Shown here: in pieces, positions 1 to 64,000 of the stretch
How positions within the stretch are numbered: position 1 is the first letter of the stretch
Layout of the letters: each line of letters starts with the position of its first letter
Virus record (IMG/VR): IMGVR_UViG_3300005836_000011
Coordinates: 1-64,000 of that record
Direction: 5' to 3' (one strand)
Length of the DNA: 64,000 nucleotides
From: a virus
Lineage: Duplodnaviria > Heunggongvirae > Uroviricota > Caudoviricetes
Notes under the pieces: model-generated
The model's database searches: none
What the model saw: only the letters and a program-made list of their open reading frames with translations
Told to the model about the DNA's origin: nothing
Translations under genes and position numbers: made by a program

Positions 1-285
1 GATGGAGTCGATCAGATTCTTCTTCGTGCTCTTTGTAGCCGACTCGTGTATGCAGGTTCGGCCTGTTGTCACCATGAGTTCATATTCGAGGACGTCACTA
101 TCGCCACGCTCGCGGCCATAGACAAAGAGTTTCGCAAGAGTGGTAAACGTCAGTCTAGGGGGCTGCTAAAAGGCGTAAAGCGCAAGCCGCTAGCAACTCC
201 TGCTGTATCCGAATACAGGGAAGGAAAGTACCTGACTGAGGTAGTATTGGACCTGTTCAACCCTGAAAGGAGCTCACATGGATAA
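1..285 (+). CDS. hypothetical protein, C-terminal fragment running in from upstream of the window
   Basis: Frame 1 is open from nt 1 to the stop at 283-285. The listed ATG at 46 is internal. Confidence 0.3.
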   Translation, partial: DGVDQILLRALCSRLVYAGSACCHHEFIFEDVTIATLAAIDKEFRKSGKRQSRGLLKGVKRKPLATPAVSEYREGKYLTEVVLDLFNPERSSHG

Positions 286-457
286 GCAACTTGAGGAAAC
301 CTTGGGGGGGTTCGCGCAAACGACCACTGATGCCATCCTTGCACTCGACGCGCGAGTGAGGGCGCTAGAAGGAATTGTCATAGAGATGGGAAATCTTCAC
401 GAGAAGTCGGCAGCAGCCATTCTTCAACTTCTCGAGGGGCGGAAGAAGCCAGAATGA
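278..457 (+). CDS. small hypothetical protein (59 aa)
   Basis: ATG at 278 follows 'gaaaggagctcac'. Stop TGA at 455-457 overlaps the next ATG (ATGA coupling). Below the ORF-track size cutoff. Confidence 0.35.
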   Translation: MDKQLEETLGGFAQTTTDAILALDARVRALEGIVIEMGNLHEKSAAAILQLLEGRKKPE

Positions 458-627
458 TCATCGCTGCCCTCCAACTAACCGAACCTAAGTCTAGGAACCT
501 AGACGAAGAGGAACGCCTCCGTGATCTACACAGAATCAACTACTATCTCCACTCATTGGCCGAGGATCTTCTCGATCTGCTGCCAGGAGAATGGGAGGTA
601 AAGGTCAGCGAGGCGCAGTATGAATAA
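454..627 (+). CDS. small hypothetical protein (57 aa)
   Basis: ATG at 454 overlaps the previous stop. It contains the CTAGGAACCTAG motif, which encodes SRNLD. It ends at TAA 625-627, overlapping the next ATG at 620. Confidence 0.3.
   Translation: MIIAALQLTEPKSRNLDEEERLRDLHRINYYLHSLAEDLLDLLPGEWEVKVSEAQYE
491..502 (+). promoter_or_regulatory. CTAGGAACCTAG dispersed near-palindromic 12-mer, copy 1
   Basis: Exact 12-mer; member of the repeat family described in the findings. Confidence 0.5.
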
Positions 628-973
628 GTGGAATGCCATTCTCTTCACCGTAGTCAGCATTGGTGTGACTGCGCTCTACACAACGTTGGCCTGGGGTGGC
701 GATCACTACGCGCTTCTAGCGCTGGCGGTACTTTCTGTCATCGAAGCTATCTTTGCTGGCCTCTTTCTGTGGGAGTGGAAGGTTGCTCTGAAGGGATGGG
801 GGAGAAGCACGAGTGGATGGGCTTCATCGCAGACATGGGCGATTCAGCAAAACATCATCCTTCGTGACACTCTCAACGAGCTACGCGCGTACGACGAGGA
901 AGCCTTCTCCATTCACAGCGGAAGAGCAACTTCCGCCAGTTTCGAATATCTCAAATCATCCGAAAGGGGGTAG
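620..973 (+). CDS. membrane protein with two predicted TM helices
   Basis: ORF track; hydrophobic segments FTVVSIGVTALYTTLAW and ALLALAVLSVIEAIFAGLFLW. Confidence 0.5.
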   Translation: MNKWNAILFTVVSIGVTALYTTLAWGGDHYALLALAVLSVIEAIFAGLFLWEWKVALKGWGRSTSGWASSQTWAIQQNIILRDTLNELRAYDEEAFSIHSGRATSASFEYLKSSERG

Positions 974-1176
974 TGATGGACGAAGCCTGTATTGCTACTT
1001 ACACTGTCCAGATCTTTGGGCCAGAAGACGACGAGGAAAAGCCTTACCGCTGGCTTGAATCTGACAAGCGCGTCCTGGCGGATCTTCCGGCCATGCTTGA
1101 ACATGCCGAAGAAAATATCCAAACGCTACTGCCCGAAGGATACAAGGCAGTAATCAAGGAGTGGGATGCTGTATGA
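973..1176 (+). CDS. hypothetical protein
   Basis: ORF track; start abuts the previous stop. Confidence 0.4.
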   Translation: MMDEACIATYTVQIFGPEDDEEKPYRWLESDKRVLADLPAMLEHAEENIQTLLPEGYKAVIKEWDAV

Positions 1177-1709
1177 CTGATGTGACATACGTTGGCACTG
1201 TGCATGGGCTAGTCGAGAAGAAGGGAGGCTGGCACTCAGTAGAGATAGCGGTGCCCGGAAAACAGTGGCCGATAAAGGCGGACACAAAGCTCGAACCTCT
1301 GCTCAAGCAGGTGCGCGAGATTCGCGACGGAGATCTCACGGCCACCTTCACCGTCTCAGAATCTGAGTCTGAGAACATCAACCCCAACAGCGGTAAGCCG
1401 TATATCGAGCGGCGCTTGGAGAAGGTGGAGCTAGGTGCTCAAAACGCTCCAAACGCGACCGTGAGTCCTTCTGCCTCCTCTCAGGATGTGATGTCCAAAG
1501 AGGAATGGGCGCGCAAGGATTCTGCCATCCACAAGATGGCGTGCATCAAGACGGCCGCTGATGCGCTGAAACACACACTCCCCTCCGATCCAACGACGGA
1601 AGATCTGAACACATTCAAGAGCCGTGTAATTGATCTAGCACTTGCGTGGCACCGATCAGTCCTGGCTGAGAGAGATGACCCGACCGGGGATGACATCCCT
1701 TTTGAGTGA
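1173..1709 (+). CDS. hypothetical early protein
   Basis: ORF track 1161-1709. The likelier start is ATG 1173 (MTDVTYVG), overlapping the stop of the previous gene. Confidence 0.5.
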   Translation: MTDVTYVGTVHGLVEKKGGWHSVEIAVPGKQWPIKADTKLEPLLKQVREIRDGDLTATFTVSESESENINPNSGKPYIERRLEKVELGAQNAPNATVSPSASSQDVMSKEEWARKDSAIHKMACIKTAADALKHTLPSDPTTEDLNTFKSRVIDLALAWHRSVLAERDDPTGDDIPFE

Positions 1710-1723
1710 AGGGGAGTCGGATA

Positions 1724-2122
1724 ATGGCTAAGCGCACGTGTGAATGTGGCAATTGCAAAAAGTGCAGACACCGCGAATACATGAATGCTTGGTACCGACG
1801 CCCTGGAAGCGCAGAGCGTGTTCGTAGCTGGGCCACGCGATATCGCGAAACAAACGCGGATAAGGTCCGAGAATATGACCGTGGCAGAGGATTTCGCGAA
1901 GGGGACAGAAATAAAATCAAAGCTCGCTATATCCTGAATCGAGCAATCGAGCGTGGGGATATCGTTCCTCCGGACATATGCGATGAGTGTGAGACACCGG
2001 GCCGAGAGTTTTCAGACGGACGGCGCTCTATCCAAGCACACCATGACGATTACGCAGAGCCATGTTCCGTTCGATGGCTCTGCGTGTCATGCCACGGGAA
2101 AACTCATCGCGTGATCGTCTAA
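1724..2122 (+). CDS. HNH endonuclease
   Basis: Cys clusters (CECGNCKKC, CDEC) and an HNH core IQAHHDDYAEPCSVRWLCVSCHGKTH. Start probably MAKRTC at 1724. Confidence 0.6.
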   Translation: MAKRTCECGNCKKCRHREYMNAWYRRPGSAERVRSWATRYRETNADKVREYDRGRGFREGDRNKIKARYILNRAIERGDIVPPDICDECETPGREFSDGRRSIQAHHDDYAEPCSVRWLCVSCHGKTHRVIV

Positions 2123-2370
2123 TGTCTGATTTTGCGCATCCAGAAACAGGTGAGATACTGCGCACACACAGCGAGTTCCTGGATGCCATACAAGAAATCG
2201 AGGAGCGCCTGGCGCCGCTATATGGCGTGCGCCGGGCGCTCAGGAAGGAAATGGCAGAACGCTTTCCTCCTCCCGAAATGCCTCGACCACGGGAGCGTAC
2301 TGCCACGCAAGACAAGGTCGCACGCTGTCCACGTTGCGGTGGACGTGTGGAAGACGATCTAAGAACCTAG
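2122..2370 (+). CDS. hypothetical protein with C-terminal Zn-ribbon (CPRCGG)
   Basis: ATG 2122 overlaps the TAA of the HNH gene (MSDFAHPETG...). The stop TAG at 2368-2370 lies inside a degenerate 12-mer copy. Confidence 0.4.
   Translation: MSDFAHPETGEILRTHSEFLDAIQEIEERLAPLYGVRRALRKEMAERFPPPEMPRPRERTATQDKVARCPRCGGRVEDDLRT
2359..2370 (+). promoter_or_regulatory. CTAAGAACCTAG, degenerate copy of the 12-mer
   Basis: One mismatch to CTAGGAACCTAG. Sits immediately upstream of the 2395 gene. Confidence 0.35.
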
Positions 2371-2394
2371 ACCCCCATCAACCGAAAGGAAGAA

Positions 2395-2967
2395 ATGAAG
2401 AGATTCGTTCTCTATCTCATTGCTGCATTTTTGCTTGTACCCGCCATTGCGCTCGCTGGCGGAAGCTCTGCAACTCAGAACGTCTGCTTCACAGATGTCA
2501 CAGGACCACCGATCGAAGGTAACGGAAGCGATAACAACAACGGCCACACTCACAACGTCACGCTCTGCGGAGACGTTCCCGTCGGTGAGCAAGGCCCTGC
2601 TGGTCCCCAGGGACCCGCTGGTCCTGCTGGTCCCGCCGGCCCTGCTGGTGCAGCTTCAACGGTTCCCGGACCCGCCGGTCCCGCAGGCCCTAAAGGCGAC
2701 ACCGGTCCCGCCGGTCCCGCTGGTAGTGGCGTAGCTGGTCCCGCAGGTCCCGCTGGACCACAGGGTATTCCTGGTCCCCAAGGCCCGCAGGGTCCCGCTG
2801 GACTAGCTGGTGTCTCGCGCACCATCACGAGAACGGTGAAGCTAAAGCCGACAATCATCATCAAGCGCTACACGAAGGTGATTGTGAAGAAGGTGTACAT
2901 CTATGGGTGCCCGAAGGGGTACACAACCGATCCGAGCGGTAAGTGTCAGCCGCAGGGAAGCGGCTAA
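2395..2967 (+). CDS. secreted collagen-like (Gly-X-Y) repeat protein
   Basis: N-terminal signal-peptide-like [23 protein letters not shown], about 80 residues of [13 protein letters not shown] repeats, and a Cys-containing C-terminus. Confidence 0.7.
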
Positions 2968-2981
2968 GCCGCGCTGGCCAG

Positions 2982-3209
2982 ATGAGAAAAAAGCCTAACC
3001 ATCGCCGCAGTCATTTCGTGGAAGCGGCGGTTGAGAAAACAACCTGGTTACGTCAACAGAAAGGAGTAGATCTGGATGTCGTAGAAACAGTGGAGTTACT
3101 CGCTGAAGCACTCGTTCGGCTAGATGCGCGAGTGCGAGTAAGTGAGAGTCATACCGACAGGAAGCTCGCAAAACTACGAAAGGAATACGATGACCACCAT
3201 GACCGATGA
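2982..3209 (+). CDS. hypothetical protein
   Basis: ORF track 2943-3209. The preferred start is ATG 2982, after the stop of the upstream gene. Confidence 0.35.
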   Translation: MRKKPNHRRSHFVEAAVEKTTWLRQQKGVDLDVVETVELLAEALVRLDARVRVSESHTDRKLAKLRKEYDDHHDR

Positions 3210-3597
3210 ACTGCGCGGCATTCAGACCGTGCGCGTAGAGAAGGAACCACTCCTCAAGCGCATCAGGGCCAACAAGGAGGACCATCGCAAGATCTATGAG
3301 GAAGCGATGGAGGGCTGGAAGCGTTCAGTGATTGAGGAGTTGGAAAAGGCATACAACGACGCACTCACAGGTAAGGACTTCCGAGTCGTCGTTCGTCTTG
3401 AGCGTCCCGAGGATCACACGAACGAGTACGACACCGTGATCGAGCTGCTCAAGATGTCCGTGGATGAGGAGTTCGAGTTGACCTACGTGGAGTTCTCGAA
3501 CTTCGTACTCGACAAGTGGGGATGGCAGGCAGGGTTCCTGCGCACCGCTTCGAGCTACGGCTCGACGCTCGCCATGTCCAAGGGCGACATCGTCTGA
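3193..3597 (+). CDS. hypothetical protein
   Basis: ORF track 3142-3597. Likely start ATG about 3193 (MTTMTDELRG) after 'aaaggaatacg'. Confidence 0.5.
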   Translation, partial: TTMTDELRGIQTVRVEKEPLLKRIRANKEDHRKIYEEAMEGWKRSVIEELEKAYNDALTGKDFRVVVRLERPEDHTNEYDTVIELLKMSVDEEFELTYVEFSNFVLDKWGWQAGFLRTASSYGSTLAMSKGDIV

Positions 3598-3767
3598 GTT
3601 GCATTAGAGACGTGAACGTACTAATGTCTCCCTTGCTCAGGGCAGCCTGAGTTTTCTCTCCCCCAGGGCCACATCGGACGGTTCATGGTCCCGCCCGGTG
3701 TGGCCCACCCCCACAACCAAAGGAGGTGACGCCATGCGAATAGCCACCGCATAGGAGGTGATTTCAC

Positions 3768-3941
3768 ATGGCTGCATCCGGAGGGAAGGGCAAGGCCCGC
3801 TCCGACAAGGACAAGGACCGCGCCGCCTACATGAGGCGCATGGGTATCGTGCGCACGACAGGTCGCTGCGCCGTCTGCTACAAGATCGTTACGATCGACA
3901 GCTGGAAGTCGCGCTACACGCACCGCTGCTGGACGCACTAA
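3768..3941 (+). CDS. small Cys-rich (Zn-binding?) protein, 57 aa
   Basis: ATG 3768 with a strong RBS AGGAGG at -9. MAASGGKGKARSDKDKDRAAYMRRMGIVRTTGRCAVCYKIVTIDSWKSRYTHRCWTH. Not in the ORF track (<60 aa). Confidence 0.45.
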   Translation: MAASGGKGKARSDKDKDRAAYMRRMGIVRTTGRCAVCYKIVTIDSWKSRYTHRCWTH

Positions 3942-3984
3942 TATTCGAGATACCGGGATCCAGTGAGACCCGGTGGACAAGACG

Positions 3985-4026
3985 CAAACGCCCCCGTCCT
4001 GCGCTGCGGGGGCGTTTGTGCTTTCT
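3985..4026 (+). terminator. rho-independent terminator-like hairpin
   Basis: caaacgcccccg / cgggggcgtttg stem with a 10-nt loop, followed by tgctttct. Confidence 0.5.
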
Positions 4027-4036
4027 AGGTTCCTAG
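4025..4036 (+). promoter_or_regulatory. CTAGGTTCCTAG 12-mer copy
   Basis: Exact copy between the terminator and the RBS of the 4055 gene. Confidence 0.5.
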
Positions 4037-4054
4037 AGGAAGGAGGTAACCGAA

Positions 4055-4354
4055 TTGGCCTACATGAGAGACGACTACTACATCTGGTCTGACGGGGTGA
4101 ACGTCCACATCCATGACCGATCTCGTGGAGATGACGCAAGCGTTAGTCATGTATCAGTTCCCGAGGATACTTTCGAAGAACTGGCAGCGATGGTCTTTTT
4201 GCGCTTGTCAGAACAGGAACGCGAGAAGGCGATCAAGCGTGCATACAGGAATCACGGTGGCAACTTCGGCTGCGAAGGTGTGGCCAAGTATCTTGGCAAG
4301 CCTTCGGGGTACGACATGGTCAGCAAGATGGTCGAAGGAAAGGAGTCGTCATAA
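4055..4354 (+). CDS. hypothetical protein
   Basis: ORF track; RBS ggaaggaggt upstream. Its stop lies immediately before the SLOG-domain ORF, which is in the -1 frame. Confidence 0.5.
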   Translation: MAYMRDDYYIWSDGVNVHIHDRSRGDDASVSHVSVPEDTFEELAAMVFLRLSEQEREKAIKRAYRNHGGNFGCEGVAKYLGKPSGYDMVSKMVEGKESS

Positions 4355-4689
4355 GAGTTCTCTTCTGTGGGTCACGCGACTGGACGGATGCCGGCAAGAT
4401 CGCGGCAGAGTTCGACGCCGTTCAGCCCACCGTTGTCATCGAAGGGGAAGCCAGGGGTGCAGACACCCTTGCGCGTCTCGAGGCTGAGCGTCGTGGTATC
4501 CGCGTACTCCCATTCGAGGCTGATTGGGATATCTACGGAAGGGCGGCCGGCCCCATTCGCAATAAGGAGATGCTTGAGCTGGGTAAGCCCGAACTCGTCA
4601 TTGCCTTCCAGCTAAACGACAGCAAGGGAACGAAAAACATGATCCAACAGGCAGAGAAGGCAGGAGTACCCGTAAAACTCATCACCTGA
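4354..4689 (+). CDS. SLOG/DUF2493-like Rossmann domain ORF (YspA/DprA-related) with no start codon
   Basis: Frame-1 translation RVLFCGSRDWTDAGKIAAEFDAVQPTVVIEGEARGADTLA...GIRVLPFEADWDIYGRAAGPIRNKEMLELGKPELVIAFQLNDSKGTKNMIQQAEKAGVPVKLIT has DUF2493-type motifs. No ATG/GTG/TTG is in frame between the upstream stop at 4144-4146 and nt 4590. Confidence 0.55.
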   Translation, partial: RVLFCGSRDWTDAGKIAAEFDAVQPTVVIEGEARGADTLARLEAERRGIRVLPFEADWDIYGRAAGPIRNKEMLELGKPELVIAFQLNDSKGTKNMIQQAEKAGVPVKLIT

Positions 4690-4700
4690 AAGGAGCAAGA

Positions 4701-5624
4701 GTGAGTTATCTCGTTCTTACATTCATTCTGTTCGTGATCTGCGCGATCACGTTCGGTATAGGGAGGTCGTTCGCGAGTACACCGGACGACGCGTATGAAG
4801 CAAAAAGCAAGCAGTCCATAGGAAAGATCACCGAGTGGTCGGCGATCATCATCTTCGTATTGCTTTTTGTCCTCTGGACAGGAGCCAAGACATTCCATGC
4901 CGTCCCTGCTGGCCACGTCGGCGTCGTCTATCAGTTCGGGAACATCGTCGGCCAAACTGACGCCGGCCTCGTCACCACGGCACCGTGGCAGGACTTGAAG
5001 CAGGCAAACGTGCAGGTGCAGCGTGAGTCATTCGATCAGCTCGACTCGTTCTCGAAGGAGACGCAGGACGTATTCATCAAGGCGACCATCAACTATGAAG
5101 TTAGCCCCAAGGACATCCAGACGCTCTACCGCACAGTCGGACCAAACTACTTCGACAAGCTGGTCCCCACACGCGTCAACCAGTTGTTCAAGGACGAGAC
5201 GGTGAAGTTTGCGGCCGTCAACATCGCACCTAACCGAGAGGTCATCCGCAAAGAAGTGCTGGCTCGGCTAAAGGCCGAACTTGCCAGGTATTCGATCCAG
5301 GTCGACGATCTCCTGATCGACAACATCAAGTTCTCCAAGGAGTTCACGAAGTCGATCGAGGATAAGCAGATCGCTACCCAGGAAGCCAAGGCTGCAGAGA
5401 ACCGCGTCAAGACCGCACAGGCCCAGGCACAGCAGGCAATCGCCGCGGCCAAGGGGCAGGCGAAGGCGCAGCAGCTGCAGCGCTCGACACTCACCCCGCT
5501 GCTTGTTCAGAAGTATGCGATCGACAAGCTCAACCCGAACGTGCAGGTTCTCGTGGTTCCCTCGAACGGAAGCATCCTGCTGCCATCGTCGCTACTGAAC
5601 AGCCTGCAGACAGGGAGGAAGTAA
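4701..5624 (+). CDS. SPFH/band-7 (stomatin/HflC-like) membrane protein
   Basis: N-terminal TM helix, an SPFH-like core (HAVPAGHVGVVYQFGNIVGQTDAGLVTTAPWQDLKQANVQVQRESF...) and a C-terminal Ala/Gln-rich coiled coil. Confidence 0.75.
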   Translation: MSYLVLTFILFVICAITFGIGRSFASTPDDAYEAKSKQSIGKITEWSAIIIFVLLFVLWTGAKTFHAVPAGHVGVVYQFGNIVGQTDAGLVTTAPWQDLKQANVQVQRESFDQLDSFSKETQDVFIKATINYEVSPKDIQTLYRTVGPNYFDKLVPTRVNQLFKDETVKFAAVNIAPNREVIRKEVLARLKAELARYSIQVDDLLIDNIKFSKEFTKSIEDKQIATQEAKAAENRVKTAQAQAQQAIAAAKGQAKAQQLQRSTLTPLLVQKYAIDKLNPNVQVLVVPSNGSILLPSSLLNSLQTGRK

Positions 5625-5737
5625 TGGGCAGGGCAATCGAGTTGTCACTTCTTGCCATCATCGTCATCGTCGTTGCCTTCTTCGTGATCCCGAAGGTGCT
5701 CATCGAGATTCAGAAGATGCGGAAGGAGGATCATTGA
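5624..5737 (+). CDS. small membrane protein (37 aa), translationally coupled to the SPFH gene
   Basis: ATG overlaps the TAA of the SPFH gene. MGRAIELSLLAIIVIVVAFFVIPKVLIEIQKMRKEDH. Confidence 0.4.
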   Translation: MGRAIELSLLAIIVIVVAFFVIPKVLIEIQKMRKEDH

Positions 5738-5913
5738 TCAGCCCTTATGACAGATCCCACATCGGAGAAATCCTGGCTGGCCAAGGAGATTGGTTCACGG
5801 CCAAGCTCCTGCGTCTGTGCATGAAGGCGGATTCCAGCAACCTCGAGCGGATTCGTCTTGGCTTCCCCGAGGTCGTCGAAGCCTTCGAAGAGTGGAGATG
5901 GAGGACAGAATGA
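5734..5913 (+). CDS. small hypothetical protein (TTG start)
   Basis: Frame-1 ORF LISPYDRSHIGEILAGQGDWFTAKLLRLCMKADSSNLERIRLGFPEVVEAFEEWRWRTE reads as a real protein. The listed 5790-6059 ORF has a junk-like Arg-rich N-terminus. Confidence 0.3.
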   Translation: MISPYDRSHIGEILAGQGDWFTAKLLRLCMKADSSNLERIRLGFPEVVEAFEEWRWRTE

Positions 5914-6059
5914 TTACCTACTGGCTCACGCTCGCGATCACCGCGGAGGATCTCGCCAAGGCCCTCAAATGCGAGGAGGATGAAATCGAGACGCAGGACT
6001 ACATCGGCGCGATCCGTGATTTTGGGGAGATCGTGAAACTGGAGGAGGTCGAAGAGTGA
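5910..6059 (+). CDS. small acidic hypothetical protein
   Basis: ATG 5910 overlaps the TGA of the previous ORF. MITYWLTLAITAEDLAKALKCEEDEIETQDYIGAIRDFGEIVKLEEVEE. Confidence 0.35.
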   Translation: MITYWLTLAITAEDLAKALKCEEDEIETQDYIGAIRDFGEIVKLEEVEE

Positions 6060-6277
6060 AGTGCAAGAATCCACAACAGCGTTTCCTGAACAAGATGCGG
6101 AGACGCAGATGTGCGTGCGGTTTTCCGTTAAGGGCGTGGGATATGTCTAGAGAAGAGGTAGAGAAGATTCATTTCGGTGGAACCACAGAGTACATCGGAG
6201 GATCGTGGCGTGTCACGTGTGAATGCATCAATGGCCACGTCTGGTCCGAATCATATCCCGAAGATGCCGCCGCCTAA
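6056..6277 (+). CDS. small Cys-rich (Zn-finger-like) protein
   Basis: ORF track; GTG start overlaps the previous stop. Has CACG...CECINGH. Confidence 0.4.
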   Translation: MKCKNPQQRFLNKMRRRRCACGFPLRAWDMSREEVEKIHFGGTTEYIGGSWRVTCECINGHVWSESYPEDAAA

Positions 6278-6404
6278 GATCTATCGCTGCGCTGCCTGCA
6301 ATCGACCGCTGAAGAAGGATCGCTGGGTATACAGTCCATCCACGCGTGCACACTACTGCTTCCCAGGAGATTGCAAACTCGACAGAAAGAAGAAGAAACA
6401 ATGA
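6264..6404 (+). CDS. small Zn-ribbon protein
   Basis: ATG 6264 (MPPPKIYRCAACNRPL...CFPGDC) follows the end of the previous ORF. The listed ORF 6177-6404 shares this frame; the first 29 codons upstream of the ATG are not counted. Confidence 0.3.
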   Translation: MPPPKIYRCAACNRPLKKDRWVYSPSTRAHYCFPGDCKLDRKKKKQ

Positions 6405-6688
6405 AGATCACGGTCGATGGATCTGTCGTCTATCTCGGAAAATGCGAGACAGGCGTCTACGTGTACGTGGGAGAGCAGTCGCAGGGAGATTCACCGATTC
6501 CCGTGGATGAGACAGAATCCATCCTCAACGGAGTATTGGTCGACTACGCGGAATCTGGCGAAGTCATCGGCGTCGAGATTCTCGTTCCCACCGGAGACTC
6601 ACGCGCTGAATACCCATGCGAATGCTTGGATGGAGGACACAAAACAAGAGATGGAACCTGCATGTGCGGTGGCTTCATCCGTAGGTAG
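6401..6688 (+). CDS. DUF2283-like small protein
   Basis: ATG 6401 after 'agaaagaagaagaaacaATG'. The VDYAESGEVIGVEIL motif is typical of DUF2283. Confidence 0.5.
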   Translation: MKITVDGSVVYLGKCETGVYVYVGEQSQGDSPIPVDETESILNGVLVDYAESGEVIGVEILVPTGDSRAEYPCECLDGGHKTRDGTCMCGGFIRR

Positions 6689-6697
6689 GCGGTAACA

Positions 6698-6735
6698 GAA
6701 GGGCGGCCATTTTGTTTGCGGCCGCCCTTTCTGAT
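6698..6735 (+). terminator. rho-independent terminator-like hairpin
   Basis: aagggcggcc, an 11-nt loop, ggccgccctt, then a weak T tail. Confidence 0.45.
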
Positions 6736-6816
6736 ACCGTTGTCATTCTGCGATGACGATCTCACCTTATCAAGTCTGACGGATGTTCCGCAATCGAACG
6801 TCCGCAGGGTAATGCT

Positions 6817-6832
6817 TGGCTCATATGAGCCA
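6817..6832. promoter_or_regulatory. 16-bp perfect palindrome TGGCTCATATGAGCCA (candidate operator)
   Basis: Perfect inverted repeat in the 250-bp non-coding gap after the terminator and before the 6988 operon. Confidence 0.4.
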
Positions 6833-6915
6833 GCGTTGCGTCGGCTCCACGCGGGGGCGCGGCGTGTCCTATGCAGCTATGCGACGACGGCAAATGGTCG
6901 GGGTGGGACCGGGTC

Positions 6916-6959
6916 TTCTCCGCCTACGCCTTGCGGCTACGGCGGCACTCCGCCTACGG
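6916..6959 (+). repeat. direct repeat of CTCCGCCTACG(S)C, two copies
   Basis: tctccgcctacgcc ... actccgcctacggc, 30 bp apart, just upstream of the 6988 gene. Confidence 0.35.
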
Positions 6960-6987
6960 CGTCGTGCACTACGAAAGGAAGTGCGCA

Positions 6988-7350
6988 ATGACGGATGACC
7001 TTGAGCTCTTCGACTACGGCATCGAGAGAAAGAGCGGTGACGTAACTCCAGCAAACGCTAGGGATGTCGTGGCTACCGTTGTTGAGATCTTCGCAGAGGA
7101 AGGTGTCCCGCTGGCGGGAAGATTCCGAGGCATGATCGGGAGGCATGCGAAGGATCTCCTGGACTCGGGCTTCGATTACTCCACTGTCGTCGTCGCTGCT
7201 GTTATGGCGTGCAAGCGGGGAGTCCCGCAGCACCTCACCTTCATCGCCCAAGATTTGGTGATGGCGCGCGCAGGTGTAAGAATGACTCGTCGAGAATATG
7301 AGCGAGCCATCCAGGATGAGATGGAGATACGGAGGCTAGAGGGTCGATGA
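6988..7350 (+). CDS. hypothetical protein
   Basis: ATG 6988 after 'gaaaggaagtgcgcaATG'. Listed as part of 6871-7350. Confidence 0.5.
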   Translation: MTDDLELFDYGIERKSGDVTPANARDVVATVVEIFAEEGVPLAGRFRGMIGRHAKDLLDSGFDYSTVVVAAVMACKRGVPQHLTFIAQDLVMARAGVRMTRREYERAIQDEMEIRRLEGR

Positions 7351-7616
7351 ACGCGAGTGAGACGCAGGATGTATGGGTGGTGATACTCATCGTTGATCCT
7401 GAGCCAATCGAGGGGATGATGGAAGTATTTGGCACGCCGGTACGCGCGAGACACCAGCCAATGAGCTACCCGCAAATTGGCTACGTGCGTGACGATGGTC
7501 AGGGACCAGAAGCTGCAGCGCGCGCAATGCTAGAGACGCTGGATCCTTTAGAGCGCTTGCTCGTGCATGTGGCAAAGGTTGGGCGGATCGCAGAAATTGA
7601 GGAAGTGCGGCTGTGA
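7347..7616 (+). CDS. hypothetical protein
   Basis: ORF track; ATGA overlap with the previous gene. Confidence 0.45.
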   Translation: MNASETQDVWVVILIVDPEPIEGMMEVFGTPVRARHQPMSYPQIGYVRDDGQGPEAAARAMLETLDPLERLLVHVAKVGRIAEIEEVRL

Positions 7617-8080
7617 ACGCCAGAGAGACGCAGGAAATTACGAGGATGGTGGAATCTGGGTGGAGCTGTGACTTCGGGATGGAGGGGCGGAGGCTGTGGT
7701 TTCACATGCTCTCTCCTTATGACCCCGAGGTAGCCACCAAGGCCGTTATCGAGATGTCGAAGTTTCCCCTACCGAACGGTCGCTTCAAACCGCAGATATC
7801 GGATCTGCGCGCAATCATCGTCTCCCTTAACAATCGCACGGAGAAACAGCAAGAAGCTCTCACGGAGGGGAAGCGGGGAGTAGCCACGCCGGAGTGGGTA
7901 TGGGTGTGGTCGTGGTCGCGATTTATGAGGAATCCTCCCGAGCCTCGCGCGTTCCCGCAACAGGAGCATTACGCCGATCCCACGAAGATGATGTCGAAGC
8001 AGGAGTACGAGGGACTACGCAACGAGTGGATTACCCTTGGTTCTCCGAAGAGCGCAAATCCCCTACCGAGTCTTCCCTAG
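7613..8080 (+). CDS. hypothetical protein; N-terminus is a paralog of the previous gene
   Basis: GTG start overlaps the previous stop. N-termini MNASETQDVW and MNARETQEITRM share a roughly 25-nt direct repeat at the DNA level. Confidence 0.45.
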   Translation: MNARETQEITRMVESGWSCDFGMEGRRLWFHMLSPYDPEVATKAVIEMSKFPLPNGRFKPQISDLRAIIVSLNNRTEKQQEALTEGKRGVATPEWVWVWSWSRFMRNPPEPRAFPQQEHYADPTKMMSKQEYEGLRNEWITLGSPKSANPLPSLP

Positions 8081-8141
8081 CTGGCGGTAATGGTATAAGA
8101 TTCCTCTAGTCGCCCACGGACCCTACTGAAAGGAGCGCGAC

Positions 8142-8306
8142 GTGGAGATTAGGAATGGCTGCGGTTGTGTCATCGCCGTATATACGGGCAACGCAGTCGG
8201 GACTCCAAGAGAGAAGATTCGGATCGAACCTCTTGAGGTTCCGATTCCAAGGGAGGTTCCTGCGCCAGCTACCCCCGTTGAGGTGCCTGAGAAAGTGCCA
8301 GCGTAA
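8142..8306 (+). CDS. small Pro-rich hypothetical protein
   Basis: GTG 8142 with RBS gaaaggag at -6. The stop TAA overlaps the ATG of the 8306 gene. The alternative listed ORF 8155-8370 is Arg-rich and junk-like. Confidence 0.3.
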   Translation: MEIRNGCGCVIAVYTGNAVGTPREKIRIEPLEVPIPREVPAPATPVEVPEKVPA

Positions 8307-8884
8307 TGGCAAGTTTCTTCAACTGGCAGAGGTTCATAGGGCAGGGAGTGACGTCGCCACAGGCTTTTAGCAGTAGCGCCATGACTTATACGTTCTCCCC
8401 CCTGCATCTTGAGACTACGACTGAAATTAAGGATCGCGGTCTTGCAATCGAACCAATCGTGGGAATCAGAGAGTTCAGGGTCGACTTGGATGAAGAGCCG
8501 ACGATCTACTCCTTCAACGGCACGCCCTGGCCTCAGCGCCAGCCGTTGTATGCGTCCTGTGGTCATGATCTCTTCGGGGATCACGAAGTCCCAGATCCAG
8601 GTTGCTCCTGTGGAATCTACGCCTGGCATGAGAACCAGACGAGCGATGTAAACGGGAAGCTCTATGGAGAGGTGTACTTGTGGGGCGATGTGCTCATCTG
8701 CCAGGCTGGCTACCGCGCAGAAATCGCATACCCGAAGTCGCTGACCATTCGTGCCGTTTCAACACGATCTGCGCTACGTGTACGCGCAGGTCTGGAACTA
8801 GCTTATGGAGTTCCGGTGACTATCGTTGATCCCGTTCCTCCGATGGAAGGTACGTTCAATGACTTCAGCACGACTGATAAGTAG
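8306..8884 (+). CDS. hypothetical protein with Cys/His cluster
   Basis: ORF track; CGHDLFGDHEVPDPGCSCGIYAWHE. Confidence 0.5.
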   Translation: MASFFNWQRFIGQGVTSPQAFSSSAMTYTFSPLHLETTTEIKDRGLAIEPIVGIREFRVDLDEEPTIYSFNGTPWPQRQPLYASCGHDLFGDHEVPDPGCSCGIYAWHENQTSDVNGKLYGEVYLWGDVLICQAGYRAEIAYPKSLTIRAVSTRSALRVRAGLELAYGVPVTIVDPVPPMEGTFNDFSTTDK

Positions 8885-9055
8885 TGCGCTGTAATGCTCA
8901 GGTGCGTGCCCACGCGCTTACTCTTCGCTCCTGGCATAGTGAGGACGAAACGCCTCAGTGTCTTCGTCCTGCCAAGTACTGGGGCTACTGCTATCAGCAT
9001 TGGGCTGAACTTAGGCCACATCAGAGAGTTCTAACCCGGATTCTGGCGATACCCG

Positions 9056-9067
9056 CTAGGAACCTAG
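9056..9067 (+). promoter_or_regulatory. CTAGGAACCTAG 12-mer copy
   Basis: Exact copy immediately upstream of the RBS 'gaaggag' and the ATG at 9078. Confidence 0.5.
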
Positions 9068-9077
9068 AGAAGGAGTA

Positions 9078-9296
9078 GTGATGGGAAAGACGGAATACAA
9101 GGTGCTGTTCCGGGATGCAGGTAGTTGGATCGAGTTTGACGATACCGTGGAGGCAACGAGCGCCAAGGGCGCAATCCGAGCCGCTCTGAATGCAACAGAG
9201 GATTCATCAGGAGGAATCTTGTGGGCAGTACCACTCAGGAGCTTCAAGCCTATGCCCGTGAAGGTGGAGACAGAGAAGAAGCTCAAGATCGGGTGA
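9078..9296 (+). CDS. hypothetical protein
   Basis: ORF track; RBS gaaggag. Confidence 0.4.
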   Translation: MMGKTEYKVLFRDAGSWIEFDDTVEATSAKGAIRAALNATEDSSGGILWAVPLRSFKPMPVKVETEKKLKIG

Positions 9297-9796
9297 CCGC
9301 CCCGGCTAAGCACACGGTTCAACTTCTCGCGGAGTTGGAGAAGGTAGGAGCTGTCATTGACAACGGCCTCTTCCTTCCTGCCGACCTTGAGTACGACAGC
9401 TATGAGAGCGTAGGGGCAATGCTCGGCGCGCTGCATCAGGCAACAGGATTCCTGATCGGCGATTACCTCCTATATGGAGAACACACCTACGGAGAACGCT
9501 ACGCACAAGCCGCGCTGCTCTTGGGACTGTCTCCACAAACATGCGCGAACTACCAGTCGATCGCTAAACGCGTTCCTCCTGGTCGTCGCAAGGACGGGGT
9601 GAGCTTCTCTGTTCATGGCGAGGTTGCATCCTTGCCACCCGAGCTTCAGGAACACTGGCTGACCGTCGCTGCAAACGAGGGTCTCACAAAGCAAGAGATA
9701 CGAGACCGATTGCGTCCACCCAAGGAACTATCAGCAGCCGATAAAACCGTAACCTGCCCCCGCTGTGGATGTTCATGGTGGCCTGATGCAAAATAG
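9221..9796 (+). CDS. hypothetical protein, possibly DNA-binding
   Basis: GTG 9221 with RBS aggagga at -6. HTH-like segment LTKQEIRDRL and a C-terminal CPRCGC. Confidence 0.5.
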   Translation: MGSTTQELQAYAREGGDREEAQDRVTAPAKHTVQLLAELEKVGAVIDNGLFLPADLEYDSYESVGAMLGALHQATGFLIGDYLLYGEHTYGERYAQAALLLGLSPQTCANYQSIAKRVPPGRRKDGVSFSVHGEVASLPPELQEHWLTVAANEGLTKQEIRDRLRPPKELSAADKTVTCPRCGCSWWPDAK

Positions 9797-10211
9797 TGAA
9801 GCTCTATGTGTCTGCGGTTGTGGTCAACCCGTAAGCCGTGCTCTTCAGAACTTTCCCGAACGCGGCTATAAGAAAGGCGACTACTTTCGTTATGCCAGGG
9901 GTCATCGCGGCAAGCACCCTGCATGGAACAAGGGACATTGGAGCGAAGTAGTAAATGAGTTCTCAGCGAGAGTTCGGGCGCGTGGAATCAAGGGACCTGG
10001 TCTATGTGAACTAGTCCGCATTGGCGGATGCTCCCCAAGGCTCCACGTTCATCACATAGACGGAAATCCATTTAACAACGATCCAGCCAATCTTATGAGA
10101 CTTTGCATGTCCCATCATGCGCTTGTGGAGAGAGATCGCATTGACTTAGACAACCCAGTCATGCCACCATTCACTATCTCCAGTGGGAAACGGAGATACA
10201 GATATGGCTAA
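9786..10211 (+). CDS. HNH endonuclease
   Basis: CVCGCG Zn cluster and an HNH core LHVHHIDGNPFNNDPANLMRLCMSHHALV. Confidence 0.65.
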   Translation: MQNSEALCVCGCGQPVSRALQNFPERGYKKGDYFRYARGHRGKHPAWNKGHWSEVVNEFSARVRARGIKGPGLCELVRIGGCSPRLHVHHIDGNPFNNDPANLMRLCMSHHALVERDRIDLDNPVMPPFTISSGKRRYRYG

Positions 10212-10229
10212 CGGCGCATCGTTCTGGCC

Positions 10230-10547
10230 ATGAAAGGAGTTCGAATGACCGCATATCCCTATGCAGAGCGTATTGATCCAACGATCCGAAGTCAGATAGC
10301 TGTTCGTCTGGAGGCGGCTAACAGCGATTGGGAGTCTGGACGCGCGACTTCTCCTGATACCCTAGATTTCGTGAACTTCGCAGATCAGATCCTCAGCAAG
10401 CGGCTTGGTGACAAGTACATCGGAAGCACCGTCGAGGGACGCCAACTCATTGCGGATGCGATGTGGGAGATCCAATGCGAGGGGGGAAGATTGCAGGAGT
10501 GGGGCGACATGGCCGATTACCTCGTGGATCAGCTCGTCGCTGAATAA
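10230..10547 (+). CDS. hypothetical protein
   Basis: ORF track. Confidence 0.45.
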   Translation: MKGVRMTAYPYAERIDPTIRSQIAVRLEAANSDWESGRATSPDTLDFVNFADQILSKRLGDKYIGSTVEGRQLIADAMWEIQCEGGRLQEWGDMADYLVDQLVAE

Positions 10548-10548
10548 A

Positions 10549-10746
10549 ATGATTATCTGCAAGCTCTGTGGAAATCCGATCCATCAGCCACGACAGGCGT
10601 GGAAGGAACAGATTGGATGGGTTAGTCCACATGGTGCAAAGTCGATGACGGGGGCTTGGCAGACAGGAGAGTTAGCTCATCCGGAATGCATTAACCTCTT
10701 GCGCGCAAAAGTTCCGATCGAGCAGGAGTCCTTCGATGTGCTGTAA
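10549..10746 (+). CDS. small Cys-containing protein
   Basis: ATG 10549 just after the previous stop. MIICKLCGNPIHQ...HPECINLLRAK. Confidence 0.4.
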   Translation: MIICKLCGNPIHQPRQAWKEQIGWVSPHGAKSMTGAWQTGELAHPECINLLRAKVPIEQESFDVL

Positions 10747-10752
10747 GGATCA

Positions 10753-12354
10753 ATGCGCGTAGGCAGTCTCTTCTCCGGTTGCATGGGCTTCGATCTGGGT
10801 CTTGAAGCGGCCGGCTTTGAGATCGCATGGGCTTGTGAATCCGATGCGGCCTGCCGTCGAGTAATCGCACGACATCGTCCTGACCTTCCCGTATACGAAG
10901 ATGTACGTATGTTCTCCGAAGGCGAGAGCATTAAAGAGGTTCCCTATGTTGATGTAATCGCCGGAGGATTTCCATGCCAGGATCTATCGCAAGCAGGCTC
11001 AGGGGCAGGTCTCGCAGGTGAGCGCTCGGGACTCTGGTTTTCCATGCGAGATGCCATTCGCGCGCTTCAACCCGGATACGTCCTCATCGAAAACGTCCCC
11101 GGACTTGCAACCAAGATGGGTTCCCGCCCAGGAGAATCTGCTCTCGGAACAGTCATCGCTGGTCTGGCCGAAGCAGGGTATGTGGGATCTTGGATTCGCC
11201 TACGAGCTTCCGAAGTCGGCGCCCCCCACAAACGAGAGCGAATCTTCCTTCTTGCAGCTAGAGCCGACATTGACTCCGCGCGAACTGACTCCAGAGACAG
11301 CTTGGGCAGCCGGTCTGTTCGAGGGCGAAGGGTACTTCTGCAATCCAGAACGAAAAAAGCCACGACCTCGGATCATGGCTGGTCTGATCAGTACGGACGA
11401 AGACACGGTGCGCAAGTTCCACAAGATCGTCAGGATGGGGACAGTGGGGGGGCCATTCCCACAACAAGGGATAGGGAAAAAGCCTTATTGGAGATGGAAC
11501 GTATTTGGCCCTGTTGCTGTATCGGACCTGCTGGAGATGCTTTGGCTTGGCCTCGGGGAGCGAAGGCGTGCTACTGCTTCGGTGGTACTCGACCTTGTGA
11601 TTGCTGGCCGTCAGCAACATCCGCTCAAGGGAGACGTTCTCTTGCTGCCAACACCGAATGCATACGAATCGACACCCGCGCAGGATTATGTGGACGAGGT
11701 ACGCAAGAACCTAGACGATCCGCACAAACGCCTGTATCTACCGGGCCGGAAATGGCACGCACAGAGGACGCTATCGAGGATAGCCCCGCTTCTGCCGACA
11801 CCGGGAGCAAACGACTCCACGGGTCCGGAGAACGAGACGAGGAAGAAGCGACAGAAGAAAGGCACGGGGGGACCGGCTCTACGCGATCTGACGCATCTCC
11901 TTCCGACACCGACAGCGGGAGACGCGAACTCGTCGGGGTCGAGGAAGCTTCCGAGTTCGAAAGCGCACGCGGGGACGTCACTGACGGATGCGATCGTGAG
12001 AGAAAAGCTGCTTCCGACACCGACAGTGAACGACGCGAGAAACACCGGAGGCCCATCACAGCACACGAGAAACTCACTTCCGCTGGTCGAGATAGCGAGG
12101 GACGTGAGTGGGGCGTCTATGGACCAGCAATCAAGCGATGGACAGATGCCTTCGGGAGAGAACCCCCAAGACCAACTGATGATCGAGGGAGATTGAACCC
12201 CGCCTTTACGGAATGGATGATGGGATTTCCCGACGGATGGACGGAGGGCGAGAGCAGAACGCAAAGGCTTAAAATGCTTGGTAATGCTGTCGTCGTACAA
12301 GTGGGTGAGGTGGTTGGTCATATGCTCATGGAGGGAGCGATGCGTGGAGAGTGA
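10753..12354 (+). CDS. DNA (cytosine-5)-methyltransferase, Dcm-like, interrupted by a frame-shifted LAGLIDADG-like domain (possible pseudogene or recoded gene)
   Basis: Frame +1 carries motif I (LFSGCMGFDLGL), IV (GFPCQDLSQAG), ENV (LIENVPGL) and VIII (HKRERIFLLAAR), ending at about 11262. Frame +2 (11267-12100) carries a LAGLIDADG-like block and four LLPTP-x-A-x-D TRD repeats. Frame +1 resumes at about 12100 with motifs IX/X (WGVYGPAIKRW...RLNPAFTEWMMGFPDGW, GNAVV). Confidence 0.7.
   Translation: MRVGSLFSGCMGFDLGLEAAGFEIAWACESDAACRRVIARHRPDLPVYEDVRMFSEGESIKEVPYVDVIAGGFPCQDLSQAGSGAGLAGERSGLWFSMRDAIRALQPGYVLIENVPGLATKMGSRPGESALGTVIAGLAEAGYVGSWIRLRASEVGAPHKRERIFLLAARADIDSARTDSRDSLGSRSVRGRRVLLQSRTKKATTSDHGWSDQYGRRHGAQVPQDRQDGDSGGAIPTTRDREKALLEMERIWPCCCIGPAGDALAWPRGAKACYCFGGTRPCDCWPSATSAQGRRSLAANTECIRIDTRAGLCGRGTQEPRRSAQTPVSTGPEMARTEDAIEDSPASADTGSKRLHGSGERDEEEATEERHGGTGSTRSDASPSDTDSGRRELVGVEEASEFESARGDVTDGCDRERKAASDTDSERREKHRRPITAHEKLTSAGRDSEGREWGVYGPAIKRWTDAFGREPPRPTDDRGRLNPAFTEWMMGFPDGWTEGESRTQRLKMLGNAVVVQVGEVVGHMLMEGAMRGE
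11252..11600 (+). mobile_element. LAGLIDADG homing-endonuclease-like domain embedded in the methyltransferase gene, in frame +2
   Basis: TPRELTPETAWAAGLFEGEGYF...DEDTVRKFHKIVRMGTV...YWRWNVFGPVAVSDLLEMLWLGLGERRR is colinear with the free-standing genes at 17226 and 36670 (revcomp). It begins 5 nt after methyltransferase motif VIII, with no ATG (possible TTG at 11270). Confidence 0.6.
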
Positions 12355-12595
12355 ATACGAGATCAGAACCGCTGCCTATGAGGCGGTTGCAAACGGAGAG
12401 GCGGAGGTCGTTGGAGAAGAGGACGGCGAACCCGTGTTCAAGCTCACAGAAGCAGGTCGCACGCGTGCAGAAGAAATCATCGACGCTGCTATTAGACGCT
12501 GGGGTCACGAAGCTCCGGAGCAGCTAGCCAACGCGCTTGGTGTCTCTATCGAGATCGGCGAGGAACTGGTGGCGCTGAGAGAAGGTACAATCTAG
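12344..12595 (+). CDS. hypothetical protein (HTH-like C-terminus)
   Basis: GTG 12344 overlaps the methyltransferase stop. Same frame as ORF track 12278-12595. Confidence 0.4.
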   Translation: MESEYEIRTAAYEAVANGEAEVVGEEDGEPVFKLTEAGRTRAEEIIDAAIRRWGHEAPEQLANALGVSIEIGEELVALREGTI

Positions 12596-12597
12596 TC

Positions 12598-12927
12598 ATG
12601 ACCGCTATGTGTGAGCGTTGCGGTATGGATGCGCCAGCTCCTAATGACGACTGGTGTAAGGATTGCATCTTGGAGGTGGAGATAATCTTGGCCGAAATGG
12701 AGGAACGCCAAGAGCCAGACTTTCGCTGGCGAGCGCTCGGTAATAACGGGAAGTACACGTTCGAGGATCTTGAGATGCGAGTCGCTGAATACGAGGATGA
12801 ATACGGACTACCCTCTGATGCGCTCCTCGAGATGCATCGGGATGACCGCGCTCCCGATGATCTTACGAGCTTCGATCGTCATGTATGGCTAAGCCTCTAT
12901 CGAGAGATGCTGGAGCATAAGCAATGA
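12598..12927 (+). CDS. hypothetical protein with N-terminal Zn-ribbon (CERCG...CKDC)
   Basis: ORF track. Confidence 0.45.
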   Translation: MTAMCERCGMDAPAPNDDWCKDCILEVEIILAEMEERQEPDFRWRALGNNGKYTFEDLEMRVAEYEDEYGLPSDALLEMHRDDRAPDDLTSFDRHVWLSLYREMLEHKQ

Positions 12928-12991
12928 CTAAATTCCTCTTAGGGATTGGCGTCGCGTCCGTCGCCCTTATCAGTACTGGCATCGCGGTGGT

Positions 12992-13231
12992 TTGGCGTGG
13001 CCTTCAGTGGAAAGCGTGACAGAACAGAAATACGAATACGCCTACCATTGGAAAAACACACCAGAGCGCGAGAAGTTGTTTGGCAAGCGCTGTCGTGTAG
13101 TTACGATGGGCGGAGGGTTGCGCACCGTGCTCATCGAGTTCGAGGATGGAAACAGGATGGTCGTCTCACAACGCGCTATCAGGAGGGCAGATGGCGGCCG
13201 GCTCGGAGCAAATAAGCAAGAAATGGATTGA
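12992..13231 (+). CDS. hypothetical protein
   Basis: ORF track (TTG start); RCRVVTMGGGLRTVLIEFEDGNRMVVSQRAIRR reads as a real protein. Confidence 0.4.
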   Translation: MAWPSVESVTEQKYEYAYHWKNTPEREKLFGKRCRVVTMGGGLRTVLIEFEDGNRMVVSQRAIRRADGGRLGANKQEMD

Positions 13232-13421
13232 GGGCGCGGGGCGAATCTGCTGTAAATGCGGAGTCCAGATCACGAACATGGCAAAGCAGGTAGGTGAAGT
13301 GCGCACGCGCTATGGGTCGAAAAAGCATCTCCAACGAGAGATCGTCTGCATGGACTGCATGGCCGCAAGAAGTGCTGCGCTCGTGAAAGAAACACGCGCG
13401 CGCCTGGGACTTCCTCAGTGA
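13190..13421 (+). CDS. Zn-ribbon protein
   Basis: ATG 13190 after 'aggagggcag'. CCKCG...CMDC. Confidence 0.45.
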
Positions 13422-13696
13422 TAGTTCGTGTGCGTTTCATCGGCGGTCCGTTCGATGGACTAGCGCAAGGTTGGAATGTTCAACGCGCGCTTCCCGAGAG
13501 GCTAAGAATGTCTTACCGACTTGCCGATGCTCGGGGCGGCGTACGTATGGAAGTTACCGATCCTTCCGCCTGCGGCGCTCTGCTCTCCCATGAGCGTGAG
13601 TCGGATGAAGTCGTCTACCGCCAGCGTGAACTTGGAGAGTATTACTTCGATCCTATTTCCGATGACTTTGAGGTTATGGCAATTGGCTCAGCCTGA
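13418..13696 (+). CDS. hypothetical protein
   Basis: ORF track; GTGA overlap with the previous gene. Confidence 0.45.
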   Translation: MIVRVRFIGGPFDGLAQGWNVQRALPERLRMSYRLADARGGVRMEVTDPSACGALLSHERESDEVVYRQRELGEYYFDPISDDFEVMAIGSA

Positions 13697-14024
13697 TCCC
13701 AAACCACCACGCGTAGTTCGAAACAGGGAACTTCTGCGCCTCCTACACGGTCGCTGGAGAGAATGCGCTCTCTGCCACACAACCGCCAATCTGTCCCTCC
13801 ATCACATCCACAAACACCCCAGAGATGATGTGAAGGGAAATCTGGTAATGCTCTGCGGGGACGGCGTCCAGGGCTGTCACGGACTCATAGAGAGCAACGA
13901 CGCGCCCACTGTGAGGCGCCTGATGCAATACATCATGGATTCGCGCCCCGACACTATGGCATACCTCATGGTGAGATTCGGTCCGGTATCTGCAACGGAC
14001 TGGATCAGGCGCCAAATGTCCTGA
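13686..14024 (+). CDS. HNH endonuclease
   Basis: C-terminal part of ORF 13521-14024: CALCHTTANLSLHHIHKHPRDDVKGNLVMLCGDGVQGCHGLIE. The N-terminal 55 aa of the listed ORF are low-complexity. TTG near 13686 is the likely start. Confidence 0.6.
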   Translation, partial: AQPDPKPPRVVRNRELLRLLHGRWRECALCHTTANLSLHHIHKHPRDDVKGNLVMLCGDGVQGCHGLIESNDAPTVRRLMQYIMDSRPDTMAYLMVRFGPVSATDWIRRQMS

Positions 14025-14055
14025 GTGCACCCTAGGCTTTCAGTAGAGCTATGTC

Positions 14056-14274
14056 ATGGCCGTAAAACCTAAGAAGCCTGAGAAGGCCGTAAAGGAGTTC
14101 GATGAGTTCGAGCGCTTGACGCGCTGGCGCTTCCAGGCCCTTCTTCGAATCGGCCTCGCTCCCGATCAGGCGGTGACTCTTATCGAAACGGCCGACGTTG
14201 TCCACGCTGCGCAGGACCTCGCTGACCGGGGATGCCCTCCGGCGATCATCGCCTCGATTTTGCAGGGAGATTAG
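14056..14274 (+). CDS. hypothetical protein
   Basis: ORF track. Confidence 0.45.
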   Translation: MAVKPKKPEKAVKEFDEFERLTRWRFQALLRIGLAPDQAVTLIETADVVHAAQDLADRGCPPAIIASILQGD

Positions 14275-14313
14275 TCCTCGTGTCCGCTTGTAGCTAGTAG
14301 TATTCTTGCCATC

Positions 14314-14679
14314 TTGGAATACGACAGACGTCTTTGCAAGTGCCATGATCTCCCTATGTACAAGAATGGAGTCTCACCCACCGGGCGGCAAAGATACCGA
14401 TGCTCCGTTCAAGAGGTAATTAGGTGGGCGGAGCGTTACCGATCAGATTCGATATGGCGAGAGAAAGTTCGTTCCCGTAGGGAAAAAAACAGGCAGGCGA
14501 GACGCGCCGATGGGTTTTGTGCCGATTGCGGTAACAAGAGACTTTCCGACTGGTATTGCTGGGAGTGTCTCAATAGAAGAGACTTCGGCAAGATCGACAA
14601 GGAGGCACTTAAGTGGCAAGACTCTCAGACCACACTCTCCGAGATGCCCAACACGCTGCTCGTTCAGCTATCCGGGTAG
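14314..14679 (+). CDS. double Zn-ribbon protein (InsA/IS1-type transposase-like zinc ribbon)
   Basis: CKCHDLPMYKNGVSPTGRQRYRCSV resembles the C..C...KNG...G.QRY.C ribbon of IS-family transposases. Second ribbon CADCGN...CWEC. No transposase catalytic domain is present. Confidence 0.4.
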   Translation: MEYDRRLCKCHDLPMYKNGVSPTGRQRYRCSVQEVIRWAERYRSDSIWREKVRSRREKNRQARRADGFCADCGNKRLSDWYCWECLNRRDFGKIDKEALKWQDSQTTLSEMPNTLLVQLSG

Positions 14680-14702
14680 AGGTATCTCGCTACATAAGGA
14701 GG

Positions 14703-14864
14703 ATGGATGAGCTGGCGTTCGCTCACATCAAGTCCTGCATCGAGCGAGGAGAAGCCGTCGACGGAACCGAGCTCGGGCGAGAAGCTGGCACCCTTGCCAT
14801 TTCTACCTACATCGCCCCCGGTGAGCCACACGCGGCTATCGACGCTCCCGGAAATTCCTCCTGA
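14703..14864 (+). CDS. small hypothetical protein (53 aa)
   Basis: ATG 14703 with a strong RBS AAGGAGG. MDELAFAHIKSCIERGEAVDG... Confidence 0.4.
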   Translation: MDELAFAHIKSCIERGEAVDGTELGREAGTLAISTYIAPGEPHAAIDAPGNSS

Positions 14865-15423
14865 ATCAGTTACTAAGATCCTAGACTGGGACTGCGAAAC
14901 AATTGCTGCTGGTTTCGCTGATCCAGATTGGGTTCCCCAGAAGATCACCTGTGTAGCTTGGTCTTGGATTGGCTCTGATCAGATAGAAGCTCGTATCTCC
15001 ACATCTGAAGGATTGTTCTCCCAGCCCAGGAAGCGCTATGAGATGCTCGAGCCACTCCTACAAGCCATCGACGAAGCCGATATGGTAACCGGACACAATC
15101 TCCTTCGCTTCGACCTGCCGGTGCTTAATTCAGAATGCCTTCGACTAGGGTTTCCTTCCCTAAGAGGGATTCTCGTCCAAGACACAATGCGACTGGTTAG
15201 AACGAAAGGATTCAAGAAGGGTCAGGACAACATTGCATCTCTAGTCAAAGTGCCGATCAACAAGCTTTCATTGTCCTGGCAGCAATGGCAGGATGCTTAC
15301 GAGGAGCCGGGTTGGGAGACGGTGATTGAACGTTGCAAGAGTGATATAGCGAGTCACAAACTCATGCGCCAGGAAATGTTGGAACGCGGGTGGCTGAAAT
15401 CTCCGATCAAATGGAATCCATGA
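14821..15423 (+). CDS. DEDD-family 3'-5' exonuclease (DnaQ/RNase T-like)
   Basis: Exo I ILDWDCETIAAG, Exo II MVTGHNLLRFDLPVL, and His-containing Exo III near SDIASHKLM. The N-terminal 55 aa of listed ORF 14707-15423 are Ser/Pro low-complexity. GTG 14821 is proposed as the start. Confidence 0.65.
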   Translation: MSHTRLSTLPEIPPESVTKILDWDCETIAAGFADPDWVPQKITCVAWSWIGSDQIEARISTSEGLFSQPRKRYEMLEPLLQAIDEADMVTGHNLLRFDLPVLNSECLRLGFPSLRGILVQDTMRLVRTKGFKKGQDNIASLVKVPINKLSLSWQQWQDAYEEPGWETVIERCKSDIASHKLMRQEMLERGWLKSPIKWNP

Positions 15424-15716
15424 ACGAGATCGACCACGTCATCTTGGACGCCAAGCTCAAGCGCCATGAGGAGTGGACACCTAAGGCCGTCGAGATGATG
15501 ATTGCTTGGCTGCACGAGCACCCTGATGAACTTATCGCCATGGCTCGTGGCCGGCATGTGTGGGGGCACTTCAGATTCGGTGACCGTAATTACGCAGAGT
15601 ACGATCAGGATCGTCTGATCGCAGAAGCCGCTGAGGAACTCGCTGACTGCGTGAACTACTTGGCTCTCTACTTGCGCCGTCAGGAAGAAGCAAGGACTAG
15701 AGGAGATCTGCTCTAG
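15419..15716 (+). CDS. hypothetical protein
   Basis: ATG 15419 overlaps the exonuclease TGA (ATGA). ORF track 15390-15716. Confidence 0.45.
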
Positions 15717-15724
15717 GTTCCTAG
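15713..15724 (+). promoter_or_regulatory. CTAGGTTCCTAG 12-mer copy
   Basis: Exact copy overlapping the stop codon of the 15419 gene. Confidence 0.5.
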
Positions 15725-15776
15725 CGCTTTGGTTAGACCGAAGTTTTCTGTAGGCTTTCAATACTTACCTACAGCC

Positions 15777-15800
15777 AGGAAGGGGCTTTTGGTCCCCTTC
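15777..15800 (+). other. GC-rich hairpin (ggaagggg / ccccttcc)
   Basis: 8-bp stem with an 8-nt loop. No T tail on either strand. Confidence 0.3.
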
Positions 15801-15870
15801 CGTCCGAGCGTCGACAGGTTCGGCGCAGAGCGAGTAAGGAGGAACGCGTATCCGAGTTGGCATACTCGTT

Positions 15871-16542
15871 TTGTTTGCAATCGCAGTAGTAGTAGTATCT
15901 ATCGCAGTGACCAATTTCACGACAGCTTCGGGCGCGGCGTCCACATCATCGACGAGTGGCCTGCCAAGCGTCGCGCCCGTACATTCGGAGCGGGCGACGG
16001 TTCGTAAGCTCGCAAGGGCCACGACGGGTACCCGCGTGCGAACGGCCCGCTCCGGTTCATGTAAGAGCGCCCGCAAGGGCCTCACCTACTACCTACGCCA
16101 GGAAGCTCTCTGGCGCTACAAGATGGGGGCAGGAGTGTCCCGTGCGACGCGGGTATCGCCAGGAGAGGCGAGCACCTGCCCCCGTATTCGCTATCTCGCG
16201 AAGAAGTGGAAGGGCAAAGCAGCATCAGCGAGGGTTCGTTACCAACGCTGGCATGACTATCACTGGGCCTGGTCGAAGTGGCTTCCTGGTGAATGGCGAG
16301 CACGCTCTCGCTGTGAACTTGGGTATGACCTTCAGCCACGTTCGTGGCGTTCCAACGTTTTCACCAGAAATGGGAACTTCCAGGGCTTCGTAAACTTCTA
16401 CAACGGCACTTGGGATTCTTACCGTCAGTCGGGATTCCCGTCCGAGGCGTACCTCGCTACTCCGCGCCAGCAATACGTAGTTGCTGTCGCGGTCGCAAAT
16501 GACGTCGGTCTTGGTGCATGGCAGAGTTGTGCCTCACCGTAA
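15871..16542 (+). CDS. secreted or membrane-anchored Trp-rich protein (moron-like)
   Basis: N-terminal hydrophobic MFAIAVVVVSIAVTNF, then a basic, Trp-rich domain. Flanked by 12-mer copies, with its own downstream terminator. Confidence 0.5.
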   Translation: MFAIAVVVVSIAVTNFTTASGAASTSSTSGLPSVAPVHSERATVRKLARATTGTRVRTARSGSCKSARKGLTYYLRQEALWRYKMGAGVSRATRVSPGEASTCPRIRYLAKKWKGKAASARVRYQRWHDYHWAWSKWLPGEWRARSRCELGYDLQPRSWRSNVFTRNGNFQGFVNFYNGTWDSYRQSGFPSEAYLATPRQQYVVAVAVANDVGLGAWQSCASP

Positions 16543-16583
16543 TCCACTAGGTCAGCACCGCGGGTTGAAGCCCCGCGCACCAT

Positions 16584-16730
16584 ATGAGTAAGCACGACCG
16601 AGCACGGCAAGAGAAGGACCAACGTAATGCGCTCTACGCGGAAAAGTACCGCCAGCGCAAATGCCATCAATGCGGACACAAGAGTAGTCGCCGTGGAAAG
16701 TGCATTTTGTGCGGCGGAGAAATGAGGTGA
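16584..16730 (+). CDS. small Zn-ribbon protein (48 aa)
   Basis: ATG 16584. CHQCGH...CILCGG. Below the ORF-track cutoff. Confidence 0.35.
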   Translation: MSKHDRARQEKDQRNALYAEKYRQRKCHQCGHKSSRRGKCILCGGEMR

Positions 16731-16779
16731 TTGCCTCTGAAGCCTTACAAGTCTGACTTGCAAAAGGCATTAGAGTGAC

Positions 16780-16822
16780 AAAGCGGGGAGAGCCAACATC
16801 GGCTTTCCCCGCTTTTTGTCGT
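16780..16822 (+). terminator. rho-independent terminator
   Basis: aaagcggggagagcc, loop aacatc, ggctttccccgcttt, then ttgtc. Confidence 0.6.
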
Positions 16823-16823
16823 T

Positions 16824-16835
16824 CTAGGTTCCTAG
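16824..16835 (+). promoter_or_regulatory. CTAGGTTCCTAG 12-mer copy
   Basis: Exact copy directly after the terminator. Its second CTAG supplies the stop of minus-strand gene 16832-17191. Confidence 0.5.
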
Positions 16836-17191
16836 ATCGCTCCGCCGTTCAGCTTGTCCTTCGTACCTGCGAACTGGTAGACGAAGCCAGTGGCGACAAT
16901 GGCAGTTGCAAGAGCTGTCAGCTGTTCAGCTCGACTGACCGTGTTGTCATCAAGCGCAATGACGAGTGAGCCGATGCCAGCACTCAGGAACGCCATGATT
17001 GCTTTGATCGTAGGAGCAGCTGGTCCATTCTCCGACAACCACACCATGCCACCCGAGCCGAGCACAACGCCTGCGGCAATGAGCCAACTCTGGGTGGAGA
17101 TATCGCCGAAATCAGTCGCCCCGGTACCGAGCGCTACAACGAGCGCGCCAAGCGCCGAAACAACAACGGCCAAGATCGCTTTTGGATACAC
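16832..17191 (-). CDS. holin-like multi-TM membrane protein
   Basis: GTG start with RBS AAGGAGG (reverse complement of 17198-17204); three or four hydrophobic helices. Lies downstream of the lysin genes on the minus strand. Confidence 0.5.
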   Translation of the reverse strand: MYPKAILAVVVSALGALVVALGTGATDFGDISTQSWLIAAGVVLGSGGMVWLSENGPAAPTIKAIMAFLSAGIGSLVIALDDNTVSRAEQLTALATAIVATGFVYQFAGTKDKLNGGAI

Positions 17192-17225
17192 TACAAAACC
17201 TCCTTGCTATAGGGTGTGATGGACA

Positions 17226-17615
17226 ATGATACATCAGACCGATAGAGAATTACTAGCATGGGCAGCTGGTCTGTTTGAAGGCGAGGGGCATATTAAGCAT
17301 CGCCGTTATAATAGAAGCAGCCGACCGGGTGAAACTGCAATGCAGCGTGGCCTGACGCTCACAATGGCTGACGAGGATGTCGTGCGACGCTTCCATGAAA
17401 TTGTTGGTGTTGGGAGCGTTAATTTCTCTAAACGTGCGAGGCCACACTGGAGTGACCAATGGAGATGGGACTGTACAAGCTGGCCAGATGTAAGAACTCT
17501 TCTCCATCAATTTCTACCCTACCTTGGTAAGCGAAGAACTCTTAAGGCTCAGGAATTGTTGGCTGACCCAGCTCGCACATATACTAAGCGCAAAGTTACA
17601 ACGCGCGAAAGATGA
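17226..17615 (+). CDS. LAGLIDADG-family homing endonuclease (single-motif type), free-standing
   Basis: RELLAWAAGLFEGEGHI matches a LAGLIDADG motif. Plus-strand gene sits between minus-strand lysis genes. Confidence 0.7.
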   Translation: MIHQTDRELLAWAAGLFEGEGHIKHRRYNRSSRPGETAMQRGLTLTMADEDVVRRFHEIVGVGSVNFSKRARPHWSDQWRWDCTSWPDVRTLLHQFLPYLGKRRTLKAQELLADPARTYTKRKVTTRER

Positions 17616-17681
17616 GGATCACGAGTAGGATCACCAGCAGCAAGCCGATGATCCCACCCCCGATCAAGACATCTGCGATCA

Positions 17682-17921
17682 TTAGGAAACCGAAACCGTC
17701 CCAGAGTCGATGACCGTACCGTCCGCGGCGCGAATCTCGATAACCGAGTCGCCTGCGAAATCAGCCGGATAGAACAGGCCGGCTTCGCCGCTATTGGCTT
17801 GCGGGGCCTTGTTATGCACGTCGCCATCTTCGCCCGTGGCGTAGACGGTGATCTCTGAAGAGTCAGCTCCATCCCAGAGGATCGAGACGCCCTTGCGTAG
17901 AGAGTTAAGTCGAACTGCCAT
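17682..17921 (-). CDS. hypothetical protein
   Basis: ATG 17921 with RBS AAGGAG (reverse complement of 17928-17933). In ORF track 17682-17951. Confidence 0.4.
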   Translation of the reverse strand: MAVRLNSLRKGVSILWDGADSSEITVYATGEDGDVHNKAPQANSGEAGLFYPADFAGDSVIEIRAADGTVIDSGTVSVS

Positions 17922-18028
17922 GTGATTCTCCTTGTTAGCTTTCAACTCCATTGTAGTTGGACGTGGTGTGAGCTGGATTTATTCCTAAATGAATAGCCGA
18001 TCTTGCGCCTATCCTCTCGCCCCTAGAG

Positions 18029-18409
18029 GTGATGTCCACATTACGGAAACTAGAGACGGAGAAGAACCGCTCGAGAGTCATGAGGAAATCGGCAACTCGG
18101 CCGAGGGAAAATATCACTCTCCGAGAGCTAGAGATCATCGCGCTGATCGCGCTCGGCTACTCCAACTTGGAGATCGGGGTAATCCTCTACATCTCCCACG
18201 AGACAGTCAAAACGCATGTCCGACATGGACTTGCAAAGATGAGGGCGCGGACGAGAGCAGAACTCGTCTACCGCGCAATAACGGACGGGTGGCTCGCAAC
18301 GCCCTCACAGGAACCGACGAAGATCCCTTCCCAAAACTCCACCCAGATGTACGTAGAAGAGTGGAACGGTATACCGGAACAACTCTTGAGAAATCTTATG
18401 AAGGACTGA
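18029..18409 (+). CDS. LuxR/GerE-family HTH transcriptional regulator
   Basis: LTLRELEIIALIALGYSNLEIGVILYISHETVKTHVRHGLAKM matches a GerE-type HTH. Confidence 0.7.
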   Translation: MMSTLRKLETEKNRSRVMRKSATRPRENITLRELEIIALIALGYSNLEIGVILYISHETVKTHVRHGLAKMRARTRAELVYRAITDGWLATPSQEPTKIPSQNSTQMYVEEWNGIPEQLLRNLMKD

Positions 18410-18508
18410 CCGAGATGCTTCTGCGCGGTTTGCGAGCAGTTTGGAGAGAGGAAGCTCGAGCGGACAGGCCTGCCCTTCCTGCCCGCTCACACCGAAAGCG
18501 GGGGTTCT

Positions 18509-19228
18509 CTAAGGGGCGGTAGTAGTTAACGGCTGCGTCTGTGCGGTGATCGGACCTGGAGCGCTCGGAGGCGTCTTGTCACTTGCTCCTGCCAACGGTG
18601 GCGGACTGGCGGTGGGAATCGCCATTGGCCCATTGCCGAGCGCGCAGGCATAGGTCTGCACAGCAGCGAACAACGCCGCCCCGAACTGCGTCTTCATATC
18701 CTGGACGAGACCGGTCCCGTTGCCGCACAACGGAGTTGCCATGTGCCCGGATACGCAGACCTTAAGCGGTGGCCCAGTCGGATTGGCGGGGTCGGTGATG
18801 CTACCCATAACGCACATGCGCGCAAGTTCGCCAGGGTTCGCCTTCGCCCAGTTCTTATACAGCGTGGCATTGACGAGCGAATCCCAGAAGGAATAACGGA
18901 TCATGCCTGCGGCTGCATCACAGGGATCAGCCTTCGGTGGAGTGACCACGGAGCACTTTCCGAGATACTGCGTGTCAGCGTCATACGTTCCGGTATATGT
19001 CTGGATATTTAGAGCACGCAAGGCAGGGTTCGTGGTGTCAGGCGCGTAGTAGGTAGTGCCGTTAGCGACGCTTTGTACCGTCATCTGATCCGCCTGGAAA
19101 CCAGCTGCGGATGTGCTGTAGGTTGTGCTGGAGGAGTACGGATTTCCATTCAGCCAAATCGCTCCTCCAAGGCCGACCGCAAAGAGCACGACAGCTCCGA
19201 TAACGATGTATGCGGTTTTGCGTGTCAT
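18509..19228 (-). CDS. membrane-anchored extracytoplasmic Cys-containing protein (lysis-associated?)
   Basis: N-terminal TM YIVIGAVVLFAVGLGGAIW and a Pro-rich C-terminus. Adjacent to the endolysin genes. Confidence 0.5.
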   Translation of the reverse strand: MTRKTAYIVIGAVVLFAVGLGGAIWLNGNPYSSSTTYSTSAAGFQADQMTVQSVANGTTYYAPDTTNPALRALNIQTYTGTYDADTQYLGKCSVVTPPKADPCDAAAGMIRYSFWDSLVNATLYKNWAKANPGELARMCVMGSITDPANPTGPPLKVCVSGHMATPLCGNGTGLVQDMKTQFGAALFAAVQTYACALGNGPMAIPTASPPPLAGASDKTPPSAPGPITAQTQPLTTTAP

Positions 19229-20073
19229 ATCGCTAGCTCCGTAGAGACGATAGCGTCTGCTGGGATAGACGGATCGAGTCCTGGTAGCAGTTTGTCGAAG
19301 TCAGAAACTGTTATCCGGAAGTATCCACCGAGACCCCAGGAACTACCCCATGAATTGACGGCTAGATACGACTCGGTTGGCTCTTCCGGTTGGTGCGCAA
19401 TCAGCACATAGAAATGGCCACCTGCTATTGCTCCAGTGGGTCGCACATATCCAGTGGGACTTGGATTGAACATATCGTTCGTCCAATCGGTCCCGACCAT
19501 AACTGGACCCCGCGTTCGAAGCCAGTCAGTAATCGCATCTGTGCTGTAGGCAAATGCATAGGTCGAGAGTCTCCCGCGCGCTTTAAGCGCCTTGGCGACC
19601 CAGCGTGACTCGACTCCGTCCTCGTTACGTCCCCCCATTCCGATCTTCACCGCTTCGTAGTAGAGGTCGTGGGCATCAGTGGCCGTATAGTGATCATCGA
19701 CAGGAAGGGTGTTCCCCCAATGGCATCCACCAAATCCGCCGCAATGATTGGTGTTCTTTTGATCGAGCAAAGGATCATTCATCGCCCAATTCACGTTCTG
19801 CGGCACTGGAATAGGGGGGCTAAGTAGCGCCCGCGCAGAATCGAAGGCGTTCAATGCCTTCCACCAATGCGTGGTGGTCGGATCAGCGTACTTCGTAGCC
19901 GCCCACTTCTGGAACGTTACGGTGGTTTTCTTTAGCTCAGATACGCCAGCCTCGATCAGGAGACTGGGATCGGTTATCTCGAGCTTGTCCGTAACAAAGT
20001 TGTCCGCGCGGAAGTCGCGGTCATCCGGAGTCGTAGGACGCCGGCCAAGCAGATGTGGACCAATCTCAGCCAT
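19225..20073 (-). CDS. papain-like (C1 family) cysteine peptidase, putative endolysin domain protein
   Basis: NHCGGFGGCHW (catalytic Cys region) and NSWGSSWGLGGYFRI (papain-family C-terminal signature). Confidence 0.65.
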   Translation of the reverse strand: MAEIGPHLLGRRPTTPDDRDFRADNFVTDKLEITDPSLLIEAGVSELKKTTVTFQKWAATKYADPTTTHWWKALNAFDSARALLSPPIPVPQNVNWAMNDPLLDQKNTNHCGGFGGCHWGNTLPVDDHYTATDAHDLYYEAVKIGMGGRNEDGVESRWVAKALKARGRLSTYAFAYSTDAITDWLRTRGPVMVGTDWTNDMFNPSPTGYVRPTGAIAGGHFYVLIAHQPEEPTESYLAVNSWGSSWGLGGYFRITVSDFDKLLPGLDPSIPADAIVSTELAI

Positions 20074-20081
20074 TCTTCTCC

Positions 20082-20804
20082 TTAGTGTATGCCGCTTACA
20101 TGTACGTGGCCTTCATGACCACCATACGTATATGAATGCAGACCTTTTTCCTGGCTCCAGATCGAATTTCCACATATCACATACGAAACCTCCGGGCGCC
20201 CAACCATGCTGTTGAAAAACGCCTTCGCAATCTGATTGTTCATACCTGTCTGAGGAGTGAATCCAACATCAAAAGCGTAGGCTGGGAAATAGGCGTGATC
20301 AGATGGAGCACCGGACGGAAGTTTAGAAGAAGGATTATAAGTTCCTAGATCCGTAAGACCCATATTCCGCGCAAGAGAATAATCACCCCACAGCTCCTTG
20401 ACGAGTGAAGCCCATCCCTGTCTTGGCTCGACGAGAATGGGTGGCGGAGGTACCGGGACTTTGAACAGGAGATATCGGTATTTCCGATATGCGTCCAAGT
20501 AGTTCCAGACCACATCCCAGGTTGGCTGACCGACATTCCCCGTCGCGACCTTGATTGTGGTATTTCCTTTTCCACGTTCAAGCTGCTGCAATGTCTTAAC
20601 GGCCTGAGCTGTTACAGCGTTATAAATCTGATCATGCGGAGGAGGCTTAAAGAAGTTGTCCTCATACTTCCAGAGTCCCCACTTTAGGATCTGCACGTCC
20701 GCTCCCTTGGTTGGGCCACGCGGATCATCCGGACCATACATCTGGCGCTTAAGCTTCATAGGACATATTCTCCTAGGTAATCCACGCCTGGCCAATCCTG
20801 CCAT
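20082..20804 (-). CDS. peptidoglycan hydrolase: PG-binding domain plus M15 (VanY-like) peptidase-like domain
   Basis: GADVQILKWGLW (PG_binding_1-like), SDHAYFPAYAFD (SxHxxGxAxD-like) and GHEGHVHV. The start is more likely MKLKRQ at about 20760. Confidence 0.5.
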   Translation of the reverse strand: MAGLARRGLPRRICPMKLKRQMYGPDDPRGPTKGADVQILKWGLWKYEDNFFKPPPHDQIYNAVTAQAVKTLQQLERGKGNTTIKVATGNVGQPTWDVVWNYLDAYRKYRYLLFKVPVPPPPILVEPRQGWASLVKELWGDYSLARNMGLTDLGTYNPSSKLPSGAPSDHAYFPAYAFDVGFTPQTGMNNQIAKAFFNSMVGRPEVSYVICGNSIWSQEKGLHSYTYGGHEGHVHVSGIH

Positions 20805-21340
20805 TCCGCATAGGACGGAGCAGGAACACCACCGACTGGATAGACACCGAACACAGGCTGCGAAGTTGCCCAGCCTAGGTTCCTGGCGGTGAAGTTCATA
20901 GCGTCAGGAGTCATGCGCAGATCTTCATTCATATACGCCTCTGTAAGACAGGTGAAGCCAGCGTCGATCAAGGGTTTGGCATTGGTGCGATTCATGGTCG
21001 AGAAATTCGTGACGATCGCAAGAGGGCAAGTCGGAAGCGGACCACCTCCTACACCATTGATTACGTTGGTGACTCCTTCGAGATCTCCCGGTCCTTCTAT
21101 CTCAGCGATTGAGAAGGCAGCATCAGACGGTGTCTTGTGGATATCACCACCTCCGGTGAACCATACGCCAGGAAGGATGTTGTTAAGTTGGCAGTGATAG
21201 TGAAACTGTGGATACCAGTTCTCTGGGTCGAAATTAGGATCGTCGTACTCAAGTGCCGCCCATTCATAGCCTTGAGCCTCAGCGCGCGCCGCAAACTCAG
21301 ATGGAGAGAATTGACCCACCGAGAACATCCATGCGAGCAT
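20756..21340 (-). CDS. putative cell-wall hydrolase / lysin domain protein
   Basis: C-terminal 195 aa of ORF 20756-21466, starting at MLAWMFSVGQFS (ATG 21340). The N-terminal extension is Arg/Ser junk. The function call rests on context only. Confidence 0.4.
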   Translation of the reverse strand: MLAWMFSVGQFSPSEFAARAEAQGYEWAALEYDDPNFDPENWYPQFHYHCQLNNILPGVWFTGGGDIHKTPSDAAFSIAEIEGPGDLEGVTNVINGVGGGPLPTCPLAIVTNFSTMNRTNAKPLIDAGFTCLTEAYMNEDLRMTPDAMNFTARNLGWATSQPVFGVYPVGGVPAPSYAEWQDWPGVDYLGEYVL

Positions 21341-21347
21341 TACCCCC

Positions 21348-21659
21348 TTACGGAAAGGGGCGGGCTGCAGGTGCCTCCTTAAGCGCCTGCACGTCTGCAC
21401 GGAGTTCGATGATCGACTGACCGTGGGCGTCGAGGTCCTTCTTCTGATTGTCGAGCATGACGGCATTGGAGTTCACGACGTCGCGTAAGCCGCTCGAATC
21501 GAACTCAGCCTCTCCACCAATCCAACGCTTCCATGCCGGGAGTTTGGTAGCGCCAATCGGCAATGCCCCGAGACCAGCCTTCTTCGAGAGCGCATCAACG
21601 CGATTCACCAACACCGACATATCTGCTGCAGGCGGCTGGGTGGGTTTTGCGCTAGCCAT
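21348..21659 (-). CDS. hypothetical protein
   Basis: ORF track. Stop is 7 nt upstream of the next gene's ATG. A hairpin cccctt/aagggg lies at 21343-21360. Confidence 0.4.
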   Translation of the reverse strand: MASAKPTQPPAADMSVLVNRVDALSKKAGLGALPIGATKLPAWKRWIGGEAEFDSSGLRDVVNSNAVMLDNQKKDLDAHGQSIIELRADVQALKEAPAARPFP

Positions 21660-21687
21660 ATAGATTCAGTCTACGCGCGGCTTAGGT

Positions 21688-22701
21688 CTAAAGTGCTTCC
21701 CAGACCCATTGATTTATGTCTCCATCATCCAGTTCCACAAGCACGATCTTCAGGTAAACACCGCTTAGCCCACGGTCGCCGCCCGTGTTGTTGGAGACGT
21801 AGGGATCCAGGTGGTTATTGCCGTTGGAGAAAAGAATCCCTCCAACTCGCTGGTACGTGGAGCCCTGCATATCGCCGTCCCCGTCCGGGACGTTCCAGTC
21901 GGAGCCAACCTGGAACGATGGCAGTTCCAGATCAGGACCGAGGGGATCGAGAACACCGTCCAGCGTTATCCCTAGACGCACGGTGCCGATCCCGTCCAAG
22001 CCAGTATCGTCCCAGGAGACGACACAGTCGATGAGGTAGATGCCGGACTGAAGGATGCGTAGACGCAGGCGGTCGTTTCCGGTATCTCCAACGTCCGTGG
22101 TCGACCAATCGAAGTAGGCGTCTGCGGGATCGTGGTTCTTGGCGGCAATCGTGTAGTTGACGGGCCATGCGGACTCCCCGTCGGGAACTGTCGTGAAACC
22201 GTTTTCCACAAACGCCCAAGGAATACCAACAGCTGATGACCAACGAACAGTTACTTCTCCCGTTGTGTTATCAACGTAGGCCGTTGCATTCGTGATGCCT
22301 GTTTCATCTCCTGTTGTAGTAATGCGTAGAGAGAAAGAATCACTCCCAGTTCCTGGTGGAATTAAATCAACCTCTCCAAGAACCAGTCCTGGCATAATCC
22401 AAGCAACCGTTCCAGATGTCGCGCTACTTACATCAATAAATCCCTTGGTCTGTATAAGACCGTCTGTATTTAGACGGAAGGAAAATACTTCTAAGTTTCC
22501 CGTTGCCTGTGTAAAGCTATTTAGAAATGAAGGCTCATCTCCGCTGCAATCATTTGCGCAGTCTATCTCCCACCAGCGAAAAGCTTCTGGCTTCTGACGC
22601 ACATCCTTAGTCTGGAACTGGTTATGCCAGATCTCCTTATATTCATTTGGCTCGCCAAGCGGAACGGTCATCTCAAATTCCCTCCTGGTCAGGTGAGACA
22701 A
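21688..22701 (-). CDS. minor tail protein
   Basis: Thr/Gly/Asp-rich beta-type composition. Position downstream of the tape measure and other tail genes. Confidence 0.55.
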   Translation of the reverse strand: MSHLTRREFEMTVPLGEPNEYKEIWHNQFQTKDVRQKPEAFRWWEIDCANDCSGDEPSFLNSFTQATGNLEVFSFRLNTDGLIQTKGFIDVSSATSGTVAWIMPGLVLGEVDLIPPGTGSDSFSLRITTTGDETGITNATAYVDNTTGEVTVRWSSAVGIPWAFVENGFTTVPDGESAWPVNYTIAAKNHDPADAYFDWSTTDVGDTGNDRLRLRILQSGIYLIDCVVSWDDTGLDGIGTVRLGITLDGVLDPLGPDLELPSFQVGSDWNVPDGDGDMQGSTYQRVGGILFSNGNNHLDPYVSNNTGGDRGLSGVYLKIVLVELDDGDINQWVWEAL

Positions 22702-23923
22702 CGAGTTCGCTTAACTCCAGCACACTATCTCCAGTCCAATTCACCGTGAGTTCATAGATTCTTTGTATACCAGAGAATCCTCCACGAACGACTGGTGTAC
22801 AACTGACACGAATACGATCTCCGATTCCGAAGGCATTGATGCCATAATCTGAGATAGGAGTGACGTGATAGAGCTTTCTGGGTTCTACTCGTATCGCAGA
22901 TTCGCGATACCAGCGCACACGAAATAAGCTGCGTACAGGATCAAGGTACTCACATAAACCATTACCTTCCACGGTGCGCTCACGTGAAAGGGTGTCCACA
23001 TCATACTCTTGGATTTCCATGCGAACACCAAAATCGGACCTAGATTGCAGGCGCCGCGTCTGAAGATCTGCCATTTCTGTCGCGCCGACGGTATATGGAA
23101 GACAGGGATCATCACCTGTGATGTTGGCCTGATAGCGACGTATCGTCGGTTTCGGACCAAAGAAGTACTGAAGCTTATTTGTGACGTTGGCAAGATCTTC
23201 GTTCCAACGCAGATGCTTGATGTTATGTGCGCCTTGTCCGTATTCTAAATGAACAGATCCAGTTCGGTCAGCTCCATAGTTTCCGTTGTAGACATCTATC
23301 ACTCCCATGTTTCCACCAGAGTCGATCGGCGTGATGACAATGTCCATTTCTCCTGTGGAAACAAGCATGGAAGCCAACTCCGCAATGGTCATGGGCCAAT
23401 TAGTGAAACCACCGGAAAGGTTAACTCCGCCAGACTCGAATCCGCCGAATTGCAGAAAGAGTGGACCCTCTGCCGCTGTAGGAATATAGACCGGATTCTC
23501 GGACGCAAAGAGCACTTCCAGAAGCATCTGTGGACCAGAGTTTCCCAACTCCTCAAATCCTGGGAACCTGAGTCTAAACGGGAAATGAGGGTCGATCATG
23601 TTGCCTGGCGTGGGGCCGAGGAAATCTCGACAGGGACGCCAGCGCCACAACTCCATAGGATCCTCTGAGTTGTAGACGGTATAGCCGGTGTCCTCTTCGG
23701 CCTCCGTTTCGCACACGGTCACAAAACCGTGATGCCAGAGAGTGCCGTCAATCTCCACCTTGATGCGAGAACCAACTCCTCCAATAGCCAGATGCTGCGG
23801 CACCTTCACCTGGGTCTGGGAGGGAAGATTCAGACGGCGAGTAACCGATCCTTCGATCGCGCTCGTGCCACTTCCCGCTGGCGGTAGAAGCTCAATGCCG
23901 TCTATGAAAACTTTGGCGGCCAT
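22673..23923 (-). CDS. minor tail protein
   Basis: 416 aa. Position downstream of the tape measure protein, overlapping neighbours by a few nt. Confidence 0.55.
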   Translation of the reverse strand: MAAKVFIDGIELLPPAGSGTSAIEGSVTRRLNLPSQTQVKVPQHLAIGGVGSRIKVEIDGTLWHHGFVTVCETEAEEDTGYTVYNSEDPMELWRWRPCRDFLGPTPGNMIDPHFPFRLRFPGFEELGNSGPQMLLEVLFASENPVYIPTAAEGPLFLQFGGFESGGVNLSGGFTNWPMTIAELASMLVSTGEMDIVITPIDSGGNMGVIDVYNGNYGADRTGSVHLEYGQGAHNIKHLRWNEDLANVTNKLQYFFGPKPTIRRYQANITGDDPCLPYTVGATEMADLQTRRLQSRSDFGVRMEIQEYDVDTLSRERTVEGNGLCEYLDPVRSLFRVRWYRESAIRVEPRKLYHVTPISDYGINAFGIGDRIRVSCTPVVRGGFSGIQRIYELTVNWTGDSVLELSELVVSPDQEGI

Positions 23924-24261
23924 TAGCGCCTTATCTTCTTTAGGTAGTAGTTAGCCTGCCACTTATGTAGCGCGATCGCATAACTCGTTGCATGAGCTGG
24001 CGTGTCAAAGATTCCAAGATGACTTCTTGTCCGTTTGTAGTGAGACCAAGCAGATTGGTTGGACACAACCCGATCTCCAATTACCGTAGGAACGAGTACT
24101 TCTGCTCCCTTGGGTCTGTTTTGGAAGTTGTCGAGATGGAAGGAGACAGAACGTACTGTCGATATGGAACCATCTCTGTTCTTTACAACAGGACGAGCAG
24201 TAAGATCAATGTTCCCGCGTACCAACAATCCTGTGTGTGGGTTGATAACAAAGACTGGCAT
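23923..24261 (-). CDS. tail-associated hypothetical protein
   Basis: ORF track; start/stop overlaps with neighbours. Confidence 0.4.
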   Translation of the reverse strand: MPVFVINPHTGLLVRGNIDLTARPVVKNRDGSISTVRSVSFHLDNFQNRPKGAEVLVPTVIGDRVVSNQSAWSHYKRTRSHLGIFDTPAHATSYAIALHKWQANYYLKKIRR

Positions 24262-24264
24262 AGA

Positions 24265-24720
24265 TCACCAGTCCGGATCCGCTGCAACTAAGCCAAAGGA
24301 GAATGTTTCTACGAGATAGTCCTGGTCGTGACGAAACTCAAGCTGCACGTCGTGACGCACTGTGAGACTTCTTGCGCTTTGCCCCTGGGGAGTCCAAGCA
24401 AACGTTCCGTCAGCCTGCATGATGCTCTCGAGGTTGGTCCGCAAAGTTTCCTCGAACGTATTACGTATCACGACAATGTTGTCCTGAACGCGCGTCGAGA
24501 GGATGAGAAAGATTCCATCGACCACAATAGTGCGGGGTCCTTTCCAGGCGTTATGGACAATGCCACCATGGCCGAAAGGTACCGGATCAATAGGAGCGCG
24601 CACAGGAGGACCACCTAGACCCTCAATGCTCACGATATAGATCTGGTCGAGAGAATCGTCGTTAAAGTTGACGGTTCCCGCGGGAGTGGTAAGCGTATAA
24701 GGGACACCGATGTCAGCCAT
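24265..24720 (-). CDS. distal tail protein-like
   Basis: Immediately downstream of the tape measure protein; 151 aa. Confidence 0.45.
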   Translation of the reverse strand: MADIGVPYTLTTPAGTVNFNDDSLDQIYIVSIEGLGGPPVRAPIDPVPFGHGGIVHNAWKGPRTIVVDGIFLILSTRVQDNIVVIRNTFEETLRTNLESIMQADGTFAWTPQGQSARSLTVRHDVQLEFRHDQDYLVETFSFGLVAADPDW

Positions 24721-27700
24721 TTAGGTAGCCATCCCCCTTGCGGCCTGGCGTTGCTCATTTGTGCGCGCCCCAGGATGCTTGGTCGCACCACTTAGACTCT
24801 TAAGCACTTCTAGCATCTGCTTATTGATATGGATGAGCATAGACATCTGTCCTGCCGTGCTTCCATGTGGGCTAGACGTGGCTTGCGCTTTTTGTAGTTT
24901 CCCGCCAGGACCATAATCTCCACCACCATGGGCCATTCCAGATCCTACGCCTGGAATCGAAATTGCAGTTCCTCCGATGATTCCACCACCACCGCCGCCA
25001 GTCGCAATAGGAACACCACCAGCGCCACCAACTCCAGTAGGATTCGGGCTAGTCGGGAAGAGATTCCCAAGCAGGCTGGCTGTGAATCCCTGCTGTGCCT
25101 GTAGGAACTCGAACATGAGCTTGGACATGGCGTCGTTCTTCTTGGCCGTTGTCCCCTTTAGGTCATTGATTGCCTTGATCTCATCCTGTTCCGCTGCCTT
25201 GACGCGCAACCATTCCAGGCTGTTGCGACCATACTGCTTGCGCACTCGCTCAAGCTCCTTCTGAATAACTTGGAGCTTGGCACGATGGGCCTTAAGCAGA
25301 GCCGCGACATTCGCATTTCTGTCTGTGACGTGCGCTTCCGCGATCTGGATACGCAGGTCTGCCCTCTCTAGCGCCCTGTCTACGAGCGCCTGAGCCATCG
25401 CTTCCTGATTCTTTTTCTGCTCTGCAGCAAGACGCTTGATCTCTGTGGTCGTGGTGAAAATCAGATCGTTGATCTGTTTCATCGCTGCGCTGATCACAGA
25501 CTTCGCTGCACCGACGGCTTCAAGGCGCTTTCGAATGACATCTCTTGCGTGCTTTAGATAAACGATCCAGGCTCTATTAGTCTTGAGATCATCCCCGAGT
25601 TGTTCGTTTAGACCGGCGCTCGTGATCCGACGCTGCAGAATCGTCGCCTTCCTTCCCTGGAGGATCTGATCGACGATCTTCTGTCCTTCTTCGTTGTGCT
25701 TCGTCTGGGCATCCTTAATCTTCTGAGCAGCATCCTTGTTGGCTGAAGTGATTTCTCCCGAAAGACGTTCAACCTCAGCATTGGCTGCATTCAGTTCGTC
25801 TCTCGCATCTTCAAATGCTTTCTGTTGCGCGTCTCCTGTGAAGAAGGTTCCACCCTTCGTCGCAGTATTGATTTTGTTAAATGCTGCCTGCGCCTTCGCT
25901 TGGCTTTTCTTTGCGACTGAGAGCAATTCCGGAGTAGACGCTCCCTGCGCCATGGCAGTAGCTATGGCGTCGCTCACATTGAAATTGGCCTTGAATCCCT
26001 CGGAGGCACCCTTTCCAAGAGCCGCTCCGATATTGGTCCCCATATGCTCAAGCCATATGGTGTTGTCGTCAATGACCTTTTTGATATTTGGCTTTAGCTC
26101 GGCAAGCAACGCCTTACGAAGAGCGGGACCCAACCCAGAGAATTTCAGCAGACCTTTGATGAACTCCTCTCGCGCTGCAACTCCAGTAATTCCCATCTCC
26201 CTGATCAAGTTGGCGAGCGCAACTTTCAGATTGGGTGCTTTGAAAATCGCCTGAATAAGGATAGGCTTTACATTTACGTTTCGCGTCTGTAGGATTAGCC
26301 CACGGATAAGAGCTTGCTTTCGTCCGAGAGATTGCTGTTCAGCAGAATCCGACGCAATATTTTTCTGCGACAATTTGCCAATTGCGTCCGCAGTATTCTT
26401 TAGAAGCAATACCTTTCGTACTTCTTCTCCGAATGATCCCTTGTTCAGCTTAGAGCGAATCTGTTCAGTAATAAGCAATCTCTGAACCGCGACGACTTCA
26501 TCGAATCTGGCCTTCTTGATTGCGTCACTAGCAGCTGCCTGTTTTTCCTGCGTCGCCTGAAGATCTTTAATTGCCTTGTTGTAATCCTGTGTCGCAAACG
26601 TGACATCCTGCGTGGCAACGAGAACATCAAGTTCCTGTTGTCTGCGTTCGTTACTACCACGAGGAGCGTTGGATTGGGCGAGCGCTACTCGGGCACGCTG
26701 CTGATTGAGAACAGCCTGCGTGAGTCCAGTCTGAAGTTGCTGGACACTTCTCTTTCCCGTATCCAGAGAAGTAACAGCATCATTTAGCTCTCCATAAGCC
26801 TTGGCGAGTCGCTCGGTCGCTCCTTGCAGGCTGGCAGTTGCCTTTTCAGTCTGGCTTTGGCGAGTGAGCAGGTAGACCAAGCCACCAGCAGCTACGGCCG
26901 CAGCAATGGCATAGAAATTGAAACTCTTTGCGCCACTAGCGAGTAGGGTTCTAATACCAGCAACGCTCCGTATAGATACAGCGTTATTTGCTTCGAAAAA
27001 CTTTTGCGCTAGTGCCAATGACTTATAACCATCTGCAGCTCTCTTCAGAACTCCTGGGAGTATTCTGTATGCTGCAACAGCTGCAAGAATATTTCCAACA
27101 CCTATTCCGGTAGCGAGTCTCGCTAGGGCATTTACAGCTGGTAGGGCTACGGCCGATATGCCCTTCATAGCCGAACCGAGAAGGCTAAAGGTTTGGCCGA
27201 GCGCTGTCAGCGACTGATTAAGCGACAGCGCAACCTGATCAGATTGCGAGAGCGCGGTAACCCCTGCTGCCACTCCTCGCACCATGGTTGCGAGGGCAGG
27301 ACCAACATGACCAGCGGCAGTCGTGCCGACCGTTTCCAACGTGGACTGCAGGGCATCCATTGCTCCGTGAAGACCCTTTGTGCGTGCCGCAGCTAGCGCA
27401 GCTGCGCTTCCCTCTTCGCGTAGGGATTTGCGCAGAGCAAGGAAACTAGAGATCGACTGTCGGCCAAGGATAGTGACTGCTCGGAAGGCATCCTGTCCTC
27501 CGATCAGAGCGATAGTGGCATCACGTTGAGCTGGTCCAAGCTTCTCAGCGGCGTTTGCAATCTGAATGAAGACGTCGGGGCGAAGTTGTCCCTGAGCATC
27601 TCGTACTTGGATTCCGAGTTGCGCGAAAGCCTCCGCTGCCTTCTTACTCGGATTGACGAGTCGAATAAGCGCGGTACGCAATGACGTACCGGCGTCAGCC

Positions 27701-29415
27701 CCACGCAATCCATTTTTCGCGAGAATCGTAAGGAAGGTGGCGGTGTCTTGGAAACTCAGTCCTACCTGACGTCCGGCTGCAGCAGCCTGCTGGAACGCTG
27801 TTCCGATATCTGCAATCGAACCCTGGGCTAAGTTGGCTGCGTTAGCAAACGTATCTGCGACAGCCACGGCTTCTCTGCCCTGTAGGCCGAACGCATTGAG
27901 CGCATTAGCTACAAGCTGGGTTGCAGCTGCATTGTCGATTGCAGCCGCAGTTGCGAGTTCCAAGACACCACGTGCGGCCGACATAGAATCTGCAACCGAG
28001 AGACCTGCTTTCGCAAGCTCAACCATCGCGCCAGCAGCATCAGACGCAGATACAGAAGGCAGGGTGAGATCGGCTCCGAGTTTTCGGGCCTCCTCCCTAA
28101 CAGCCGCCATCTGAGAAGCGGTGGCAGAAGTCGTTGCCCGGAAGACATCCAGATTTGTCTCGAGGTCGGCGAACGATTTAACGGCCTTCGCAAAAACTGT
28201 GATCGCGGCAGCTCCGACGAGGAACGAGCGGCTCGCTGCCAGCGTCGCGCCGCGAATGCCTGCGAGAGAGAGAATAGAAGCCTGGCCACCGCGTGAGAAC
28301 TGTTCCGAAGAGCGCGCCTGTTTTGCAGACTCTCTCGTTTGCGACTTAATTGCCGCAACCTGATCCTTGGATGCCTGAACTTGCTGCTTCGCGAAGTCCA
28401 CGTTGCGCTTCGCGATGATTTTGAAGTTTTCACTCTGGCTCTTCTCTGCCTGCGTGAGAGCCTTGGCGGCATCCGAGGCAGCGTGGGAGCGTATTCTCAG
28501 AACGTCTTGTGCTCCAGCCAGATCCTTCGTGCTCTTCCCGAGTTTGTCTGATGCAGCCTGCGCTTCTTTCAGCCCAGCAAATGACCGACCGAGAGAAGTA
28601 AGTCCGGTGGCCCTCGCACTCGTAACCGTTCGGGGAAGTCCTGGAGCGACTGCGGGCGTTTGCGACGCAGCTCGCGCCTTCTCGGTCTCAAGCGCCCTAA
28701 CAGCTGCTATGGCCGCTTCTTGATCTGCTTTGATTTTGACAAATACCGCTCTTGTCGTTTTCGTGAGCGATGTCTCCAAGCCTTTCTCGGAGAGCGCATA
28801 TGCCTTGTTGATTGTGGCTAGGCGTGATTTAGCTTGAAGCGCAGGAGTTGATTTTGTGAGTGCCTCCGACTCAGCATTGGCTGCCAACTTAGTCGCCTGA
28901 GCGCTGAACTTCTCGGCACGAGCTTGTTGCTGGGCGCGAGTTTCACGCTGCTTACTAGCGGCATCTCCACGCTTTCTCGCTTGTGTGACTTTTTCTTCTG
29001 CTACCTCGACGTCACCAAGCAACACAGCTCCGCGAGCAAGACCGGCATTAATGCGCTCTTGATTTGCCGAGACATTCCCCGCAATTGGACCTAGGGGTGC
29101 AGCAGCGGATCCAGTCCTTCCCGCAACCGATACTGGTGCTTGTACAACATTGAGAAGCTGGCGCCGAGACGGCGATTCGATAACCGTCTTGATAATGATC
29201 GGCTTGACTCTGCTCTGCGCCTGAAGTACTGCTGCGTTGACTTGTCGCCTCAGATCTCCGACGAAGTTAGAGGTGAGCGCAGGAGCTATTTTTACTCTGT
29301 AAGGCTTCTCATTGACCTTCGCCATGATCGCCTTGAGTTGTTTCTCAAGGTCGGTCTTAAAGCCCGTTAGGCTCGGAGTAATACGAACGGTTGCTTCAGC
29401 GAAATGATCGCTCAT
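24721..29415 (-). CDS. tape measure protein (1564 aa)
   Basis: Length, Ala/Gln/Lys-rich coiled-coil composition and Gly-rich C-terminal stretches. Preceded by a G/G-T chaperone pair. Confidence 0.85.
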   Translation of the reverse strand: MSDHFAEATVRITPSLTGFKTDLEKQLKAIMAKVNEKPYRVKIAPALTSNFVGDLRRQVNAAVLQAQSRVKPIIIKTVIESPSRRQLLNVVQAPVSVAGRTGSAAAPLGPIAGNVSANQERINAGLARGAVLLGDVEVAEEKVTQARKRGDAASKQRETRAQQQARAEKFSAQATKLAANAESEALTKSTPALQAKSRLATINKAYALSEKGLETSLTKTTRAVFVKIKADQEAAIAAVRALETEKARAASQTPAVAPGLPRTVTSARATGLTSLGRSFAGLKEAQAASDKLGKSTKDLAGAQDVLRIRSHAASDAAKALTQAEKSQSENFKIIAKRNVDFAKQQVQASKDQVAAIKSQTRESAKQARSSEQFSRGGQASILSLAGIRGATLAASRSFLVGAAAITVFAKAVKSFADLETNLDVFRATTSATASQMAAVREEARKLGADLTLPSVSASDAAGAMVELAKAGLSVADSMSAARGVLELATAAAIDNAAATQLVANALNAFGLQGREAVAVADTFANAANLAQGSIADIGTAFQQAAAAGRQVGLSFQDTATFLTILAKNGLRGADAGTSLRTALIRLVNPSKKAAEAFAQLGIQVRDAQGQLRPDVFIQIANAAEKLGPAQRDATIALIGGQDAFRAVTILGRQSISSFLALRKSLREEGSAAALAAARTKGLHGAMDALQSTLETVGTTAAGHVGPALATMVRGVAAGVTALSQSDQVALSLNQSLTALGQTFSLLGSAMKGISAVALPAVNALARLATGIGVGNILAAVAAYRILPGVLKRAADGYKSLALAQKFFEANNAVSIRSVAGIRTLLASGAKSFNFYAIAAAVAAGGLVYLLTRQSQTEKATASLQGATERLAKAYGELNDAVTSLDTGKRSVQQLQTGLTQAVLNQQRARVALAQSNAPRGSNERRQQELDVLVATQDVTFATQDYNKAIKDLQATQEKQAAASDAIKKARFDEVVAVQRLLITEQIRSKLNKGSFGEEVRKVLLLKNTADAIGKLSQKNIASDSAEQQSLGRKQALIRGLILQTRNVNVKPILIQAIFKAPNLKVALANLIREMGITGVAAREEFIKGLLKFSGLGPALRKALLAELKPNIKKVIDDNTIWLEHMGTNIGAALGKGASEGFKANFNVSDAIATAMAQGASTPELLSVAKKSQAKAQAAFNKINTATKGGTFFTGDAQQKAFEDARDELNAANAEVERLSGEITSANKDAAQKIKDAQTKHNEEGQKIVDQILQGRKATILQRRITSAGLNEQLGDDLKTNRAWIVYLKHARDVIRKRLEAVGAAKSVISAAMKQINDLIFTTTTEIKRLAAEQKKNQEAMAQALVDRALERADLRIQIAEAHVTDRNANVAALLKAHRAKLQVIQKELERVRKQYGRNSLEWLRVKAAEQDEIKAINDLKGTTAKKNDAMSKLMFEFLQAQQGFTASLLGNLFPTSPNPTGVGGAGGVPIATGGGGGGIIGGTAISIPGVGSGMAHGGGDYGPGGKLQKAQATSSPHGSTAGQMSMLIHINKQMLEVLKSLSGATKHPGARTNEQRQAARGMAT

Positions 29416-29416
29416 G

Positions 29417-29428
29417 CTAGGTTCCTAG
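29417..29428 (+). promoter_or_regulatory. CTAGGTTCCTAG 12-mer copy
   Basis: Exact copy 1 nt upstream of the tape measure ATG (29415-29413). Provides the TAG stop of the G-T extension. Confidence 0.5.
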
Positions 29429-29758
29429 ACCGCCCATCATCGAGCTGAGTTCCCGTAGCGCAACTTCATTTTTGCGCGCGATTTCCTCTTCAGACGGCAC
29501 ATGCGCAGTCTGGGCTGCAGATGGATCTGAAGTTCCGCCGGCACGCAGATTGGCGGTTTGTTCGACCGCATCAAGCAAGGAAATGTTGACGCGCGTATAT
29601 TCCGCGATGAGCAATGCATAGGCAGCGTCAAGAAACTTTCGAAGAGTGAGCTTGTCAGGATCTCCTCCCGCTAGCGTTATGCGGCCTTCAATGAGCGAGC
29701 GGTTCTCCCAGGCCCAGAACCCGAGGGCGAGGGCGTCTGTGTAGGGCGCTCTGTCTGC
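29417..29758 (-). CDS. tail assembly chaperone -1 frame extension (T part of G-T)
   Basis: The -1 frame relative to G is open from 29758 to the stop at 29417-29419 and overlaps the 3' 80 nt of G (stop 29677-29679). Confidence 0.5.
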   Translation of the reverse strand, partial: ADRAPYTDALALGFWAWENRSLIEGRITLAGGDPDKLTLRKFLDAAYALLIAEYTRVNISLLDAVEQTANLRAGGTSDPSAAQTAHVPSEEEIARKNEVALRELSSMMGGLGT

Positions 29759-30114
29759 TCACCTACCAACCATTCGAGAATCGCATTGAGCTGAATGATC
29801 GTGATGGGATTCTCTTCTCGCTCGCGCAAATTCGTCCACCGCGCACGATCTTCGGGAACGAGGAAAAGCATGATCTGCTCATCGAGCTGCGCCCAGATAC
29901 CAGAGTTGTCATCTGGATCCTTCTCAGCATCACCGTTCTCGGAGGGCTTAAACGCGGTAAGGACCTCGGGACGAACGTCATTCCACGTAAACGTCTCACC
30001 TCGCACGACAAAGGTGCGGTCTTGGGAAATGAGATCGTCGAAATTACGGGCCACTACTCCTCCTTCGTTAGATGTCATCTCCATCATCGAGGATGAGGCG
30101 GTCTCCACGCGCAT
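29677..30114 (-). CDS. tail assembly chaperone G
   Basis: 145-aa acidic protein immediately upstream of the tape measure, with an overlapping -1 ORF. Confidence 0.55.
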   Translation of the reverse strand: MRVETASSSMMEMTSNEGGVVARNFDDLISQDRTFVVRGETFTWNDVRPEVLTAFKPSENGDAEKDPDDNSGIWAQLDEQIMLFLVPEDRARWTNLREREENPITIIQLNAILEWLVGEQTERPTQTPSPSGSGPGRTARSLKAA

Positions 30115-30173
30115 CGTTATGCTGCAGTTGCGGTACAGTTTCGTCTATGACTTTCAAGCATTCACCTCATATG

Positions 30174-30878
30174 AGCTATGGCGACCTACCTATCGTCTAC
30201 ATCGTCGACCTTGGCGGCGAAGAGTTCGTCGGACTCCGTGATACAGAGGGAAACTTCCAAGAGGTGGCATCTCTACGAAATGTCCCGGACACCGAATACG
30301 CACAGGTTGAGATGTTCGGTCCGAGTCTTGGCTTAATCGTGCCTTGCTCTATCGACATTCTCGATCAGCAGGGAAGCGCAATAGCCAAGATGACCATAAG
30401 GGTCACGAACAAAAAGGTCGGATGCAGGAGCATCTTCGCCGGGCCGAACTACGAACTCACCGGAACGCTCCTACGACAGGTTCCGTTCGCGCGTCTCATT
30501 AGAGAAGCTGCGCTCGCCAACACTGTCCGTGTCCTCGAAACCGAGGATGGCATCACCTTCGGCGCTCGTTATGTCGAAGGCGGACCCGGACTCGGGTCAC
30601 TCCATAGCGATCTTCGCCGCGAACTAGCGACAGTAGGCGATCGAGGACGGAGGCGCGTTATAGATGACGCTTTTCTGCAGCGCGTTGCTGGTGTCTATCG
30701 AGACGCCATCATCCAGGGATATCCCCCGGCACGAGCAGTCGAGGAACTTCTCGGTCCCACCACTCCGACAAACGCACGTCGCTGGATCGCAGCCGCTCGA
30801 GCCGATGGTTTCCTCGGACCGGCACCCGCACGAGGGAGAGCAGGTGAACTCGCTCACGTGGAGAACACTTCCTCGTAA
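30174..30878 (+). CDS. hypothetical protein on the opposite strand inside the tail gene block
   Basis: 234-aa ORF with balanced composition and GC-rich third codon positions. Antisense ORFs in the same span are Cys/Arg junk. Confidence 0.45.
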   Translation, partial: SYGDLPIVYIVDLGGEEFVGLRDTEGNFQEVASLRNVPDTEYAQVEMFGPSLGLIVPCSIDILDQQGSAIAKMTIRVTNKKVGCRSIFAGPNYELTGTLLRQVPFARLIREAALANTVRVLETEDGITFGARYVEGGPGLGSLHSDLRRELATVGDRGRRRVIDDAFLQRVAGVYRDAIIQGYPPARAVEELLGPTTPTNARRWIAAARADGFLGPAPARGRAGELAHVENTSS

Positions 30879-31444
30879 CCATCAAGCGCGACCTCGATGG
30901 GCCAGTACCAACCAACACAATTACCCTCGGGCTGAAGCGCAGTAAGCAGGCCCCACTTCACTTCGGAGCAGAAGGAAAAGAGGATGCCGTCTCTTACGAG
31001 ATTGAAGAGATGATTCCATAGCGCCCATCCATCTGCATTGACCTGCGCGGCGGCTGCTTCCAACTCCGCTTGTGCGGGCATGATCTTTTCCGTCGGTGCA
31101 CACCGGAAAAGCGTCATCGCTAGCGTCACTTGGTTCTGTCGTGTTGTCATAGCGCTCCTTCCCGGAACAGCCGCACCGAGCTGGTCTTCAAGAACACCGA
31201 CGGTGTGTACGGTGAGCTGAGGACAACAATCAGCCGCAGGGCGACCGGGAGCGACAAAGCTCCGCACAGGAGCTCCTTCAAGTCCTGGTATGAGAATGGG
31301 AATGGTGTCGAGGGCTTCCTCGCAGACTGCGAGAAACTCCTCGGCTACCAACATCAGGTCAGAAGGATCAGTCCCCATTACTTCAGCACTCGAACACGTA
31401 CGGGAAGACCTGGCATAACCGATCGCACAGCATCGCTCATCCAA
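30854..31444 (-). CDS. virion structural protein (head-tail / major-tail region)
   Basis: 196-aa ORF at the position expected for a tail terminator or major tail gene. Confidence 0.4.
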   Translation of the reverse strand: MDERCCAIGYARSSRTCSSAEVMGTDPSDLMLVAEEFLAVCEEALDTIPILIPGLEGAPVRSFVAPGRPAADCCPQLTVHTVGVLEDQLGAAVPGRSAMTTRQNQVTLAMTLFRCAPTEKIMPAQAELEAAAAQVNADGWALWNHLFNLVRDGILFSFCSEVKWGLLTALQPEGNCVGWYWPIEVALDGYEEVFST

Positions 31445-31980
31445 TGCGTCGCATCAAGAGCGGGGGCCTGCACTATCAGTCGCGGCCGATCCAGAGGAGT
31501 TGGATTGAATCCCTTAGACCGTGGACCATTGGATCGCAGAAAGTACCCACCTTTCTTCTTCCCTCGGTAGGGAAATTCTGGCTTGATGATATGCTCATCA
31601 GTTCCGATTTCTAGCCACTTTCCATGCTCAACAGTAGTTCCGACACCTACCTCCACATTCCCTCCCCTACCACCACGCACGATGGGAATGACAGAGGTAA
31701 TGAGAGAAGTCGTGCGCTGATTGAATAGCGCCCCAGCATTAAGTCTCGCCGCAAGTACCATGCGGGCAGCTAGCGCATTTGCGTCACCACGCGCGAATCC
31801 GCGACGAGCGCCCATGCTCGTGCCGGCCAGCGGCGAGGACTGCATGAAAGAACGGATGCCGCTTTCATTCAGAGTGACGCGACTAGATGCCAACTTTTCG
31901 CGCCTGCTTTTGCGCTCCGGGAACGTAGAGGATAGGACGCCGCTGAAGCCCCCTGGGGTTGTACGCATTGAGGAAAGCAT
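31378..31980 (-). CDS. head-tail connector-like protein
   Basis: ORF track. GKWLEIGTDEHIIKPEFPYRGKKKGGYF weakly resembles HK97 gp10-family motifs. Confidence 0.35.
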   Translation of the reverse strand: MLSSMRTTPGGFSGVLSSTFPERKSRREKLASSRVTLNESGIRSFMQSSPLAGTSMGARRGFARGDANALAARMVLAARLNAGALFNQRTTSLITSVIPIVRGGRGGNVEVGVGTTVEHGKWLEIGTDEHIIKPEFPYRGKKKGGYFLRSNGPRSKGFNPTPLDRPRLIVQAPALDATHWMSDAVRSVMPGLPVRVRVLK

Positions 31981-33019
31981 CGACGAGCGTCAATCCCGTG
32001 CGCCAGATACCCGTAAAATCGCGCCCCCAAGATATGAGTGCTGGCAACTCATATGTGATGCCCTGGCGCGTTACGCGCGTGACCCCCTCGGGAAGCTCGC
32101 AGTCTCCCTCTGTATCTGTCGCATCACAGGACTTATAGATCTCAAATGCGAGATCGCGTGCGGCCATCTGTCCGATCAGCGGAATTGCCTGACCGTATTC
32201 ATACGTCACGCTCCACGTTCCTACTTCAGTGTCCTCAAGATCGAGGCGCTGGCAGGCTGGCCAACGTCCTCCATTCATACGCACGAGATACTGCTGACCA
32301 TCGAGTCGATACTCACCGGGGTCAAGAACGACTCCGTCGATGACTACCTCAAGGATGTCACGCACGGGGCGCCCTGCCAACTCCACGCTCGAGAGTGGCG
32401 TGCAACCACAGTCCATACCCCAGCTCACTCCATTCCAACCCCAATCGGGCGGTAGGACGACGTAACCTCGGGATAGGGTCTGGATGCCGCAGAACATTCC
32501 AGCGGTCTGACAGGGCCGCACAGTGCGTTCGCAGAGACCTGGGAAGCGCCGCGCAGAGAGTTCATAGAGAATCTCGCTTGCAGCAGCGATGGCATCGTCG
32601 TAGACGTTCGAGTTTGGAACATCCATGCAAGCGGCGATTGCTGCGCTCGTAGTCCAGGCTGTACATGGGCCGGGGCGTATTCCGCCATCGGCTGGTGGTG
32701 GAAGTGGGGGAAGAACTCCCGTTGAGCCAACTGCGACGATGACAAGTTCGTCTGCCGTCGAGTTTGTGAGCGCGTTCCAAGACCCATCAGGAGACCAGAT
32801 GATCGTATACTGGCCAGTGCTAAGTGGCGCTCCTGGAGCGTTCCATGTGTACACACCGAGAGGGATGATCCCAACCATCTCTTCGGTGATATTGGCGGCA
32901 GTCGGACCGAAGACGATATTGCCATCTCCATCGAAAATGGCTACTTCAATGCCAGGGACGAGGCCAGATCCGCCGTGAGCGTAGACGGCCTCAAATGGTT
33001 GTCCAGCTTCTACATACAC
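31883..33019 (-). CDS. virion structural protein, 378 aa
   Basis: ORF track. Confidence 0.4.
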   Translation of the reverse strand: MYVEAGQPFEAVYAHGGSGLVPGIEVAIFDGDGNIVFGPTAANITEEMVGIIPLGVYTWNAPGAPLSTGQYTIIWSPDGSWNALTNSTADELVIVAVGSTGVLPPLPPPADGGIRPGPCTAWTTSAAIAACMDVPNSNVYDDAIAAASEILYELSARRFPGLCERTVRPCQTAGMFCGIQTLSRGYVVLPPDWGWNGVSWGMDCGCTPLSSVELAGRPVRDILEVVIDGVVLDPGEYRLDGQQYLVRMNGGRWPACQRLDLEDTEVGTWSVTYEYGQAIPLIGQMAARDLAFEIYKSCDATDTEGDCELPEGVTRVTRQGITYELPALISWGRDFTGIWRTGLTLVDAFLNAYNPRGLQRRPILYVPGAQKQARKVGI

Positions 33020-33078
33020 CGTTATCAGTCTAAGACCTGATGCGGTCCTTGCTCTAGCAGTAGATTCCTACCGCTTCC

Positions 33079-33789
33079 TTACGGTCGAGCAAAGGCCAAT
33101 CCGCTCCAGGAGAAATAACCACCGGGTGTGAACGCTCGAGCCGTTGTGGTGAGACCGAGATCGAAACGAAATCCTCTCTCCTCTATGACTGGTATCCAAT
33201 AGTCATCTGTCTGGCAATTCACATGGTGATGTCCACCTTGACCAGGAACGGCATGGGTCATCAGGAGCAGTCGGCCCCGCTGGAAGGCGGTGAGATAATT
33301 CTCCATGAACTCGTGCGCGACGTGCTCGACGAACTCGCAGCACCAGACGAGGTCGAAATCACGACCTGGGTCGTAGGGGCCAAGCGTGAAGTCATGTTGT
33401 TGAATCAGCGGGTCATGCGGTGGCAGCCCATCCACTCCATATGCCTCACATCCCAGACTCTTGAAGAAATGCACAGTCTTTCCCGCTCCGCATCCAACGT
33501 CGAGGATTGATCTGACATCACAGGTGTCTCGGAGCCACGTCCACAACTCGGGGTAGTAGCTCAGCGGATCCCCGTCGGGAAAATAGCCCCCGAGCCAAGG
33601 TCGTTCCGAGTCCACAACCTGTCCGTACTCAGAGAGCTCGCTCATGCCGAGAAAACGCCGTAGAACGCCCGACCGGATGCACCGCTTTCGTCGATCTGCG
33701 CCACGAATCCGGAAGAGCCGAGCCATTCCTCTAGCTCGTCCTTGACGAGCATGTGCGGGTGACCTGGATATGGAGGGATGTCGATCCAC
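33079..33789 (-). CDS. class I SAM-dependent methyltransferase
   Basis: Motif I ILDVGCGAGKTVHFF. Real start probably MSELSEYG at about 33645. Confidence 0.6.
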   Translation of the reverse strand: MDRHPSISRSPAHARQGRARGMARLFRIRGADRRKRCIRSGVLRRFLGMSELSEYGQVVDSERPWLGGYFPDGDPLSYYPELWTWLRDTCDVRSILDVGCGAGKTVHFFKSLGCEAYGVDGLPPHDPLIQQHDFTLGPYDPGRDFDLVWCCEFVEHVAHEFMENYLTAFQRGRLLLMTHAVPGQGGHHHVNCQTDDYWIPVIEERGFRFDLGLTTTARAFTPGGYFSWSGLAFARP

Positions 33790-34292
33790 TCGAAGATCCG
33801 AATAGTCGATGCCAACTCACGAGCTCGAGTGATGACGAGGGCAGGATCGGTGACGTGTTGTAGGACGTTGTAGATCCAGGCTTCGTCCAGGGTGTATCCG
33901 GTAATCACCTCGCCGGGCATCTTCCAATACTCAATACCCTCCGCCTCGTATCGTCCCAGCACCCAGGTCGGCCATTCAGCCGGATCAGCCACGATCGCTC
34001 GCCCGCGGTTGACGCACTTGAGCAGCAGACTCACCGGACCGCCACCGATGTCGATGACTGACTTACCACCCAGATCAAACACGGGCGGATGCCCCACGCC
34101 CCACTGGGCATAGAGTCCCATGCGAGCGGCATAGACGAGTTGTTTCTGCTCCTCCTGCAACGTGTTCGCGCAGGTCCCCCACCAGTCGGTCTCATACTCG
34201 CTCACGTGGACCAGCCCTCTCTTATCGCTTGATTGGTGCGCCACAGATAGGGCACATCGGATGGGCAAGCGTTTCTGGGAACTCATGCCCAC
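33642..34292 (-). CDS. SAM-dependent methyltransferase
   Basis: Gly-rich motif VIDIGGGPVSLL. Confidence 0.55.
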   Translation of the reverse strand: MGMSSQKRLPIRCALSVAHQSSDKRGLVHVSEYETDWWGTCANTLQEEQKQLVYAARMGLYAQWGVGHPPVFDLGGKSVIDIGGGPVSLLLKCVNRGRAIVADPAEWPTWVLGRYEAEGIEYWKMPGEVITGYTLDEAWIYNVLQHVTDPALVITRARELASTIRIFEWIDIPPYPGHPHMLVKDELEEWLGSSGFVAQIDESGASGRAFYGVFSA

Positions 34293-34304
34293 GCAGACAG
34301 ACGA

Positions 34305-35435
34305 TTATGCGGACCAACCTTCCCCCCAAAGAGTGTCGAGCTGGTCGAACCAGCGTGTAAACTTTTTCCCGACCGCGTCGAAGCCGTAGCGGTCGATCGC
34401 AGCCTTGCGAATCTTCTTGCGGTCCAGAGTCTCGGCGTACTCGACTGCGGCCACGGCCTGACTCAAGGTACTGAAGCGAGCGCCCACGTCGGGGGTGACG
34501 ATCTCGGTGAATGATCCCCAGTCGCTCGCTACCACAGGGGTTCCGCTCATCATCGCCTCGACCGCGACGCCTCCGAATGGCTCAACGTAGAGCGTCGGAA
34601 CGATTACCGCCGCTGCGTCGGCCATGAGATCGGCGCGATCGGCGAAGCGCACCTCACCAACGTATTCGATCCCCGGCGCCCTGAGAGATACCTCGGGAGC
34701 ATTGATCTCACCCTTCTTCCAAGTTGAGGGACCTGGTCCAGCGACGAGCAGGCGCCTCCCCATGCGCTCGGCGATCGCTGCAGCTACCTGCGGCCCCTTG
34801 CGCAGCACCACGCGACCGATGTAGAGCAGGTAGTCATCGCTCTTTTTGCGCTTGCGCTTCGCAGGGTCATGAAACTGTGTCTGGTCGAAGAAGTTGGGGA
34901 TGACAGAATCGAAGGCCCGCCCGTTGCGAATCTCGCGCATCCCGTAGACGTGGTGCATCCAGGCGTAGCTCTCGAAGGCGCAGAAGGGAGAGAAGATTCC
35001 TTCGTACCCGACTGCCCACTCGACGGTGATCGGATTGATGAACCCAGGGCCACCGATCGCATGAGCGATGGGATGATGCGCCCAGCCAGCGGTAACGCAG
35101 AGATAGTCGCGTGGCTGCACGCGCTCGCGGAGTGCGTCAATCGCCCTAGTGTTCGCCTCGAAGAAGTACGGCTCAGAGGGGAGCCATAGGAACGGACTTC
35201 GTACCGTATCGAAGCCATCCCCAAAGCCCCAGCGATCGCGATCTGCCTTTGTCGTGATGACGACGTGTTCATCAGGCTCGCAGGCGATCTCGTCAGGTCC
35301 ATAGAGGATGACCTTGCAGCCCTGCGCCTGCATCATCGGTACGAACTTCAGAACTTTCATCGAGTACGCGCATGAAGAATCTTTCTCGGTTAGCGTCGTG
35401 TGTGGCAATGCCACAACATGGAGAACGCGAGTCAC
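34305..35435 (-). CDS. GT-B fold glycosyltransferase (GT4/GT1 family)
   Basis: VIVPTLYVEPFGGVAVEAMMSGTPVV is the E-x7-E donor-binding signature of retaining GT4 enzymes. Confidence 0.7.
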   Translation of the reverse strand: MTRVLHVVALPHTTLTEKDSSCAYSMKVLKFVPMMQAQGCKVILYGPDEIACEPDEHVVITTKADRDRWGFGDGFDTVRSPFLWLPSEPYFFEANTRAIDALRERVQPRDYLCVTAGWAHHPIAHAIGGPGFINPITVEWAVGYEGIFSPFCAFESYAWMHHVYGMREIRNGRAFDSVIPNFFDQTQFHDPAKRKRKKSDDYLLYIGRVVLRKGPQVAAAIAERMGRRLLVAGPGPSTWKKGEINAPEVSLRAPGIEYVGEVRFADRADLMADAAAVIVPTLYVEPFGGVAVEAMMSGTPVVASDWGSFTEIVTPDVGARFSTLSQAVAAVEYAETLDRKKIRKAAIDRYGFDAVGKKFTRWFDQLDTLWGEGWSA

Positions 35436-35484
35436 AATTGTGAAGCGTACACATCGGTTCCGACGGTATCTCTAGAATTATTCC

Positions 35485-35892
35485 ATGGGACCGGGAGATC
35501 GTTTCGGTCGCCTCGTTCTTTTGGAGCGAGTCTCAACTGACAAGAATTACAACGTTAAGTGGCGCTGTCACTGCGACTGTGGGCGCGAGACACTTGTGTT
35601 TAGGCAGCACTTACGAAGTGGACGCAGCACGTCATGTGGATGCCGACGTAGCGAGGTAACCTCTGCGCGAAATTGGAAAGGTGACCGAGCGAGTTACAGC
35701 GCTTTGCACAAATGGATCGCGAGTCGCAAGGAGAGGTCGGGAATATGCAGCCATTGTGGGAATAAACGTCGTACACAGTGGGCGAACATCGACCATCGCT
35801 ATCGCCGCGATCTTAGCGATTGGATAGAACTATGTTCACCTTGTCATTGGAAATATGATCAGGCAACCAAGACCATTATTTCCATGGGGTGA
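35485..35892 (+). CDS. HNH endonuclease
   Basis: CHCDCG and CSHCGN Zn clusters, then NIDHRYRRDLSDWIELCSPCH. Opposite strand to its neighbours. Confidence 0.65.
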   Translation: MGPGDRFGRLVLLERVSTDKNYNVKWRCHCDCGRETLVFRQHLRSGRSTSCGCRRSEVTSARNWKGDRASYSALHKWIASRKERSGICSHCGNKRRTQWANIDHRYRRDLSDWIELCSPCHWKYDQATKTIISMG

Positions 35893-36130
35893 TCATCACG
35901 CCAAGATGGACCTGTGCAAACGGGCTCCATCCGCTGATCGTTGCGCTCCTGTCGACCGCAGAGCGGGCAGCGATACACGAATCCAGATCCAGTCTCGAAG
36001 AGGCCGGTCTCGATGAGGGCCTTGGCCGAATCGTCCTCACCGTCGTAGGCTCGTCGTTCGCGCTTGACCAAATACGGCTCCTTATGAGTGGGAAGCCAAA
36101 TAGGAGTTCCCTCGGTATGCCGTAGTTCAG

Positions 36131-36673
36131 TCATTGCCACTCCTCCACTGGGCATGTGATCCCTGAGAGAATACTCTCTCGATCAGCCTCGTATCCATTC
36201 GCGTACTTTCCATTATGCCACTCGATGAGGATCTGCGAGAATCTATCCATGAGGCCGTTCTCGATCAGATGAGGAAGGAGCACATATTCGGCTCCCTCGA
36301 TGTCGACCTTGAGCACGATCCGAGCCTCGGGCAGAGTCCTGACCCAGGCGGAGAAATCGAAGGCCTTGGTCCGTTCTTTCTCGTCGAAGTCGACATGAGT
36401 ACAGTTGCCTTGCAGACAGAGGCCGACCTCAATGTCATCCGTCCAAGCAGCCCTCCGAGCAGTGATGACGGTGGTTCCGAAGACACTGCCGACGGCATCC
36501 GGCAAGCCTGGGTGAGGATCAAAGCCAAAGAGGACGGTCGGTGAGAAGCGCTTGATCAGTGTTTGGATTGAGTCCTCTAGCCGATTTCCTCGCTGATAAC
36601 TACAGCAACCGAGGTCGATGACAATGTCGGTCTCGAGCGACGAGACTGAGTGAACGGCGAGCGCGTTACTCAT
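36131..36673 (-). CDS. FkbM-family methyltransferase
   Basis: IVIDLGCCSY...KVDIEGAEYVLL is diagnostic of the FkbM family. Confidence 0.6.
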   Translation of the reverse strand: MSNALAVHSVSSLETDIVIDLGCCSYQRGNRLEDSIQTLIKRFSPTVLFGFDPHPGLPDAVGSVFGTTVITARRAAWTDDIEVGLCLQGNCTHVDFDEKERTKAFDFSAWVRTLPEARIVLKVDIEGAEYVLLPHLIENGLMDRFSQILIEWHNGKYANGYEADRESILSGITCPVEEWQ

Positions 36674-37260
36674 TGCATCATCTTGTCGTGCTCTGGCAAG
36701 TGACTCGGAGGACCCTGTGGCCCTTTCTTCTTCGCGCGGTGCCGAGCTTGGTACTCACGCATCTTCTCACGGCGGCGGATCTGCTGTTCGGTGAGTCCTT
36801 CGGTGCTGTATCGCGAGTGTCGGCCACAGGTGCATCCTGGGGAGCAGGGCTTCGTGCCTCCGAGTCCCTGGGGTGAAGGCTCTGGACGTTCGTCGAACTT
36901 CTCTCTCGCTATCAGATATTGCTCGCGCTTCGGATCGCAGAGCCAGGGCCAGAGAAGATCAAAAAGAGTATCCACAGCCTTCCCGGAGACCTGATAACTC
37001 CACTGAGGATTCTGGGAGAGCAGATTCTTTGTCGGGATGTATGGACCGTAGATCTTGCCGACCCCCACCGCGCGAACGAAGCGATCAAGAGGTTCTCGCC
37101 TGTTCTGATTCACGCTGGCTCGCAAGTAGATATCGCTGGCTACGCGCTTCCTGCCGTCGTTCTTTCCGTAGCACCCACAGGAGCCTTCTCCGTCCCAGAA
37201 TCCCGCGGCCCAAGCAAGCTCCTCACGATGATATGCCGCCTGTGCGCGTTCATCACCCAC
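36670..37260 (-). CDS. LAGLIDADG-family homing endonuclease, free-standing paralog
   Basis: REELAWAAGFWDGEGSC, LDRFVRAVGVGKIY and QWSYQVSGKAVDTLFDLLWPWL are colinear with the 17226 gene. Confidence 0.65.
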   Translation of the reverse strand: MGDERAQAAYHREELAWAAGFWDGEGSCGCYGKNDGRKRVASDIYLRASVNQNRREPLDRFVRAVGVGKIYGPYIPTKNLLSQNPQWSYQVSGKAVDTLFDLLWPWLCDPKREQYLIAREKFDERPEPSPQGLGGTKPCSPGCTCGRHSRYSTEGLTEQQIRRREKMREYQARHRAKKKGPQGPPSHLPEHDKMMQ

Positions 37261-37293
37261 ACAGGCAGCATATCAGCGTCAGTGGATACCCAC

Positions 37294-37629
37294 TTAGCTG
37301 AAAATGTACCCTCCGATCGTCAGCATAACGATCGAGCCTGTTGCCGTGTCACTCTTGTAGCCGAGCCACGACACGGTAGTCGCCGGAACGACCCACCACC
37401 CGTTGAAGATGGCAGGAACAAGCGCCGTCAACGCGTAGGCATCGAACAGCCTCGTCGCAGCCGCGTCCGCGGTACCGACCGTAACCGTGAACGAGTGCGA
37501 TGCAGCAGAACTCGATGCGTGAATCGTGCGTAGAACGCCGGTGTTCGCCGCGGTCGAGGTCTGATACGCCGCTGTCGACGTAATCGACGTCATTGCCGGA
37601 ACGAGTGCAGCTGGATTGTAAGCAGCCAT
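37294..37629 (-). CDS. hypothetical small structural-type protein
   Basis: ORF track; Ala/Thr/Ser-rich. Confidence 0.4.
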   Translation of the reverse strand: MAAYNPAALVPAMTSITSTAAYQTSTAANTGVLRTIHASSSAASHSFTVTVGTADAAATRLFDAYALTALVPAIFNGWWVVPATTVSWLGYKSDTATGSIVMLTIGGYIFS

Positions 37630-37633
37630 GTGT

Positions 37634-38365
37634 TTATTTCACCTCCTGCATCATCTCGCGGTTCAGTTCCTTTAGCTCGTCATCGAGTTCGACGAGATTG
37701 ATGTCTTCTCCGATCGCGTTACGAATCGAGCCATGCGGATAGACCACCATCGTCTTGTGATGGCCGGGGTTGCAGGCAGGGACGAGGATGGGCGTATAGC
37801 CCGCCTCGCGCGCGCGCCAGGAGAAGGAGAGGTCTTCGCCAGTTGAGCGCTCGTCATTGACGGGCCAAAATGCTCCTGGCCCAATCTCCTCGAACACCTC
37901 TCGATGGACAAGCGTAAAGCCCATTCCAACAACGCCGACCTCAATAGGCTTTTCTGGCAACTGCACAAGATTGTGGTAGACCATCGGCTCGTCGTCGTTC
38001 CAAACTCCCACGACCTGGAATCCGTTCTCGAGGACATACGTTCCCGCATACACGCCAGGTCCGCGCTTTGCAGCTTCGTCATAGAGCGCAAAAACGTCTG
38101 CTGGCGTGAAGACCATGTCGTTGTCGACGGAGAGCAGCCATTCACGACCGGTGTCCATGAACTGGTTCTGCAGCTGATTGCGGTTGGCGTGGATATAGGG
38201 GCCAAAGACCAATAGCCAATCTGAGTTGAACCGATTGTTCGGATCGTTCTTGAACAGGTTGAGCACCGAGTGCATGAACCAGAAGTTCACGCTGGGACCT
38301 GTGATGAAGCCGAGGATGGAGTCGGGTTGATTCATGGCGCGGAGTGTAGGGCTTGTCTCGGTCAT
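37634..38365 (-). CDS. GT-A fold glycosyltransferase (GT2-like)
   Basis: LLSVDNDMVF DxD-type motif. Confidence 0.5.
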   Translation of the reverse strand: MTETSPTLRAMNQPDSILGFITGPSVNFWFMHSVLNLFKNDPNNRFNSDWLLVFGPYIHANRNQLQNQFMDTGREWLLSVDNDMVFTPADVFALYDEAAKRGPGVYAGTYVLENGFQVVGVWNDDEPMVYHNLVQLPEKPIEVGVVGMGFTLVHREVFEEIGPGAFWPVNDERSTGEDLSFSWRAREAGYTPILVPACNPGHHKTMVVYPHGSIRNAIGEDINLVELDDELKELNREMMQEVK

Positions 38366-39729
38366 TACAGGCCCACTGCCCTTCGCATGCTACTGATCAA
38401 GCACATCGAGAGACCGGGCGCGAGCCTAGGCCGCCTCTCGCTCCACCACTCGCGCACCCACTTCATCAGCACGCCCGGATCGTTGAAGTTCACGAACCCC
38501 TGCTCCAGCACCAGCACCGTCGCGACGTACTCGGTCACTGACTCGGTCAACGTGATCCACGAGTCGCCAGCCGCGCTCGCGCTCGTACCGTTGTAGGAGA
38601 AGCGCAAGGTCTGCCCGGTGACCACCGCGCCGAAGCCGTCGTCATAGAACACACGAAGCCTCAACCGTTGACCATCGGTAACCGACACATCTGGCCCGAG
38701 GATCTGAAGTTGCCAGGTGGAGGTATCGGTGATCGTCAACTCGTTAGAACCTGCGGTTGTATCAAAGGCCATCGTGCACACCCCGAACAACGTCGCACCA
38801 CTGCCGTCGTTGTTCACGACGTGCAACTCGGCGTGCAACTTGGCGTGCACTGTAGTCGTGCAATAGGCGCGCAGATTTACAAGTACGACCCCTGAGAGTG
38901 TGAAGGCGTTGAGTTGCCGCGAGTACCACTCGATTGCGGTGCCGCCACTCGTCCACTGCGTCGGACTGACCGGCCCAGCCGCGCTCGTCATCGTGGCTTC
39001 GACCGAACCGGAGCCGCGACTCGTCCACATCTCCTTCTCTAGGTTCGCCCCGACATCTGGCCCGGCCGTGTCGGTCAGGAACATCTGCGTTCCGGCGGGA
39101 TCGCTCGTCACGACGGAGAACGTTTCGTTGAACTGGATGTAGGTGTCGCCGTCAGCCGCCGCAGTCGGTCCGTTCGTGTCCACTGTGAAGGTGAACCCGG
39201 TCCCCATCGTGGTCGAGTCGTCTCCGTAGATCCTCAGTCGGATACGGTCGCCCTTCTTCATATCCGTCGAAGTAGGCGTGACCGTGAAGTTCTGAACGGC
39301 TACCGACGTTCCCAACTCGGTCGTCCTCGCTGTCTGCGCGATAGTGCTCCTGGCAAGGGTCGTGCCGTCGATCCTTTCGATGATCGCGTTGATCGCGACG
39401 TTCGCGCTCATGTTGCTCTCAAGGGCCCAGAAGTTGAGCGTGATCGTTCCCGAGATGGTCACGTCCGCGGCCAGCGGATCGCTCACCCAGTCAACGCTTC
39501 CGACCTCGATCCCGTTCGTTGGCCCCGCGACGGTGTTGGACGTTTCGGCTTGCTTGGTCCACGTCCCGGTCGGCGACCCCTGTTGATTCAGCCGTCTCGG
39601 TCCAGACCAGTAGAGCGATGTGCCTGCGAGAGTGTTGCTCGGTGTCAGATGTACGCCGCCCTTTATGCACGCCGCCCCAGATGAAAGAGCGACACCGGGA
39701 TCGGTCACAGGATAGAAGCGGGTCGCCAT
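38365..39729 (-). CDS. protein with tandemly duplicated beta-sandwich-like domain
   Basis: Internal repeat: RIRLRIYGDD...FTFTVDTNG...AAADGDTYIQFNETFS versus RLRLRVFYDDGF...LRFSYNGTSASAAGDSWITLTESV. Confidence 0.5.
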   Translation of the reverse strand: MATRFYPVTDPGVALSSGAACIKGGVHLTPSNTLAGTSLYWSGPRRLNQQGSPTGTWTKQAETSNTVAGPTNGIEVGSVDWVSDPLAADVTISGTITLNFWALESNMSANVAINAIIERIDGTTLARSTIAQTARTTELGTSVAVQNFTVTPTSTDMKKGDRIRLRIYGDDSTTMGTGFTFTVDTNGPTAAADGDTYIQFNETFSVVTSDPAGTQMFLTDTAGPDVGANLEKEMWTSRGSGSVEATMTSAAGPVSPTQWTSGGTAIEWYSRQLNAFTLSGVVLVNLRAYCTTTVHAKLHAELHVVNNDGSGATLFGVCTMAFDTTAGSNELTITDTSTWQLQILGPDVSVTDGQRLRLRVFYDDGFGAVVTGQTLRFSYNGTSASAAGDSWITLTESVTEYVATVLVLEQGFVNFNDPGVLMKWVREWWSERRPRLAPGLSMCLISSMRRAVGL

Positions 39730-39953
39730 CTAACTCCTCCACCAGCGTCGCCAGGGTCGCCATGCTGGCCGCTCGGCATTCAGGTTGCGCTGGCCGGGCC
39801 AGCCGTCGAGGCGGAAGATAGCCCGCCGAAGGATCGGCGTCTGCAACGTGTCGAAGCGCTGCGCGTGGTCACGCAGATCCCGCTCGGCCTGGTCGATCCG
39901 CACCGACAACGAGGCGATGTGCTGTTCCGCCTCCTCCAACGAACGTACCTGCG

Positions 39954-40385
39954 TCATCCCGTGAAACTCACCACATTGGAGTCGGGGCGCGTGTAGTCGC
40001 CCGCCCCGCTCGGCTGGTAGACCCATGCTGAGCAGGCGACCCCAGGTCGCGCGAGGGCGGTGAGGAACGTCGGCACCGTCTGCCCGAAGTAGGGTGAGAG
40101 TGGGTCGGTGACGATCAAGCTGGTGACCCAGCCCGTGTCGCCCACGGTGGAGAATCCCTCGCAGCGCACGACGACCTGCGCGAGCCACCAGATATTCTGA
40201 CGCCGGTTTGACCGCTGCACCTCGACGGTCACGGTGTCGTAGGGCGAATCCGTCGCCACGCTTGCCACACGAACGGTGAACCCGTTGTCGTTGCCCTTCG
40301 CGGTCGCGCCCGCACTCAGGACGAGCCCCGCTACGAGCACGGCGGCCAGCGACGCAATCCTGCTCATCACTGCCTCCTTAGACAT
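39954..40385 (-). CDS. secreted protein (signal peptide)
   Basis: [23 protein letters not shown] looks like a signal peptide. Confidence 0.45.
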
Positions 40386-43300
40386 TCTTCCTCGTATAGT
40401 TGATCATCACGCCAATCAGCATCGCATCTGCCGCAAGCGTGTCAGAGCCGTCGGCAGGTACGCGCTTCACACGAATGAACACCGTTTCGCTGGCTGCGGG
40501 AGTTCCGCCAACCGTGATCGCGGGAGTGGATGCGCTTTGGAACTGGAGCAACGTCGTACCCGCGGTCGGTGTATCCGCGATCTGCTGCGCTGTGCCATAG
40601 GCGGAGGCCGTATCTGTGCCATCGCCCAGAGCGACCGCCTCCAACGCCCAGACAACCCCGCTCGTACTCGTGCCCACGCGCGTCCAGTCAAACTGCGCGG
40701 TGATCGTTCCACCATCCCAGTCCGACGGCATCCGCAGAGTTGCACAAGCGAACTCCTGTGTCGTCTGGTCGAAGTCGAGCGTGTAGTAGTTGTGGCTGCT
40801 CGTTCCAGCGACATTCTTGTTCTGAGCAGCGCCGTTGGTCGTCGCTGGCACCATGCCCGAAGCGGTGAGATAGAGCTGCCCCGCAGGTGCCGGGCCACGC
40901 TGCCCATCAAGGCCGTGGATGCCCTCTGGCCCGGTCGCACCTGTCGCGCCGGCTCCTGTCGCTCCCGAGACTCCCGTTGCCCCGGTAGCACCCGAGATGC
41001 CGGTCGCGCCTGTTGCGCCAGAGATACCCGTCGGCCCGGTTGCTCCCCTGTCGCCAGACGGCCCCTCCAGACCATCGAGTCCCTGTGCTCCTGTTGCACC
41101 ACTGATTCCGGTTGCGCCAGTTGCGCCCGATATGCCGGTCGGCCCAGTTGCGCCCGAGACACCCGTGGCCCCCGTCGCCCCACTGACGCCGGTGGCGCCC
41201 GTTGCTCCTGAGACACCCCTATCTCCCGACGCACCCTCCAGGCCGTCGAGGCCCTGCGGCCCAGTGGCTCCGCTGATGCCAGTAGCTCCAGTTGCGCCAG
41301 ATACGCCGGTAGCCCCGGTAGCACCAGAAACGCCCGTGGCGCCAGTGGCCCCCGACACCCCGGTGGCGCCCGTGGCGCCAGAGATGCCGGTTGCACCTGT
41401 CGCTCCGCTGACGCCCGTTGCCCCAGTCGTTCCCCGATCTCCCGAGCGACCTTCGAGACCGTCGAGACCCTGTGGGCCGGTTGCTCCACTGATTCCCGTA
41501 GCGCCGGTAGCTCCGCTCACTCCGGTAGCGCCAGTAGCGCCTGAAACTCCGGTTGCCCCAGTAGCGCCCGAAACACCGGTTGCACCAGTGGCGCCCGAGA
41601 CTCCGGTGGCTCCAGTAGCCCCGGAGACACCAGTGGCGCCAGTGGCACCCGACACCCCAGTTGCTCCCGTCGCGCCAGACACACCGGTCGTACCAGGCGA
41701 TCCATCGAGTCCGTCAATCCCCTGCGGGCCCGTCGCTCCCGAGACGCCCGTGGCACCAGTCGCACCGGATACACCAGTTGCTCCCGTCGCGCCAGACACA
41801 CCTGTGGCTCCAGTCGCGCCAGAGACCCCGGTCGCGCCCGTTGCGCCAGAAACGCCTGTCGCTCCAGTCGCGCCAGAAACGCCCGTCGCCCCCGTCACAC
41901 CCTTGTCGCCGGAAGCTCCCTCGAGACCATCGAGACCCTGGGGACCCGTCGCACCGGATACGCCTGTCGCGCCAGTAGCGCCGGAGACCCCAGTAGCGCC
42001 GGTTGCTCCACTGACTCCGGTAGCACCAGTGGCACCGGATATGCCTGTTGCACCCGTTGCTCCAGAGACGCCCGTCGCTCCAGTAGCACCGGATACACCA
42101 GTGGCCCCCGTAGCGCCCGAGATGCCTGTGGCACCTGTGACTCCCCTATCTCCTGATGCTCCCTCCAGTCCATCCAGCCCCTGCGATCCAGTAGCACCAC
42201 TTATTCCTGTGGCACCAGTTGCCCCGGATATTCCGGTTGCGCCAGTGGCTCCGCTGATGCCTGTTGCGCCTGTCGCGCCAGAGATACCCGTTGCTCCGGT
42301 GGCTCCTGAAATACCTGTGGCACCCGTAGCTCCACTAACTCCTGTGGCACCCGTTGCTCCTGAAACACCCGTAGCTCCCGTAGCCCCTGTGACGCCCTTG
42401 TCTCCCGATGGCCCCTCCAGCCCATCGAGGCCCTGCGCGCCGGTTGCGCCGGATATGCCAGTCGCGCCCGTTGCTCCTGATATTCCCGTGGCACCAGTTG
42501 CACCAGATACCCCGGTTGCCCCCGTAGCTCCGGAGACACCCGTGGCACCAGTAGCACCGGAAACACCGGTTGCCCCAGTGGCACCACTGATTCCTGTGGC
42601 ACCAGTGGCCCCTGAAACTCCAGTCGCTCCTGTGACTCCCTTGTCTCCAGAGGCCCCTTCTAGGCCATCGAGACCCTGTGGGCCGGTAGCGCCCGACACA
42701 CCAGTTGCACCCGTAGCCCCACTGATTCCCGTGGCTCCTGTCGCCCCGGAAACTCCGGTAGCGCCTGTGGCTCCCGAAACCCCGGTTGCGCCAGTTGCTC
42801 CGGATACCCCCGTAGCACCAGTTGCGCCCGATACTCCGGTCGGGCCTGCCGCTCCGGATATCCCAGCACTTCCATCAAGCCCATCCAACCCTTGCGGCCC
42901 AGTAGCCCCCGACACTCCAGTAGATCCGGTCGCTCCCGAAACCCCGGTTGCGCCTGTTGCCCCAGAAACTCCGGTTGCTCCGGTAGCGCCGGATACTCCA
43001 GTCGCACCCGTTGCTCCTGAAACTCCCGTAGCGCCTGTTGCACCCGATACGCCAGTTGCTCCAGTTGCTCCGCTGACTCCTGTAGCCCCCGTTGCTCCGC
43101 TGGCACCAGTTTGGCCCTGAGAACCATCAAGCCCAGGGATGGCCTCTGGACCAGTCGCACCAGAAATCCCTGTTGCTCCGGTAGCTCCAGAGATACCTGT
43201 TGCGCCGGTAGCACCGCTAACTCCGGTTGCTCCAGTTGCACCCGAAACTCCGGTTGCTCCAGTGGCGCCGCTTATACCTGTCGCTCCGGTAGCCCCACTT

Positions 43301-45180
43301 ACTCCGGTTGCCCCCGTGACCCCCTTATCACCCGAAGCGCCTTCCAGGCCATCGAGTCCTTGCGGGCCGGTTGCTCCACTAATCCCAGTCGCTCCAGTCG
43401 CACCTGATACACCCGTAGCTCCCGTAGCGCCCGAAACACCAGTAGCTCCAGTTGCACCGGATACGCCAGTCGCGCCAGTAGCGCCGCTGACACCTGTTGC
43501 TCCTGTAGCGCCGGAGACCCCGGTAGCGCCCGTGGCTCCTGAAATGCCTGTCGCGCCAGTAGCGCCTGAGATACCTGTCGGCCCCTGCCCTCCATCAATG
43601 CCATCGAGGCCAGCCGGCCCAGTTGCCCCACTGATTCCGGTTGCTCCGGTGTTTCCTCCCCCAGGACCAGTCTGGCCCGTGGGACCCGTGGCACCCGTGG
43701 CGCCTGACCCGGTGGCACCGATGCCTCCGTCAACGCCATCCAGTCCGGCGGGGCCAGTCGCTCCACTAACGCCCGTGGAGCCTGTCGCTCCCGAAACCCC
43801 CGTCGCCCCGGTGGCTCCGGAAATCCCAGTAGCTCCAGTTACACCCTTGTCGCCCGAAGGTCCATCGAGGCCATCGAGTCCTTGAGGACCAGTGGCTCCC
43901 GAAACCCCGGTAGACCCGGTAGCCCCAGAAATCCCTGTGGCTCCAGTGGCTCCGGAAATGCCCGTGGCGCCTGTCGCGCCCGACACTCCGGTCGCACCTG
44001 TTGCACCCGAGACACCTGTGGCACCTGTAGCTCCGGAGACTCCTGATCCGGTCGCGCCCGTCCCTCCAACAGCGCCATCAATTCCGTCAGTCCCCTGTGG
44101 GCCGGTCGCACCGCTTGATCCTGTGGCGCCAGATACACCAGTCGCTCCTGTTGCTCCGGAAACTCCCGTAGCGCCCGTCGCTCCGCTGACACCAGTTGCC
44201 CCAGCACCCGTAGCGCCAGTCGCTCCCGAGCTCCCGGTAGCACCCGAGACACCTGTCGCGCCTGTCGCGCCCGTGACGCCAGCGCCTGTCGGCCCAGTCG
44301 GGCCGTCTGCGCCAGATGCGCCATCGGATCCTGTGGCACCCGTATTGCCCTGCGCTCCCGCCGAGATCGGCGTCAGCACCGACGACGTGTTCACCGAACC
44401 CATGTAGTACGTCGTGAGGTCGGTAGAGCCGCCGCCCGAGTCCTTGACCGCGTAGAGCTTGACTACAAGCAGGTCGTCTACGAGAAGCGCTATTGGAGCC
44501 GCTTGCGAGTACGTCCAGATTGCAGACTGAACCAGCGTGTTATCGATCTCTCCCGAGTCCGACGTAAAGAGCAGCGTCTCGCCACCGCCAGCCGCGCGCT
44601 TGTAGACCTCGGCGCGCAGGTAGACAACGCCGATTGCGCTGTCCACGTCGGCGCTAATCGAGAAGCGCCAGAGGCCGACGGGAATCTCCTCGATGGCCGG
44701 TACGCCAACGATGGTCGAGAACTCCTCGATGAGAACCGGGCTCGTTCCGGTCGTGACGCCGGCGATGATCGTGTCCTCGGCATCTGCCGATGGAAACTTC
44801 CGCGCCTGTCCATACCCGCCTATCGTCGGGTGAGCCGTCGTCCATAGCCAGAATCTCGCCCCAGCCTCACCTGCTGGCCCAGTCGGACCGGTTGCGCCCG
44901 TCGCGCCAGTGACTCCGTCCGTTCCGATCGTGCCGGAAGGGCCAGTAGCGCCAGTCGCACCCGAAGGGCCACCAGCAGGGCCCGTGGCGCCCGTTGCTCC
45001 AGTCTGTCCTGCGCCCGATCCTCCGGCAGGAGGATCAACGTACTCGTGAATCCAGCCACCAGGGAAGCCAGGCTCGCCCAGTACCGCCGGGCGGGTCTGG
45101 AGCATCTTCTGGTCGCCGATGGCCGAGTCATCGACGTCAAGAAGCCTGCGAAGGAAACGTATTACGCGAACAGCGGCCAT
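40378..45180 (-). CDS. giant collagen-like triple-helix repeat protein (1600 aa), putative virion fibre
   Basis: About 1150 residues of uninterrupted Gly-X-Y ([13 protein letters not shown]..., punctuated by [19 protein letters not shown]). N-terminal 250-aa and C-terminal 230-aa non-collagen domains. Confidence 0.85.
40880..44350. repeat. nested tandem repeats (9/27-nt and about 300-nt units) encoding the Gly-X-Y region
   Basis: Repeats are visible at both nucleotide and protein level. The antisense strand carries spurious Pro/Ala/Val ORFs. Confidence 0.8.
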
Positions 45181-45260
45181 AGTGACCTCCGCAGCTCGGC
45201 ACCGCCCTCACTCACGAGGGCAGTGCCGTGGCCTAGCGGTAAACCTCCGAAGAGTTCAAA

Positions 45261-46091
45261 TTACGGTGTCCAGTCGACCAAGACGCCGACTTGAAGTGCA
45301 CCATCCCAACTCACATTGGCGAGTTTTTCTGCGCGGTAGATAACTTCGTTAGTTTCGTGATCGACCATTCCAGAGATCTCATCCGGACCCGCCAGAAGCT
45401 CAGAGAGACGCACCTGAACTGGGCCGGTGGCGAAGATCCAGTCATGACTTGAATCAGGACTCGCTTCACTCACAGGATCGGTGCCGATGTAGCCAGCCCC
45501 GATTACGACGCTGTTGCCCGTTAGCGTGGTGAGAACACCACTTCCGTTGTCGGAGAGGTTGGAGTCAAGTTGCGCGGCTACCGCTGGCGTTAGATGAATA
45601 ACGCCCCTCCGACCAGTAGCACCTATTGCGTTCTCTAGCGCACTAAGTGCAGCCGCTGGCCCACTCGCCGTAAGCGCAACGAGATCTGCATCCCCGAGAA
45701 ACTTATTATCGGGAAGACCTGGAACCCCCTGAGCGAGTGCCTTTTCGATTGCAAACGACTGTGTGGCTTCAAGAACTGCGTCAGCTCGCTTCGCCCAACC
45801 AGCAAGGTCATTAGCGATTCCGAGCGTGGAACAGAGTCCAGAAACGTAGATCACGAAGCTATCGAAGCCTTCGATCGGAACATCGCCAGACTCATCTTCC
45901 TTCGTTCTATACGTACCAGCAGAGCAGGCATCCCAGAGCGAGGGAAGACCATCTATGAAGCCCCACATATTGATGCCACCCTCCCAGCGTCCTCCGCTTT
46001 GGAGAACACCGGGAGTGGCGAGCAGATTATGAAGGGGGGCCGACGGGGTTGGCCCGTCGACCCTGATCCTTCCTACGGCGATTGAACTCAT
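45261..46091 (-). CDS. virion structural protein
   Basis: ORF track; lies between the capsid gene and the collagen-like gene. Confidence 0.45.
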   Translation of the reverse strand: MSSIAVGRIRVDGPTPSAPLHNLLATPGVLQSGGRWEGGINMWGFIDGLPSLWDACSAGTYRTKEDESGDVPIEGFDSFVIYVSGLCSTLGIANDLAGWAKRADAVLEATQSFAIEKALAQGVPGLPDNKFLGDADLVALTASGPAAALSALENAIGATGRRGVIHLTPAVAAQLDSNLSDNGSGVLTTLTGNSVVIGAGYIGTDPVSEASPDSSHDWIFATGPVQVRLSELLAGPDEISGMVDHETNEVIYRAEKLANVSWDGALQVGVLVDWTP

Positions 46092-46113
46092 GTTGAGCCT
46101 CCTCGCCTATGTC

Positions 46114-46773
46114 TTATGACGTTGCCGTGACAGCGGCCGATGCGCAGTCCGCAGTCGGCGGATCGACGTTGGTCTTCCACCAGCCACCTTCACTGATGTC
46201 CTGACCATCTGGCGGACCGTCCCCGTAAGGACCGTCGCCCCATTGCGAGTTCGTGCGCGAGAAGCCTTCCACCGTCGGGTTAGCGATTGCTTCCTCGAAG
46301 GTGTTGTCTCCCAGGCGCCACACGGTCTTTGGGAAGACCCAGTGGATCCAAGGATAGGTGCCGTCCTGTCCTGAACCGACGATGTGCTTCGTCCAGAACT
46401 CAAGTCCGACAGCAGGCTCAGCCTCGTCGCAGGCCAGTGCGCCAGCAAATGCCTGACCAACGACGTCGGCTCCATCCTCGATTGTTGGAGAACCAAGCAG
46501 CATGGACATCAACTCTGGCTCAAGAGCTGCCTGGGCGAGGGTGAACTCGAACCAGTTAAACGTGTTATTCGCCTTGAAGCGAGCGATGGAACAACCGCAG
46601 CCGTTACGGCTGGAGAAGGTTGCGCCATCCTCGATGTTGGGCCTCAGAGCAAGCGAAATGATGTTGTCTGAGACGTAGGAGTTGTTAGCTCCGGCAACTA
46701 CGTTCCCTGCCGCATCGACCACTGTCGCGCGGAGAGCGCAGATTCCGAAAGAAACACCACAATTAACAGCCAT
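46114..46773 (-). CDS. virion structural protein
   Basis: ORF track; immediately downstream of the capsid gene. Confidence 0.45.
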   Translation of the reverse strand: MAVNCGVSFGICALRATVVDAAGNVVAGANNSYVSDNIISLALRPNIEDGATFSSRNGCGCSIARFKANNTFNWFEFTLAQAALEPELMSMLLGSPTIEDGADVVGQAFAGALACDEAEPAVGLEFWTKHIVGSGQDGTYPWIHWVFPKTVWRLGDNTFEEAIANPTVEGFSRTNSQWGDGPYGDGPPDGQDISEGGWWKTNVDPPTADCASAAVTATS

Positions 46774-46879
46774 GTCTAGAGCACCTCCGGTGGCTCAGTG
46801 ACGGTACGGACGATGGAGAGGAGGCGGATATCGGTGATCTTTGTCTTCATCTCTATCCGCCTCTCTCCGTTGATTTCCC

Positions 46880-48619
46880 TTAGACCAGAGCCGGGAACTC
46901 GCCCGACGGTGTCACAGTGGAGGAGACCCACAACGCGGCCTGTGCTGGAGCGATGCGGATAACGTTCTCGAACTGCTCGCCGAAGATCTGGAAGTCGTTC
47001 GTCGAGTTGAGTGTCGAGTCACGGACGATCCCAAGATCAAGCGTTCCACCATCGAGATGGAGGAAGGCACCTTCGGGATAGAACGCGAACTGAATGACGC
47101 TTGGGAAGGCATCCACAGCGCCAGCACCCTGAGTGCCGAAGCCCTGCGATGTCCCACCAGCGACGTCGTCCAGGTAGTACGCGGCCGAGATGCCGTAGTT
47201 GTCAAGAATCGCAGCCAGCTGAGCCTGCGTCGAGAAACGAGCCTCGGCATCCTGCGTCTTGATCGTGTCCGAAACGAGCAGCTCAGGAACCCACGCGGGC
47301 ATAAGAACGCGGAAACGAGCGTCGCTCATGCGCAGGCGGTAACGCACTCCAGAGCGGAGTCGGACGATGACATCAACCAGGTCGGATAGGGCGCCAAGCA
47401 CCTGTGCCGACGTGACGTTGACAGACTGTGCCTTGATCTGAGACAGCAGATAGGACTCTGCTGTCCTCGCAAGAGCAGCCATTGTCAGGTCATTCTCGTG
47501 CGCGATCTTCTCAGGCCACGCGCGAGCATTGAGGTTTCCGTACTCGCGACAATGCGCTAGCACGGTCACCGTTGCGTCTCGATAGTCGGGACACGAGAGA
47601 TCCTGACAGGACTTCGTGTACGTCCCCGAGACATCCTCGTCGGCCGTAATGGTGGAGATGGCCTCGCTGATGTCTCCGATGATCGTCGCCTCGGGAACCG
47701 AGACGCCCCCGCGATCCGCCTGGAAGGACGGAAGCGCGTCGCGGACCGGTCGGGCGGTCACTGCGAAGTTCGGCATCGAATAGAATGGCTCGAGAGGAGC
47801 ACAGAGTCCACCGGAAGCGGTGAGCACCTTGTTCCCCTTCATGCCTGTGATGCCATCCGGAATGACGGCCTGGATTTTCTTTGCGTTTACATCTAGCTCA
47901 CCCGGCATGAGCCTCCGCTCGTCGGGATACGGGAAGTTCGCCTGCGCGATGAAGAAGCGCTGCTCGATCCCGTTCTCGCTCTTTGCGGGTGGGCCTAGCC
48001 GGCGGGCGACCGTACGCATCGCCTCGGCGAGCGACAGCCTGTCCAACGGCTGACCGCCCCTGATTCCATCAAGACCAGCGGCGGCAGTCAGAACTGCGGC
48101 CGGCTCGCTCGGGAGTCTGTTCGCGGATGGAGCAGGCGGTCGCCGAAGCTTGCGCTCTGCACGGTTTTGCACGACGTCGGCCGATGCGACAAGAACAGCC
48201 GTCTCTTCCTCGACCTCGTCCTTGCTCTCTACCTCGTCTTCGACCTCAGCGTCTTCTGTGGAGGCCTCAACAATTTCGGCCTCGTCCTCAGTTTTTGCCT
48301 CTTCGTCGATTTCATAGGCAGCCTCTTCGACCTCCTTGCTCTCCATGTGCTGCTTACGCCGCTCTGCAAGTGCTTCCTTGCGAGCCGCATACTCCTGCTC
48401 CTGCTCAACCCGACTGGCCTGCTCAGCAACGATCTGCTCGATCTGCTCGACGCCAGTCTCGAGGGCCATGAGAACCTCTTCAGGACTCATACCCTTCGTA
48501 AATTCCTCATCCTCAGACTCAATTAGCTCTGCGGTGATCTGATGCTCTTTTAGAAGATCAGCAAGCTCCTCGTCAGACAGTGAGGAGAAATCCTCTGGGA
48601 GCTCTGGGAAAAGATCCAT
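46880..48619 (-). CDS. major capsid protein (HK97-fold) with fused acidic scaffold-like N-terminal domain
   Basis: The N-terminal 170 aa are Glu/Asp-rich coiled-coil (scaffold/delta-like). The C-terminal 400 aa are of capsid-protein size. Sits after portal and protease. RBS aggag at -9. Confidence 0.65.
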   Translation of the reverse strand: MDLFPELPEDFSSLSDEELADLLKEHQITAELIESEDEEFTKGMSPEEVLMALETGVEQIEQIVAEQASRVEQEQEYAARKEALAERRKQHMESKEVEEAAYEIDEEAKTEDEAEIVEASTEDAEVEDEVESKDEVEEETAVLVASADVVQNRAERKLRRPPAPSANRLPSEPAAVLTAAAGLDGIRGGQPLDRLSLAEAMRTVARRLGPPAKSENGIEQRFFIAQANFPYPDERRLMPGELDVNAKKIQAVIPDGITGMKGNKVLTASGGLCAPLEPFYSMPNFAVTARPVRDALPSFQADRGGVSVPEATIIGDISEAISTITADEDVSGTYTKSCQDLSCPDYRDATVTVLAHCREYGNLNARAWPEKIAHENDLTMAALARTAESYLLSQIKAQSVNVTSAQVLGALSDLVDVIVRLRSGVRYRLRMSDARFRVLMPAWVPELLVSDTIKTQDAEARFSTQAQLAAILDNYGISAAYYLDDVAGGTSQGFGTQGAGAVDAFPSVIQFAFYPEGAFLHLDGGTLDLGIVRDSTLNSTNDFQIFGEQFENVIRIAPAQAALWVSSTVTPSGEFPALV

Positions 48620-48742
48620 GTTGGTAACTCCTGGTTTTTGAATGACTTAACCAAGGGAGTCCCCTGGACCCCTTTCCGAGCGCGCGACCTTCGTGCGCTA
48701 CTGAAAGCTAGTGTGAACTACCGCGCGGACATTGGGTAAGTT

Positions 48743-48754
48743 CTAGGAACCTAG
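48743..48754 (+). promoter_or_regulatory. CTAGGAACCTAG 12-mer copy
   Basis: Exact copy 125 bp upstream of the capsid start. Overlaps the stop of the 48751 gene. Confidence 0.5.
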
Positions 48755-49287
48755 ACAGCCGTCCAGTCAAGTTCGAGCGGATCAGAATCACCAATGTAAT
48801 TAAACGCGCGCCTTCGTTTGTTTTCTGTTCCGCTCGGAACATTGGAACCTTCGCTCCACTTCACGGAAAGTGTGTCGTCGGGATGCTCGACGATTGAAGG
48901 AACCGTTGCGAGCACGGTTTGACGAGTAAATTTCATCCACGATCCCACAACAGCATCATCAGATCGTGGATTCGGCAAACCCGGAAGCTTTGCGTCCTTC
49001 GACCACTCAAGAAATTCCTCAACCTTTGCGCGCGGCCAGAGAACGGCAACGACGGGAAGAAAGTCCTGAAACCAGATCGTGGAGTAACGATTGCCGTTGC
49101 GCGCAGCTTTCATATAGTGCTTCAGCGTCTTCGTTCTCGTGGCGCTTACGAACAGGCATACCGGAACATCTGGATGAACTTCAGCAATGACCTCTATCGC
49201 GGCAGCGAAGTTCTGACAGACGACGGCGTCGTCTTGGATGACGACCGCGTGCGAGTCCGATGTCTCGAGGGCTGTCTGTAAACACAA
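48751..49287 (-). CDS. putative glycosyltransferase-like protein
   Basis: VVIQDDAVVC acidic motif. Low-confidence call. Confidence 0.3.
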   Translation of the reverse strand: MCLQTALETSDSHAVVIQDDAVVCQNFAAAIEVIAEVHPDVPVCLFVSATRTKTLKHYMKAARNGNRYSTIWFQDFLPVVAVLWPRAKVEEFLEWSKDAKLPGLPNPRSDDAVVGSWMKFTRQTVLATVPSIVEHPDDTLSVKWSEGSNVPSGTENKRRRAFNYIGDSDPLELDWTAV

Positions 49288-49417
49288 GCGATAACCGCGC
49301 CAGGGACTCGGCGGAGGAGATCCATCGTCCTCGACCGTTACCGCTGGCGGGATATCCGCTAGAAGCCGTTGTCGAAGCTCCGCTCGACTAGGGACGCTCT
49401 GTACAACGTAAAGCAGA

Positions 49418-49906
49418 TCAACTCGCTACAATATAGCCACTAGCAGCACCGATGACATAGGTCGTCGTAGCTGGGATCAGATAGTTCCCGTTCACATCTC
49501 GTAGATCCCAAGCACAGACAGGAACAAGCGTGGTGTCTGTACCGCTAGTGGTATCGGGGTCATACGCTAGAACGGCCTTAGCCCAGGTTGCTCCTGCTCC
49601 AATTGCTGTGAACGTCTGATTCGGGAAGGAGAGAGTCGTCGTATGGGCGGCGCTATCAATTACAGGAGCGGAAACGTCCGCGTCGGTCAGGACCTTACGC
49701 GCATAGTTGGCATTCGCAACCTCATCATTGGTTGCCGCAAGTAGCGTTGAGATCAAGGCATATGTGCGCAAGACGGAATCTACTTCCAATCCGGCCAAGG
49801 CAAGTACTAAGAGAACGAACCCAGCGTTCGTCGGATCGTTGTCGTTCACTCGGTTGTGGAATTCAACCTCGCGTCCAAGAGCAATATCGAAAGAGAAGTT
49901 CGCCAC
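49418..49906 (-). CDS. hypothetical head-associated protein
   Basis: ORF track; between the protease and capsid genes. Confidence 0.4.
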   Translation of the reverse strand: MANFSFDIALGREVEFHNRVNDNDPTNAGFVLLVLALAGLEVDSVLRTYALISTLLAATNDEVANANYARKVLTDADVSAPVIDSAAHTTTLSFPNQTFTAIGAGATWAKAVLAYDPDTTSGTDTTLVPVCAWDLRDVNGNYLIPATTTYVIGAASGYIVAS

Positions 49907-50061
49907 TACTGCACCGCCGGAAGCTCAATGGTGACTGTTTCTCCACTAGTACTCACTGACATGGGCTGAACGGAACTCTGAATCGAGACAGGTGGAAGAT
50001 CAATATGCACAGGTGGATTAGTAACTGTGATAACGAGCGGAAGTACGATCGTCTTCGACAT

Positions 50062-51885
50062 CTACTTATAGTCGTCGAAAATCTTTCCGTTACAACGGAG
50101 CGATCGCACGCGCTTCTTGATGTGAGCGACAGCTGCAGCCTGATCCTTGGCCCTGCCTTGAGCATGAATGGCGTTTTCAGCATCAGCGCAGTTTGCAATC
50201 GGGAAGCTTCCATCAGGCATCGCCTGGCCCGATTTCGCCATTCTCTTGCGATCCTCTTCGCTATAGGCGAGCTCAAGTGAAGCGACAGCACGTCTTTCAA
50301 CGAGTTCTTGCATTCGCCGGCGGTAAGTCGGGACATCCATCGGGATGTATTCATCCTCGAGTTTGTATTCCTCGCTATAGCCACTTGCGATGAGCGTCTT
50401 AACCTCTTCCTCGCCATTCTCCGCGCTCGCAATCAGCGCTTCGATACGAGGGATCGGGAACCCTGGAACGGGGACGGATAGTACGGCTACCAATTCATCC
50501 TCTCTCCAGTCACCAGACGGCGGGTTGGCCCGTAGATCACGCACTTTCTCTGCCGGAGCGTCCGAACGAACAACTCCGGAGAGCCAAATGCCGTTTTTCC
50601 CATCTTCTGCACGAACGAAAGCGGCAACACAGCCTGTCTTGTCATAGTGCTCCATCGCACCAGGTCGACCTAGAACGACTGAGGCATGTCCACCCTTTGC
50701 ATTTCCACCCTGACCCACAGTGATGCGACCGACTGGAATGAGATCACCCTCTGCAGTCTCGATCTCACCCACATGGAAGTACGAATATCCACTGCGCGAG
50801 CGTGGGGCGCGCTCACAGCTCGCAAAAGCGGGGTGACATTGGTTCCAGAGCGCCAAATGTCCATACACGTGACCATCCGAGGTCACAGTCAGTGGCGTGG
50901 GCGTATCCGGCTCCTCCGTATAGAACCAGTCCTTCGGTGGCTCGAGGGGTGCAGCACCTGCAGCCGCGGCAGTAAGCACATCCTTGGGCTTCATTCGGAA
51001 CCCATATGCCGACGCAACGAGCGCATGGCCTGGAACGAGGACGATTGATGCTTGCTCGAAGGCTGGAATGGACACGATGGTTAGTGCGGCGATCTTTCCA
51101 CCGATACCGATGAGATAAGAGCCTTCCATCAATGCCTGGAAGTCGATCTCCTCCTCAGGAACCTCTTTGAGCGTTTCGGGGTCAAAAGCAGCAATACGAT
51201 CCGGCGGCATGTCAATGGACACTCCAGCACCGTTTTCCATCATGCGCTCAGCATCCTGCGCAAATTTCGATGTATCAAAGGTTCCTGTCGCCCATACGAT
51301 GACTGCTTCGTCTCGCACGTCCATGAGATTGAATTCGTTGCGCTGCGCAAAATCTGCGATAGGGATATAGTCGATCGACTCAATACGTCCGCAGCTCTCG
51401 GCTCCCATATGTCCCTGCTCTGTTGCTGTTTGCACCATGACTGGGATGGGCAAGTCGCGATTACTGATCTCGTCCGGAATGAGATAGCGACCATCACTGG
51501 TGGGTGAACCGATAACAGCGAGCACTCCCTCGAAGGCGGGTCCACGCTCAGCCGTATCAGTCCCACCTGGCGTGACCTGGAAGCTTCCGAGGGGATTGGT
51601 CACATAGTTCCAAGTTGTGGTGACCCCGGACGCGCTAGGCAGGAACCAGTATGTGGTTGGCACGGTCACTGTCGTGTTTGTTCCATCCATATTCATGATG
51701 GTAAAGGTAGCTCCTTCTACGGACGCTCCGTTTCTTCGAGCCTCTTCTGCGTAGAGCGCACTTTGTTGCTTACGTGCCCCTTCCTTCGAATCGTGACAAC
51801 CAAGCGATCGTCCACTAGCACGATTATTTACTTCACGATGGACGCACCATTGGTTTCCTTTCTTAACGACGACGTACGGCATCAC
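50062..51885 (-). CDS. capsid maturation protease-like protein with extra N- and C-terminal domains
   Basis: Position between portal and capsid. DGHVYGHLALWNQCH matches a prohead-protease-like His motif. The N-terminal MMPYVVVKKGNQWCVHR domain is DUF2188-like. GTG-ATG start with RBS ggagg. Confidence 0.5.
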   Translation of the reverse strand: MMPYVVVKKGNQWCVHREVNNRASGRSLGCHDSKEGARKQQSALYAEEARRNGASVEGATFTIMNMDGTNTTVTVPTTYWFLPSASGVTTTWNYVTNPLGSFQVTPGGTDTAERGPAFEGVLAVIGSPTSDGRYLIPDEISNRDLPIPVMVQTATEQGHMGAESCGRIESIDYIPIADFAQRNEFNLMDVRDEAVIVWATGTFDTSKFAQDAERMMENGAGVSIDMPPDRIAAFDPETLKEVPEEEIDFQALMEGSYLIGIGGKIAALTIVSIPAFEQASIVLVPGHALVASAYGFRMKPKDVLTAAAAGAAPLEPPKDWFYTEEPDTPTPLTVTSDGHVYGHLALWNQCHPAFASCERAPRSRSGYSYFHVGEIETAEGDLIPVGRITVGQGGNAKGGHASVVLGRPGAMEHYDKTGCVAAFVRAEDGKNGIWLSGVVRSDAPAEKVRDLRANPPSGDWREDELVAVLSVPVPGFPIPRIEALIASAENGEEEVKTLIASGYSEEYKLEDEYIPMDVPTYRRRMQELVERRAVASLELAYSEEDRKRMAKSGQAMPDGSFPIANCADAENAIHAQGRAKDQAAAVAHIKKRVRSLRCNGKIFDDYK

Positions 51886-53663
51886 GCTGCCTCCTTCATT
51901 TCAAGGTGCCCTGAAAAATGGGGAGGCACCTGCGGAAACTCGACGTTATACAGCGTGCGTGCGGCGAGTACTTCGATCATCTCTCCGACTGCATTGGCTG
52001 ATTCATCCGAGTATCCCTTGACTTTGAGAAGCGAACGCAGGTTGTCCGCTCCGCCCGCAACGAGTGCGAGCGCATTTGACAGACCCATCTCTTTCAAGAT
52101 CGTCTTTCCCAAGGCAGGAGCCACTTGCGCATAAGGCTCAGCCGCAACAGATGCGATGCGATCTGGGAACTGCTTTGCTTTCTGATGAATGCGAATGCCG
52201 GCCAGTTCTCTACAACGCATGAGCGCCAATTCAAACGCAGCGAACTCTCCATCAATAGATGCCGTTACCCTAGTCTTTCGGCCGGAGTCACCTTCGGGAC
52301 CCGGCAATGGGGGGCCTTGTTCGGCGACCTGCTGAGGCGGTGGTGCTATCTGCCCTCCATGCAGAAGTGATGGATCGCGCATCTTGACTGCAAGCCATAG
52401 ATCTTTCTCTTCCTCGCTTGGCTTGAAGTCCTTTGGAATATCTTTCATGGCTCTATAGCCATCATCAGAGATCTGACCACGATCCCATGCCTTGTCTGCA
52501 TCGTCGGAGCGGTCAGGTTTCATCACAACACCGGAGTCGTCATATGTCACAACGACAGATTCCCAATCGGCAAATCCCGCTTCGAGCAGAGCTGGCCGTA
52601 GATAGCTCGCGGTGATGTCATCACAGAACTGCTGAGCGATCGGCGCTCCATGCGACTTCCACATATCGAGCAAAATCTGCAAAGCGGCCCAATGGTTCGT
52701 ATGCCCGAGGCCAAGGAGCGCCTCGGGCGGAAAGTCAATGCCGCGCGCAATGCGTTCAACCGCTTCTTTGCGTAGCGCAGATTCCATGTAGTCGTTCTGG
52801 GGATCATGCATCTGCACCCAGCGAATGCGGTCGATGTAATCGTAAGCTGCTTCGAGTAGCCACGGGGCCACTGCGGCAGGTGACCCCGCGTTCTCTACCT
52901 GCGCTTCTAGGTGGCGGCCTAGATCCGAGATAAGACCCTGATCTTCAACTGAGTCGTCCGCCGTCTCCGCCTCTGGGGGACTGATCTCTGCCGGAATCAG
53001 CAACATGCCGCTCGTTGCACGCGTAGTCGCGGTGGACAAGACAGCGGTCGTGAGCTTAATGAGTTCCTCTGCTACATGTCCCTCAACGATCGGTCGCATT
53101 GGTGAATCCGCTTCACCTGTACGTCGGGGATGTGGGGTCCAGAAGCGATAGACGACAGCTTCATCCGGACCATACTCATGCTTCTCCCCAACAACTGGCT
53201 CCCAGGTGATCTTCTTAATTCGCATTCCATCGCGTTCGACATCCAGTTCGTCGTTCCAAACGAAAAGCCACGTCTCATCGGCTGAACCTAAGTCGTAGCC
53301 AAAAAGATTTCCTTCTCCCGTCGCGAACATCAGCCTGCCATAGTTGCTGAGGATCTGCGAATGTCGACCTCCCGGATCGCGAACCTGATTGAGAAGATCA
53401 ACTGGTGGTCCACTCGTAATCGGCTTCAGCTCTCCTTGGTCATCCAGATTTGCCGGAAAGAGCCGTATCTGCTTGAGCGTCCTGGAATAGAAACGTGATG
53501 CATAGTTCAGTTCCGGAACAAGGTCGATATAACGCAGCGCACGTCCCTGCCAGGACATGCTTTGGCGATCTTTATAGCCGCTATCTAGCGTATCGCCGCT
53601 CCCCAACTGGACAGCAGACGAGGTAAGAACACGCCTACGCCGTGCTCGAAGTGGGAGCGTCAA
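51882..53663 (-). CDS. portal protein
   Basis: 593 aa; located between TerL and the protease. Overlaps the protease start by 4 nt. Confidence 0.6.
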   Translation of the reverse strand: MTLPLRARRRRVLTSSAVQLGSGDTLDSGYKDRQSMSWQGRALRYIDLVPELNYASRFYSRTLKQIRLFPANLDDQGELKPITSGPPVDLLNQVRDPGGRHSQILSNYGRLMFATGEGNLFGYDLGSADETWLFVWNDELDVERDGMRIKKITWEPVVGEKHEYGPDEAVVYRFWTPHPRRTGEADSPMRPIVEGHVAEELIKLTTAVLSTATTRATSGMLLIPAEISPPEAETADDSVEDQGLISDLGRHLEAQVENAGSPAAVAPWLLEAAYDYIDRIRWVQMHDPQNDYMESALRKEAVERIARGIDFPPEALLGLGHTNHWAALQILLDMWKSHGAPIAQQFCDDITASYLRPALLEAGFADWESVVVTYDDSGVVMKPDRSDDADKAWDRGQISDDGYRAMKDIPKDFKPSEEEKDLWLAVKMRDPSLLHGGQIAPPPQQVAEQGPPLPGPEGDSGRKTRVTASIDGEFAAFELALMRCRELAGIRIHQKAKQFPDRIASVAAEPYAQVAPALGKTILKEMGLSNALALVAGGADNLRSLLKVKGYSDESANAVGEMIEVLAARTLYNVEFPQVPPHFSGHLEMKEAA

Positions 53664-53815
53664 TGTGACTAACCTGTCTTTTCCGGAGGTGGTGCCTTCG
53701 GAGCCTTAGGAACCCTGGGCAGTCTCTTACCCTTTTTACATCCGCAGGGGATCTTAATCGCCTCCTTATTTGCTCAGCGCTGAACGAAAGAGTAGGGACT
53801 AGTTCGGTCGTTACG

Positions 53816-54169
53816 TCATTCTGCAGGATCTAGCTTCGAACGAATGACCCCAACGACGCACGAAATAGCGAACCAAACACCGATGGCGGTAACGACTTGG
53901 CTCGAAGAGTGGGGGTGATCGCCAACCGTAAACATCCATCCCACATATACGAGAAGGCTTATCCAGAAGCCCATACACCATGCGCACGTTAGAAACGCTG
54001 CGAGAGAAGCTCGATAGGTGAGTGGAACAGGATCATTGTCTTCCCATGTCTGCGGAAGACGAACGATAAAACGGCGAGGGCGTTCAAGAATCTCATCCTC
54101 GGCAAGTAGACGCCACAGGCGATATGCCACGAGCGAAAGCAGGATGAATTGATAAATCGGAGGGATCAT
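53816..54169 (-). CDS. membrane protein (3 TM helices)
   Basis: ORF track; hydrophobic helices. First gene of the cassette between TerL and portal. Confidence 0.45.
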   Translation of the reverse strand: MIPPIYQFILLSLVAYRLWRLLAEDEILERPRRFIVRLPQTWEDNDPVPLTYRASLAAFLTCAWCMGFWISLLVYVGWMFTVGDHPHSSSQVVTAIGVWFAISCVVGVIRSKLDPAE

Positions 54170-54669
54170 TCTAAGTTCCTAAAGACTGCCAGAGATTCTG
54201 TGACCTCTACGTTCTCTACGTTCGTAACGGCAGCCAAACCACTTGTGACACCGAAGCGGCCATAATCGTGAAAGGCTATCCAACCTCCGGGCTTCACGAG
54301 ATCATGCGCGATTGCGTAGTGGCGTATGACTGAATCCTCGTCATGGGCGGCGTCGATGAACGCTCCATCGAAGTCGATGGGAAGCTCGTGGACGACTTCT
54401 TCAAACTTACCCACGATCGTGATGACGTTTGCGATCCCGTAGCGGTCGAGGTTGTAGTGATAAACACCAAGGGTTGGCTTAGCGCCAGCGTGAAAATCCC
54501 CTTGGTGCCAATCCACTGCCCACACCTTCTCGGCAACAGACGCTAAGCAGATCGTAGAACGTCCCCATTGCGATCCAACCTCCAGCACCTTTTGTCCCTG
54601 CGCCAGTTCTGCGAGCTTCTCACATTCTGCCTTCTCGACCGAAGAAGGAATCTCAGCCGCAAAGATCAT
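54166..54669 (-). CDS. class I SAM-dependent methyltransferase
   Basis: VLEVGSQWGRST motif-I-like sequence and ...WIAFHDY. Confidence 0.55.
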   Translation of the reverse strand: MIFAAEIPSSVEKAECEKLAELAQGQKVLEVGSQWGRSTICLASVAEKVWAVDWHQGDFHAGAKPTLGVYHYNLDRYGIANVITIVGKFEEVVHELPIDFDGAFIDAAHDEDSVIRHYAIAHDLVKPGGWIAFHDYGRFGVTSGLAAVTNVENVEVTESLAVFRNLE

Positions 54670-55304
54670 ATTTTCATCCCCCGATCCGCCCAGCTACGAA
54701 TGTAGTACTCATCATCTGGACTTTCAAATGCAATTGGCTGAATACATGGACTCTTCACGCGCGCCCAGGTATATCCCATTCTCCGGACGGCGGGAGAAAA
54801 GAGCGAGTCTTCGGTATAGCCCCTCCCATGAGCCTCGGCGAGTTCTGGCCAGGGGCGCTCGTCGTAGCGCAAGCCAGCATCCCATAGTTCTCGGCGAATA
54901 ACACAGTTTCCCCCAACATTCTGCGGGGAAATGCGTCCCTTGCCACACTCCTCCTCCGAAGTGCGTAGTCCTACCTGTCCAATCTTCTGTGTGCGGAATG
55001 TGCGCTCAACTTCCTCGCACCAGCCGGGAAGGAAGATGAAATCGTTATCTGCGCGGTGCAGGAAATCGGCGTCCATAGGAGCGCGCTCCCAGCCGTGATT
55101 AGTGGCAAATCCCGGATAGTGATTGCGCGTAAGCGCAATGTACGGATGATCCCATGTATTGAGCCACTCTTTTGTCCCGTCACCAGAACCGTTGTCGATG
55201 ACGAGATAGGTGAAAGGGACGGTTACGGTATCGAGGTAGGAAGCAATAGCTCGTTCAGTGAGTTCCCGCCGGTTGTAGGTAATGAAGACGGTGTGGATCT
55301 TCAT
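54666..55304 (-). CDS. GT2-family glycosyltransferase
   Basis: FITYNRRE...LVIDNGSGDGT...ADNDF. Confidence 0.65.
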   Translation of the reverse strand: MKIHTVFITYNRRELTERAIASYLDTVTVPFTYLVIDNGSGDGTKEWLNTWDHPYIALTRNHYPGFATNHGWERAPMDADFLHRADNDFIFLPGWCEEVERTFRTQKIGQVGLRTSEEECGKGRISPQNVGGNCVIRRELWDAGLRYDERPWPELAEAHGRGYTEDSLFSPAVRRMGYTWARVKSPCIQPIAFESPDDEYYIRSWADRGMKI

Positions 55305-55909
55305 GCCAAAACATCCGCGCGCGCAATCTCATATGCCTTCATGTACTCAGGGTGATCGCGTTGCAGCACATGATGCTTGGACTCCTCATTGTAGTGAGCC
55401 ACATAAATCGCTTTTGGCACCTTCACAATACGCGCTCCTGCGCGTACGCAGCGTGCCCAGTAGTTCCAGTCCTCGAGTCCATGTGGATGTTCACGAAACC
55501 CTCCAATCTTTCGATGCAATGCAGCCGGAACAACAGTTCCAATGATAAGCCAGTTGCCTGTTTCAAATGAGCATTCCGGGAAGAAGAACGCACGTCTCGA
55601 TTTTCCTCTCCGTATCTGTTGTACCGCCGGCGTTAGAAGAAGCGATCCACCCCCTTCTCGCTCGCTCGCTCGCTCTATAGCCTCCACAAACCCAGGAGCT
55701 AGTTCATCGTCAGCGTCGAGAAAACAGAGCCAGTCTCCTTTTGCTTTTGCAGCAAGTTCGTTCCGCGCAGAAGCAATCGTTCCATTGGGATCATGACCAA
55801 CAAGAATCTCTTCACAGGTAAAATTAATCACCGAGCGGAGCGCGCGCCGTCGAGCAAGTTTCTCCCAGTCTTCACTACCATAGGTTGCAATCAAAATCGA
55901 GAGCTTCAT
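55301..55909 (-). CDS. GT2-family glycosyltransferase
   Basis: ILIATYGSE...LCFLDADDEL. Confidence 0.65.
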   Translation of the reverse strand: MKLSILIATYGSEDWEKLARRRALRSVINFTCEEILVGHDPNGTIASARNELAAKAKGDWLCFLDADDELAPGFVEAIERASEREGGGSLLLTPAVQQIRRGKSRRAFFFPECSFETGNWLIIGTVVPAALHRKIGGFREHPHGLEDWNYWARCVRAGARIVKVPKAIYVAHYNEESKHHVLQRDHPEYMKAYEIARADVLA

Positions 55910-56706
55910 TTCTTCCTCTTTCTATTTCTATATTGAAAGAGCGCTTTGCGTCTCTCTTCTCGCATCGCAGCACGTTCAGCAATAACCGCTTCCCTGCGTG
56001 CCTTGCGATCAAGCTGAGTTCCTGAGCGCATACGCTTCAGATACAAATGTCCATCCGAACCTGTAGCCCGAAGAGCCTTCTCATACGTTGCATCTAATTT
56101 CGATTTATTCCAATTCGGATGAAGATGCTCTACTTTGGAGCGTTTCGAGAATGCCCATTGACCACGCCTGATCGCAGTCTGAACGAACTCATTGTCTACA
56201 AACTGATGGTCATAGAGTTCGCAGAAAACGAGGCCAGTGTTGTCGATTGTACCGCCGTACTGATTGATATAGGTACGACGGATGAGTGAGTGGGTAGAGT
56301 GACCGCCACGCTTCACGAGGGCATTACCCATATCGTCGGTTCCCACGACACCGACCTCGCGCCTATCCCCCAGCTTAATGGCATAAACATCCCAACCTGG
56401 ATGGAAGCGAAGATCGTCGGCAGCCTGAAAGACCCAAGGAGCATCTGTCTGTGGGAAGGCCCAATTAATCTTGCGCGCAAAATCCGCCTTTCCCGGTTGC
56501 CAGTTGGTGATCAGCGTTGTGGCGTCAGCTGCGCGACAAGTCTTGATCTGTTCCTTGTCCGAGGGTGAGCAGATAAAGAAGACGCGATATGAATGTGACG
56601 TTACCTTGACCGACTCCATGAATGGATGAACGTTCTGGGGACGTGCTAGAACCGGAACCAGGATGTCGATGTCACTCATAAGCTCGAGAGGTGAAACCCT
56701 GAGCAC
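55906..56706 (-). CDS. glycosyltransferase-like protein
   Basis: ORF track. Operon context with two GT2 genes. Acidic motifs YDHQFVDNEF. Confidence 0.4.
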   Translation of the reverse strand: MLRVSPLELMSDIDILVPVLARPQNVHPFMESVKVTSHSYRVFFICSPSDKEQIKTCRAADATTLITNWQPGKADFARKINWAFPQTDAPWVFQAADDLRFHPGWDVYAIKLGDRREVGVVGTDDMGNALVKRGGHSTHSLIRRTYINQYGGTIDNTGLVFCELYDHQFVDNEFVQTAIRRGQWAFSKRSKVEHLHPNWNKSKLDATYEKALRATGSDGHLYLKRMRSGTQLDRKARREAVIAERAAMREERRKALFQYRNRKRKK

Positions 56707-57059
56707 TCTGAACAGCGATATGCCGTCCTCTCATGCTTCGGGCGGCCCTTGCCGCCCTTGCGCTTCGAACGTAATTCGATCTTGGACAGTGCGATCATTG
56801 CCGACACCTTGTCTCGATACCGGATCTTTCCGGTCGAACAATTAGACAATGTATTCCTCCATTCGCGCTACTCCATATTCCAACTCTTGAACCATCTCAA
56901 CTACTTGCATCCTCGTATCATCGGTCACGGATTGAGGATCCTCGATGACGGTAAGCAATAAGTTCGCCAGCGAGAGGGTATTCATGTGTGAGAGGTGTAG
57001 TAGCTCTGCCCAGCCCATCCCATCAAGCATAAGTTCAGCCTTTCGTCGTCTACGAAAGA

Positions 57060-57422
57060 TCATTTCGGTTCCTCGACATTCAAACGAAGTCTCCAGGCAT
57101 AGATGTTTTCACGGTGGCAACCTCCGAACAAGGCTTCTGCCATCTCGGCAATTTCCTCGTCAGTATAACTTCGCAGCCAGAAACGGCGCTCAGCGTTGGT
57201 CGGAGGAATTCGACGAGCTGGAAACCGACAAAGGTTGCAGAGCGTCTTATGTGAGCTTCCCCGCCGCACATGGCGGTCGGTTAGCTCGCGTAGACGACCG
57301 CAGCCTGGACAGCGAACGGTTTGAGAATATGTTCGCCGCACCGATGCAGTTGCTCCCATGCGGTGATGATCGCCTTCGCTACGGACGGTAACCTCAACGT
57401 CTGGACACCAGTGACCGTGCAC
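57060..57422 (-). CDS. Zn-ribbon hypothetical protein (possible HNH-associated)
   Basis: CPGCGRL...CNLC. Overlaps the TerL stop. Confidence 0.35.
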   Translation of the reverse strand: MHGHWCPDVEVTVRSEGDHHRMGATASVRRTYSQTVRCPGCGRLRELTDRHVRRGSSHKTLCNLCRFPARRIPPTNAERRFWLRSYTDEEIAEMAEALFGGCHRENIYAWRLRLNVEEPK

Positions 57423-59019
57423 GGGCCGGTGCTGCCGACTTTGCTCTAAGCCAGTTCATAGCTTGCGACCATGCATCCACATCATCGTCATACATGGCAA
57501 ATGGGAAGGTGGCCATCGAATGTACGAACGCATTGATGTCCGCTGGCGTGCGTGCCTCGTCCATTGCAGGCTGCCAGGGAGGCCCATATCCAGGAATCCA
57601 ACAGTTGCCAGATTCGAGAACATCGGAGGCCGCTTCGGCTCGAGAGATCTTGTCACCGAGTGGCCCAGGAACAACCTTCTGCACACCGATGATCTCACGC
57701 TTCAGATCAACGATCAGCTCAATACCGTATCCAGCATTCTCGATCAAGACCGTTGAGTGGCAGTAGGGCCAGGTCTTGCGCGTCCACTTCGCCATCTCCA
57801 CGATACGGCGCTTGCACTTGCCGTAGTTCATCTTCCCCAGGTCGATGTCGAGGAGATAGCGATCTGCGCCGCGCACACCCCAAGCCTGAACGGCAACGTT
57901 GTCTGAGGATTCTTTGTCTTTCAATGGTGTATCGGCAGAGATAACGATTCGAGAAAACTTCGGAAGTTTTGTTGGATCACCGCGCCAGCGAGGGTCATAG
58001 AATCTCCACCAGTCGCGCTTGAGCAGGTTGCCTTCTCGAGGTGCGGGTCGCTGCTGCAACTGGCCAGCTGCACGGAAGGTTCCAAGCTCGGCCTCTAGGT
58101 TCCTAGACGCCTTTTCGTCTCGACGTGCTGGCCAGATGAGTTCTCCCTCAGCGCGTGGATCTCCGTACTCAAGAACTGGAGCGAGGTAAGGCTTTACCGC
58201 TGGATGTATGCGTTCTTTTCTCCAGGCATAAGGGTGACCTTCCTCGAAGCGTTCGGGAAGGCAGAGGATCGTCCAATCGTCTCCGCCTAGATCGAGCATA
58301 TGTGCAGCGAGATCATTCTCGTGAAGTCTCTGCATAACGAGAACGCGCGCGTGCTTGAAGTTCATATCAGCGTTGTCGACGTAGCGAGAAGAAGCGGTCG
58401 AGTCGTACCACTCGTTCGCTCGCGTCAACAGCGTACGCAGATCCATCACGGGGTCGCTCGAGTTATCAGCAGCCCGCGCCGGCACAGGATCGTCGATGAC
58501 GATTCGGTGGCCATGTTCTCCCGTTCCGGTTGACTGAGGGGTTGTTGCGAAGCGAGAGCCACCTTGTTTGTTGTTCCAGTAGGTTGCAGCCTCGAGGTTA
58601 AGTTCAGCTCCCTCGGGCCAGCGTTCCTTGTACCAAGGACTCGATACCACGGTTTGCGCGTCAAGTGAGAAGCGCTGCACGAGATGGATCTCATAGGAAG
58701 CTGTGAAGTAGCGAAGCCACGGCCTCATCGTCCATTCCCATGGATGCCAGTACACGGTGACCATTCCCGTCTTCATCGTTCCTGGTGGGATCCAGATCTG
58801 AAGACGATGAATCTCCCCACGTGTCACAGCCTCCAAGTGAGCGGCGATGGCTTCGAGGTGCCAGTTAGAGATGAACGGCTCGTGCTTTTTGACAGTGAGC
58901 CAGGCTTCCTTCACAAATGCCGAGAATGACTCGCGCAGTCGCTCGCGATCTTCCTGGGCCTTGGCCTGCTCTTGCCCCACCTTGAGGGCACTAAGAAGAT
59001 CAGCGTGGGTGATTGACAC
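57394..59019 (-). CDS. terminase large subunit
   Basis: 541 aa, first large gene of the late block. ATPase-like N-terminus and nuclease-like C-terminus (D/E-rich motifs). Confidence 0.7.
   Translation of the reverse strand: MSITHADLLSALKVGQEQAKAQEDRERLRESFSAFVKEAWLTVKKHEPFISNWHLEAIAAHLEAVTRGEIHRLQIWIPPGTMKTGMVTVYWHPWEWTMRPWLRYFTASYEIHLVQRFSLDAQTVVSSPWYKERWPEGAELNLEAATYWNNKQGGSRFATTPQSTGTGEHGHRIVIDDPVPARAADNSSDPVMDLRTLLTRANEWYDSTASSRYVDNADMNFKHARVLVMQRLHENDLAAHMLDLGGDDWTILCLPERFEEGHPYAWRKERIHPAVKPYLAPVLEYGDPRAEGELIWPARRDEKASRNLEAELGTFRAAGQLQQRPAPREGNLLKRDWWRFYDPRWRGDPTKLPKFSRIVISADTPLKDKESSDNVAVQAWGVRGADRYLLDIDLGKMNYGKCKRRIVEMAKWTRKTWPYCHSTVLIENAGYGIELIVDLKREIIGVQKVVPGPLGDKISRAEAASDVLESGNCWIPGYGPPWQPAMDEARTPADINAFVHSMATFPFAMYDDDVDAWSQAMNWLRAKSAAPARARSLVSRR
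58095..58106 (+). promoter_or_regulatory. CTAGGTTCCTAG 12-mer copy inside the TerL coding sequence
   Basis: Exact copy; encodes SRNLE in TerL. Confidence 0.45.
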
Positions 59020-59357
59020 GTTTCACCTTATCTACGAGGACAGTTCCAGGGAAGTGGTGGAATATGTCCGCAAGGACCATACCCTGTCGGGGTATAGAAG
59101 AAGAAAGGAGTTCCTTCATGAGCCCCTTCTCCTCCTTACCCATGCTCCTAGAGAGCTCGCCTAGATCGTAGATGGTTAGCTCTCCTGGCGCTTTCTTCTC
59201 AGCCATGGGACTCGTTCGTTTTCGATCGCTTCGATGTCGGCGCGAGAATACCGCCGGCCCCCATAGCGATCGGTTGTGGGATCGTTCTTGCGTAGCCTGA
59301 GATCGCTCTCGAATTCAGCGTCCTTTCGTCTGCGCTCTTCAATCCTTTTAATGACGC

Positions 59358-59786
59358 TCACGCGGCCACCGAGTGATCTTCGATCATGCGTTGTTCAACG
59401 GTTTCAATCAGGCGGTCGTAGTCCTCTGAGGGAAGGTACTTCGCGAGGACACCGGCAATAGCCTGAATCTCTACGGTGCCGCCAACTTCCACCTTCGCAG
59501 AGCGCGCCCATGCAAACGCTTCTCCATAGGTAGTGAGCATGAAGCGAAGCGCAGGCCAGTGGCCACCCATCGCTAGCTCTACCGCACAGCGCTCAAGGCG
59601 CTCGGTGAGTTCGCCGCGTCCCTCAACCAACGCCTGCTCATAGAGGCGATTGAAGGATGGGTCTCTATTGCACAGGAATTTAAACTTGGTGGCTGTCGAT
59701 CCAACTGCCTCTGCAGCCTGCTGACGGTTCATGCCATCGCGTATATGCGCGATGAACTCCTCCTGCTGTTCAACGGTTAGCTCCAC
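59358..59786 (-). CDS. terminase small subunit-like protein (N-terminal HTH)
   Basis: MNRQQAAEAVGSTATKF HTH-like. Position upstream of TerL. Confidence 0.4.
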   Translation of the reverse strand: MELTVEQQEEFIAHIRDGMNRQQAAEAVGSTATKFKFLCNRDPSFNRLYEQALVEGRGELTERLERCAVELAMGGHWPALRFMLTTYGEAFAWARSAKVEVGGTVEIQAIAGVLAKYLPSEDYDRLIETVEQRMIEDHSVAA

Positions 59787-59814
59787 ACTGTGAGTGTAGA
59801 ACTAATCGCGGCTA

Positions 59815-60189
59815 TTACGACAGACCAAGCTTGGCAAGAGCCTGCAAAAGAGAGTCTGGAGTAGCTTCTCTGTTCGTCGTAATATGAACTGGCTTCGTAA
59901 GCGGAGGGCCGAGTTCTTCCCAGCGCTTATCACTTTTCTTGAGCGCTTTGCTAGCAACATTAACTGCAGCTAGATCTCCAACCTCCATGACATTTTCTAG
60001 AGCAGACCGAAACTCTTTGGCATCTAGGTAGATGCGCTTGCGCTTTTGCCACAACCACTTTCCATATCCATTCTTCACGGCTTTGCGAGACCAAAGTTTC
60101 TTATTTTCTGGATCTGCGTACGGCATTTTATGCTCCCTCCTCGAGTTCTTCCTTATGTCGTAACCAAGACTCAGGCATGGGTTGAGCAC
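59815..60189 (-). CDS. hypothetical protein
   Basis: ORF track. Confidence 0.35.
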   Translation of the reverse strand: MLNPCLSLGYDIRKNSRREHKMPYADPENKKLWSRKAVKNGYGKWLWQKRKRIYLDAKEFRSALENVMEVGDLAAVNVASKALKKSDKRWEELGPPLTKPVHITTNREATPDSLLQALAKLGLS

Positions 60190-60331
60190 CGAGAGCTACC
60201 ACGCGATCTGTGTGCCATTTGGAAATCTCCTCGCGCACGATCGTTCTCACCCACTGTTGGATTTCACGACCTTCCGTTGCTTCGATGACGCGCGCATCTT
60301 CGGCGCGCACATATACGACGATTTTCGGCAC

Positions 60332-60667
60332 TTACACCTCCTCGCCTTGCTTGAGTGCGGCGCAAGCGGCGCAGGGATTCGTTTCACCGAACTCCTGGCA
60401 GGCCCCTATCCCGCCGTCGAGATAAAACTGGCAGCCTCCCTCCCGCAGCGCCGCCTCAAGTTCGCGCACGCGGGCTTCGGCGGCTTCGGCGCGGGCTACG
60501 GCTTGTCGCCAGTTCCAGTCTTCGGTTTGCTGCTCCTCGATGCGAGCTTCCAGGCGGTCGAGAGCGCTCCACGGGTCAGCCGTTATGCCAGTCAGTTCTC
60601 GTGGTTCTGGCCCCAGCGCCTCCCTGACAAGCTGTACGTCGGAGGCGGTCACGCCCAGATCACCCAC
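60332..60667 (-). CDS. hypothetical protein
   Basis: ORF track. Confidence 0.4.
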   Translation of the reverse strand: MGDLGVTASDVQLVREALGPEPRELTGITADPWSALDRLEARIEEQQTEDWNWRQAVARAEAAEARVRELEAALREGGCQFYLDGGIGACQEFGETNPCAACAALKQGEEV

Positions 60668-60725
60668 CCGGCGAGCAGGCCCAACGCGAACGGGAGCAGC
60701 ACCACGAAAGCGGATTCAGCGAAGT

Positions 60726-61013
60726 TCACGGCTTGCGCTCCGAGTCAGCGGGGGCGGGGCGGCGACGAAGATCGAGCGGCGGATACGTCCCCGGCTTGTC
60801 GTGGTCGCGTGAGGCCCGGAACATGTTCATGTCCTTCAGTTCTCGCTCTCCGAGCGCCTTGCTCACGTAGTCGTAGAGCCACTGGGCGCGGGCGAGTCGC
60901 CAGGCGTCGTGGTCGCCCTTCACGACTCCTCGCTGGGACGGATATGTGAACTTGCCGGGGAGGAGCAGCCGCTTGGCGTCCTTGAATGCTCGCTCGTAGT
61001 CTCTGCCGCTCAC
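60726..61013 (-). CDS. hypothetical protein
   Basis: ORF track. Confidence 0.4.
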   Translation of the reverse strand: MSGRDYERAFKDAKRLLLPGKFTYPSQRGVVKGDHDAWRLARAQWLYDYVSKALGERELKDMNMFRASRDHDKPGTYPPLDLRRRPAPADSERKP

Positions 61014-61198
61014 CGCTCTCCCTCCAACGCAGCACGAACGTGGGTTTCAAGGTAGTGGGCGCGGTAGGAGTCATCCCGCCAGAATCGCCGTCCGCATTGA
61101 CCACATCGCCTCCACCACCACACATACAGCGGCAGCGGCACGGCGGGCGTCCATCCGCGCTCGGGGTGCTTTGGGTCGAACTGCATGGGGTGATTCAC
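61010..61198 (-). CDS. C2H2-like Zn-finger protein
   Basis: CGQCGRRFWRDDSYRAHYLETH. Confidence 0.4.
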   Translation of the reverse strand: MNHPMQFDPKHPERGWTPAVPLPLYVWWWRRCGQCGRRFWRDDSYRAHYLETHVRAALEGER

Positions 61199-61599
61199 TG
61201 CCGCTCTCCCTCCAACTCAGTCTCAAGGGCGGCGAGGGCGCGGAAGGGAGTCAGATCAGGCCACTCTTCATCCGCGAGCATCGCAGCGAGCCGCGCGCAG
61301 TTCGGCTTGTGTTGACCGCAGTCGTCGTGGAAGGTGTTGAGGCAATCCGCGCAGTAGTGACTATTGCCGACGAAACCGAGAGCGCGAATCACAGCAACAC
61401 CAGATCCTTCTCGCTCCGCCGCCTCGGTGAGCGCGATCAGGGCGGGGAGGGGCACCGAGGCAAGTAGCGAATCTTGCGGCGTCCAGTCTCCTTCGCCAAT
61501 GAGTTCCAGCGAAGCACGAACCGCCGCGTCCAGCGCCTTCAAGGATTCCGAGGCGGTCACTGAACGCTCCACCAGCCAGCCATGCCGCCGATCAGCCAT
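61195..61599 (-). CDS. hypothetical protein
   Basis: C-terminal 134 aa of ORF 61195-61761, starting at MADRRHGW. The upstream part of the listed ORF is Cys/Arg junk overlapping two small TM genes. Confidence 0.4.
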   Translation of the reverse strand: MADRRHGWLVERSVTASESLKALDAAVRASLELIGEGDWTPQDSLLASVPLPALIALTEAAEREGSGVAVIRALGFVGNSHYCADCLNTFHDDCGQHKPNCARLAAMLADEEWPDLTPFRALAALETELEGERQ

Positions 61600-61688
61600 A
61601 CCGCCAGCGTGATCATCAGGAAGCACGTCGAGAAGGCGATGACGCCCATCGTCACCATGAATACGAAGAATGCGCGATCGTCGTTCAT
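61556..61688 (-). CDS. small TM protein (43 aa)
   Basis: MNDDRAFFVFMVTMGVIAFSTCFLMITLAVWLIGGMAGWWSVQ. Its ATG overlaps the TGA of the upstream small gene. Confidence 0.4.
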
Positions 61689-61780
61689 GAGAGCCACCAA
61701 GCAAGCAACGCGATGCCAATAGCCAACAGCACCATAGAGCTAAGAAACACTGGCAACACAACCCACGGTGGCATCATGAT
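61685..61780 (-). CDS. small TM protein (about 30 aa)
   Basis: MMPPWVVLPVFLSSMVLLAIGIALLAWWLS; RBS ggagaaatc. Confidence 0.35.
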   Translation of the reverse strand: MMMPPWVVLPVFLSSMVLLAIGIALLAWWLS

Positions 61781-61947
61781 TTCTCCTTCAGCGCATCTTC
61801 CATAGCGGCCATCGCATTTCCGAGATCGTTGGAGATCGCTTCTGGCTCGGATGACTTCACCGCATCTATGAGTTCCTGGGCGAGACGCTCTAGTTTCAGT
61901 ACGCGCATACGCGCTCTACGTAGACGTAAATAGTCAAAGGTTTTCAC
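61775..61947 (-). CDS. small hypothetical protein (GTG start)
   Basis: VKTFDYLRLRRARMRVLKLERLAQELIDAVKSSEPEAISNDLGNAMAAMEDALKEKS. Stop overlaps the next ATG. Confidence 0.3.
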
Positions 61948-62408
61948 TTAGGGGCGGTCAGTCGCTTAAACAGCGGAACCGGCTCCATGCCCATCTGCTC
62001 GGCATAAAAATTGGCAACTCCCCTAAGTGCGCGATGAAGATAGCGACCAGAAGGCTTCCCATCTTCTCGATACCACTTGGTCGAGGTGGCGTAGCCGTTG
62101 GTGAATCCATACCAGGGCTGCCAGCCGCGACGGTCATAGAGACTTCGCGCTCTCGACAGATTCTCGGGAACTCCATACAGCTTGCGCTCGGCCGCAGTTC
62201 CCACTTCCTCAAAGGGAATGTTGATCTGAAACAACCCGACATCCCGCGACGGCTTATCACCGACGTTGTCGTGATAGGCAAGTGGATAGCCATTCGACTC
62301 AGAGAGACACACCGCCACTGCCTTCACAAGTTCAAAGTCTTTCCAGCCAGCGGCATGACACAATCGTGCCAACTCCCGTGGCTCCAGAGCTTTCCCAATG
62401 AGCGGCAT
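61944..62408 (-). CDS. lytic transglycosylase (Slt/lysozyme-like) domain protein
   Basis: ESNGYPLAYHDN...DVGLFQIN resembles the E...S...GLMQ signature of Slt-family transglycosylases. Confidence 0.5.
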   Translation of the reverse strand: MPLIGKALEPRELARLCHAAGWKDFELVKAVAVCLSESNGYPLAYHDNVGDKPSRDVGLFQINIPFEEVGTAAERKLYGVPENLSRARSLYDRRGWQPWYGFTNGYATSTKWYREDGKPSGRYLHRALRGVANFYAEQMGMEPVPLFKRLTAPK

Positions 62409-62680
62409 CACACCTTCTTCCAATCGTCAGGCAGAGGAACATCCTTCCGCGCTTCAGGTGGAAGCTGTAAAGCAAGCCAGCGCGCTAGAAGCTCAGCGGC
62501 CCCTTGCACATCCCGTGACACATCAGCCAGCTTCTTCAGTTCATTAGAGTAGTCGGGTGGCTGTGGGATCTTATGAAAGCTGCGATAAGAATAAACACCC
62601 AGCGCAACCTGAATGTTGTTAAGCGCCTGAATCAGCTCCTCGTGGCGTTTCTGACTGCCCGTAAAAATTCTGATTTTCAA
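62408..62680 (-). CDS. hypothetical protein
   Basis: ORF track. Confidence 0.4.
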   Translation of the reverse strand: MKIRIFTGSQKRHEELIQALNNIQVALGVYSYRSFHKIPQPPDYSNELKKLADVSRDVQGAAELLARWLALQLPPEARKDVPLPDDWKKV

Positions 62681-63006
62681 AACCGCCCTTTCTTCTTCGC
62701 CGGCACCGGTTTGAAGTCTGGCTTGAACTCCTTCACATACGACGCGGGGGAACTCTCGGAGCGGGACCGGCCAGTCATGGGTGTGTCATCCCGCATTTCG
62801 GTAGATTCCCCGGTGGGGTTGTCTGCCTTATGACCGTCGCCTGACACATAAGGCGGCGTGGTCGCATCCCGCTCCGACAATGCCTCCGACCTCTCGCGAA
62901 ACAGTCGATACACCATCTCCCTCTGAAGGGATCGCCTCGACCCGTTCGCCCACTTCTGTAACAACTCCAACTCCTCTTCAGTGAGTCTTAGATTGACTTT
63001 AGGCAT
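62677..63006 (-). CDS. ribbon-helix-helix (CopG/Arc-like) DNA-binding protein
   Basis: N-terminal MPKVNLRLTEEELELLQKWANGSRRSLQREMVYRL looks like a beta-strand plus two-helix RHH. First gene downstream of the repeat array. Confidence 0.5.
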   Translation of the reverse strand: MPKVNLRLTEEELELLQKWANGSRRSLQREMVYRLFRERSEALSERDATTPPYVSGDGHKADNPTGESTEMRDDTPMTGRSRSESSPASYVKEFKPDFKPVPAKKKGRF

Positions 63007-63200
63007 GGGGCCAGCCTATCACATTCTGGGGCCAGAATGGCCCTATAGGGCCAAGTATCAGATGTCACTGTAGTTGCCAGGAAGTGGTGCACTAGTACCC
63101 CAGTATAGCTGAATTTGTTATATACACAGGGCGGGACCTCGCGCCTGCCGGCGGCGGGTGGGGGTCGGCAATGGGCAGGCCGGTTCCCGCGCCCGAGCTC

Positions 63201-63480
63201 TCGCCAAGACTGGCAACGGGCGATGCCAAGACGGGCAACCTAAACCGTTGCCACTACTGGCAGCGCGTTGCTAGTGGCGACAACTAGTGGCCGGGACTGG
63301 CAACGCGTTGGCCGTTTCGCGAACGGGCAACGTCTAGGATCCTAGACCCTGCGACGTTGTCAGAATCGGACACGCTCCGCGCGGCGAATCCCGCCGGGAC
63401 GGGGAGAGAGAATCCCGCCGGGAAGTAGCGGCGTTGCCAAGCTCGGCAGCTAGATCGGCGTTGGCAATTAGGCTTACAGC
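63201..63480. repeat. iteron-like array of GGCAAC/GTTGCC hexamers, including direct repeat GCCAAGACNGGCAAC
   Basis: At least eight copies in 280 bp of non-coding DNA (63212, 63234, 63247, 63266v, 63301, 63327, 63433, 63469v), in both orientations, plus the palindrome-like ggcaacgcgttggcc. Confidence 0.6.
63334..63345 (+). promoter_or_regulatory. CTAGGATCCTAG, perfect-palindrome variant of the 12-mer
   Basis: Inside the repeat-rich divergent control region. Confidence 0.45.
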
Positions 63481-63725
63481 GCGAAGGGGAGTAGCATTAG
63501 GGGTGCAGTAGGAAGTAGGCGGCAGAACCGGAGAATACGGGGAGCGCGCCGGGGAAGCGGGGGAGATCCGTTTCCGCTCGCGAGAGAAAGACTCGCCGCG
63601 TGACACCATCCGATTGAAAGCTCGCCAGGACGGCAGCGACCGACCTACCCGCGAGCTTGAGAGTGTGGTCTTGGCTAATGCTCGAGATCCGCCGAGAAAC
63701 GGCGGAGAACGGAGAACCCAAGACC

Positions 63726-64000
63726 ATGAGTACCACCGCAGACAAAGCACAGGCACCAGTCAGCAACGCTAAGGCGATTCGTTCCGAGTGCTCGCGCGAG
63801 ATTGGCGCGGCGCTTAAGGATGAGGCCAGAGCGGCGCTTAGGATCGGCGTTGCGCTCAACCTCGCAAGCTCGACGTTCACCGTCGAGGAGAGGGAAGCGT
63901 GGCAGGCATGGGCAACGAGTGTCACCCGCAAGTCTTGGAAAACGTGCCAGTCGTATATGGCAGTCGCCAAGACCCACGGCAAGCTCACCCGGCAGGCCGA
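63726..64000 (+). CDS. hypothetical protein, 5' fragment continuing past the window end
   Basis: ATG 63726 after 'ggagaac'. Frame open to nt 64000. Divergent from the RHH gene. Confidence 0.35.
   Translation, partial: MSTTADKAQAPVSNAKAIRSECSREIGAALKDEARAALRIGVALNLASSTFTVEEREAWQAWATSVTRKSWKTCQSYMAVAKTHGKLTRQA

Follow-up and report, generated by a model that had tools for sequence, protein, structure and literature searches.

The window, that is, the whole 64,000-nucleotide stretch of DNA analysed in this study, carries on its + strand a SLOG/YAcAr (DUF2493, PF10686) gene at 4351-4689, which consists of 112 codons and a TGA and is supported by Pfam, PHROG, conserved residues and a structural model. 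The upstream gene, encoding a 99-aa protein, occupies 4055-4354 of the same strand, with a TTG start and a TAA at 4352-4354. Its Shine-Dalgarno (SD) sequence, AAGGAGGT, was located in a survey of AAGGAG motifs at 4040-4047 (+ strand), 7 nt before TTG 4055. The SD of the SLOG gene itself, AAGGAG at 4340-4345 (+ strand), is part of the 3' end of the upstream gene (codons K-E), with a 5-nt spacer before the putative near-cognate start ATA at 4351-4353 (+ strand), which overlaps the upstream TAA and aligns with the Met1/ATG of the homologues. The next gene in the same operon encodes an SPFH/Band 7 protein (GTG 4701 to 5624, + strand) and is preceded by the SD AAGGAG at 4690-4695. Upstream of the 99-aa gene, a terminator-like GC-rich hairpin followed by a U-rich stretch (3983-4020, + strand) ends the preceding transcription unit; the fold of 3975-4060 reached -38.7 kcal/mol with z = -2.96, and the terminator scan gave a match at 3995-4014. 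That unit contains the Cys-rich ORF at 3768-3941, which encodes a basic protein of 57 aa with the Cys/His pattern C-x2-C ... H-x-C; it matched no family, is followed by the strong terminator and probably represents a zinc-ribbon protein of small size.

Just upstream of the SD of the gene at 4055, we found a palindromic repeat, TCTAGGTTCCTAGA, at 4024-4037. It was observed that the repeat had 18 strand-matches at approximately 12 places in the window, against 0.23 expected, with 14-bp sites at 490, 2358, 4024, 9055, 15712, 16823, 29416, 48742, 58094 and 63333. It was also present in related metagenomic contigs, including L006 (at 1310), L009 (four sites) and L012 (at 529). The repeat precedes the 99-aa gene in the window and its homologue in L006-L008, directly precedes the SLOG gene in L012/L013, and is placed between a terminator-like hairpin and an SD at several sites. 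We regard it as a probable operator or promoter-associated element in this group of phages.

The window represents an uncultivated tailed-phage genome with genes for a terminase, a portal, a major head protein, a 1,563-aa tape measure and a collagen-like fibre, and its GC content is approximately 56%. No tRNA genes were found in the window, no near-identical DNA was found among cultured phages, and the TerL of the window shared at most 35% identity with that of any cultured phage. The collagen-like repeat tail-fibre gene (1,599 aa) is located at 40378-45180 on the - strand and has a local GC content of 63%, compared with approximately 55%. About 20 gene starts in the window were preceded by AAGGAG, including approximately 7 ATG, approximately 10 GTG and 3 TTG; TTG at 4055, GTG at 4701 and TTG at 5734 are examples of the non-ATG starts anchored in this way. 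This unusually heavy use of non-ATG starts suggests that the host or the phage is tolerant of weak initiators.

The SLOG frame (pos%3==1) was open from 4147, after a TAG at 4144, to the TGA at 4687-4689, and its first ATG, GTG or TTG was the ATG at 4570, which left a gap of 141 codons. The initial annotation had placed this frame at -1 relative to the upstream gene running from TTG 4055 to TAA 4354, which we confirmed, and had reported no canonical start for about 130 codons, an absence that was reproduced with the length corrected to 141 codons. The Pfam search returned PF10686 (YAcAr, 'YspA, cpYpsA-related SLOG family', formerly DUF2493) with E = 8.2e-14 and 51.6 bits, the gathering cut-off being 28.2 bits, and the match spanned profile positions 2-64 of 66. 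PHROG 289 was matched with E = 1.1e-29. Because of these two matches, the SLOG ORF is no chance ORF, and the genuine, well-conserved SLOG/DUF2493 domain described earlier was upheld. The peptide quoted at that time was found in the translation of the SLOG frame, which from 4351 encodes IRVLFCGSRDWTD...GADTLA...AGPIRNKEM.... Automatic gene calling reports merely a 39-aa remnant of the gene (4570-4689, + strand), which begins at the first canonical ATG in the frame and covers the C-terminal third of the domain.

Homologues of the SLOG protein were found in 1,404 phage records, and a collection of 5.8 billion proteins contained 1,428 of them. These homologues are stand-alone single-domain proteins of approximately 113 aa (112-126 aa for the annotated ones) with the N-terminus M-R-V-L-x-C-G. 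The alignment covered at least 80% of the query and began at query residue 1-2 in 1,352 of the 1,404 phage records; for example, Klebsiella phage KP1-1 gp38, Mycobacterium phage Mundrea gp59 and Acinetobacter phage Silvergun CDS_0019 start with M-R-V-L and align from query residue 1-2. Among the best 120 database homologues, 95 showed M-[RK]-[VIL]-L, the Met falling precisely on the ATA. The closest homologue, P0001 (contigs L012/L013), shared 78% identity, and its start region reads 'gggagggtca ATG AGA GTT TTG TTC TGT', compared with 'aaggagtcgtc ATA AGA GTT CTC TTC TGT' in the window. Other homologues begin with GTG AGA ATC CTC (L014) or ATG AGA ATC CTC (L016), and L016, with its ATG start, was the one locus yielded by the single metagenome scan. 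No close relatives of the SLOG protein or of the 99-aa protein were found in IMG/VR. We also observed that the Pseudobacteroides cellulosolvens ATCC 35603 chromosome (NZ_LGTC01000001.1) carries at least eight separate SLOG/YAcAr gene copies (L112, L113, L115, L128, L130, L135, L138 and L139), several of which are clustered at approximately 6.75-6.81 Mb.

The start codons were surveyed in 80 viral loci and 80 genome loci homologous to SLOG (160 in total), and the patterns used for the genome scan excluded the start. The codon aligned with the ATA was ATG, GTG or TTG in 120 loci, and a canonical start was located at most 10 codons away in 35 more. In 4 of the 160 loci, a canonical start occurred only further upstream, and a single locus had none. 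In this locus (L058, 589-930 of IMGVR_UViG_3300013121_000026, a 160.8-kb viral contig), the conserved Met1 codon reads ATT and is preceded by TAGGAGA-N5; the gene lies in a stop-filled intergenic setting downstream of a 159-aa gene, and the next ATG is 24 codons in. It is a second family member lacking a canonical start and supports tolerance of weak starts; a frequency of 1 in 160 does not exceed the background at which rare starts generally occur.

We then read the junction codon by codon: it is GGA AAG GAG TCG TCA TAA in the upstream frame and AAGGAG tcgtc ATA AGA GTT CTC TTC TGT in the SLOG frame. ATA is an allowed rare initiator in genetic code table 11, and near the N-terminus of the SLOG domain ATA 4351 is the sole table-11 start. 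The statement in the initial annotation that the ORF has no start codon was accordingly right for the three canonical starts and wrong as regards ATA 4351-4353, a permitted rare initiator. The ATAA at 4351-4354 forms a same-strand 4-nt stop/start overlap with the SD within the upstream gene, and the restart codon of this overlap is ATA, not a canonical ATG, GTG or TTG. Overlaps of 4 nt of the ATGA/GTGA type are the commonest same-strand junction in the window, with at least 12 cases. The SLOG gene is in the -1 frame because a 4-nt stop/start overlap imposes that frame; the shift is geometric and is therefore no evidence of recoding. The SLOG gene shares its AAGGAG-N5-start geometry with the gene after it (AAGGAG 4690, GTG 4701), and several further genes of the window have it too. 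Other in-frame near-cognate codons further upstream, namely ATA 4243, CTG 4270 and ATC 4153, were rejected, as they had no SD or homology support.

To assess the integrity of the SLOG gene, we compared its conserved residues with those of 120 homologues. It was observed that 36 of the 37 columns with at least 90% conservation were kept, the mean deviation of the homologues being 0.8 positions, and the family motifs CG.R after strand 1, EGEA.GAD, AGP.RN and S.GT were present. No stops or frameshifts were found within the 112 SLOG codons. The dN/dS against the closest relative, L012, was 0.09 with a dS of 1.56, a ratio that does not separate a gene functional with ATA from a very recently inactivated one. 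The AF2 model, built from 66 sequences, had a mean pLDDT of 96.8 and showed a complete five-unit beta/alpha Rossmannoid domain, in which beta-strand 1 comprises residues 2-7, directly after the ATA codon. Since beta-strand 1 starts at residue 2, an N-terminal extension is unneeded. A Foldseek search of the PDB with this model returned DprA (3uqz, TMq 0.82), the ligand-sensor domain of Cam1 and ShosA, and a PDB sequence search with the SLOG protein returned nothing significant. The structural matches fit SLOG membership, with a predicted Rossmannoid three-layer fold related to DprA/LOG.

The 99-aa protein was characterized in the same way. It had 13 homologues among the 5.8 billion proteins, all of them stand-alone proteins of 86-111 aa and none with PF10686. 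The family shares an invariant NHGGNFG.EGVAK.LG motif, and its conserved core, ...NHGGNFGCEGVAKYLGKPSGYDM, ends in ...GYDMV followed by short variable tails. No match was found in Pfam, PHROG, NCBIfam or PADLOC, and neither the search of cultured phages nor the genome scan with the 99-aa family returned anything. The AF2 model, of moderate confidence (pLDDT 79.6), showed a beta-meander and four helices, and no PDB fold match was found for it. In related contigs (L179 90-467; L009 54-1022 and 2146-2520; L178 1137-1601), the 99-aa gene is located among small accessory genes, and its neighbours there include genes for a cREC_REC domain protein (PF20274), a DUF6915 protein and an SPFH/Band 7 protein. 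This gene content points to an early region of mosaic make-up that includes genes related to nucleotides or ADPr.

Taken as a whole, the SLOG ORF is a separate cistron with ATA at the homologous Met1 codon, and we consider it fairly probable that it is translated from this near-cognate ATA, probably at a reduced level and helped by translational coupling. What sets the window gene apart from the relatives at its start is one substitution in the last base of the initiation codon, ATG in them and ATA here, with no indel. With fMet-tRNA at the ATA, ribosomes would be recruited de novo by the SD, would reinitiate after the overlapping TAA, or would use both routes; the SLOG protein so made would have its normal 112 aa and be far less abundant than from an ATG. 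Provided that the junction was ATGA in the ancestor, a single G-to-A transition would have changed ATG to ATA and TGA to TAA together and would thus have been silent for the upstream gene. Previous studies have reported that AUA initiation in E. coli in vivo reaches 1-2% (range 0.02-3%) of AUG (Hecht et al., 10.1101/063800), and that in vitro an AUA mRNA with an optimised initiation region was translated about as well as the AUG mRNA at 20-40 °C (PMC5499595). The AUG-to-AUA mutant of T4 rIIB kept approximately 15% of its translation, and the phage HB-3 hydrolase was produced from AUA at 7.5% of the AUG level (PMC5499595). Experiments in bacteria and archaea have established termination-reinitiation at overlapping stop and start codons, where the dependence on the SD varied (Huber et al. 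2019, PMC6728339). For the phage studied here, we infer translation from the ATA from sequence, and we assume that reinitiation may relax the choice of start codon in its host. The initial annotation was therefore borne out in its genuine SLOG domain lacking ATG, GTG and TTG, and none of its three frame-changing mechanisms was needed. Essentially, what we found is the outcome that it had itself named as contrary to its proposals, a separate gene with a non-canonical start: the homologues are separate genes, and the start here is non-canonical.

The alternative that survives best is that a recent G-to-A transition destroyed the ATG, leaving the SLOG gene effectively silent and heading for decay, so that the intact ORF and the SD merely reflect how recent the mutation is. 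This explanation agrees with the canonical start at or near the aligned codon in the closest homologue and in 155 of the 160 surveyed loci, with the AUA level of only about 1-2% in E. coli in vivo, and with the mere 39-aa remnant recovered by gene callers. Furthermore, the SLOG gene is accessory: it was missing beside the upstream gene in six of the six related contigs examined and is thus dispensable in the phage group. However, no second lesion has appeared, since neither a stop nor a frameshift interrupts the 112 codons, and the conserved residues are kept no worse than in bona fide homologues. The low dN/dS over a dS of 1.56 leaves neutral evolution possible for only a small fraction of the lineage. 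The strong SD, the ideal spacing and the stop overlap make some expression from AUA likely, and L058, whose corresponding codon is ATT, likewise has a perfect SD. We therefore regard a silent start-loss pseudogene as possible, and as the less likely of the two readings. A pseudogene created by a frameshift mutation, as proposed earlier, is not supported, as the first codon of the homologues maps to ATA 4351 and no frame change is needed; of the mechanisms first suggested, only a crippled gene would survive, through loss of the start codon and not through a frameshift.

A further proposal, that the ATA start has been selected as a device for low SLOG expression strictly coupled to the upstream gene, appears doubtful, yet more likely than the frameshift fusion considered below. 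The ATA start is not conserved: it is confined to two near-identical contigs, and the closest relative and nearly all family members have ATG. Because the ATA occurs in two almost identical contigs only, selection for it cannot be shown.

A sequencing or assembly error, in which position 4353 would in truth be G, giving an ordinary gene with an ATG start and an ATGA overlap, was considered highly unlikely. Only one base separates the observed from the canonical state, and the data are metagenome assemblies. Against an error, the identical base was found in two distinct JGI contigs, the 83.5-kb source contig and the 4.2-kb L004, which are distinguished by one base elsewhere. L004 (JGI sample 3300001372, 4,225 bp) corresponds to window 2885-7109, the one mismatch (2898) being close to the contig's end, and its ATA junction is identical; the gene caller likewise reported only the 39-aa remnant 4570-4689 on it, and both contigs have entries for the 99-aa product and for the remnant. 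Moreover, substitution errors are rare in consensus assemblies, and no ATG version of the SLOG protein was found among approximately 15 billion proteins, in which the best match was 78% identical. The two assemblies may not be fully independent, so a small probability of error remains. The sequencing indel suggested by the initial annotation did not hold, because the difference from the relatives is a single-base substitution, to which a homopolymer error is inapplicable.

The weakest explanation is a programmed -1 ribosomal frameshift near the end of the 99-aa gene, for instance at A_AAG 4339-4342, which would yield a fusion of approximately 210 aa. According to this explanation, the 99-aa domain and the SLOG sensor domain would form a new two-domain phage protein made by recoding alone. 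The -1 frame is open over 4147-4354, so a shift anywhere in it would read into SLOG; the A_AAG tetramer lies inside the SD-like GAAGGAAAGGAG, where single-tRNA(Lys) slippage is conceivable; and SLOG domains are fused to other domains in some phages. However, no X XXY YYZ heptamer was found in the overlap 4147-4354, which contains only the isolated tetramers T_TTC, T_TTG, G_GGG and A_AAG, and the downstream folding of 75 and 125 nt (z = +1.18 and 0.01) was no better than that of shuffled sequences. No Rfam element was found at the junction, and the SD-like run directly adjoins the A_AAG tetramer, whereas at dnaX it lies 10-14 nt upstream. Each of the 13 proteins homologous to the upstream product ends shortly past the conserved core without a SLOG domain, and no fused version was found in the comparison with homologous phage genes, all of which are stand-alone. 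The retrieved flanks of the upstream-protein homologues contained no SLOG gene, and none of 165 SLOG loci had a 99-aa gene nearby. Small genes of unrelated type come after the 99-aa gene in six related contigs, where tblastn for SLOG was negative. The SLOG fold is complete from residue 2, and the 4-nt overlap accounts for the -1 relation. Among the relatives examined, the adjacency of the 99-aa and SLOG genes appears only in this phage, which leaves a conserved programmed fusion unsupported. With no heptamer, stimulator or fused homologue, the programmed frameshift put forward in the initial annotation is extremely improbable.

We further compared the preferred explanation, a separate cistron starting at ATA, with known systems. 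The SLOG gene product resembles the stand-alone phage DUF2493/YAcAr proteins (KP1-1 gp38, XPO96967.1; Mundrea gp59; PHROG 289, 'GTP-binding domain') in being a single domain of approximately 112 aa with the N-terminus x-R-V-L-x-C-G-S-R, the conserved motifs and 43-50% identity. The genes of those proteins start with ATG (or GTG/TTG), whereas the window gene has an ATA overlapping the preceding stop. Termination-reinitiation pairs of the ATGA type (PMC6728339) are alike in the 4-nt overlap, the internal SD and the -1 frame of the downstream gene, and differ in that the tetranucleotide of the window gene is ATAA, with a near-cognate restart codon. T4 rIIB with the AUG-to-AUA change and the HB-3 murein hydrolase are also phage genes with an AUA initiator produced by a G-to-A transition; they are, however, laboratory mutants or constructs in E. 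coli, whereas the window gene belongs to a natural metagenomic phage. Another near-cognate AUH initiator found in nature and preceded by a functional SD is the AUU of infC (IF3). That codon is autoregulatory and conserved across the phylogeny, whereas the window ATA is not conserved in the relatives, so that no regulatory role can be claimed for it. The dnaX gene and the phage tail chaperones G/GT likewise consist of overlapping ORFs, the second of which is in the -1 frame without a canonical start. In contrast to these, the SLOG junction has no slippery heptamer, stimulator or conserved fusion architecture. The gene is thus of known kinds already, as a phage DUF2493 gene and as a near-cognate start or a start-codon mutant.

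As for function, previous studies have placed most viral SLOG domains in a YpsA-like clade, predicted to sense or degrade cADPR-type immune signals and uncharacterised (PMC9503650). In ICP1, DUF2493 forms the C-terminus of the accessory helicase HelB (10.1101/671271). By analogy, the SLOG protein of the window is predicted to bind or cleave ADP-ribose-derived or other nucleotide signals of host defence.

The value of the present case lies mainly in annotation. Gene callers limited to ATG, GTG and TTG turn a complete SLOG gene into a 39-aa fragment; such calls invite false verdicts of a frameshift or a pseudogene, and aligning the N-termini of the homologues resolves them. The current understanding of translation and of SLOG biology is unchanged by this result. 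If the ATA start is functional, it would add one more natural near-cognate initiation with a stop/start overlap (ATAA) in a phage, and it would imply that the predicted counter-defence SLOG protein is needed at a low dosage.

Follow-up and report, generated by a model that had tools for sequence, protein, structure and literature searches.

Reading frames and features of the locus

The window, i.e. the complete stretch of 64,000 nucleotides of phage DNA analyzed here, carries a C5 DNA methyltransferase locus at positions 10753 to 12354. Two ORFs were found at this locus, a long one in frame +1 (alpha) and a second one in frame +2 (beta), which is located entirely inside the first. Features of the locus and of two related regions of the window are the following.

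10753-12354, + strand: ORF alpha, catalytic C5 DNA methyltransferase subunit (533 codons, stop-free frame +1; Pfam PF00145, E=9e-47, two matched stretches)
10753-11262, + strand: N-terminal half of alpha with motifs I-VIII (FSGCMG, GGFPCQD, ENV, GAPHKRERIF; PF00145, E=1e-38)
11018-12196, + strand: ORF beta, proposed DNA-recognition subunit (392 codons, frame +2, inside alpha; 363 homologues at E<=1e-3)
11051-11250, + strand: dual-coding stretch, encoding motifs VI-VIII of alpha and the N-terminal segment of beta (WVPAQENLLSE..WPKQGMWDLGFAYELP), all three codon phases constrained
11251-11640, + strand: insertion of a LAGLIDADG homing-endonuclease domain (390 nt), in frame in beta and stop-free in alpha
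11263-12102, + strand: alpha linker, beta read out of frame (stop-free, protein sequence not conserved)
11642-12095, + strand: four LLPTP modules of beta, presumed target-recognition modules (starts at 11642, 11789, 11897 and 12008)
12096-12196, + strand: C-terminal tail of beta (..SGASMDQQSSDGQMPSGENPQDQLMIEGD*), where the alpha segment immediately preceding motif IX is read in the other frame
12103-12354, + strand: C-terminal part of alpha with the WGVYGPAIKRW segment, motif IX (RLNPAFTEWMMGFPDGW) and motif X (LKMLGNAVV), pLDDT >90
17226-17615, + strand: free-standing LAGLIDADG paralogue of 129 aa (tblastn E=2e-11; phrog_5046 E=3e-21; Pfam LAGLIDADG_1 E=0.003, below threshold)
36670-37260, - strand: free-standing LAGLIDADG paralogue of 196 aa (tblastn E=2e-7; phrog_5046 E=2e-12)

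Since frame +1 is free of stop codons from 10753 to 12354, alpha is a single 533-codon ORF and the gene is "split" only at the level of homology. Its N-terminal half matched positions 1-162 of the 324 positions of the PF00145 profile. Motifs I-VIII were found in canonical order together with the catalytic PCQ and ENV, which bears out the earlier placement of these motifs in frame +1 up to about 11262. The return of motifs IX and X to frame +1, from about 12103 onwards, had also been recognized correctly, and tblastn matches of this C-terminal part stayed in the alpha frame at all loci. In the AF2 model of alpha, residues 1-180 and 450-533 have pLDDT values above 90 and residues 190-438 values below 50. 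About 174 aligned residues of the N-terminal half resemble M.HhaI and M.HaeIII (Foldseek E of about 1e-13, rmsd 2.3 A).

The middle of alpha shows none of these properties. No protein homologues were found for residues 171-450, pLDDT is below 50 and substitutions follow the phase of the other frame. A target-recognition domain between motifs VIII and IX was looked for on the alpha chain and is absent; recognition-type modules are located in frame +2 instead. The linker of about 280 codons is of low complexity, with 17% hydrophobic and 18% acidic residues. A hydrophobicity test for selection on this spacer beyond stop avoidance gave a mean z of -0.9. Acidic enrichment of the spacer was found in 17/17 loci and may be a by-product of T avoidance at beta third positions.

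Beta matched phrog_1008, annotated as "DNA methyltransferase" (E=2e-14). The LAGLIDADG block (AWAAGLFEGEGYF...; domain proper at 11279-11620) does lie in frame +2, as the sequence-only reading had stated, and is continuous in frame with the four LLPTP modules. The proposed start of this frame 5 nt past the catalytic half did not hold, since the ORF reaches upstream to GTG 11018, or possibly starts at ATG 11051. From GTG 11018 it therefore overlaps motifs V-VIII by about 245 nt. The position of the beta start codon is common to L008, L009 and L011, with GAGGAG 9 nt upstream in L009, and the beta ATG of the L018-L025 clade is preceded by the Shine-Dalgarno-like GAAGGAG. For the GTG in the window, the Shine-Dalgarno-like sequence is weak (GGGGCAGG) and the first 11 beta codons are unconstrained.

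An AF2 beta model places a beta-hairpin in the N-terminal overlap with pLDDT values of 83-92, although this confidence could partially reflect conservation imposed by alpha; the model of the whole of beta (pTM 0.31) was too weak for fold searches. The N-terminal segment shares weak similarity (E=0.009) with the segment following motif VIII in P0055, a homologue contiguous in one frame. Its origin from a recent frame-shifted duplication of motifs VII-VIII was considered for the contiguous homologue P0049 and rejected: no DNA self-similarity was detected, and the +1 reading of motifs VII-VIII is unrelated to the beta segment. At the other end, the tail reaches the first codons of motif IX and is apparently unconstrained, with substitutions in the phase of alpha. 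The TGA stop of beta is formed by the alpha codons for Leu-Asn (TTG AAC).

Stop avoidance and frame-specific selection

No stop codon was observed in frame +1 over the beta ORF. Synonymous-codon shuffles of the frame +2 ORF (20,000 replicates) contained 13.1 stops on average and were stop-free in 0/20,000 cases; the background for the matching relative frame in the window is about 3.4 stops per 100 codons. In the linker (11263-12102), 0 stops compare with 9.0 expected (P=5e-5). All nested loci lack alpha-frame stops across beta, against 4-14 expected for each from the same type of shuffling. The P values range from about 0.1 in L023, the shortest truncated locus, to <2e-4, most of them being below 0.01. 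In non-nested relatives stop numbers agree with expectation, the observed and expected values being 12 and 11-13 for PrincessTrina, 5 and 7.5 for Phlei, 2 and 5.0 for the contiguous L026, and 8 and 7.9 for a Ralstonia phage. Secondary insertions are open in the alpha frame as well, as found for the LAGLIDADG insert (0 stops, 4.5 expected, P=0.0024) and the HNH gene of L002 (P=0.009).

Codon-phase constraint is restricted to alpha at 10753-11050, extends to both frames at 11051-11250, is restricted to beta at 11640-12095, and to alpha again at 12096-12354. At 10753-11017 substitutions are concentrated at alpha third positions (0.60-0.64). In the overlap at 11051-11250 total divergence is 0.12, and alpha third positions are substituted at 0.17-0.24 compared to 0.6 upstream. 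This drop in the alpha synonymous rate was found in two clades with Fisher p values of 1e-2 to 3e-7 in most pairs, and was not significant in three of the closest-related pairs. Constraint on beta is weaker in the overlap than in the LLPTP region, where substitutions peak at beta third positions (0.49) and second positions are changed at 0.06-0.09. Substitutions in the alpha linker follow the beta phase and not the alpha phase. The C-terminal part of alpha again displays third-position-biased substitution in the alpha frame (0.47-0.72).

Such patterns are hardly compatible with a pseudogene or an assembly artefact, i.e. a contiguous methyltransferase ruined by endonuclease invasion or by indel errors. 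It is true that the central part of frame +1 lacks homology to anything and that homing-endonuclease genes are abundant in this phage. Against this, third-position-biased substitution indicates purifying selection on every piece in its own frame, and the pattern recurs in about 26 independent loci, among them finished genomes of cultured phages. Pseudogenization by endonuclease invasion and indel errors, both suggested earlier, are thereby excluded. Furthermore, relatives without the insert share the frames, and the stop depletion is far beyond chance. We consider this explanation extremely improbable.

The LAGLIDADG insertion and the distribution of the nested layout

The 390-nt insert is missing from L008, L002, L027 and L028, its flanks being TCTTGC(A/T)GC, and about 20 more distant loci gave no LAGLIDADG match. 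As most nested loci do not have the insert, it is not the cause of the frame pattern. Hence, the original idea that a LAGLIDADG element had split the gene across frames was not supported, these four insert-free loci and the more distant ones all showing the same frames as the window. Judged from these sequence comparisons, the domain is a secondary homing-endonuclease insertion that is later than the nested arrangement. The insertion site is shared by three lineages, represented by the window, L003 and L032.

A profile built from five copies of the insert matched only LAGLIDADG endonucleases in the PDB (I-HjeMI at 1.7e-6, I-AniI, I-MsoI, I-CvuI), with the I-CvuI match covering positions 9-114, the whole domain. 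The insert also matched phrog_5046 (E=3e-12), whereas the embedded copy gave no Pfam match at E<=10. For the two free-standing paralogues, Pfam scores of 19 and 15.5 bits were obtained, both below the gathering score of 23.1. The existence of these paralogues had been noted before and was confirmed by tblastn. Like single-motif enzymes of the I-CreI, I-MsoI and I-CvuI type, which it resembles over the whole domain, the insert retains the conserved acidic residue (AAGLFEGEG in the window, containing GLFEGEG). It differs from them in being internal to a host protein, without intein or intron, and stop-free in a second frame. Homing-endonuclease genes in this phage lie at 9765-10211, 17226-17615 and 36670-37260.

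The earlier statement that the insert is not an intein was corroborated, since splicing residues and a Pfam match are both lacking: its edges (bounds ..SS|FLQLEP.. and ..KGDVL|LLPTP..) do not show the N- and C-terminal splicing blocks, namely Cys/Ser at position 1 and His-Asn before Cys/Ser/Thr, and no Pfam intein or Hint family was found at the locus at E<=1. A group I or group II intron carrying a homing-endonuclease ORF was also considered and rejected; no Rfam match was obtained for 10400-12700 at E<=1, and the insert is continuous in frame in beta.

The layout f / f+1 / f was found in every homologous locus retrieved, about 26 independent loci in all, comprising 4 viral and 18 metagenomic loci as well as L002, L003, L027, L028 and L032. 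It is also present in gp64 of the cultured Mycobacterium phage SG4. The unannotated +1-frame ORF of SG4 is homologous to the beta of L024 (E=5e-16), and counterparts of it are present in 49 phage records, Che9d among them. By these sequence criteria, dozens of phages have conserved the nested arrangement. Clades differ in where the reading returns to the alpha frame: in the L018-L025 clade and SG4 motif IX is located in beta and only motif X in alpha. L003 has retained beta and the open alpha frame but is missing motifs I-VI.

Megablast of the region against phage genomes gave no match, and no relatives were found in a single-protein scan of viral contigs or in a scan of genome contigs. The closest terminase match of the phage, 35% identical, is to Roseobacter phages.

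A probable nested two-subunit methyltransferase and its alternatives

To our knowledge, a nested C5 methyltransferase arrangement has so far been described for a single enzyme, M.EcoHK31I, which has been an isolated oddity since 1995. This E. coli enzyme recognizing YGGCCR (Lee, Kam and Shaw 1995) consists of two polypeptides, and its beta gene is located entirely within the alpha gene in another reading frame (PMC2836561, PMC3404938). Motifs I-VIII and X are on its alpha chain; the enzyme requires both chains, which associate through the N-terminus of beta (PMC2836561, PMC3404938). The only motif of beta is motif IX, and the recognition domain was assigned to alpha (PMC2836561, PMC3404938). 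As far as can be compared from this published description, beta of the window is likewise wholly nested in alpha, and alpha likewise bears motifs I-VIII and X. The L018-L025 clade and SG4 match the E. coli enzyme exactly in having motif IX in beta. In contrast, beta of the window holds a whole multi-module recognition region, while motif IX is in alpha; the overlap of 1179 nt includes a homing-endonuclease domain, and the gene is phage-borne. No restriction enzyme partner of the window methyltransferase was identified.

Other relatives show the same components in different layouts. In the M.AquI-type the C5 methyltransferase is encoded by two ORFs (PMC3404938). Phage examples are Arthrobacter phage PrincessTrina gp81/gp82 and Mycobacterium phage Phlei gp64/gp63. 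They share with the window the split past motif VIII, a second ORF in the +1 frame overlapping the end of the first, and the same beta N-terminal segment (..WPxxGMxxxGxxYxLP..). Their alpha, however, stops soon after motif VIII, beta comprises the recognition region together with motifs IX and X in a single frame, and stops are abundant in the alpha frame across beta (12 versus 11-13 expected). In the window alpha runs to 12354, whereas beta ends at 12196, before motif X and after no more than a few codons of motif IX. The contiguous LLPTP-repeat enzymes P0049, P0055 and P0088 have catalytic halves about 50% identical to that of the window and the same LLPTP modules, including "PHKRLYLPGRKWHAQRTLSR". 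They differ in that a single frame encodes all parts, stops interrupting the alternative frames. In the multispecific C5 methyltransferases of the Bacillus phages SPR, phi3T and rho11s, motifs VIII and IX enclose recognition domains arranged in tandem as modules that can be gained or lost; these enzymes are single polypeptides without a nested gene. The window would resemble them in its presumed modular recognition region and differs in its nested gene.

Taken together, the locus probably encodes an obligate alpha/beta heterodimer from nested genes. It would resemble M.EcoHK31I, except that target recognition would reside in the nested subunit. As far as substitution patterns tell, selection acts on both open frames, and we infer that both ORFs are translated. 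Alpha would be translated straight through, giving motifs I-VIII, a disordered acidic and polar spacer of about 280 residues, and motifs IX and X. It would have no target-recognition domain of its own because the spacer is the beta gene read in the frame of alpha. Translation of beta would start at an internal start codon within alpha and yield the N-terminal segment overlapping motifs VI-VIII, followed by the four LLPTP modules. Beta probably supplies the DNA-recognition part, and its modules would determine specificity. By analogy to M.EcoHK31I, the N-terminal segment of beta would dock on alpha, and both chains together would form the active methylating enzyme. As beta is modular, gain or loss of modules would merely lengthen or shorten the alpha spacer. 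The single-motif LAGLIDADG domain would have been inserted in frame between the N-terminal segment and the first LLPTP module, insertions surviving only if alpha stays open. Among the earlier proposals, a fusion of endonuclease and recognition domain with a split methyltransferase came closest, although the split reflects nested genes and is older than the insertion.

Alternatively, two programmed frameshifts, +1 after motif VIII (around 11250-11262) and -1 before motif IX (around 12095-12105), would produce a single-chain enzyme of motifs I-VIII, LAGLIDADG domain, recognition modules and motifs IX-X. P0049, P0055 and P0088 represent single-frame homologues with identical domain order, and in L008 a +1 slip past "RERVFI" leads to a seamless reading into "LLPTP". 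Moreover, the close relatives L002, L027 and L028 carry a 7-nt insertion in motif IV that apparently calls for a +1 event at CCG-TGA-G; thus, frameshifting may occur in this methyltransferase family. The candidate recoding site of these three loci is GGGGGGCTTCCCGTGAGCC, at which +1 frameshifting or termination-reinitiation at GTGA could take place. For the double frameshift, however, the open 280-codon stretch of frame +1 in all of about 26 loci would be left without reason. The first junction has neither a 0-frame stop nor a known +1 motif, and at the second a comparison of 10 loci revealed no in-phase XXXYYYZ heptamer that is conserved. A search of Rfam gave no element, and clades differ in their return point. 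Neither the constrained upstream part of beta (11051-11250) nor the position-conserved start codons would be required by a fusion product. This mechanism, which had been among the earlier suggestions, is therefore very unlikely.

Both ORFs might also be real but functionally separate, alpha being a methyltransferase that is inactive or devoid of a recognition domain, and beta an independent DNA-binding, anti-restriction or endonuclease-carrying protein. This would fit the retention of beta in L003 without alpha motifs I-VI, the annotation of beta-type proteins as free-standing "hypothetical proteins" in many metagenomes, and the nuclease-type domain in beta of the window. On the other hand, every beta examined is located inside a methyltransferase-frame ORF. 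In P0049, P0055 and P0088, and likewise in the phage enzymes made of two ORFs, motifs VIII and IX enclose the LLPTP modules, the canonical place of a recognition domain. In addition, beta of one clade and of SG4 carries motif IX, an integral methyltransferase motif. Separate functions thus appear unlikely, and the nested heterodimer is the reading we prefer. Points that speak against it are the weak Shine-Dalgarno-like sequence and unconstrained first codons at the GTG of the window, the lower constraint on beta in the overlap, the low similarity of its N-terminal segment to contiguous homologues, the loss of motifs I-VI in L003, the apparent need for recoding in L002, L027 and L028, and the assignment of the recognition domain to alpha in M.EcoHK31I.

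We found no description of this nested phage methyltransferase family in the literature. We lean slightly towards the view that a large unrecognized family of phage and prophage C5 methyltransferases consists of obligate nested heterodimers with 0.5 to >1 kb of same-strand overlap, in which a modular, possibly multispecific recognition subunit is encoded in the +1 frame of the disordered spacer of the catalytic subunit. In L002, L027 and L028 expression would, in addition, rely on a prfB-like +1 recoding site, which would at the same time serve as a coupled start of the nested gene.

Long same-strand nested genes with two functional products are rare, and annotation pipelines discard such genes. 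If our interpretation is correct, the nested layout would be a widespread and evolutionarily stable architecture of phages and prophages. The specificity subunit of many phage methyltransferases would at present be unannotated or listed as "hypothetical protein", and the conserved N-terminal motifs of such proteins would be motifs IV-VIII read in the alternative frame. Within hundreds of genes now listed as "DNA methyltransferase", such as SG4 gp64 and Che9d gp80, an essential subunit would have escaped annotation, and specificity predictions, including REBASE-style assignments, would have to consider the other frame. Recognition modules and homing endonucleases could be gained and lost without touching the catalytic protein. 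The locus would also provide a clean natural system for the co-evolution of two overlapping frames, as it combines a segment constrained in both frames, a segment that is merely kept open, and insertions filtered for two-frame compatibility, and it would show homing endonucleases colonizing a dual-coding site.

Layout of the methyltransferase locus

The window carries a tailed-phage genome with its structural genes on the minus strand, for which no close cultured relative was found. The methyltransferase lies in a plus-strand group of small early genes, shortly after an HNH_3 endonuclease gene.

Features of the window
9765-10211, plus: HNH_3 endonuclease gene (Pfam, E=9.5e-6), directly upstream of the methyltransferase
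10753-12354, plus (frame +1): alpha, the outer ORF, 533 codons uninterrupted by any stop
11018-12196, plus (frame +2): beta, the nested ORF, 392 codons, entirely within alpha
11251-11640: LAGLIDADG insert in beta, 390 nt (a multiple of three), flanked by TCTTGC(A/T)GC
11642, 11789, 11897 and 12008 (starts), plus: the four LLPTP modules of beta, presumed target-recognition repeats
17226-17615, plus: free-standing LAGLIDADG paralogue
24721-29424, minus: tape measure protein
36670-37260, minus: free-standing LAGLIDADG paralogue
46880-48646, minus: major head protein
51882-53705, minus: portal
57394-59022, minus: terminase

Another large minus-strand ORF (40378-45207, 1609 codons) is built of collagen triple-helix repeats (Pfam, E=2.5e-158) and probably encodes a fibre protein. 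It yields very long shadow ORFs, e.g. one of 748 codons on the opposite strand (40874-43120), which most likely are compositional by-products.

Residues 1-170 of alpha represent the N-terminal half of a C5 methyltransferase (Pfam PF00145, E=1e-38, profile positions 1-162), and its final 83 residues contain a WGxYxPAIxRW segment followed by motifs IX and X. The approximately 280 residues in between matched nothing. Beta comprises an N-terminal segment, the LAGLIDADG-like block (11279-11620), the LLPTP modules and a short tail. The sequence features that an earlier sequence-only reading had described here are real and occur in frames +1 and +2 as described. That reading also proposed a gene split across reading frames, overlooking that frame +1 is uninterrupted throughout 10753-12354. 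It also missed that the frame +2 ORF starts about 245 nt before the point at which the frame seems to change.

The open frame +1 is not due to chance. In the frame that begins at the third codon position of the window's long ORFs, stops occur at about 3.4 per 100 codons. When synonymous codons of the frame +2 ORF were permuted, preserving protein sequence and codon usage, frame +1 contained 13.1 stops on average and was stop-free in none of 20,000 shuffles. For the central 279 codons alone 9.0 stops were expected (P=5e-5), and the LAGLIDADG part alone is stop-free with P=0.0024. Opposite the locus, long antisense ORFs of 120, 150 and 211 codons (11258-12321, minus) were observed; they probably arise incidentally, as two overlapping sense frames make the sequence stop-poor and purine-rich.

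Conservation and selection in both frames

Database searching gave 363 homologues of the frame +2 protein, mainly "hypothetical proteins" of 250-350 aa without a Pfam domain. We retrieved the loci of several of them together with 4 viral and 18 metagenomic loci found with an alignment of the closest ones. In all retrieved loci the N-terminal half of the methyltransferase is in frame f, the LLPTP region in f+1 and the C-terminal motifs again in frame f, which forms one open ORF from motif I (or the contig edge) to motif X. Across the nested ORF, frame f contains 0 stops in each locus versus 4-14 expected, with P values from about 0.1 for the shortest, truncated locus to <2e-4, mostly <0.01. In relatives with other gene layouts, used as controls, stops occurred at the expected rate.

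Stops in control relatives
Arthrobacter phage PrincessTrina gp81/gp82, two ORFs, recognition region sharing its frame with motifs IX and X: 12 (11-13 expected)
Mycobacterium phage Phlei gp63, two ORFs: 5 (7.5 expected)
Contiguous homologous protein P0049 (locus L026), single frame: 2 (5.0 expected)
Contiguous Ralstonia phage enzyme, single frame: 8 (7.9 expected)

Substitutions were tallied by codon phase after aligning the window with two close relatives, L008 and L002.

Selection along the locus
10753-11050: alpha third positions peak (0.60-0.82); selection on alpha only
11051-11250: every phase low (total 0.12, alpha third positions 0.17-0.24); selection on both frames
11640-12095: beta third positions peak (0.49), beta second positions 0.06-0.09; selection on beta only, alpha just kept open
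12096-12354: alpha third positions peak (0.47-0.72); selection on alpha only

The synonymous rate of alpha is lower at motifs VI-VIII than at motifs I-IV in most pairs from two clades (Fisher p 1e-2 to 3e-7), although non-significantly so in three of the closest-related pairs. This drop indicates that the upstream part of the nested ORF acts as coding sequence and is no run-on. The position of the nested start codon is likewise conserved. In one clade it lies 14-16 codons ahead of "PFA(R/Y)F" (GTG at 11018 in the window, GTG in L008, ATG in L009 and L011), with GAGGAG 9 nt upstream in L009; in the clade L018-L025 an ATG ("MTSSPEDSPA") is preceded by GAAGGAG. In the "hypothetical proteins" (window 10958-11262 in frame +2; P0002, P0003, P0021, P0078), the N-terminal motifs arise from methyltransferase motifs read in the +1 frame: GFPCQD(L/V)S yields "SPAKTS/SPARTS", ENVPGL yields "SSSKTS" and LAEAGY..W..GAPH yields "WPxxGM..AYxLP..APP". 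Some of the conservation that these proteins seem to show is therefore dictated by the other frame.

The frame +1 C-terminal motifs are under selection, and no start codon lies close to them; ribosomes must therefore arrive there in frame +1. That selection holds this frame open everywhere points to straight-through translation of alpha. A double frameshift, out of and back into the methyltransferase frame at two junctions, one of the options listed by the sequence-only reading, would leave unexplained why the alpha spacer is free of stops, why the upstream part of beta is constrained and why the beta starts are conserved. Moreover, a 0-frame stop is absent from the first junction, and the second shows no conserved in-phase slippery heptamer in ten loci and varies in position between clades. 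We therefore regard two programmed frameshifts as very improbable.

Some probability for frameshifting elsewhere in the family is kept by three loci from independent samples, L002, L027 and L028. They share an identical 7-nt insertion, CGTGAGC, within motif IV (L002:2985-3010, L027:1985-2010, L028:1935-1960; equivalent to window ~10968-10975). In each, alpha breaks off after 70-odd codons, where "GGFP" is followed by a TGA; the GTG start of beta overlaps this TGA (GTGA), and the remainder of alpha, which lacks a start codon, lies in the +1 frame. Every methyltransferase piece shows third-position-biased divergence among the three loci, indicating purifying selection. The sequence GGGGGG-N4-CCG-TGA-G resembles the prfB +1 frameshift cassette and looks like such a cassette doubling as a coupled restart; hence, recoding may operate at this site.

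Pseudogenization and sequencing or indel errors, also considered earlier, are excluded by conservation in independent samples and finished genomes and by frame-specific purifying selection. No intron or other RNA family was found in 10400-12700 (Rfam). The earlier statement that the insert is not an intein holds, as it lacks both splicing residues and a Pfam intein match.

Homing-endonuclease elements

The embedded LAGLIDADG block and its two free-standing paralogues, both present as previously noted, are among at least four homing-endonuclease-type elements of the 64-kb window, together with the HNH_3 gene. A profile of these three copies and those in P0012 and P0050 retrieved only LAGLIDADG homing endonucleases from PDB, with I-HjeMI (1.7e-6), I-AniI and I-MsoI as best matches, and matched I-CvuI across the whole domain. 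All copies match phrog_5046 and score below the threshold of Pfam LAGLIDADG_1. The embedded domain is of the single-motif, I-CreI-like type and retains the acidic residue (GLFEGEG).

The insert lies at the boundary between the N-terminal segment and first LLPTP module of beta, corresponding to the end of motif VIII in alpha. It would be translated within beta and merely lengthen the spacer in the alpha frame. That this domain split the gene is not supported, because the closest relatives (L008, L002, L027 and L028; 75-80% protein identity) lack the 390-nt insert and have identical frames. The same site is filled in two further lineages, L003 and the PrincessTrina-like L032, which is nested too (0 stops versus 6.3 expected), suggesting homing into a highly conserved dual-coding target. 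In L003 (L003:2250-4076; NCBI GCA_040384165.1, JAWVHB010003799.1) the nested ORF is retained with its LAGLIDADG insert, as is an outer frame that stays open between motifs VIII and X. Motifs I-VI are missing, the genes called upstream being on the opposite strand; either another locus encodes the N-terminal part or the nested protein serves a role of its own. In L002 a free-standing HNH_3 endonuclease gene (L002:3961-4446), flanked by a partial "EWGIYAPA" duplication, is inserted at the other junction, between recognition region and motif IX; the methyltransferase frame is stop-free over all its 161 codons (3.6 expected, P=0.009).

A putative two-subunit methyltransferase

An AF2 model of alpha built on a 92-sequence alignment has pLDDT >90 at residues 1-180 and 450-533 and <50 at 190-438, and its N-terminal half superposes on M.HhaI and M.HaeIII. 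Across loci the alpha spacer is 7-18% hydrophobic and 13-26% acidic. The content of beta is what fills the recognition-domain position in the single-frame relatives P0049, P0055 and P0088, and its N-terminal segment is modelled confidently as a beta-hairpin. From the selection pattern, the alpha model and the beta content we infer that alpha and beta may form an active heterodimer, in which alpha would supply the large catalytic domain, plus motif IX in some clades, and beta the small recognition domain. This is consistent with the known two-domain structure of C5 methyltransferases (PMC3404938). In M.EcoHK31I, also a nested-gene alpha/beta C5 methyltransferase, both chains are needed and N-terminal deletions of beta weaken their association (PMC2836561, PMC3404938); in the variant found here the recognition modules are in the nested subunit. 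A nested enzyme of this kind, with a secondary homing-endonuclease domain insertion, is in our judgement the best explanation and a rather probable one.

The clade L018-L025 and the cultured Mycobacterium phage SG4 return to frame f later than elsewhere, so that, of the C-terminal motifs, the outer ORF holds motif X only, and motif IX (..NPTWVEWLMGFPLGWTD) belongs to the nested ORF, whose phase its substitutions follow. SG4 gp64 (NC_023699, 41908-42666), a protein of 252 aa annotated as "DNA methyltransferase", is made up of motifs I-VIII and, after a short spacer, motif X. It encloses an unannotated +1-frame ORF (L030:2068-2739), ..DSPARTS..FWHTPTTND..NPVWIEWLMGFPPNWTD, which comprises a recognition module and motif IX and shares homology with the L024 nested ORF (E=5e-16); this region is stop-free in the gp64 frame (0 versus 4.8 expected, P=0.0014). 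The same ORF is present in 49 phage records within genes annotated as methyltransferases, Che9d gp80 among them. In Llama, OfUltron and Ochi17 the match is broken into two pieces, and two methyltransferase genes are annotated there. Databases contain many alpha-type ORFs whose spacers are acidic and of low complexity (2229 matches at E<=1e-10), including NCBI entries of a Streptomyces genome and a metagenome-assembled genome of Hyphomicrobiaceae. The nested alpha/beta methyltransferase arrangement is widespread and mostly unannotated.

Follow-up and report, generated by a model that had tools for sequence, protein, structure and literature searches.

A LAGLIDADG domain insertion in a two-frame C5-cytosine methyltransferase gene of a tailed phage

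The C5-cytosine methyltransferase gene found in the window (the whole 64 kb stretch of tailed-phage DNA that was analysed, to which all coordinates refer) is laid out in two overlapping reading frames, the frame +1 ORF (beta) being wholly nested within the frame 0 ORF (alpha), and it carries a LAGLIDADG domain insertion, HE1, that is in frame and free of stop codons in both the alpha and the beta frame (Table 1). The gene probably encodes a two-polypeptide methylase as nested frames, with HE1 as an in-frame domain of beta. The alpha and beta chains would be made as separate polypeptides and then joined as the active enzyme, for which M.EcoHK31I and M.AquI provide precedents. A sequence-only reading of the window had pointed to its homing endonucleases; that observation was partly confirmed and its interpretation partly supported.

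Table 1. Methyltransferase ORFs and nuclease genes or domains of the window
Feature	Position	Strand	Basis and remarks
HNH-type endonuclease gene	1706..2122	+	ATG 1724 is the likely start; phrog_2340 'endonuclease', E 3e-21
HNH endonuclease gene	9765..10211	+	ATG 9786 is the likely start; Pfam HNH_3, 25.6 bits (cut-off 24.8)
alpha ORF, C5-cytosine methyltransferase, frame 0, 533 aa	10753..12354	+	PF00145, E 9e-47
beta ORF, frame +1, 392 aa	11018..12196	+	Wholly nested within alpha; homologous to the target-recognition domain of P0114 and P0071
HE1, LAGLIDADG domain insertion, 390 bp (130 codons)	11256..11645	+	DNA alignment with L001 and L006; phrog_5046
Probable HNH endonuclease gene	13521..14024	+	PHROG HNH families, E 3.6e-6
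HE2, free-standing single-motif LAGLIDADG gene, 129 aa	17226..17615	+	ORF; phrog_5046; AF2/Foldseek
Probable HNH endonuclease gene	35485..35892	+	phrog_374, E 1.5e-15; neighbours on the other strand
HE3, free-standing LAGLIDADG gene, 196 aa	36670..37260	-	ORF; phrog_5046, E 2e-12

Layout of the methyltransferase gene and the HE1 insertion

The match of alpha to PF00145 covers residues 1-174 plus a C-terminal stretch, and the ORF consists of motifs I-VIII (approximately 10753-11275), a non-conserved, stop-free spacer (approximately 11276-12099) and motifs IX-X (approximately 12100-12351). Beta begins with an N-terminal segment of about 78 residues that overlaps alpha motifs VI-VIII, continues with the LAGLIDADG insertion and ends with a target-recognition domain of four LLPTP repeats, its stop codon falling within the conserved RLNP codons of alpha; in the single-chain relatives P0114 and P0071 the target-recognition domain is in frame. 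The order of an N domain in frame f, a target-recognition domain in frame f+1 and a C domain again in frame f was observed directly in the window and in 23 independent metagenome loci (L001, L004-L011, L013-L014, L016-L022 and the endonuclease-bearing L036-L038, plus L012, L015 and L002, where L012 and L015 are near-complete, with an N domain fragment or none on the contig, and L002 has its N domain replaced). Nested beta ORFs account for at least 72 of the best 120 database matches and terminate where alpha's PTDDRGRL is read in the shifted frame. Frame 0 would give alpha, with motifs I-VIII, a spacer unconserved as protein yet stop-free, and motifs IX-X, and frame +1 would give beta, with the LLPTP-repeat target-recognition domain and an end inside alpha's motif-IX region. 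Since beta would start some 70-80 codons ahead of the point where motif VIII ends, this stretch codes in both frames.

HE1 is an exact 390-bp presence/absence difference between the window and its closest alleles, L001 and L006, both without the insert, and the junction lacking HE1 can be reconstructed from the DNA. The insertion is bounded by a 6-bp direct repeat, TCTTGC (11250-11255 and 11640-11645), which leaves its exact boundaries uncertain by 6 nt. In the N-domain tree the window is the sole endonuclease-bearing member of its clade. The sequence-only reading had placed this copy at 11252-11600 and called it embedded; all three of its LAGLIDADG genes are real, at or close to the positions it gave, and this one does lie inside the methyltransferase gene, but its span needed correction, and it is neither a separate gene nor in the frame of the 533-residue ORF, being read in that of beta. 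An endonuclease occupies the same site in four further loci, with both frames open in all of them. HE1 is 71% identical to the insert of L002, and the differences are biased towards third positions (0.50, vs 0.21-0.26 at positions 1 and 2); on these sequence comparisons HE1 is under purifying selection. Its frame 0 holds no stop codon where 4.7 would be expected (P 0.002), whereas the same frame of the free-standing HE2 and HE3 holds 15 and 7. HE1 would have been inserted exactly at the junction of motif VIII and the first LLPTP repeat, where the DNA of the gene is most constrained, and selection would have kept it open in both frames. As it has no start or stop codon of its own, it would be translated as an internal beta domain and as 130 extra residues of the alpha spacer.

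Selection on both frames and competing readings

The signatures of selection are directly observed in both frames. Through the nested part, no frame-0 stop codon was found in the 20 distinct loci tested, against 57.1 expected, while the third frame of the same loci holds 0-13 per locus; for the window, frame 0 between 11252 and 12097 has 0 stops vs 9.0 expected (P<5e-5). Natural controls are provided by PrincessTrina and Samy, AquI-like cultured phages whose alpha ends after motif VIII, and here alpha's frame across the target-recognition domain contains 11 and 3 stops, respectively. In the N and C parts, substitutions relative to L001 and L006 affect third positions of frame 0, and in the middle they affect its first positions; in the target-recognition region the values are 0.47-0.50 at +1-frame third positions and 0.07-0.17 at the others, and by this measure of sequence change the +1 frame of beta is under purifying selection. 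Where the frames overlap, total divergence is halved and the variability of alpha third positions falls from about 0.65 to 0.19-0.33. Furthermore, +1-frame stops in 19 loci occur at about the expected number in the first part of the alpha N-domain (33 observed, 35 expected), with a single one in its last 70 codons (22.6 expected).

Some observations count against two polypeptides. The window's own beta start, GTG 11018, is preceded by no more than a weak AGG, and L013 has a +1-frame stop 30 codons before the junction. The AF2 model of full beta is of low confidence (pLDDT 58.8), and an alpha spacer of 150-360 unconserved residues is unusual in an enzyme. The beta N-terminal segment resembles the in-frame segment of single-chain relatives weakly (hhalign E 0.012, probability 3.5%), and much of the conservation seen in it reflects alpha motifs VI-VIII read in the shifted frame.

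Alternatively, the methyltransferase could be one chain, with HE1 as an extra domain, if ribosomes made a programmed +1 shift past motif VIII and a programmed -1 shift ahead of motif IX or X. This would suit the single-chain P0114 and P0071 with the same target-recognition domain in frame, the tight transition from N domain to target-recognition domain with a few codons' overlap, and the cultured relatives in which that domain and motifs IX-X share one frame. It is quite unlikely, however, as frameshifting would need neither a stop-free frame 0 over 150-360 codons (0 stops vs 57 expected) nor an open +1 frame 70 codons 5' of the junction (1 vs 22.6). The relatives have a conserved ATG or GTG with AGGAG 63-90 codons 5' of the junction, often as the first codon directly past a +1-frame stop. 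Moreover, clades differ in where frame 0 is re-entered, one doing so ahead of motif IX and another between motifs IX and X, which argues against one conserved recoding site, and no canonical slippery heptamer was seen at 12085-12110. The additional frameshift inside motif IV of L001 and the missing N-domain of L002 might suggest that the frame changes are errors of sequencing or assembly, or that the endonuclease broke the gene and left a decaying pseudogene; the sequence data effectively refute this, given the identical +1/-1 layout in the window and 23 loci from JGI, ENA, NCBI and Logan assemblies, the contig (L026) that reproduces the window sequence at 100% over 7566 bp, and strong frame-specific selection signatures in both frames.

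An unlikely reading concerns HE1 itself, which with its in-beta relatives may have been domesticated for dimerisation or DNA binding within the methyltransferase specificity subunit and no longer be a mobile nuclease. Its fusion in frame to the target-recognition domain without own start or stop, the purifying selection on it, its long-term adaptation to openness in alpha's frame, the retention of the endonuclease throughout the L036-L038 clade and that of the endonuclease-target-recognition ORF in L002 despite loss of the catalytic N-domain would all agree with this. On the other hand, the acidic metal-binding residue (GEG) is invariant, likewise in free-standing family members, and the nearest alleles of the window are without the insert, with precise boundaries. 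Between distant loci, endonuclease identity (46-54%) is no lower than that of the N and C domains of the host protein (37-44%), a pattern that lateral transfer would produce.

Comparison with known methyltransferases

In M.EcoHK31I the second polypeptide is encoded wholly within the large-subunit gene in another frame (PMC2836561), the nested beta holding motif IX only and alpha the target-recognition domain (PMC3404938). Its large subunit, with motifs I-VIII and X, resembles the alpha described here, and the nested ORF of the L015-L021 clade also holds motif IX. In contrast, the nested ORF of the window family is an entire target-recognition domain of 150-360 codons, the overlapping stretch of alpha is an unconserved spacer that is merely stop-free, and some 70 codons of alpha's catalytic motifs VI-VIII are shared with beta. 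M.AquI is divided within its variable region, giving subunits with motifs I-VIII and IX-X (PMC3404938). The split methyltransferases of PrincessTrina (Arthrobacter phage, gp81/gp82) and Samy (Streptomyces phage, 49/50) share with the window the break directly after motif VIII and the +1 change into a target-recognition domain with LLPTP repeats; the end of alpha is overlapped by the same beta N-terminal segment. In these phages alpha terminates past motif VIII and beta's frame carries motifs IX-X, whereas in the window's clade these motifs are back in alpha's frame and alpha has to stay open across the entire nested ORF.

The nuclease genes of the window

All three LAGLIDADG copies match phrog_5046 (E 3e-11 for HE1, 3e-21 for HE2 and 2e-12 for HE3), and the colinear motifs quoted in the sequence-only reading are present in their alignment, the G-E-G of the LAGLIDADG motif being invariant across 60 family members. 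The AF2 model of HE2 (pLDDT 93.7) has I-CvuI, I-CreI and I-MsoI as top Foldseek PDB matches (probability 1.0, TM 0.65-0.70), by which model the LAGLIDADG fold of HE2 is confirmed; the assignment to single-motif LAGLIDADG endonuclease-family proteins holds, and the copies are members of one family of small, I-CreI-like, presumably homodimeric enzymes. They share with these structures the alpha-beta-beta-alpha-beta-beta-alpha fold, a single LAGLIDADG-type helix with a conserved acidic residue at its end (that of GEG in the phage copies) and a core of about 110-130 residues, but sequence identity is 16-22%. Two copies score below the Pfam LAGLIDADG_1 gathering threshold (19.0 and 15.5 bits vs 23.1) and HE1 had no match in that search, which was counted against our preferred explanation. 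Unlike I-CreI, I-CvuI and I-MsoI, whose genes lie within group I introns in organellar or algal rDNA, the phage copies, predicted nucleases, are two free-standing genes and one in-frame domain of a host protein; neither an Rfam intron nor a Pfam Hint domain (intein) was found in the window, in keeping with the description "intron-less".

BLASTP identities are 39% over 116 residues for HE1-HE2 (E 5e-11), 32% over 100 for HE1-HE3 (E 1e-5) and 31% over 59 for HE2-HE3 (E 0.014), and each copy is nearer to proteins of other genomes (HE1 71% to L002, HE2 55% to P0122, HE3 50-56% to L030). On these sequence identities they are distantly related and not recent intragenomic duplicates, and the label "paralogous", taken as copies arisen within the genome, had to be abandoned.

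HE2 is flanked on the minus strand by 16832-17191 (holin-like) and 17682-17951, and its GC3 is 0.41, vs 0.51-0.60 in the phage structural genes checked. It has 435 homologues, PF00961 being present in some; a search for a cognate endonuclease-less allele gave none, and none of the relatives was informative. HE3, with a basic, Cys-rich C-terminal extension, has the orientation of its neighbours, and 4 nt of it overlap the start of the gene downstream. L030 and L031 have its orthologue in the corresponding place (50-56% identical, flanking genes 76-93%), with no presence/absence polymorphism among these relatives, and such a conserved position is what the sequence-only reading had itself named as speaking against a mobile insertion. 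As blastn similarity is lost only across 36643-37243, exactly over the HE3 body, cassette replacement would fit.

Among the HNH genes, the motif is visible at 1706-2122 (HH...CH, in SIQAHHDDY...WLCVSCHGKTH) and at 13521-14024 (CALCH...LHHIH...NLVMLC...CH), whose real start is probably internal, at about 13662-13700; the gene at 9765-10211 matches several PHROG HNH families. The gene at 35485 sits in a 435-bp block (35424-35858) that is absent from the syntenic relatives L030 and L031, and in L030 the orthologous flanking genes abut directly. Four of the five HNH genes originally listed were retained; the minus-strand ORF 57060-57422 was rejected because it lacks an HNH motif and matched neither Pfam nor PHROG. 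Of the "several" nucleases said to oppose their neighbours in strand, only HE2 and the HNH gene at 35485 do so. Mobility evidence from sequence comparison is mixed: HE1 and the HNH gene at 35485 show presence/absence differences, whereas HE3 keeps its position. We infer nuclease activity and homing for the LAGLIDADG copies.

The seven nuclease genes or domains, three LAGLIDADG and four HNH, may have been acquired independently by this genome, and HE2, HE3 and the HNH genes would be ordinary free-standing homing-endonuclease-type genes at module boundaries. They recall the T4 seg/mob genes and the ICP1 HEG islands (PMC10448857) in the multiple nuclease families, some on the opposite strand, in presence/absence polymorphism (here the HNH gene at 35485) and in similarity that breaks exactly at the nuclease gene (here HE3); unlike in those systems, no nuclease of the window is part of an intein, and one of them is inserted in frame without splicing. 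Seven in 64 kb is high, yet phages with comparable loads are documented (PMC10448857), and the load, taken to be unusual from the sequence, is ordinary for phages. HE1 stands apart from the other nucleases because of its host gene, and the notable part of the window is this gene, a methyltransferase read in two overlapping frames and stop-free in both.

The two-frame methyltransferase gene

The 533-residue ORF alpha matched the C5-methyltransferase family (PF00145, E 9e-47) in two stretches, residues 1–174 and the C-terminus, the middle being compositionally odd. Its readable motifs are FPCQD, ENVPGL, PHKRERIF, motif IX (RLNPAFTEWMMGFPDGW) and motif X (GNAV). A second ORF, beta, lies wholly inside alpha in another frame; past the endonuclease-like segment HE1 it has four 'LLPTP' repeats, and these share homology with the variable region that single-chain methyltransferases such as P0114 and P0071 carry in frame. 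This layout, in which the reading frame moves from f (N-domain) to f+1 (target-recognition domain) and back to f (C-domain), was found in the window and in 23 independent loci from JGI, ENA, NCBI and Logan assemblies, the N-domains of which are 37–85% identical to that of the window. Nested ORFs, recognised by the C-terminus '...DQLTIED' (the frame-shifted reading of the conserved PTDDRGRL of alpha), account for at least 72 of the best 120 database matches. In the clade of loci L015–L021, motif IX (RLNPxFxEWMMGFPxGW) belongs to the nested +1 frame as well, and motif X alone is back in frame f; the nested ORF has therefore shifted its 3' end in the course of evolution. The putative start of beta in many loci is an ATG or GTG with AGGAG 6–12 nt upstream, located 63–90 codons before the junction and often right after a +1-frame stop; the corresponding start in the window is GTG 11018, where the upstream AGG is weak.

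Both frames carry frame-specific signatures of selection. Frame 0 is free of stops from the N-domain through motif X in all loci. Across the nested part of 20 distinct loci no frame-0 stop was observed, compared with 57.1 expected when the +1-frame ORF was permuted among synonymous codons, and the window alone has none against 9.0 expected (P<5e-5); the third frame of the same 20 loci contains 0–13 stops per locus. In comparisons with L001 and L006, the closest methyltransferase alleles lacking the endonuclease, substitutions concentrate at frame-0 third positions (~0.65) within the N and C parts and at +1-frame third positions (0.47–0.50 vs 0.07–0.17) within the target-recognition region, so that protein conservation in the latter region is that of the +1 frame only. 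Towards the end of the N-domain, over its last ~80 codons, overall divergence drops by half and the third-position variability of alpha is reduced to 0.19–0.33. Among 19 loci, +1-frame stops in the N-domain numbered 33 against 35 expected in its first part and 1 against 22.6 in its last 70 codons.

The N-terminal segment of beta gave a weak match, in the right place, to the segment following motif VIII in single-chain enzymes (hhalign, E 0.012), and this was given no weight; as worked out by hand, much of its conservation is a shadow of the alpha motifs ENVPGL, DLAxAGY and GAPHxRxR. The AF2 model of the full 392-residue beta was of low confidence (pLDDT 58.8; moderate for residues 10–70) and was set aside as evidence, its poorly modelled HE1 part being mis-modelled owing to the alignment.

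Judged from these sequence patterns, the methyltransferase is read as two polypeptides. Alpha would contribute motifs I–VIII, an unconserved stop-free spacer and motifs IX–X, and beta, encoded entirely within alpha, would contribute the target-recognition domain; separate products and a joint requirement for them are predicted. Production of the methyltransferase by a double frameshift, out of frame f and back again, is less likely, because it leaves unexplained why frame 0 is stop-free, why the upstream +1 frame is also stop-free and why the 3' switch back to frame 0 occurs at differing positions. So many independent assemblies share the two-frame layout that an artefact is excluded.

Two-polypeptide C5-methyltransferases are known: in M.AquI the break between the chains is in the variable region, and in M.EcoHK31I a beta with motif IX only is read from a different frame within alpha (PMC2836561; PMC3404938). 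The window resembles M.EcoHK31I in that its alpha gene fully encloses a second ORF read in a different frame, and here selection is seen in both frames; unlike in that system, the target-recognition domain of the window is in beta and motif IX in alpha, and beta of L015–L021 comprises the target-recognition domain together with motif IX. Since the nested product would be the whole specificity domain, the family is a variation on these two-polypeptide enzymes; literature searches gave nothing relevant on a nested target-recognition-domain methyltransferase or on the LLPTP motif. An M.AquI-like split occurs in Arthrobacter phage PrincessTrina gp81/gp82 (L044, 52100–54197) and Streptomyces phage Samy 49/50 (L043, 33023–34364), where alpha stops past motif VIII and beta holds the target-recognition domain and motifs IX–X in one +1 frame. 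These phages serve as natural controls, the alpha frame having 11 (PrincessTrina) and 3 (Samy) stops across the target-recognition domain. With its annotated start (MVVH...), Samy beta lacks the conserved N-terminal segment of beta and an LFPTP repeat located upstream; the true start probably lies ~100 codons upstream, overlapping gene 49.

The LAGLIDADG family and the HE1 insertion

The sequence-only reading had placed three paralogous LAGLIDADG genes in the window. LAGLIDADG-like sequences exist at all three sites, and their alignment is colinear and contains the motifs that had been quoted, but HE1 belongs to the +1-frame ORF beta and not to the frame of the methyltransferase ORF (see the table of features). 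Pairwise BLASTP identities between the copies are 39%, 32% and 31%. All three match phrog_5046 (HE1, within window 11252–12196, E 3e-11; HE2, E 3e-21; HE3, E 2e-12), whose label 'HNH endonuclease' is a mislabel, as its members here have the LAGLIDADG fold; the mislabel will spread through annotation pipelines.

Features of the window discussed in the text
Feature	Coordinates	Strand	Length	Remarks
HNH candidate	1706-2122			PHROG endonuclease/HNH family match; HH...N...CH-type motif
SPFH/Band 7 family protein	4701-5624	+		E 7e-25; early phage region
HNH candidate	9765-10211			above cut-off for Pfam HNH_3
Alpha, C5-methyltransferase	10753-12354		533 aa	frame 0
Beta, nested ORF	11018-12196		392 aa	+1 frame, contains HE1
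HE1, LAGLIDADG	11256-11645	+	390 bp	130-codon insertion
HNH candidate	13521-14024			PHROG endonuclease/HNH family match; HH...N...CH-type motif
HE2, LAGLIDADG	17226-17615	+	129 aa	
Conserved small gene	17682-17951	-	79 aa	length from likely start
GT1 glycosyltransferase-type gene	34305-35435	-		in cluster around HE3 and HNH 35485
HNH 35485	35485-35892			PHROG endonuclease/HNH family match; HH...N...CH-type motif
FkbM-like gene	36131-36673	-		in cluster around HE3 and HNH 35485
HE3, LAGLIDADG	36670-37260	-	196 aa	
GT2-like gene	37634-38365	-		in cluster around HE3 and HNH 35485
Collagen triple-helix repeat ORF	40378-45180	-	1600 aa	Pfam Collagen, E 6e-158

Each copy contains the motif W-A-A-G-L/F-F/W-E/D-G-E-G, i.e. 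one LAGLIDADG helix ending in the conserved acidic metal-binding residue, and W12, A14, G15, G19, E20 and G21 are invariant in an alignment of 60 family members. The AF2 model of HE2 (pLDDT 93.7) has the secondary structure H-E-E-H-E-E-H-H; its top 50 Foldseek matches in the PDB are all LAGLIDADG enzymes (I-CvuI, E 1e-7, TM 0.70), and superposition on I-CvuI, I-CreI and I-MsoI gives TM ~0.7 at probability 1.0. The alpha-beta-beta-alpha-beta-beta-alpha core fold was thus modelled for HE2 and assigned to HE1 and HE3 via their alignment to it. In Pfam, the PF00961 (LAGLIDADG_1) cut-off of 23.1 bits was not reached by HE2 (19.0) or HE3 (15.5), and HE1 gave no match; some database homologues carry this domain. 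The phrog_5046 match, the invariant motif and the modelled HE2 fold together assign all three to the single-motif I-CreI-type LAGLIDADG proteins, with putative site-specific cleavage activity and presumed homodimerisation. The C-terminal 70 residues of HE3 and of its orthologue in L030, a syntenic viral contig, contain a Cys-rich stretch (CSPGCTCGRH and CPPDCQCGRH, respectively) and, after it, a highly basic helix (REYQxRHRAK), both missing from HE1 and HE2; this part of HE3 may be an accessory DNA-binding extension.

Compared with the closest alleles L001 (N-domain 85% identical) and L006 (77%), HE1 is an exact insertion, flanked by a 6-bp repeat TCTTGC, that interrupts codons reading ...FIVAA... 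in alpha and ...LLPTP... in beta. The insert is wholly occupied by the LAGLIDADG domain and has neither a start nor a stop codon of its own; therefore it reads as an in-frame domain within beta and lengthens the alpha spacer by 130 residues. Four other loci (L002, L036, L037 and L038) have a related insert, 46–71% identical, at the same site, with both frames open, whereas the equivalent frame of the free-standing copies contains 15 stops in HE2 and 7 in HE3. The HE1 segment has no frame-0 stop against 4.7 expected (P 0.002, synonymous-codon permutation), and its +1 frame shows purifying selection. In the N-domain tree, L036–L038 form an endonuclease-carrying clade and the window is the sole carrier in an otherwise endonuclease-less clade; the endonuclease identity among distant loci equals or exceeds that of the host domains. 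Taken together, the exact indel, the shared site, the patchy tree and the relative identities support lateral gain of HE1 at a conserved site, presumably by homing or recombination-mediated spread. The L001 allele has an extra frameshift within catalytic motif IV (GGFP|CQD, 4690–4955), which points to a decaying copy or else to an error in the Logan assembly.

An intein or an intron-borne endonuclease is ruled out for HE1 by the small size of the insert, the absence of a Hint/intein domain (Pfam) and the Rfam search, in which no family at all reached the gathering score in the whole window. A pseudo-palindromic target at the junction was sought by eye; the 5-bp outer inverted repeat seen in L001 is absent from the window and is probably due to chance. 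Domestication of HE1 as a dimerisation or DNA-binding module is possible but less probable. A more far-reaching proposal, and one we regard as improbable, is that HE1 is an intron-less and intein-less homing insertion at a doubly-coding, hyper-conserved junction which survives by having evolved to be translatable in both frames; the target-recognition domain fused to it might then direct cleavage as well as, together with alpha, methylation.

The L002 locus (5290–7079) has lost the methyltransferase N-domain, a minus-strand gene being present instead and the last ~24 residues of motif VIII being left; both its ORF joining the endonuclease and the target-recognition domain (P0010, which starts at an ATG of its own) and the frame-0 ORF through to motif X are intact. 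Its target-recognition domain is unrelated to that of the window, located between an endonuclease domain of 71% and a C-domain of 73% identity, which suggests that the target-recognition domain has been swapped as a cassette.

HE2, HE3, the HNH genes and their genomic setting

The term 'paralogous' applies to the three copies inasmuch as they form one family, but they are old relatives, each closer to homologues in other genomes (HE1, 71% to L002; HE2, 55% to protein P0122; HE3, 50–56% to L030); the copies were therefore more probably acquired independently than duplicated in this genome. The mobility expected by the sequence-only reading is supported for HE1 by its presence/absence pattern. 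An orthologue of HE3 occupies the identical place in the viral contigs L030 and L031 between flanking genes 76–93% identical to those of the window, so that no presence/absence polymorphism is seen. Blastn similarity of 79–82% in the flanks is lost exactly over the HE3 body (36643–37243), and third-position divergence is 0.57 for HE3 against 0.38–0.43 for the flanking genes; both features fit cassette replacement. HNH 35485 lies inside a 435-bp block missing from L030, where the two neighbouring genes abut. A further indel in the same 3-kb stretch is an extra 161-residue SAM-methyltransferase-like gene of L030 (4615–5100), located between homologues of window 36131–36673 and 35859–36155 and not present in the window.

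HE2, of low GC3 (0.41), is on the strand opposite to its neighbours, a holin-like gene and the widely conserved 79-residue gene. Neither an endonuclease-less allele nor a syntenic relative was found for this site; all relatives of either neighbour (holin homologues L027–L029; contigs L039–L042 with the 79-residue gene) have different surroundings. The 79-residue gene has 84 metagenome homologues of 58–79% identity and one of 100%, with downstream neighbours that change from one inspected contig to the next (terminase-small-like, DUF1360 and others); it seems to mark the edge of a module, and HE2 is located at this edge.

Among the five HNH candidates proposed from sequence, four were supported by family matches or motifs, and the ORF at 57060–57422 (minus strand) showed neither a family match nor an HNH motif. 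The nuclease load, described as unusually high in the sequence-only reading, is in itself unremarkable, and nuclease genes at mosaic boundaries, the pattern of the window, have already been described in phages (PMC10448857).

The window is a tailed-phage-like genome of ~55% G+C with a 1564-residue tape-measure gene, a terminase and a lysis-type cluster. Its G+C jump to 0.61–0.67 and strong negative GC skew at 38–46 kb are due to the collagen-repeat ORF. The glycosyltransferase-type genes around HE3 may glycosylate a virion or the collagen-like fibre; more GT2-looking ORFs, judged by eye, lie near 54.6–55.9 kb (54166–56706, minus strand). JGI contig L026 (7566 bp, sample 3300001372) is 100% identical to window 11893–19458. 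Megablast with 10 kb of the window gave no near match among GenBank phages, and viral contigs scanned with its target-recognition domain, tail gene and tape measure yielded no relatives; the endolysin-like gene matched non-syntenic contigs only, and the single locus from a genome-contig scan was spurious.

Significance of the nested architecture

The sequence-only observation was largely right, ordinary as it is when taken alone, and its interpretation right in part. More interesting than the nuclease count is the nested two-frame methyltransferase architecture, which is widespread and un-annotated, together with the endonuclease module that is adapted to it. In a large clade of phage C5-methyltransferases, most of them metagenomic, the gene of the catalytic subunit contains the specificity domain as an overlapping gene; current annotation misses this because gene callers give either domain-less 'hypothetical proteins' or a long methyltransferase with a meaningless middle. 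The single-case precedent of M.EcoHK31I is now extended to a whole family, and the findings suggest that specificity subunits could be swappable as cassettes. The clade is also a clean natural case of long dual coding in phages, spanning ~70 catalytic-domain codons and 150–360 spacer codons, in which the signatures of selection are measurable. A selfish endonuclease module adapted to a two-frame host gene is an unusual constraint for a mobile element. If the doubtful reading of HE1 as a homing insertion guided by the target-recognition domain were true, its lifestyle would be one previously undescribed for a homing endonuclease, and the locus would represent a minimal self-protecting restriction-modification-like or addiction module in a single overlapping gene.
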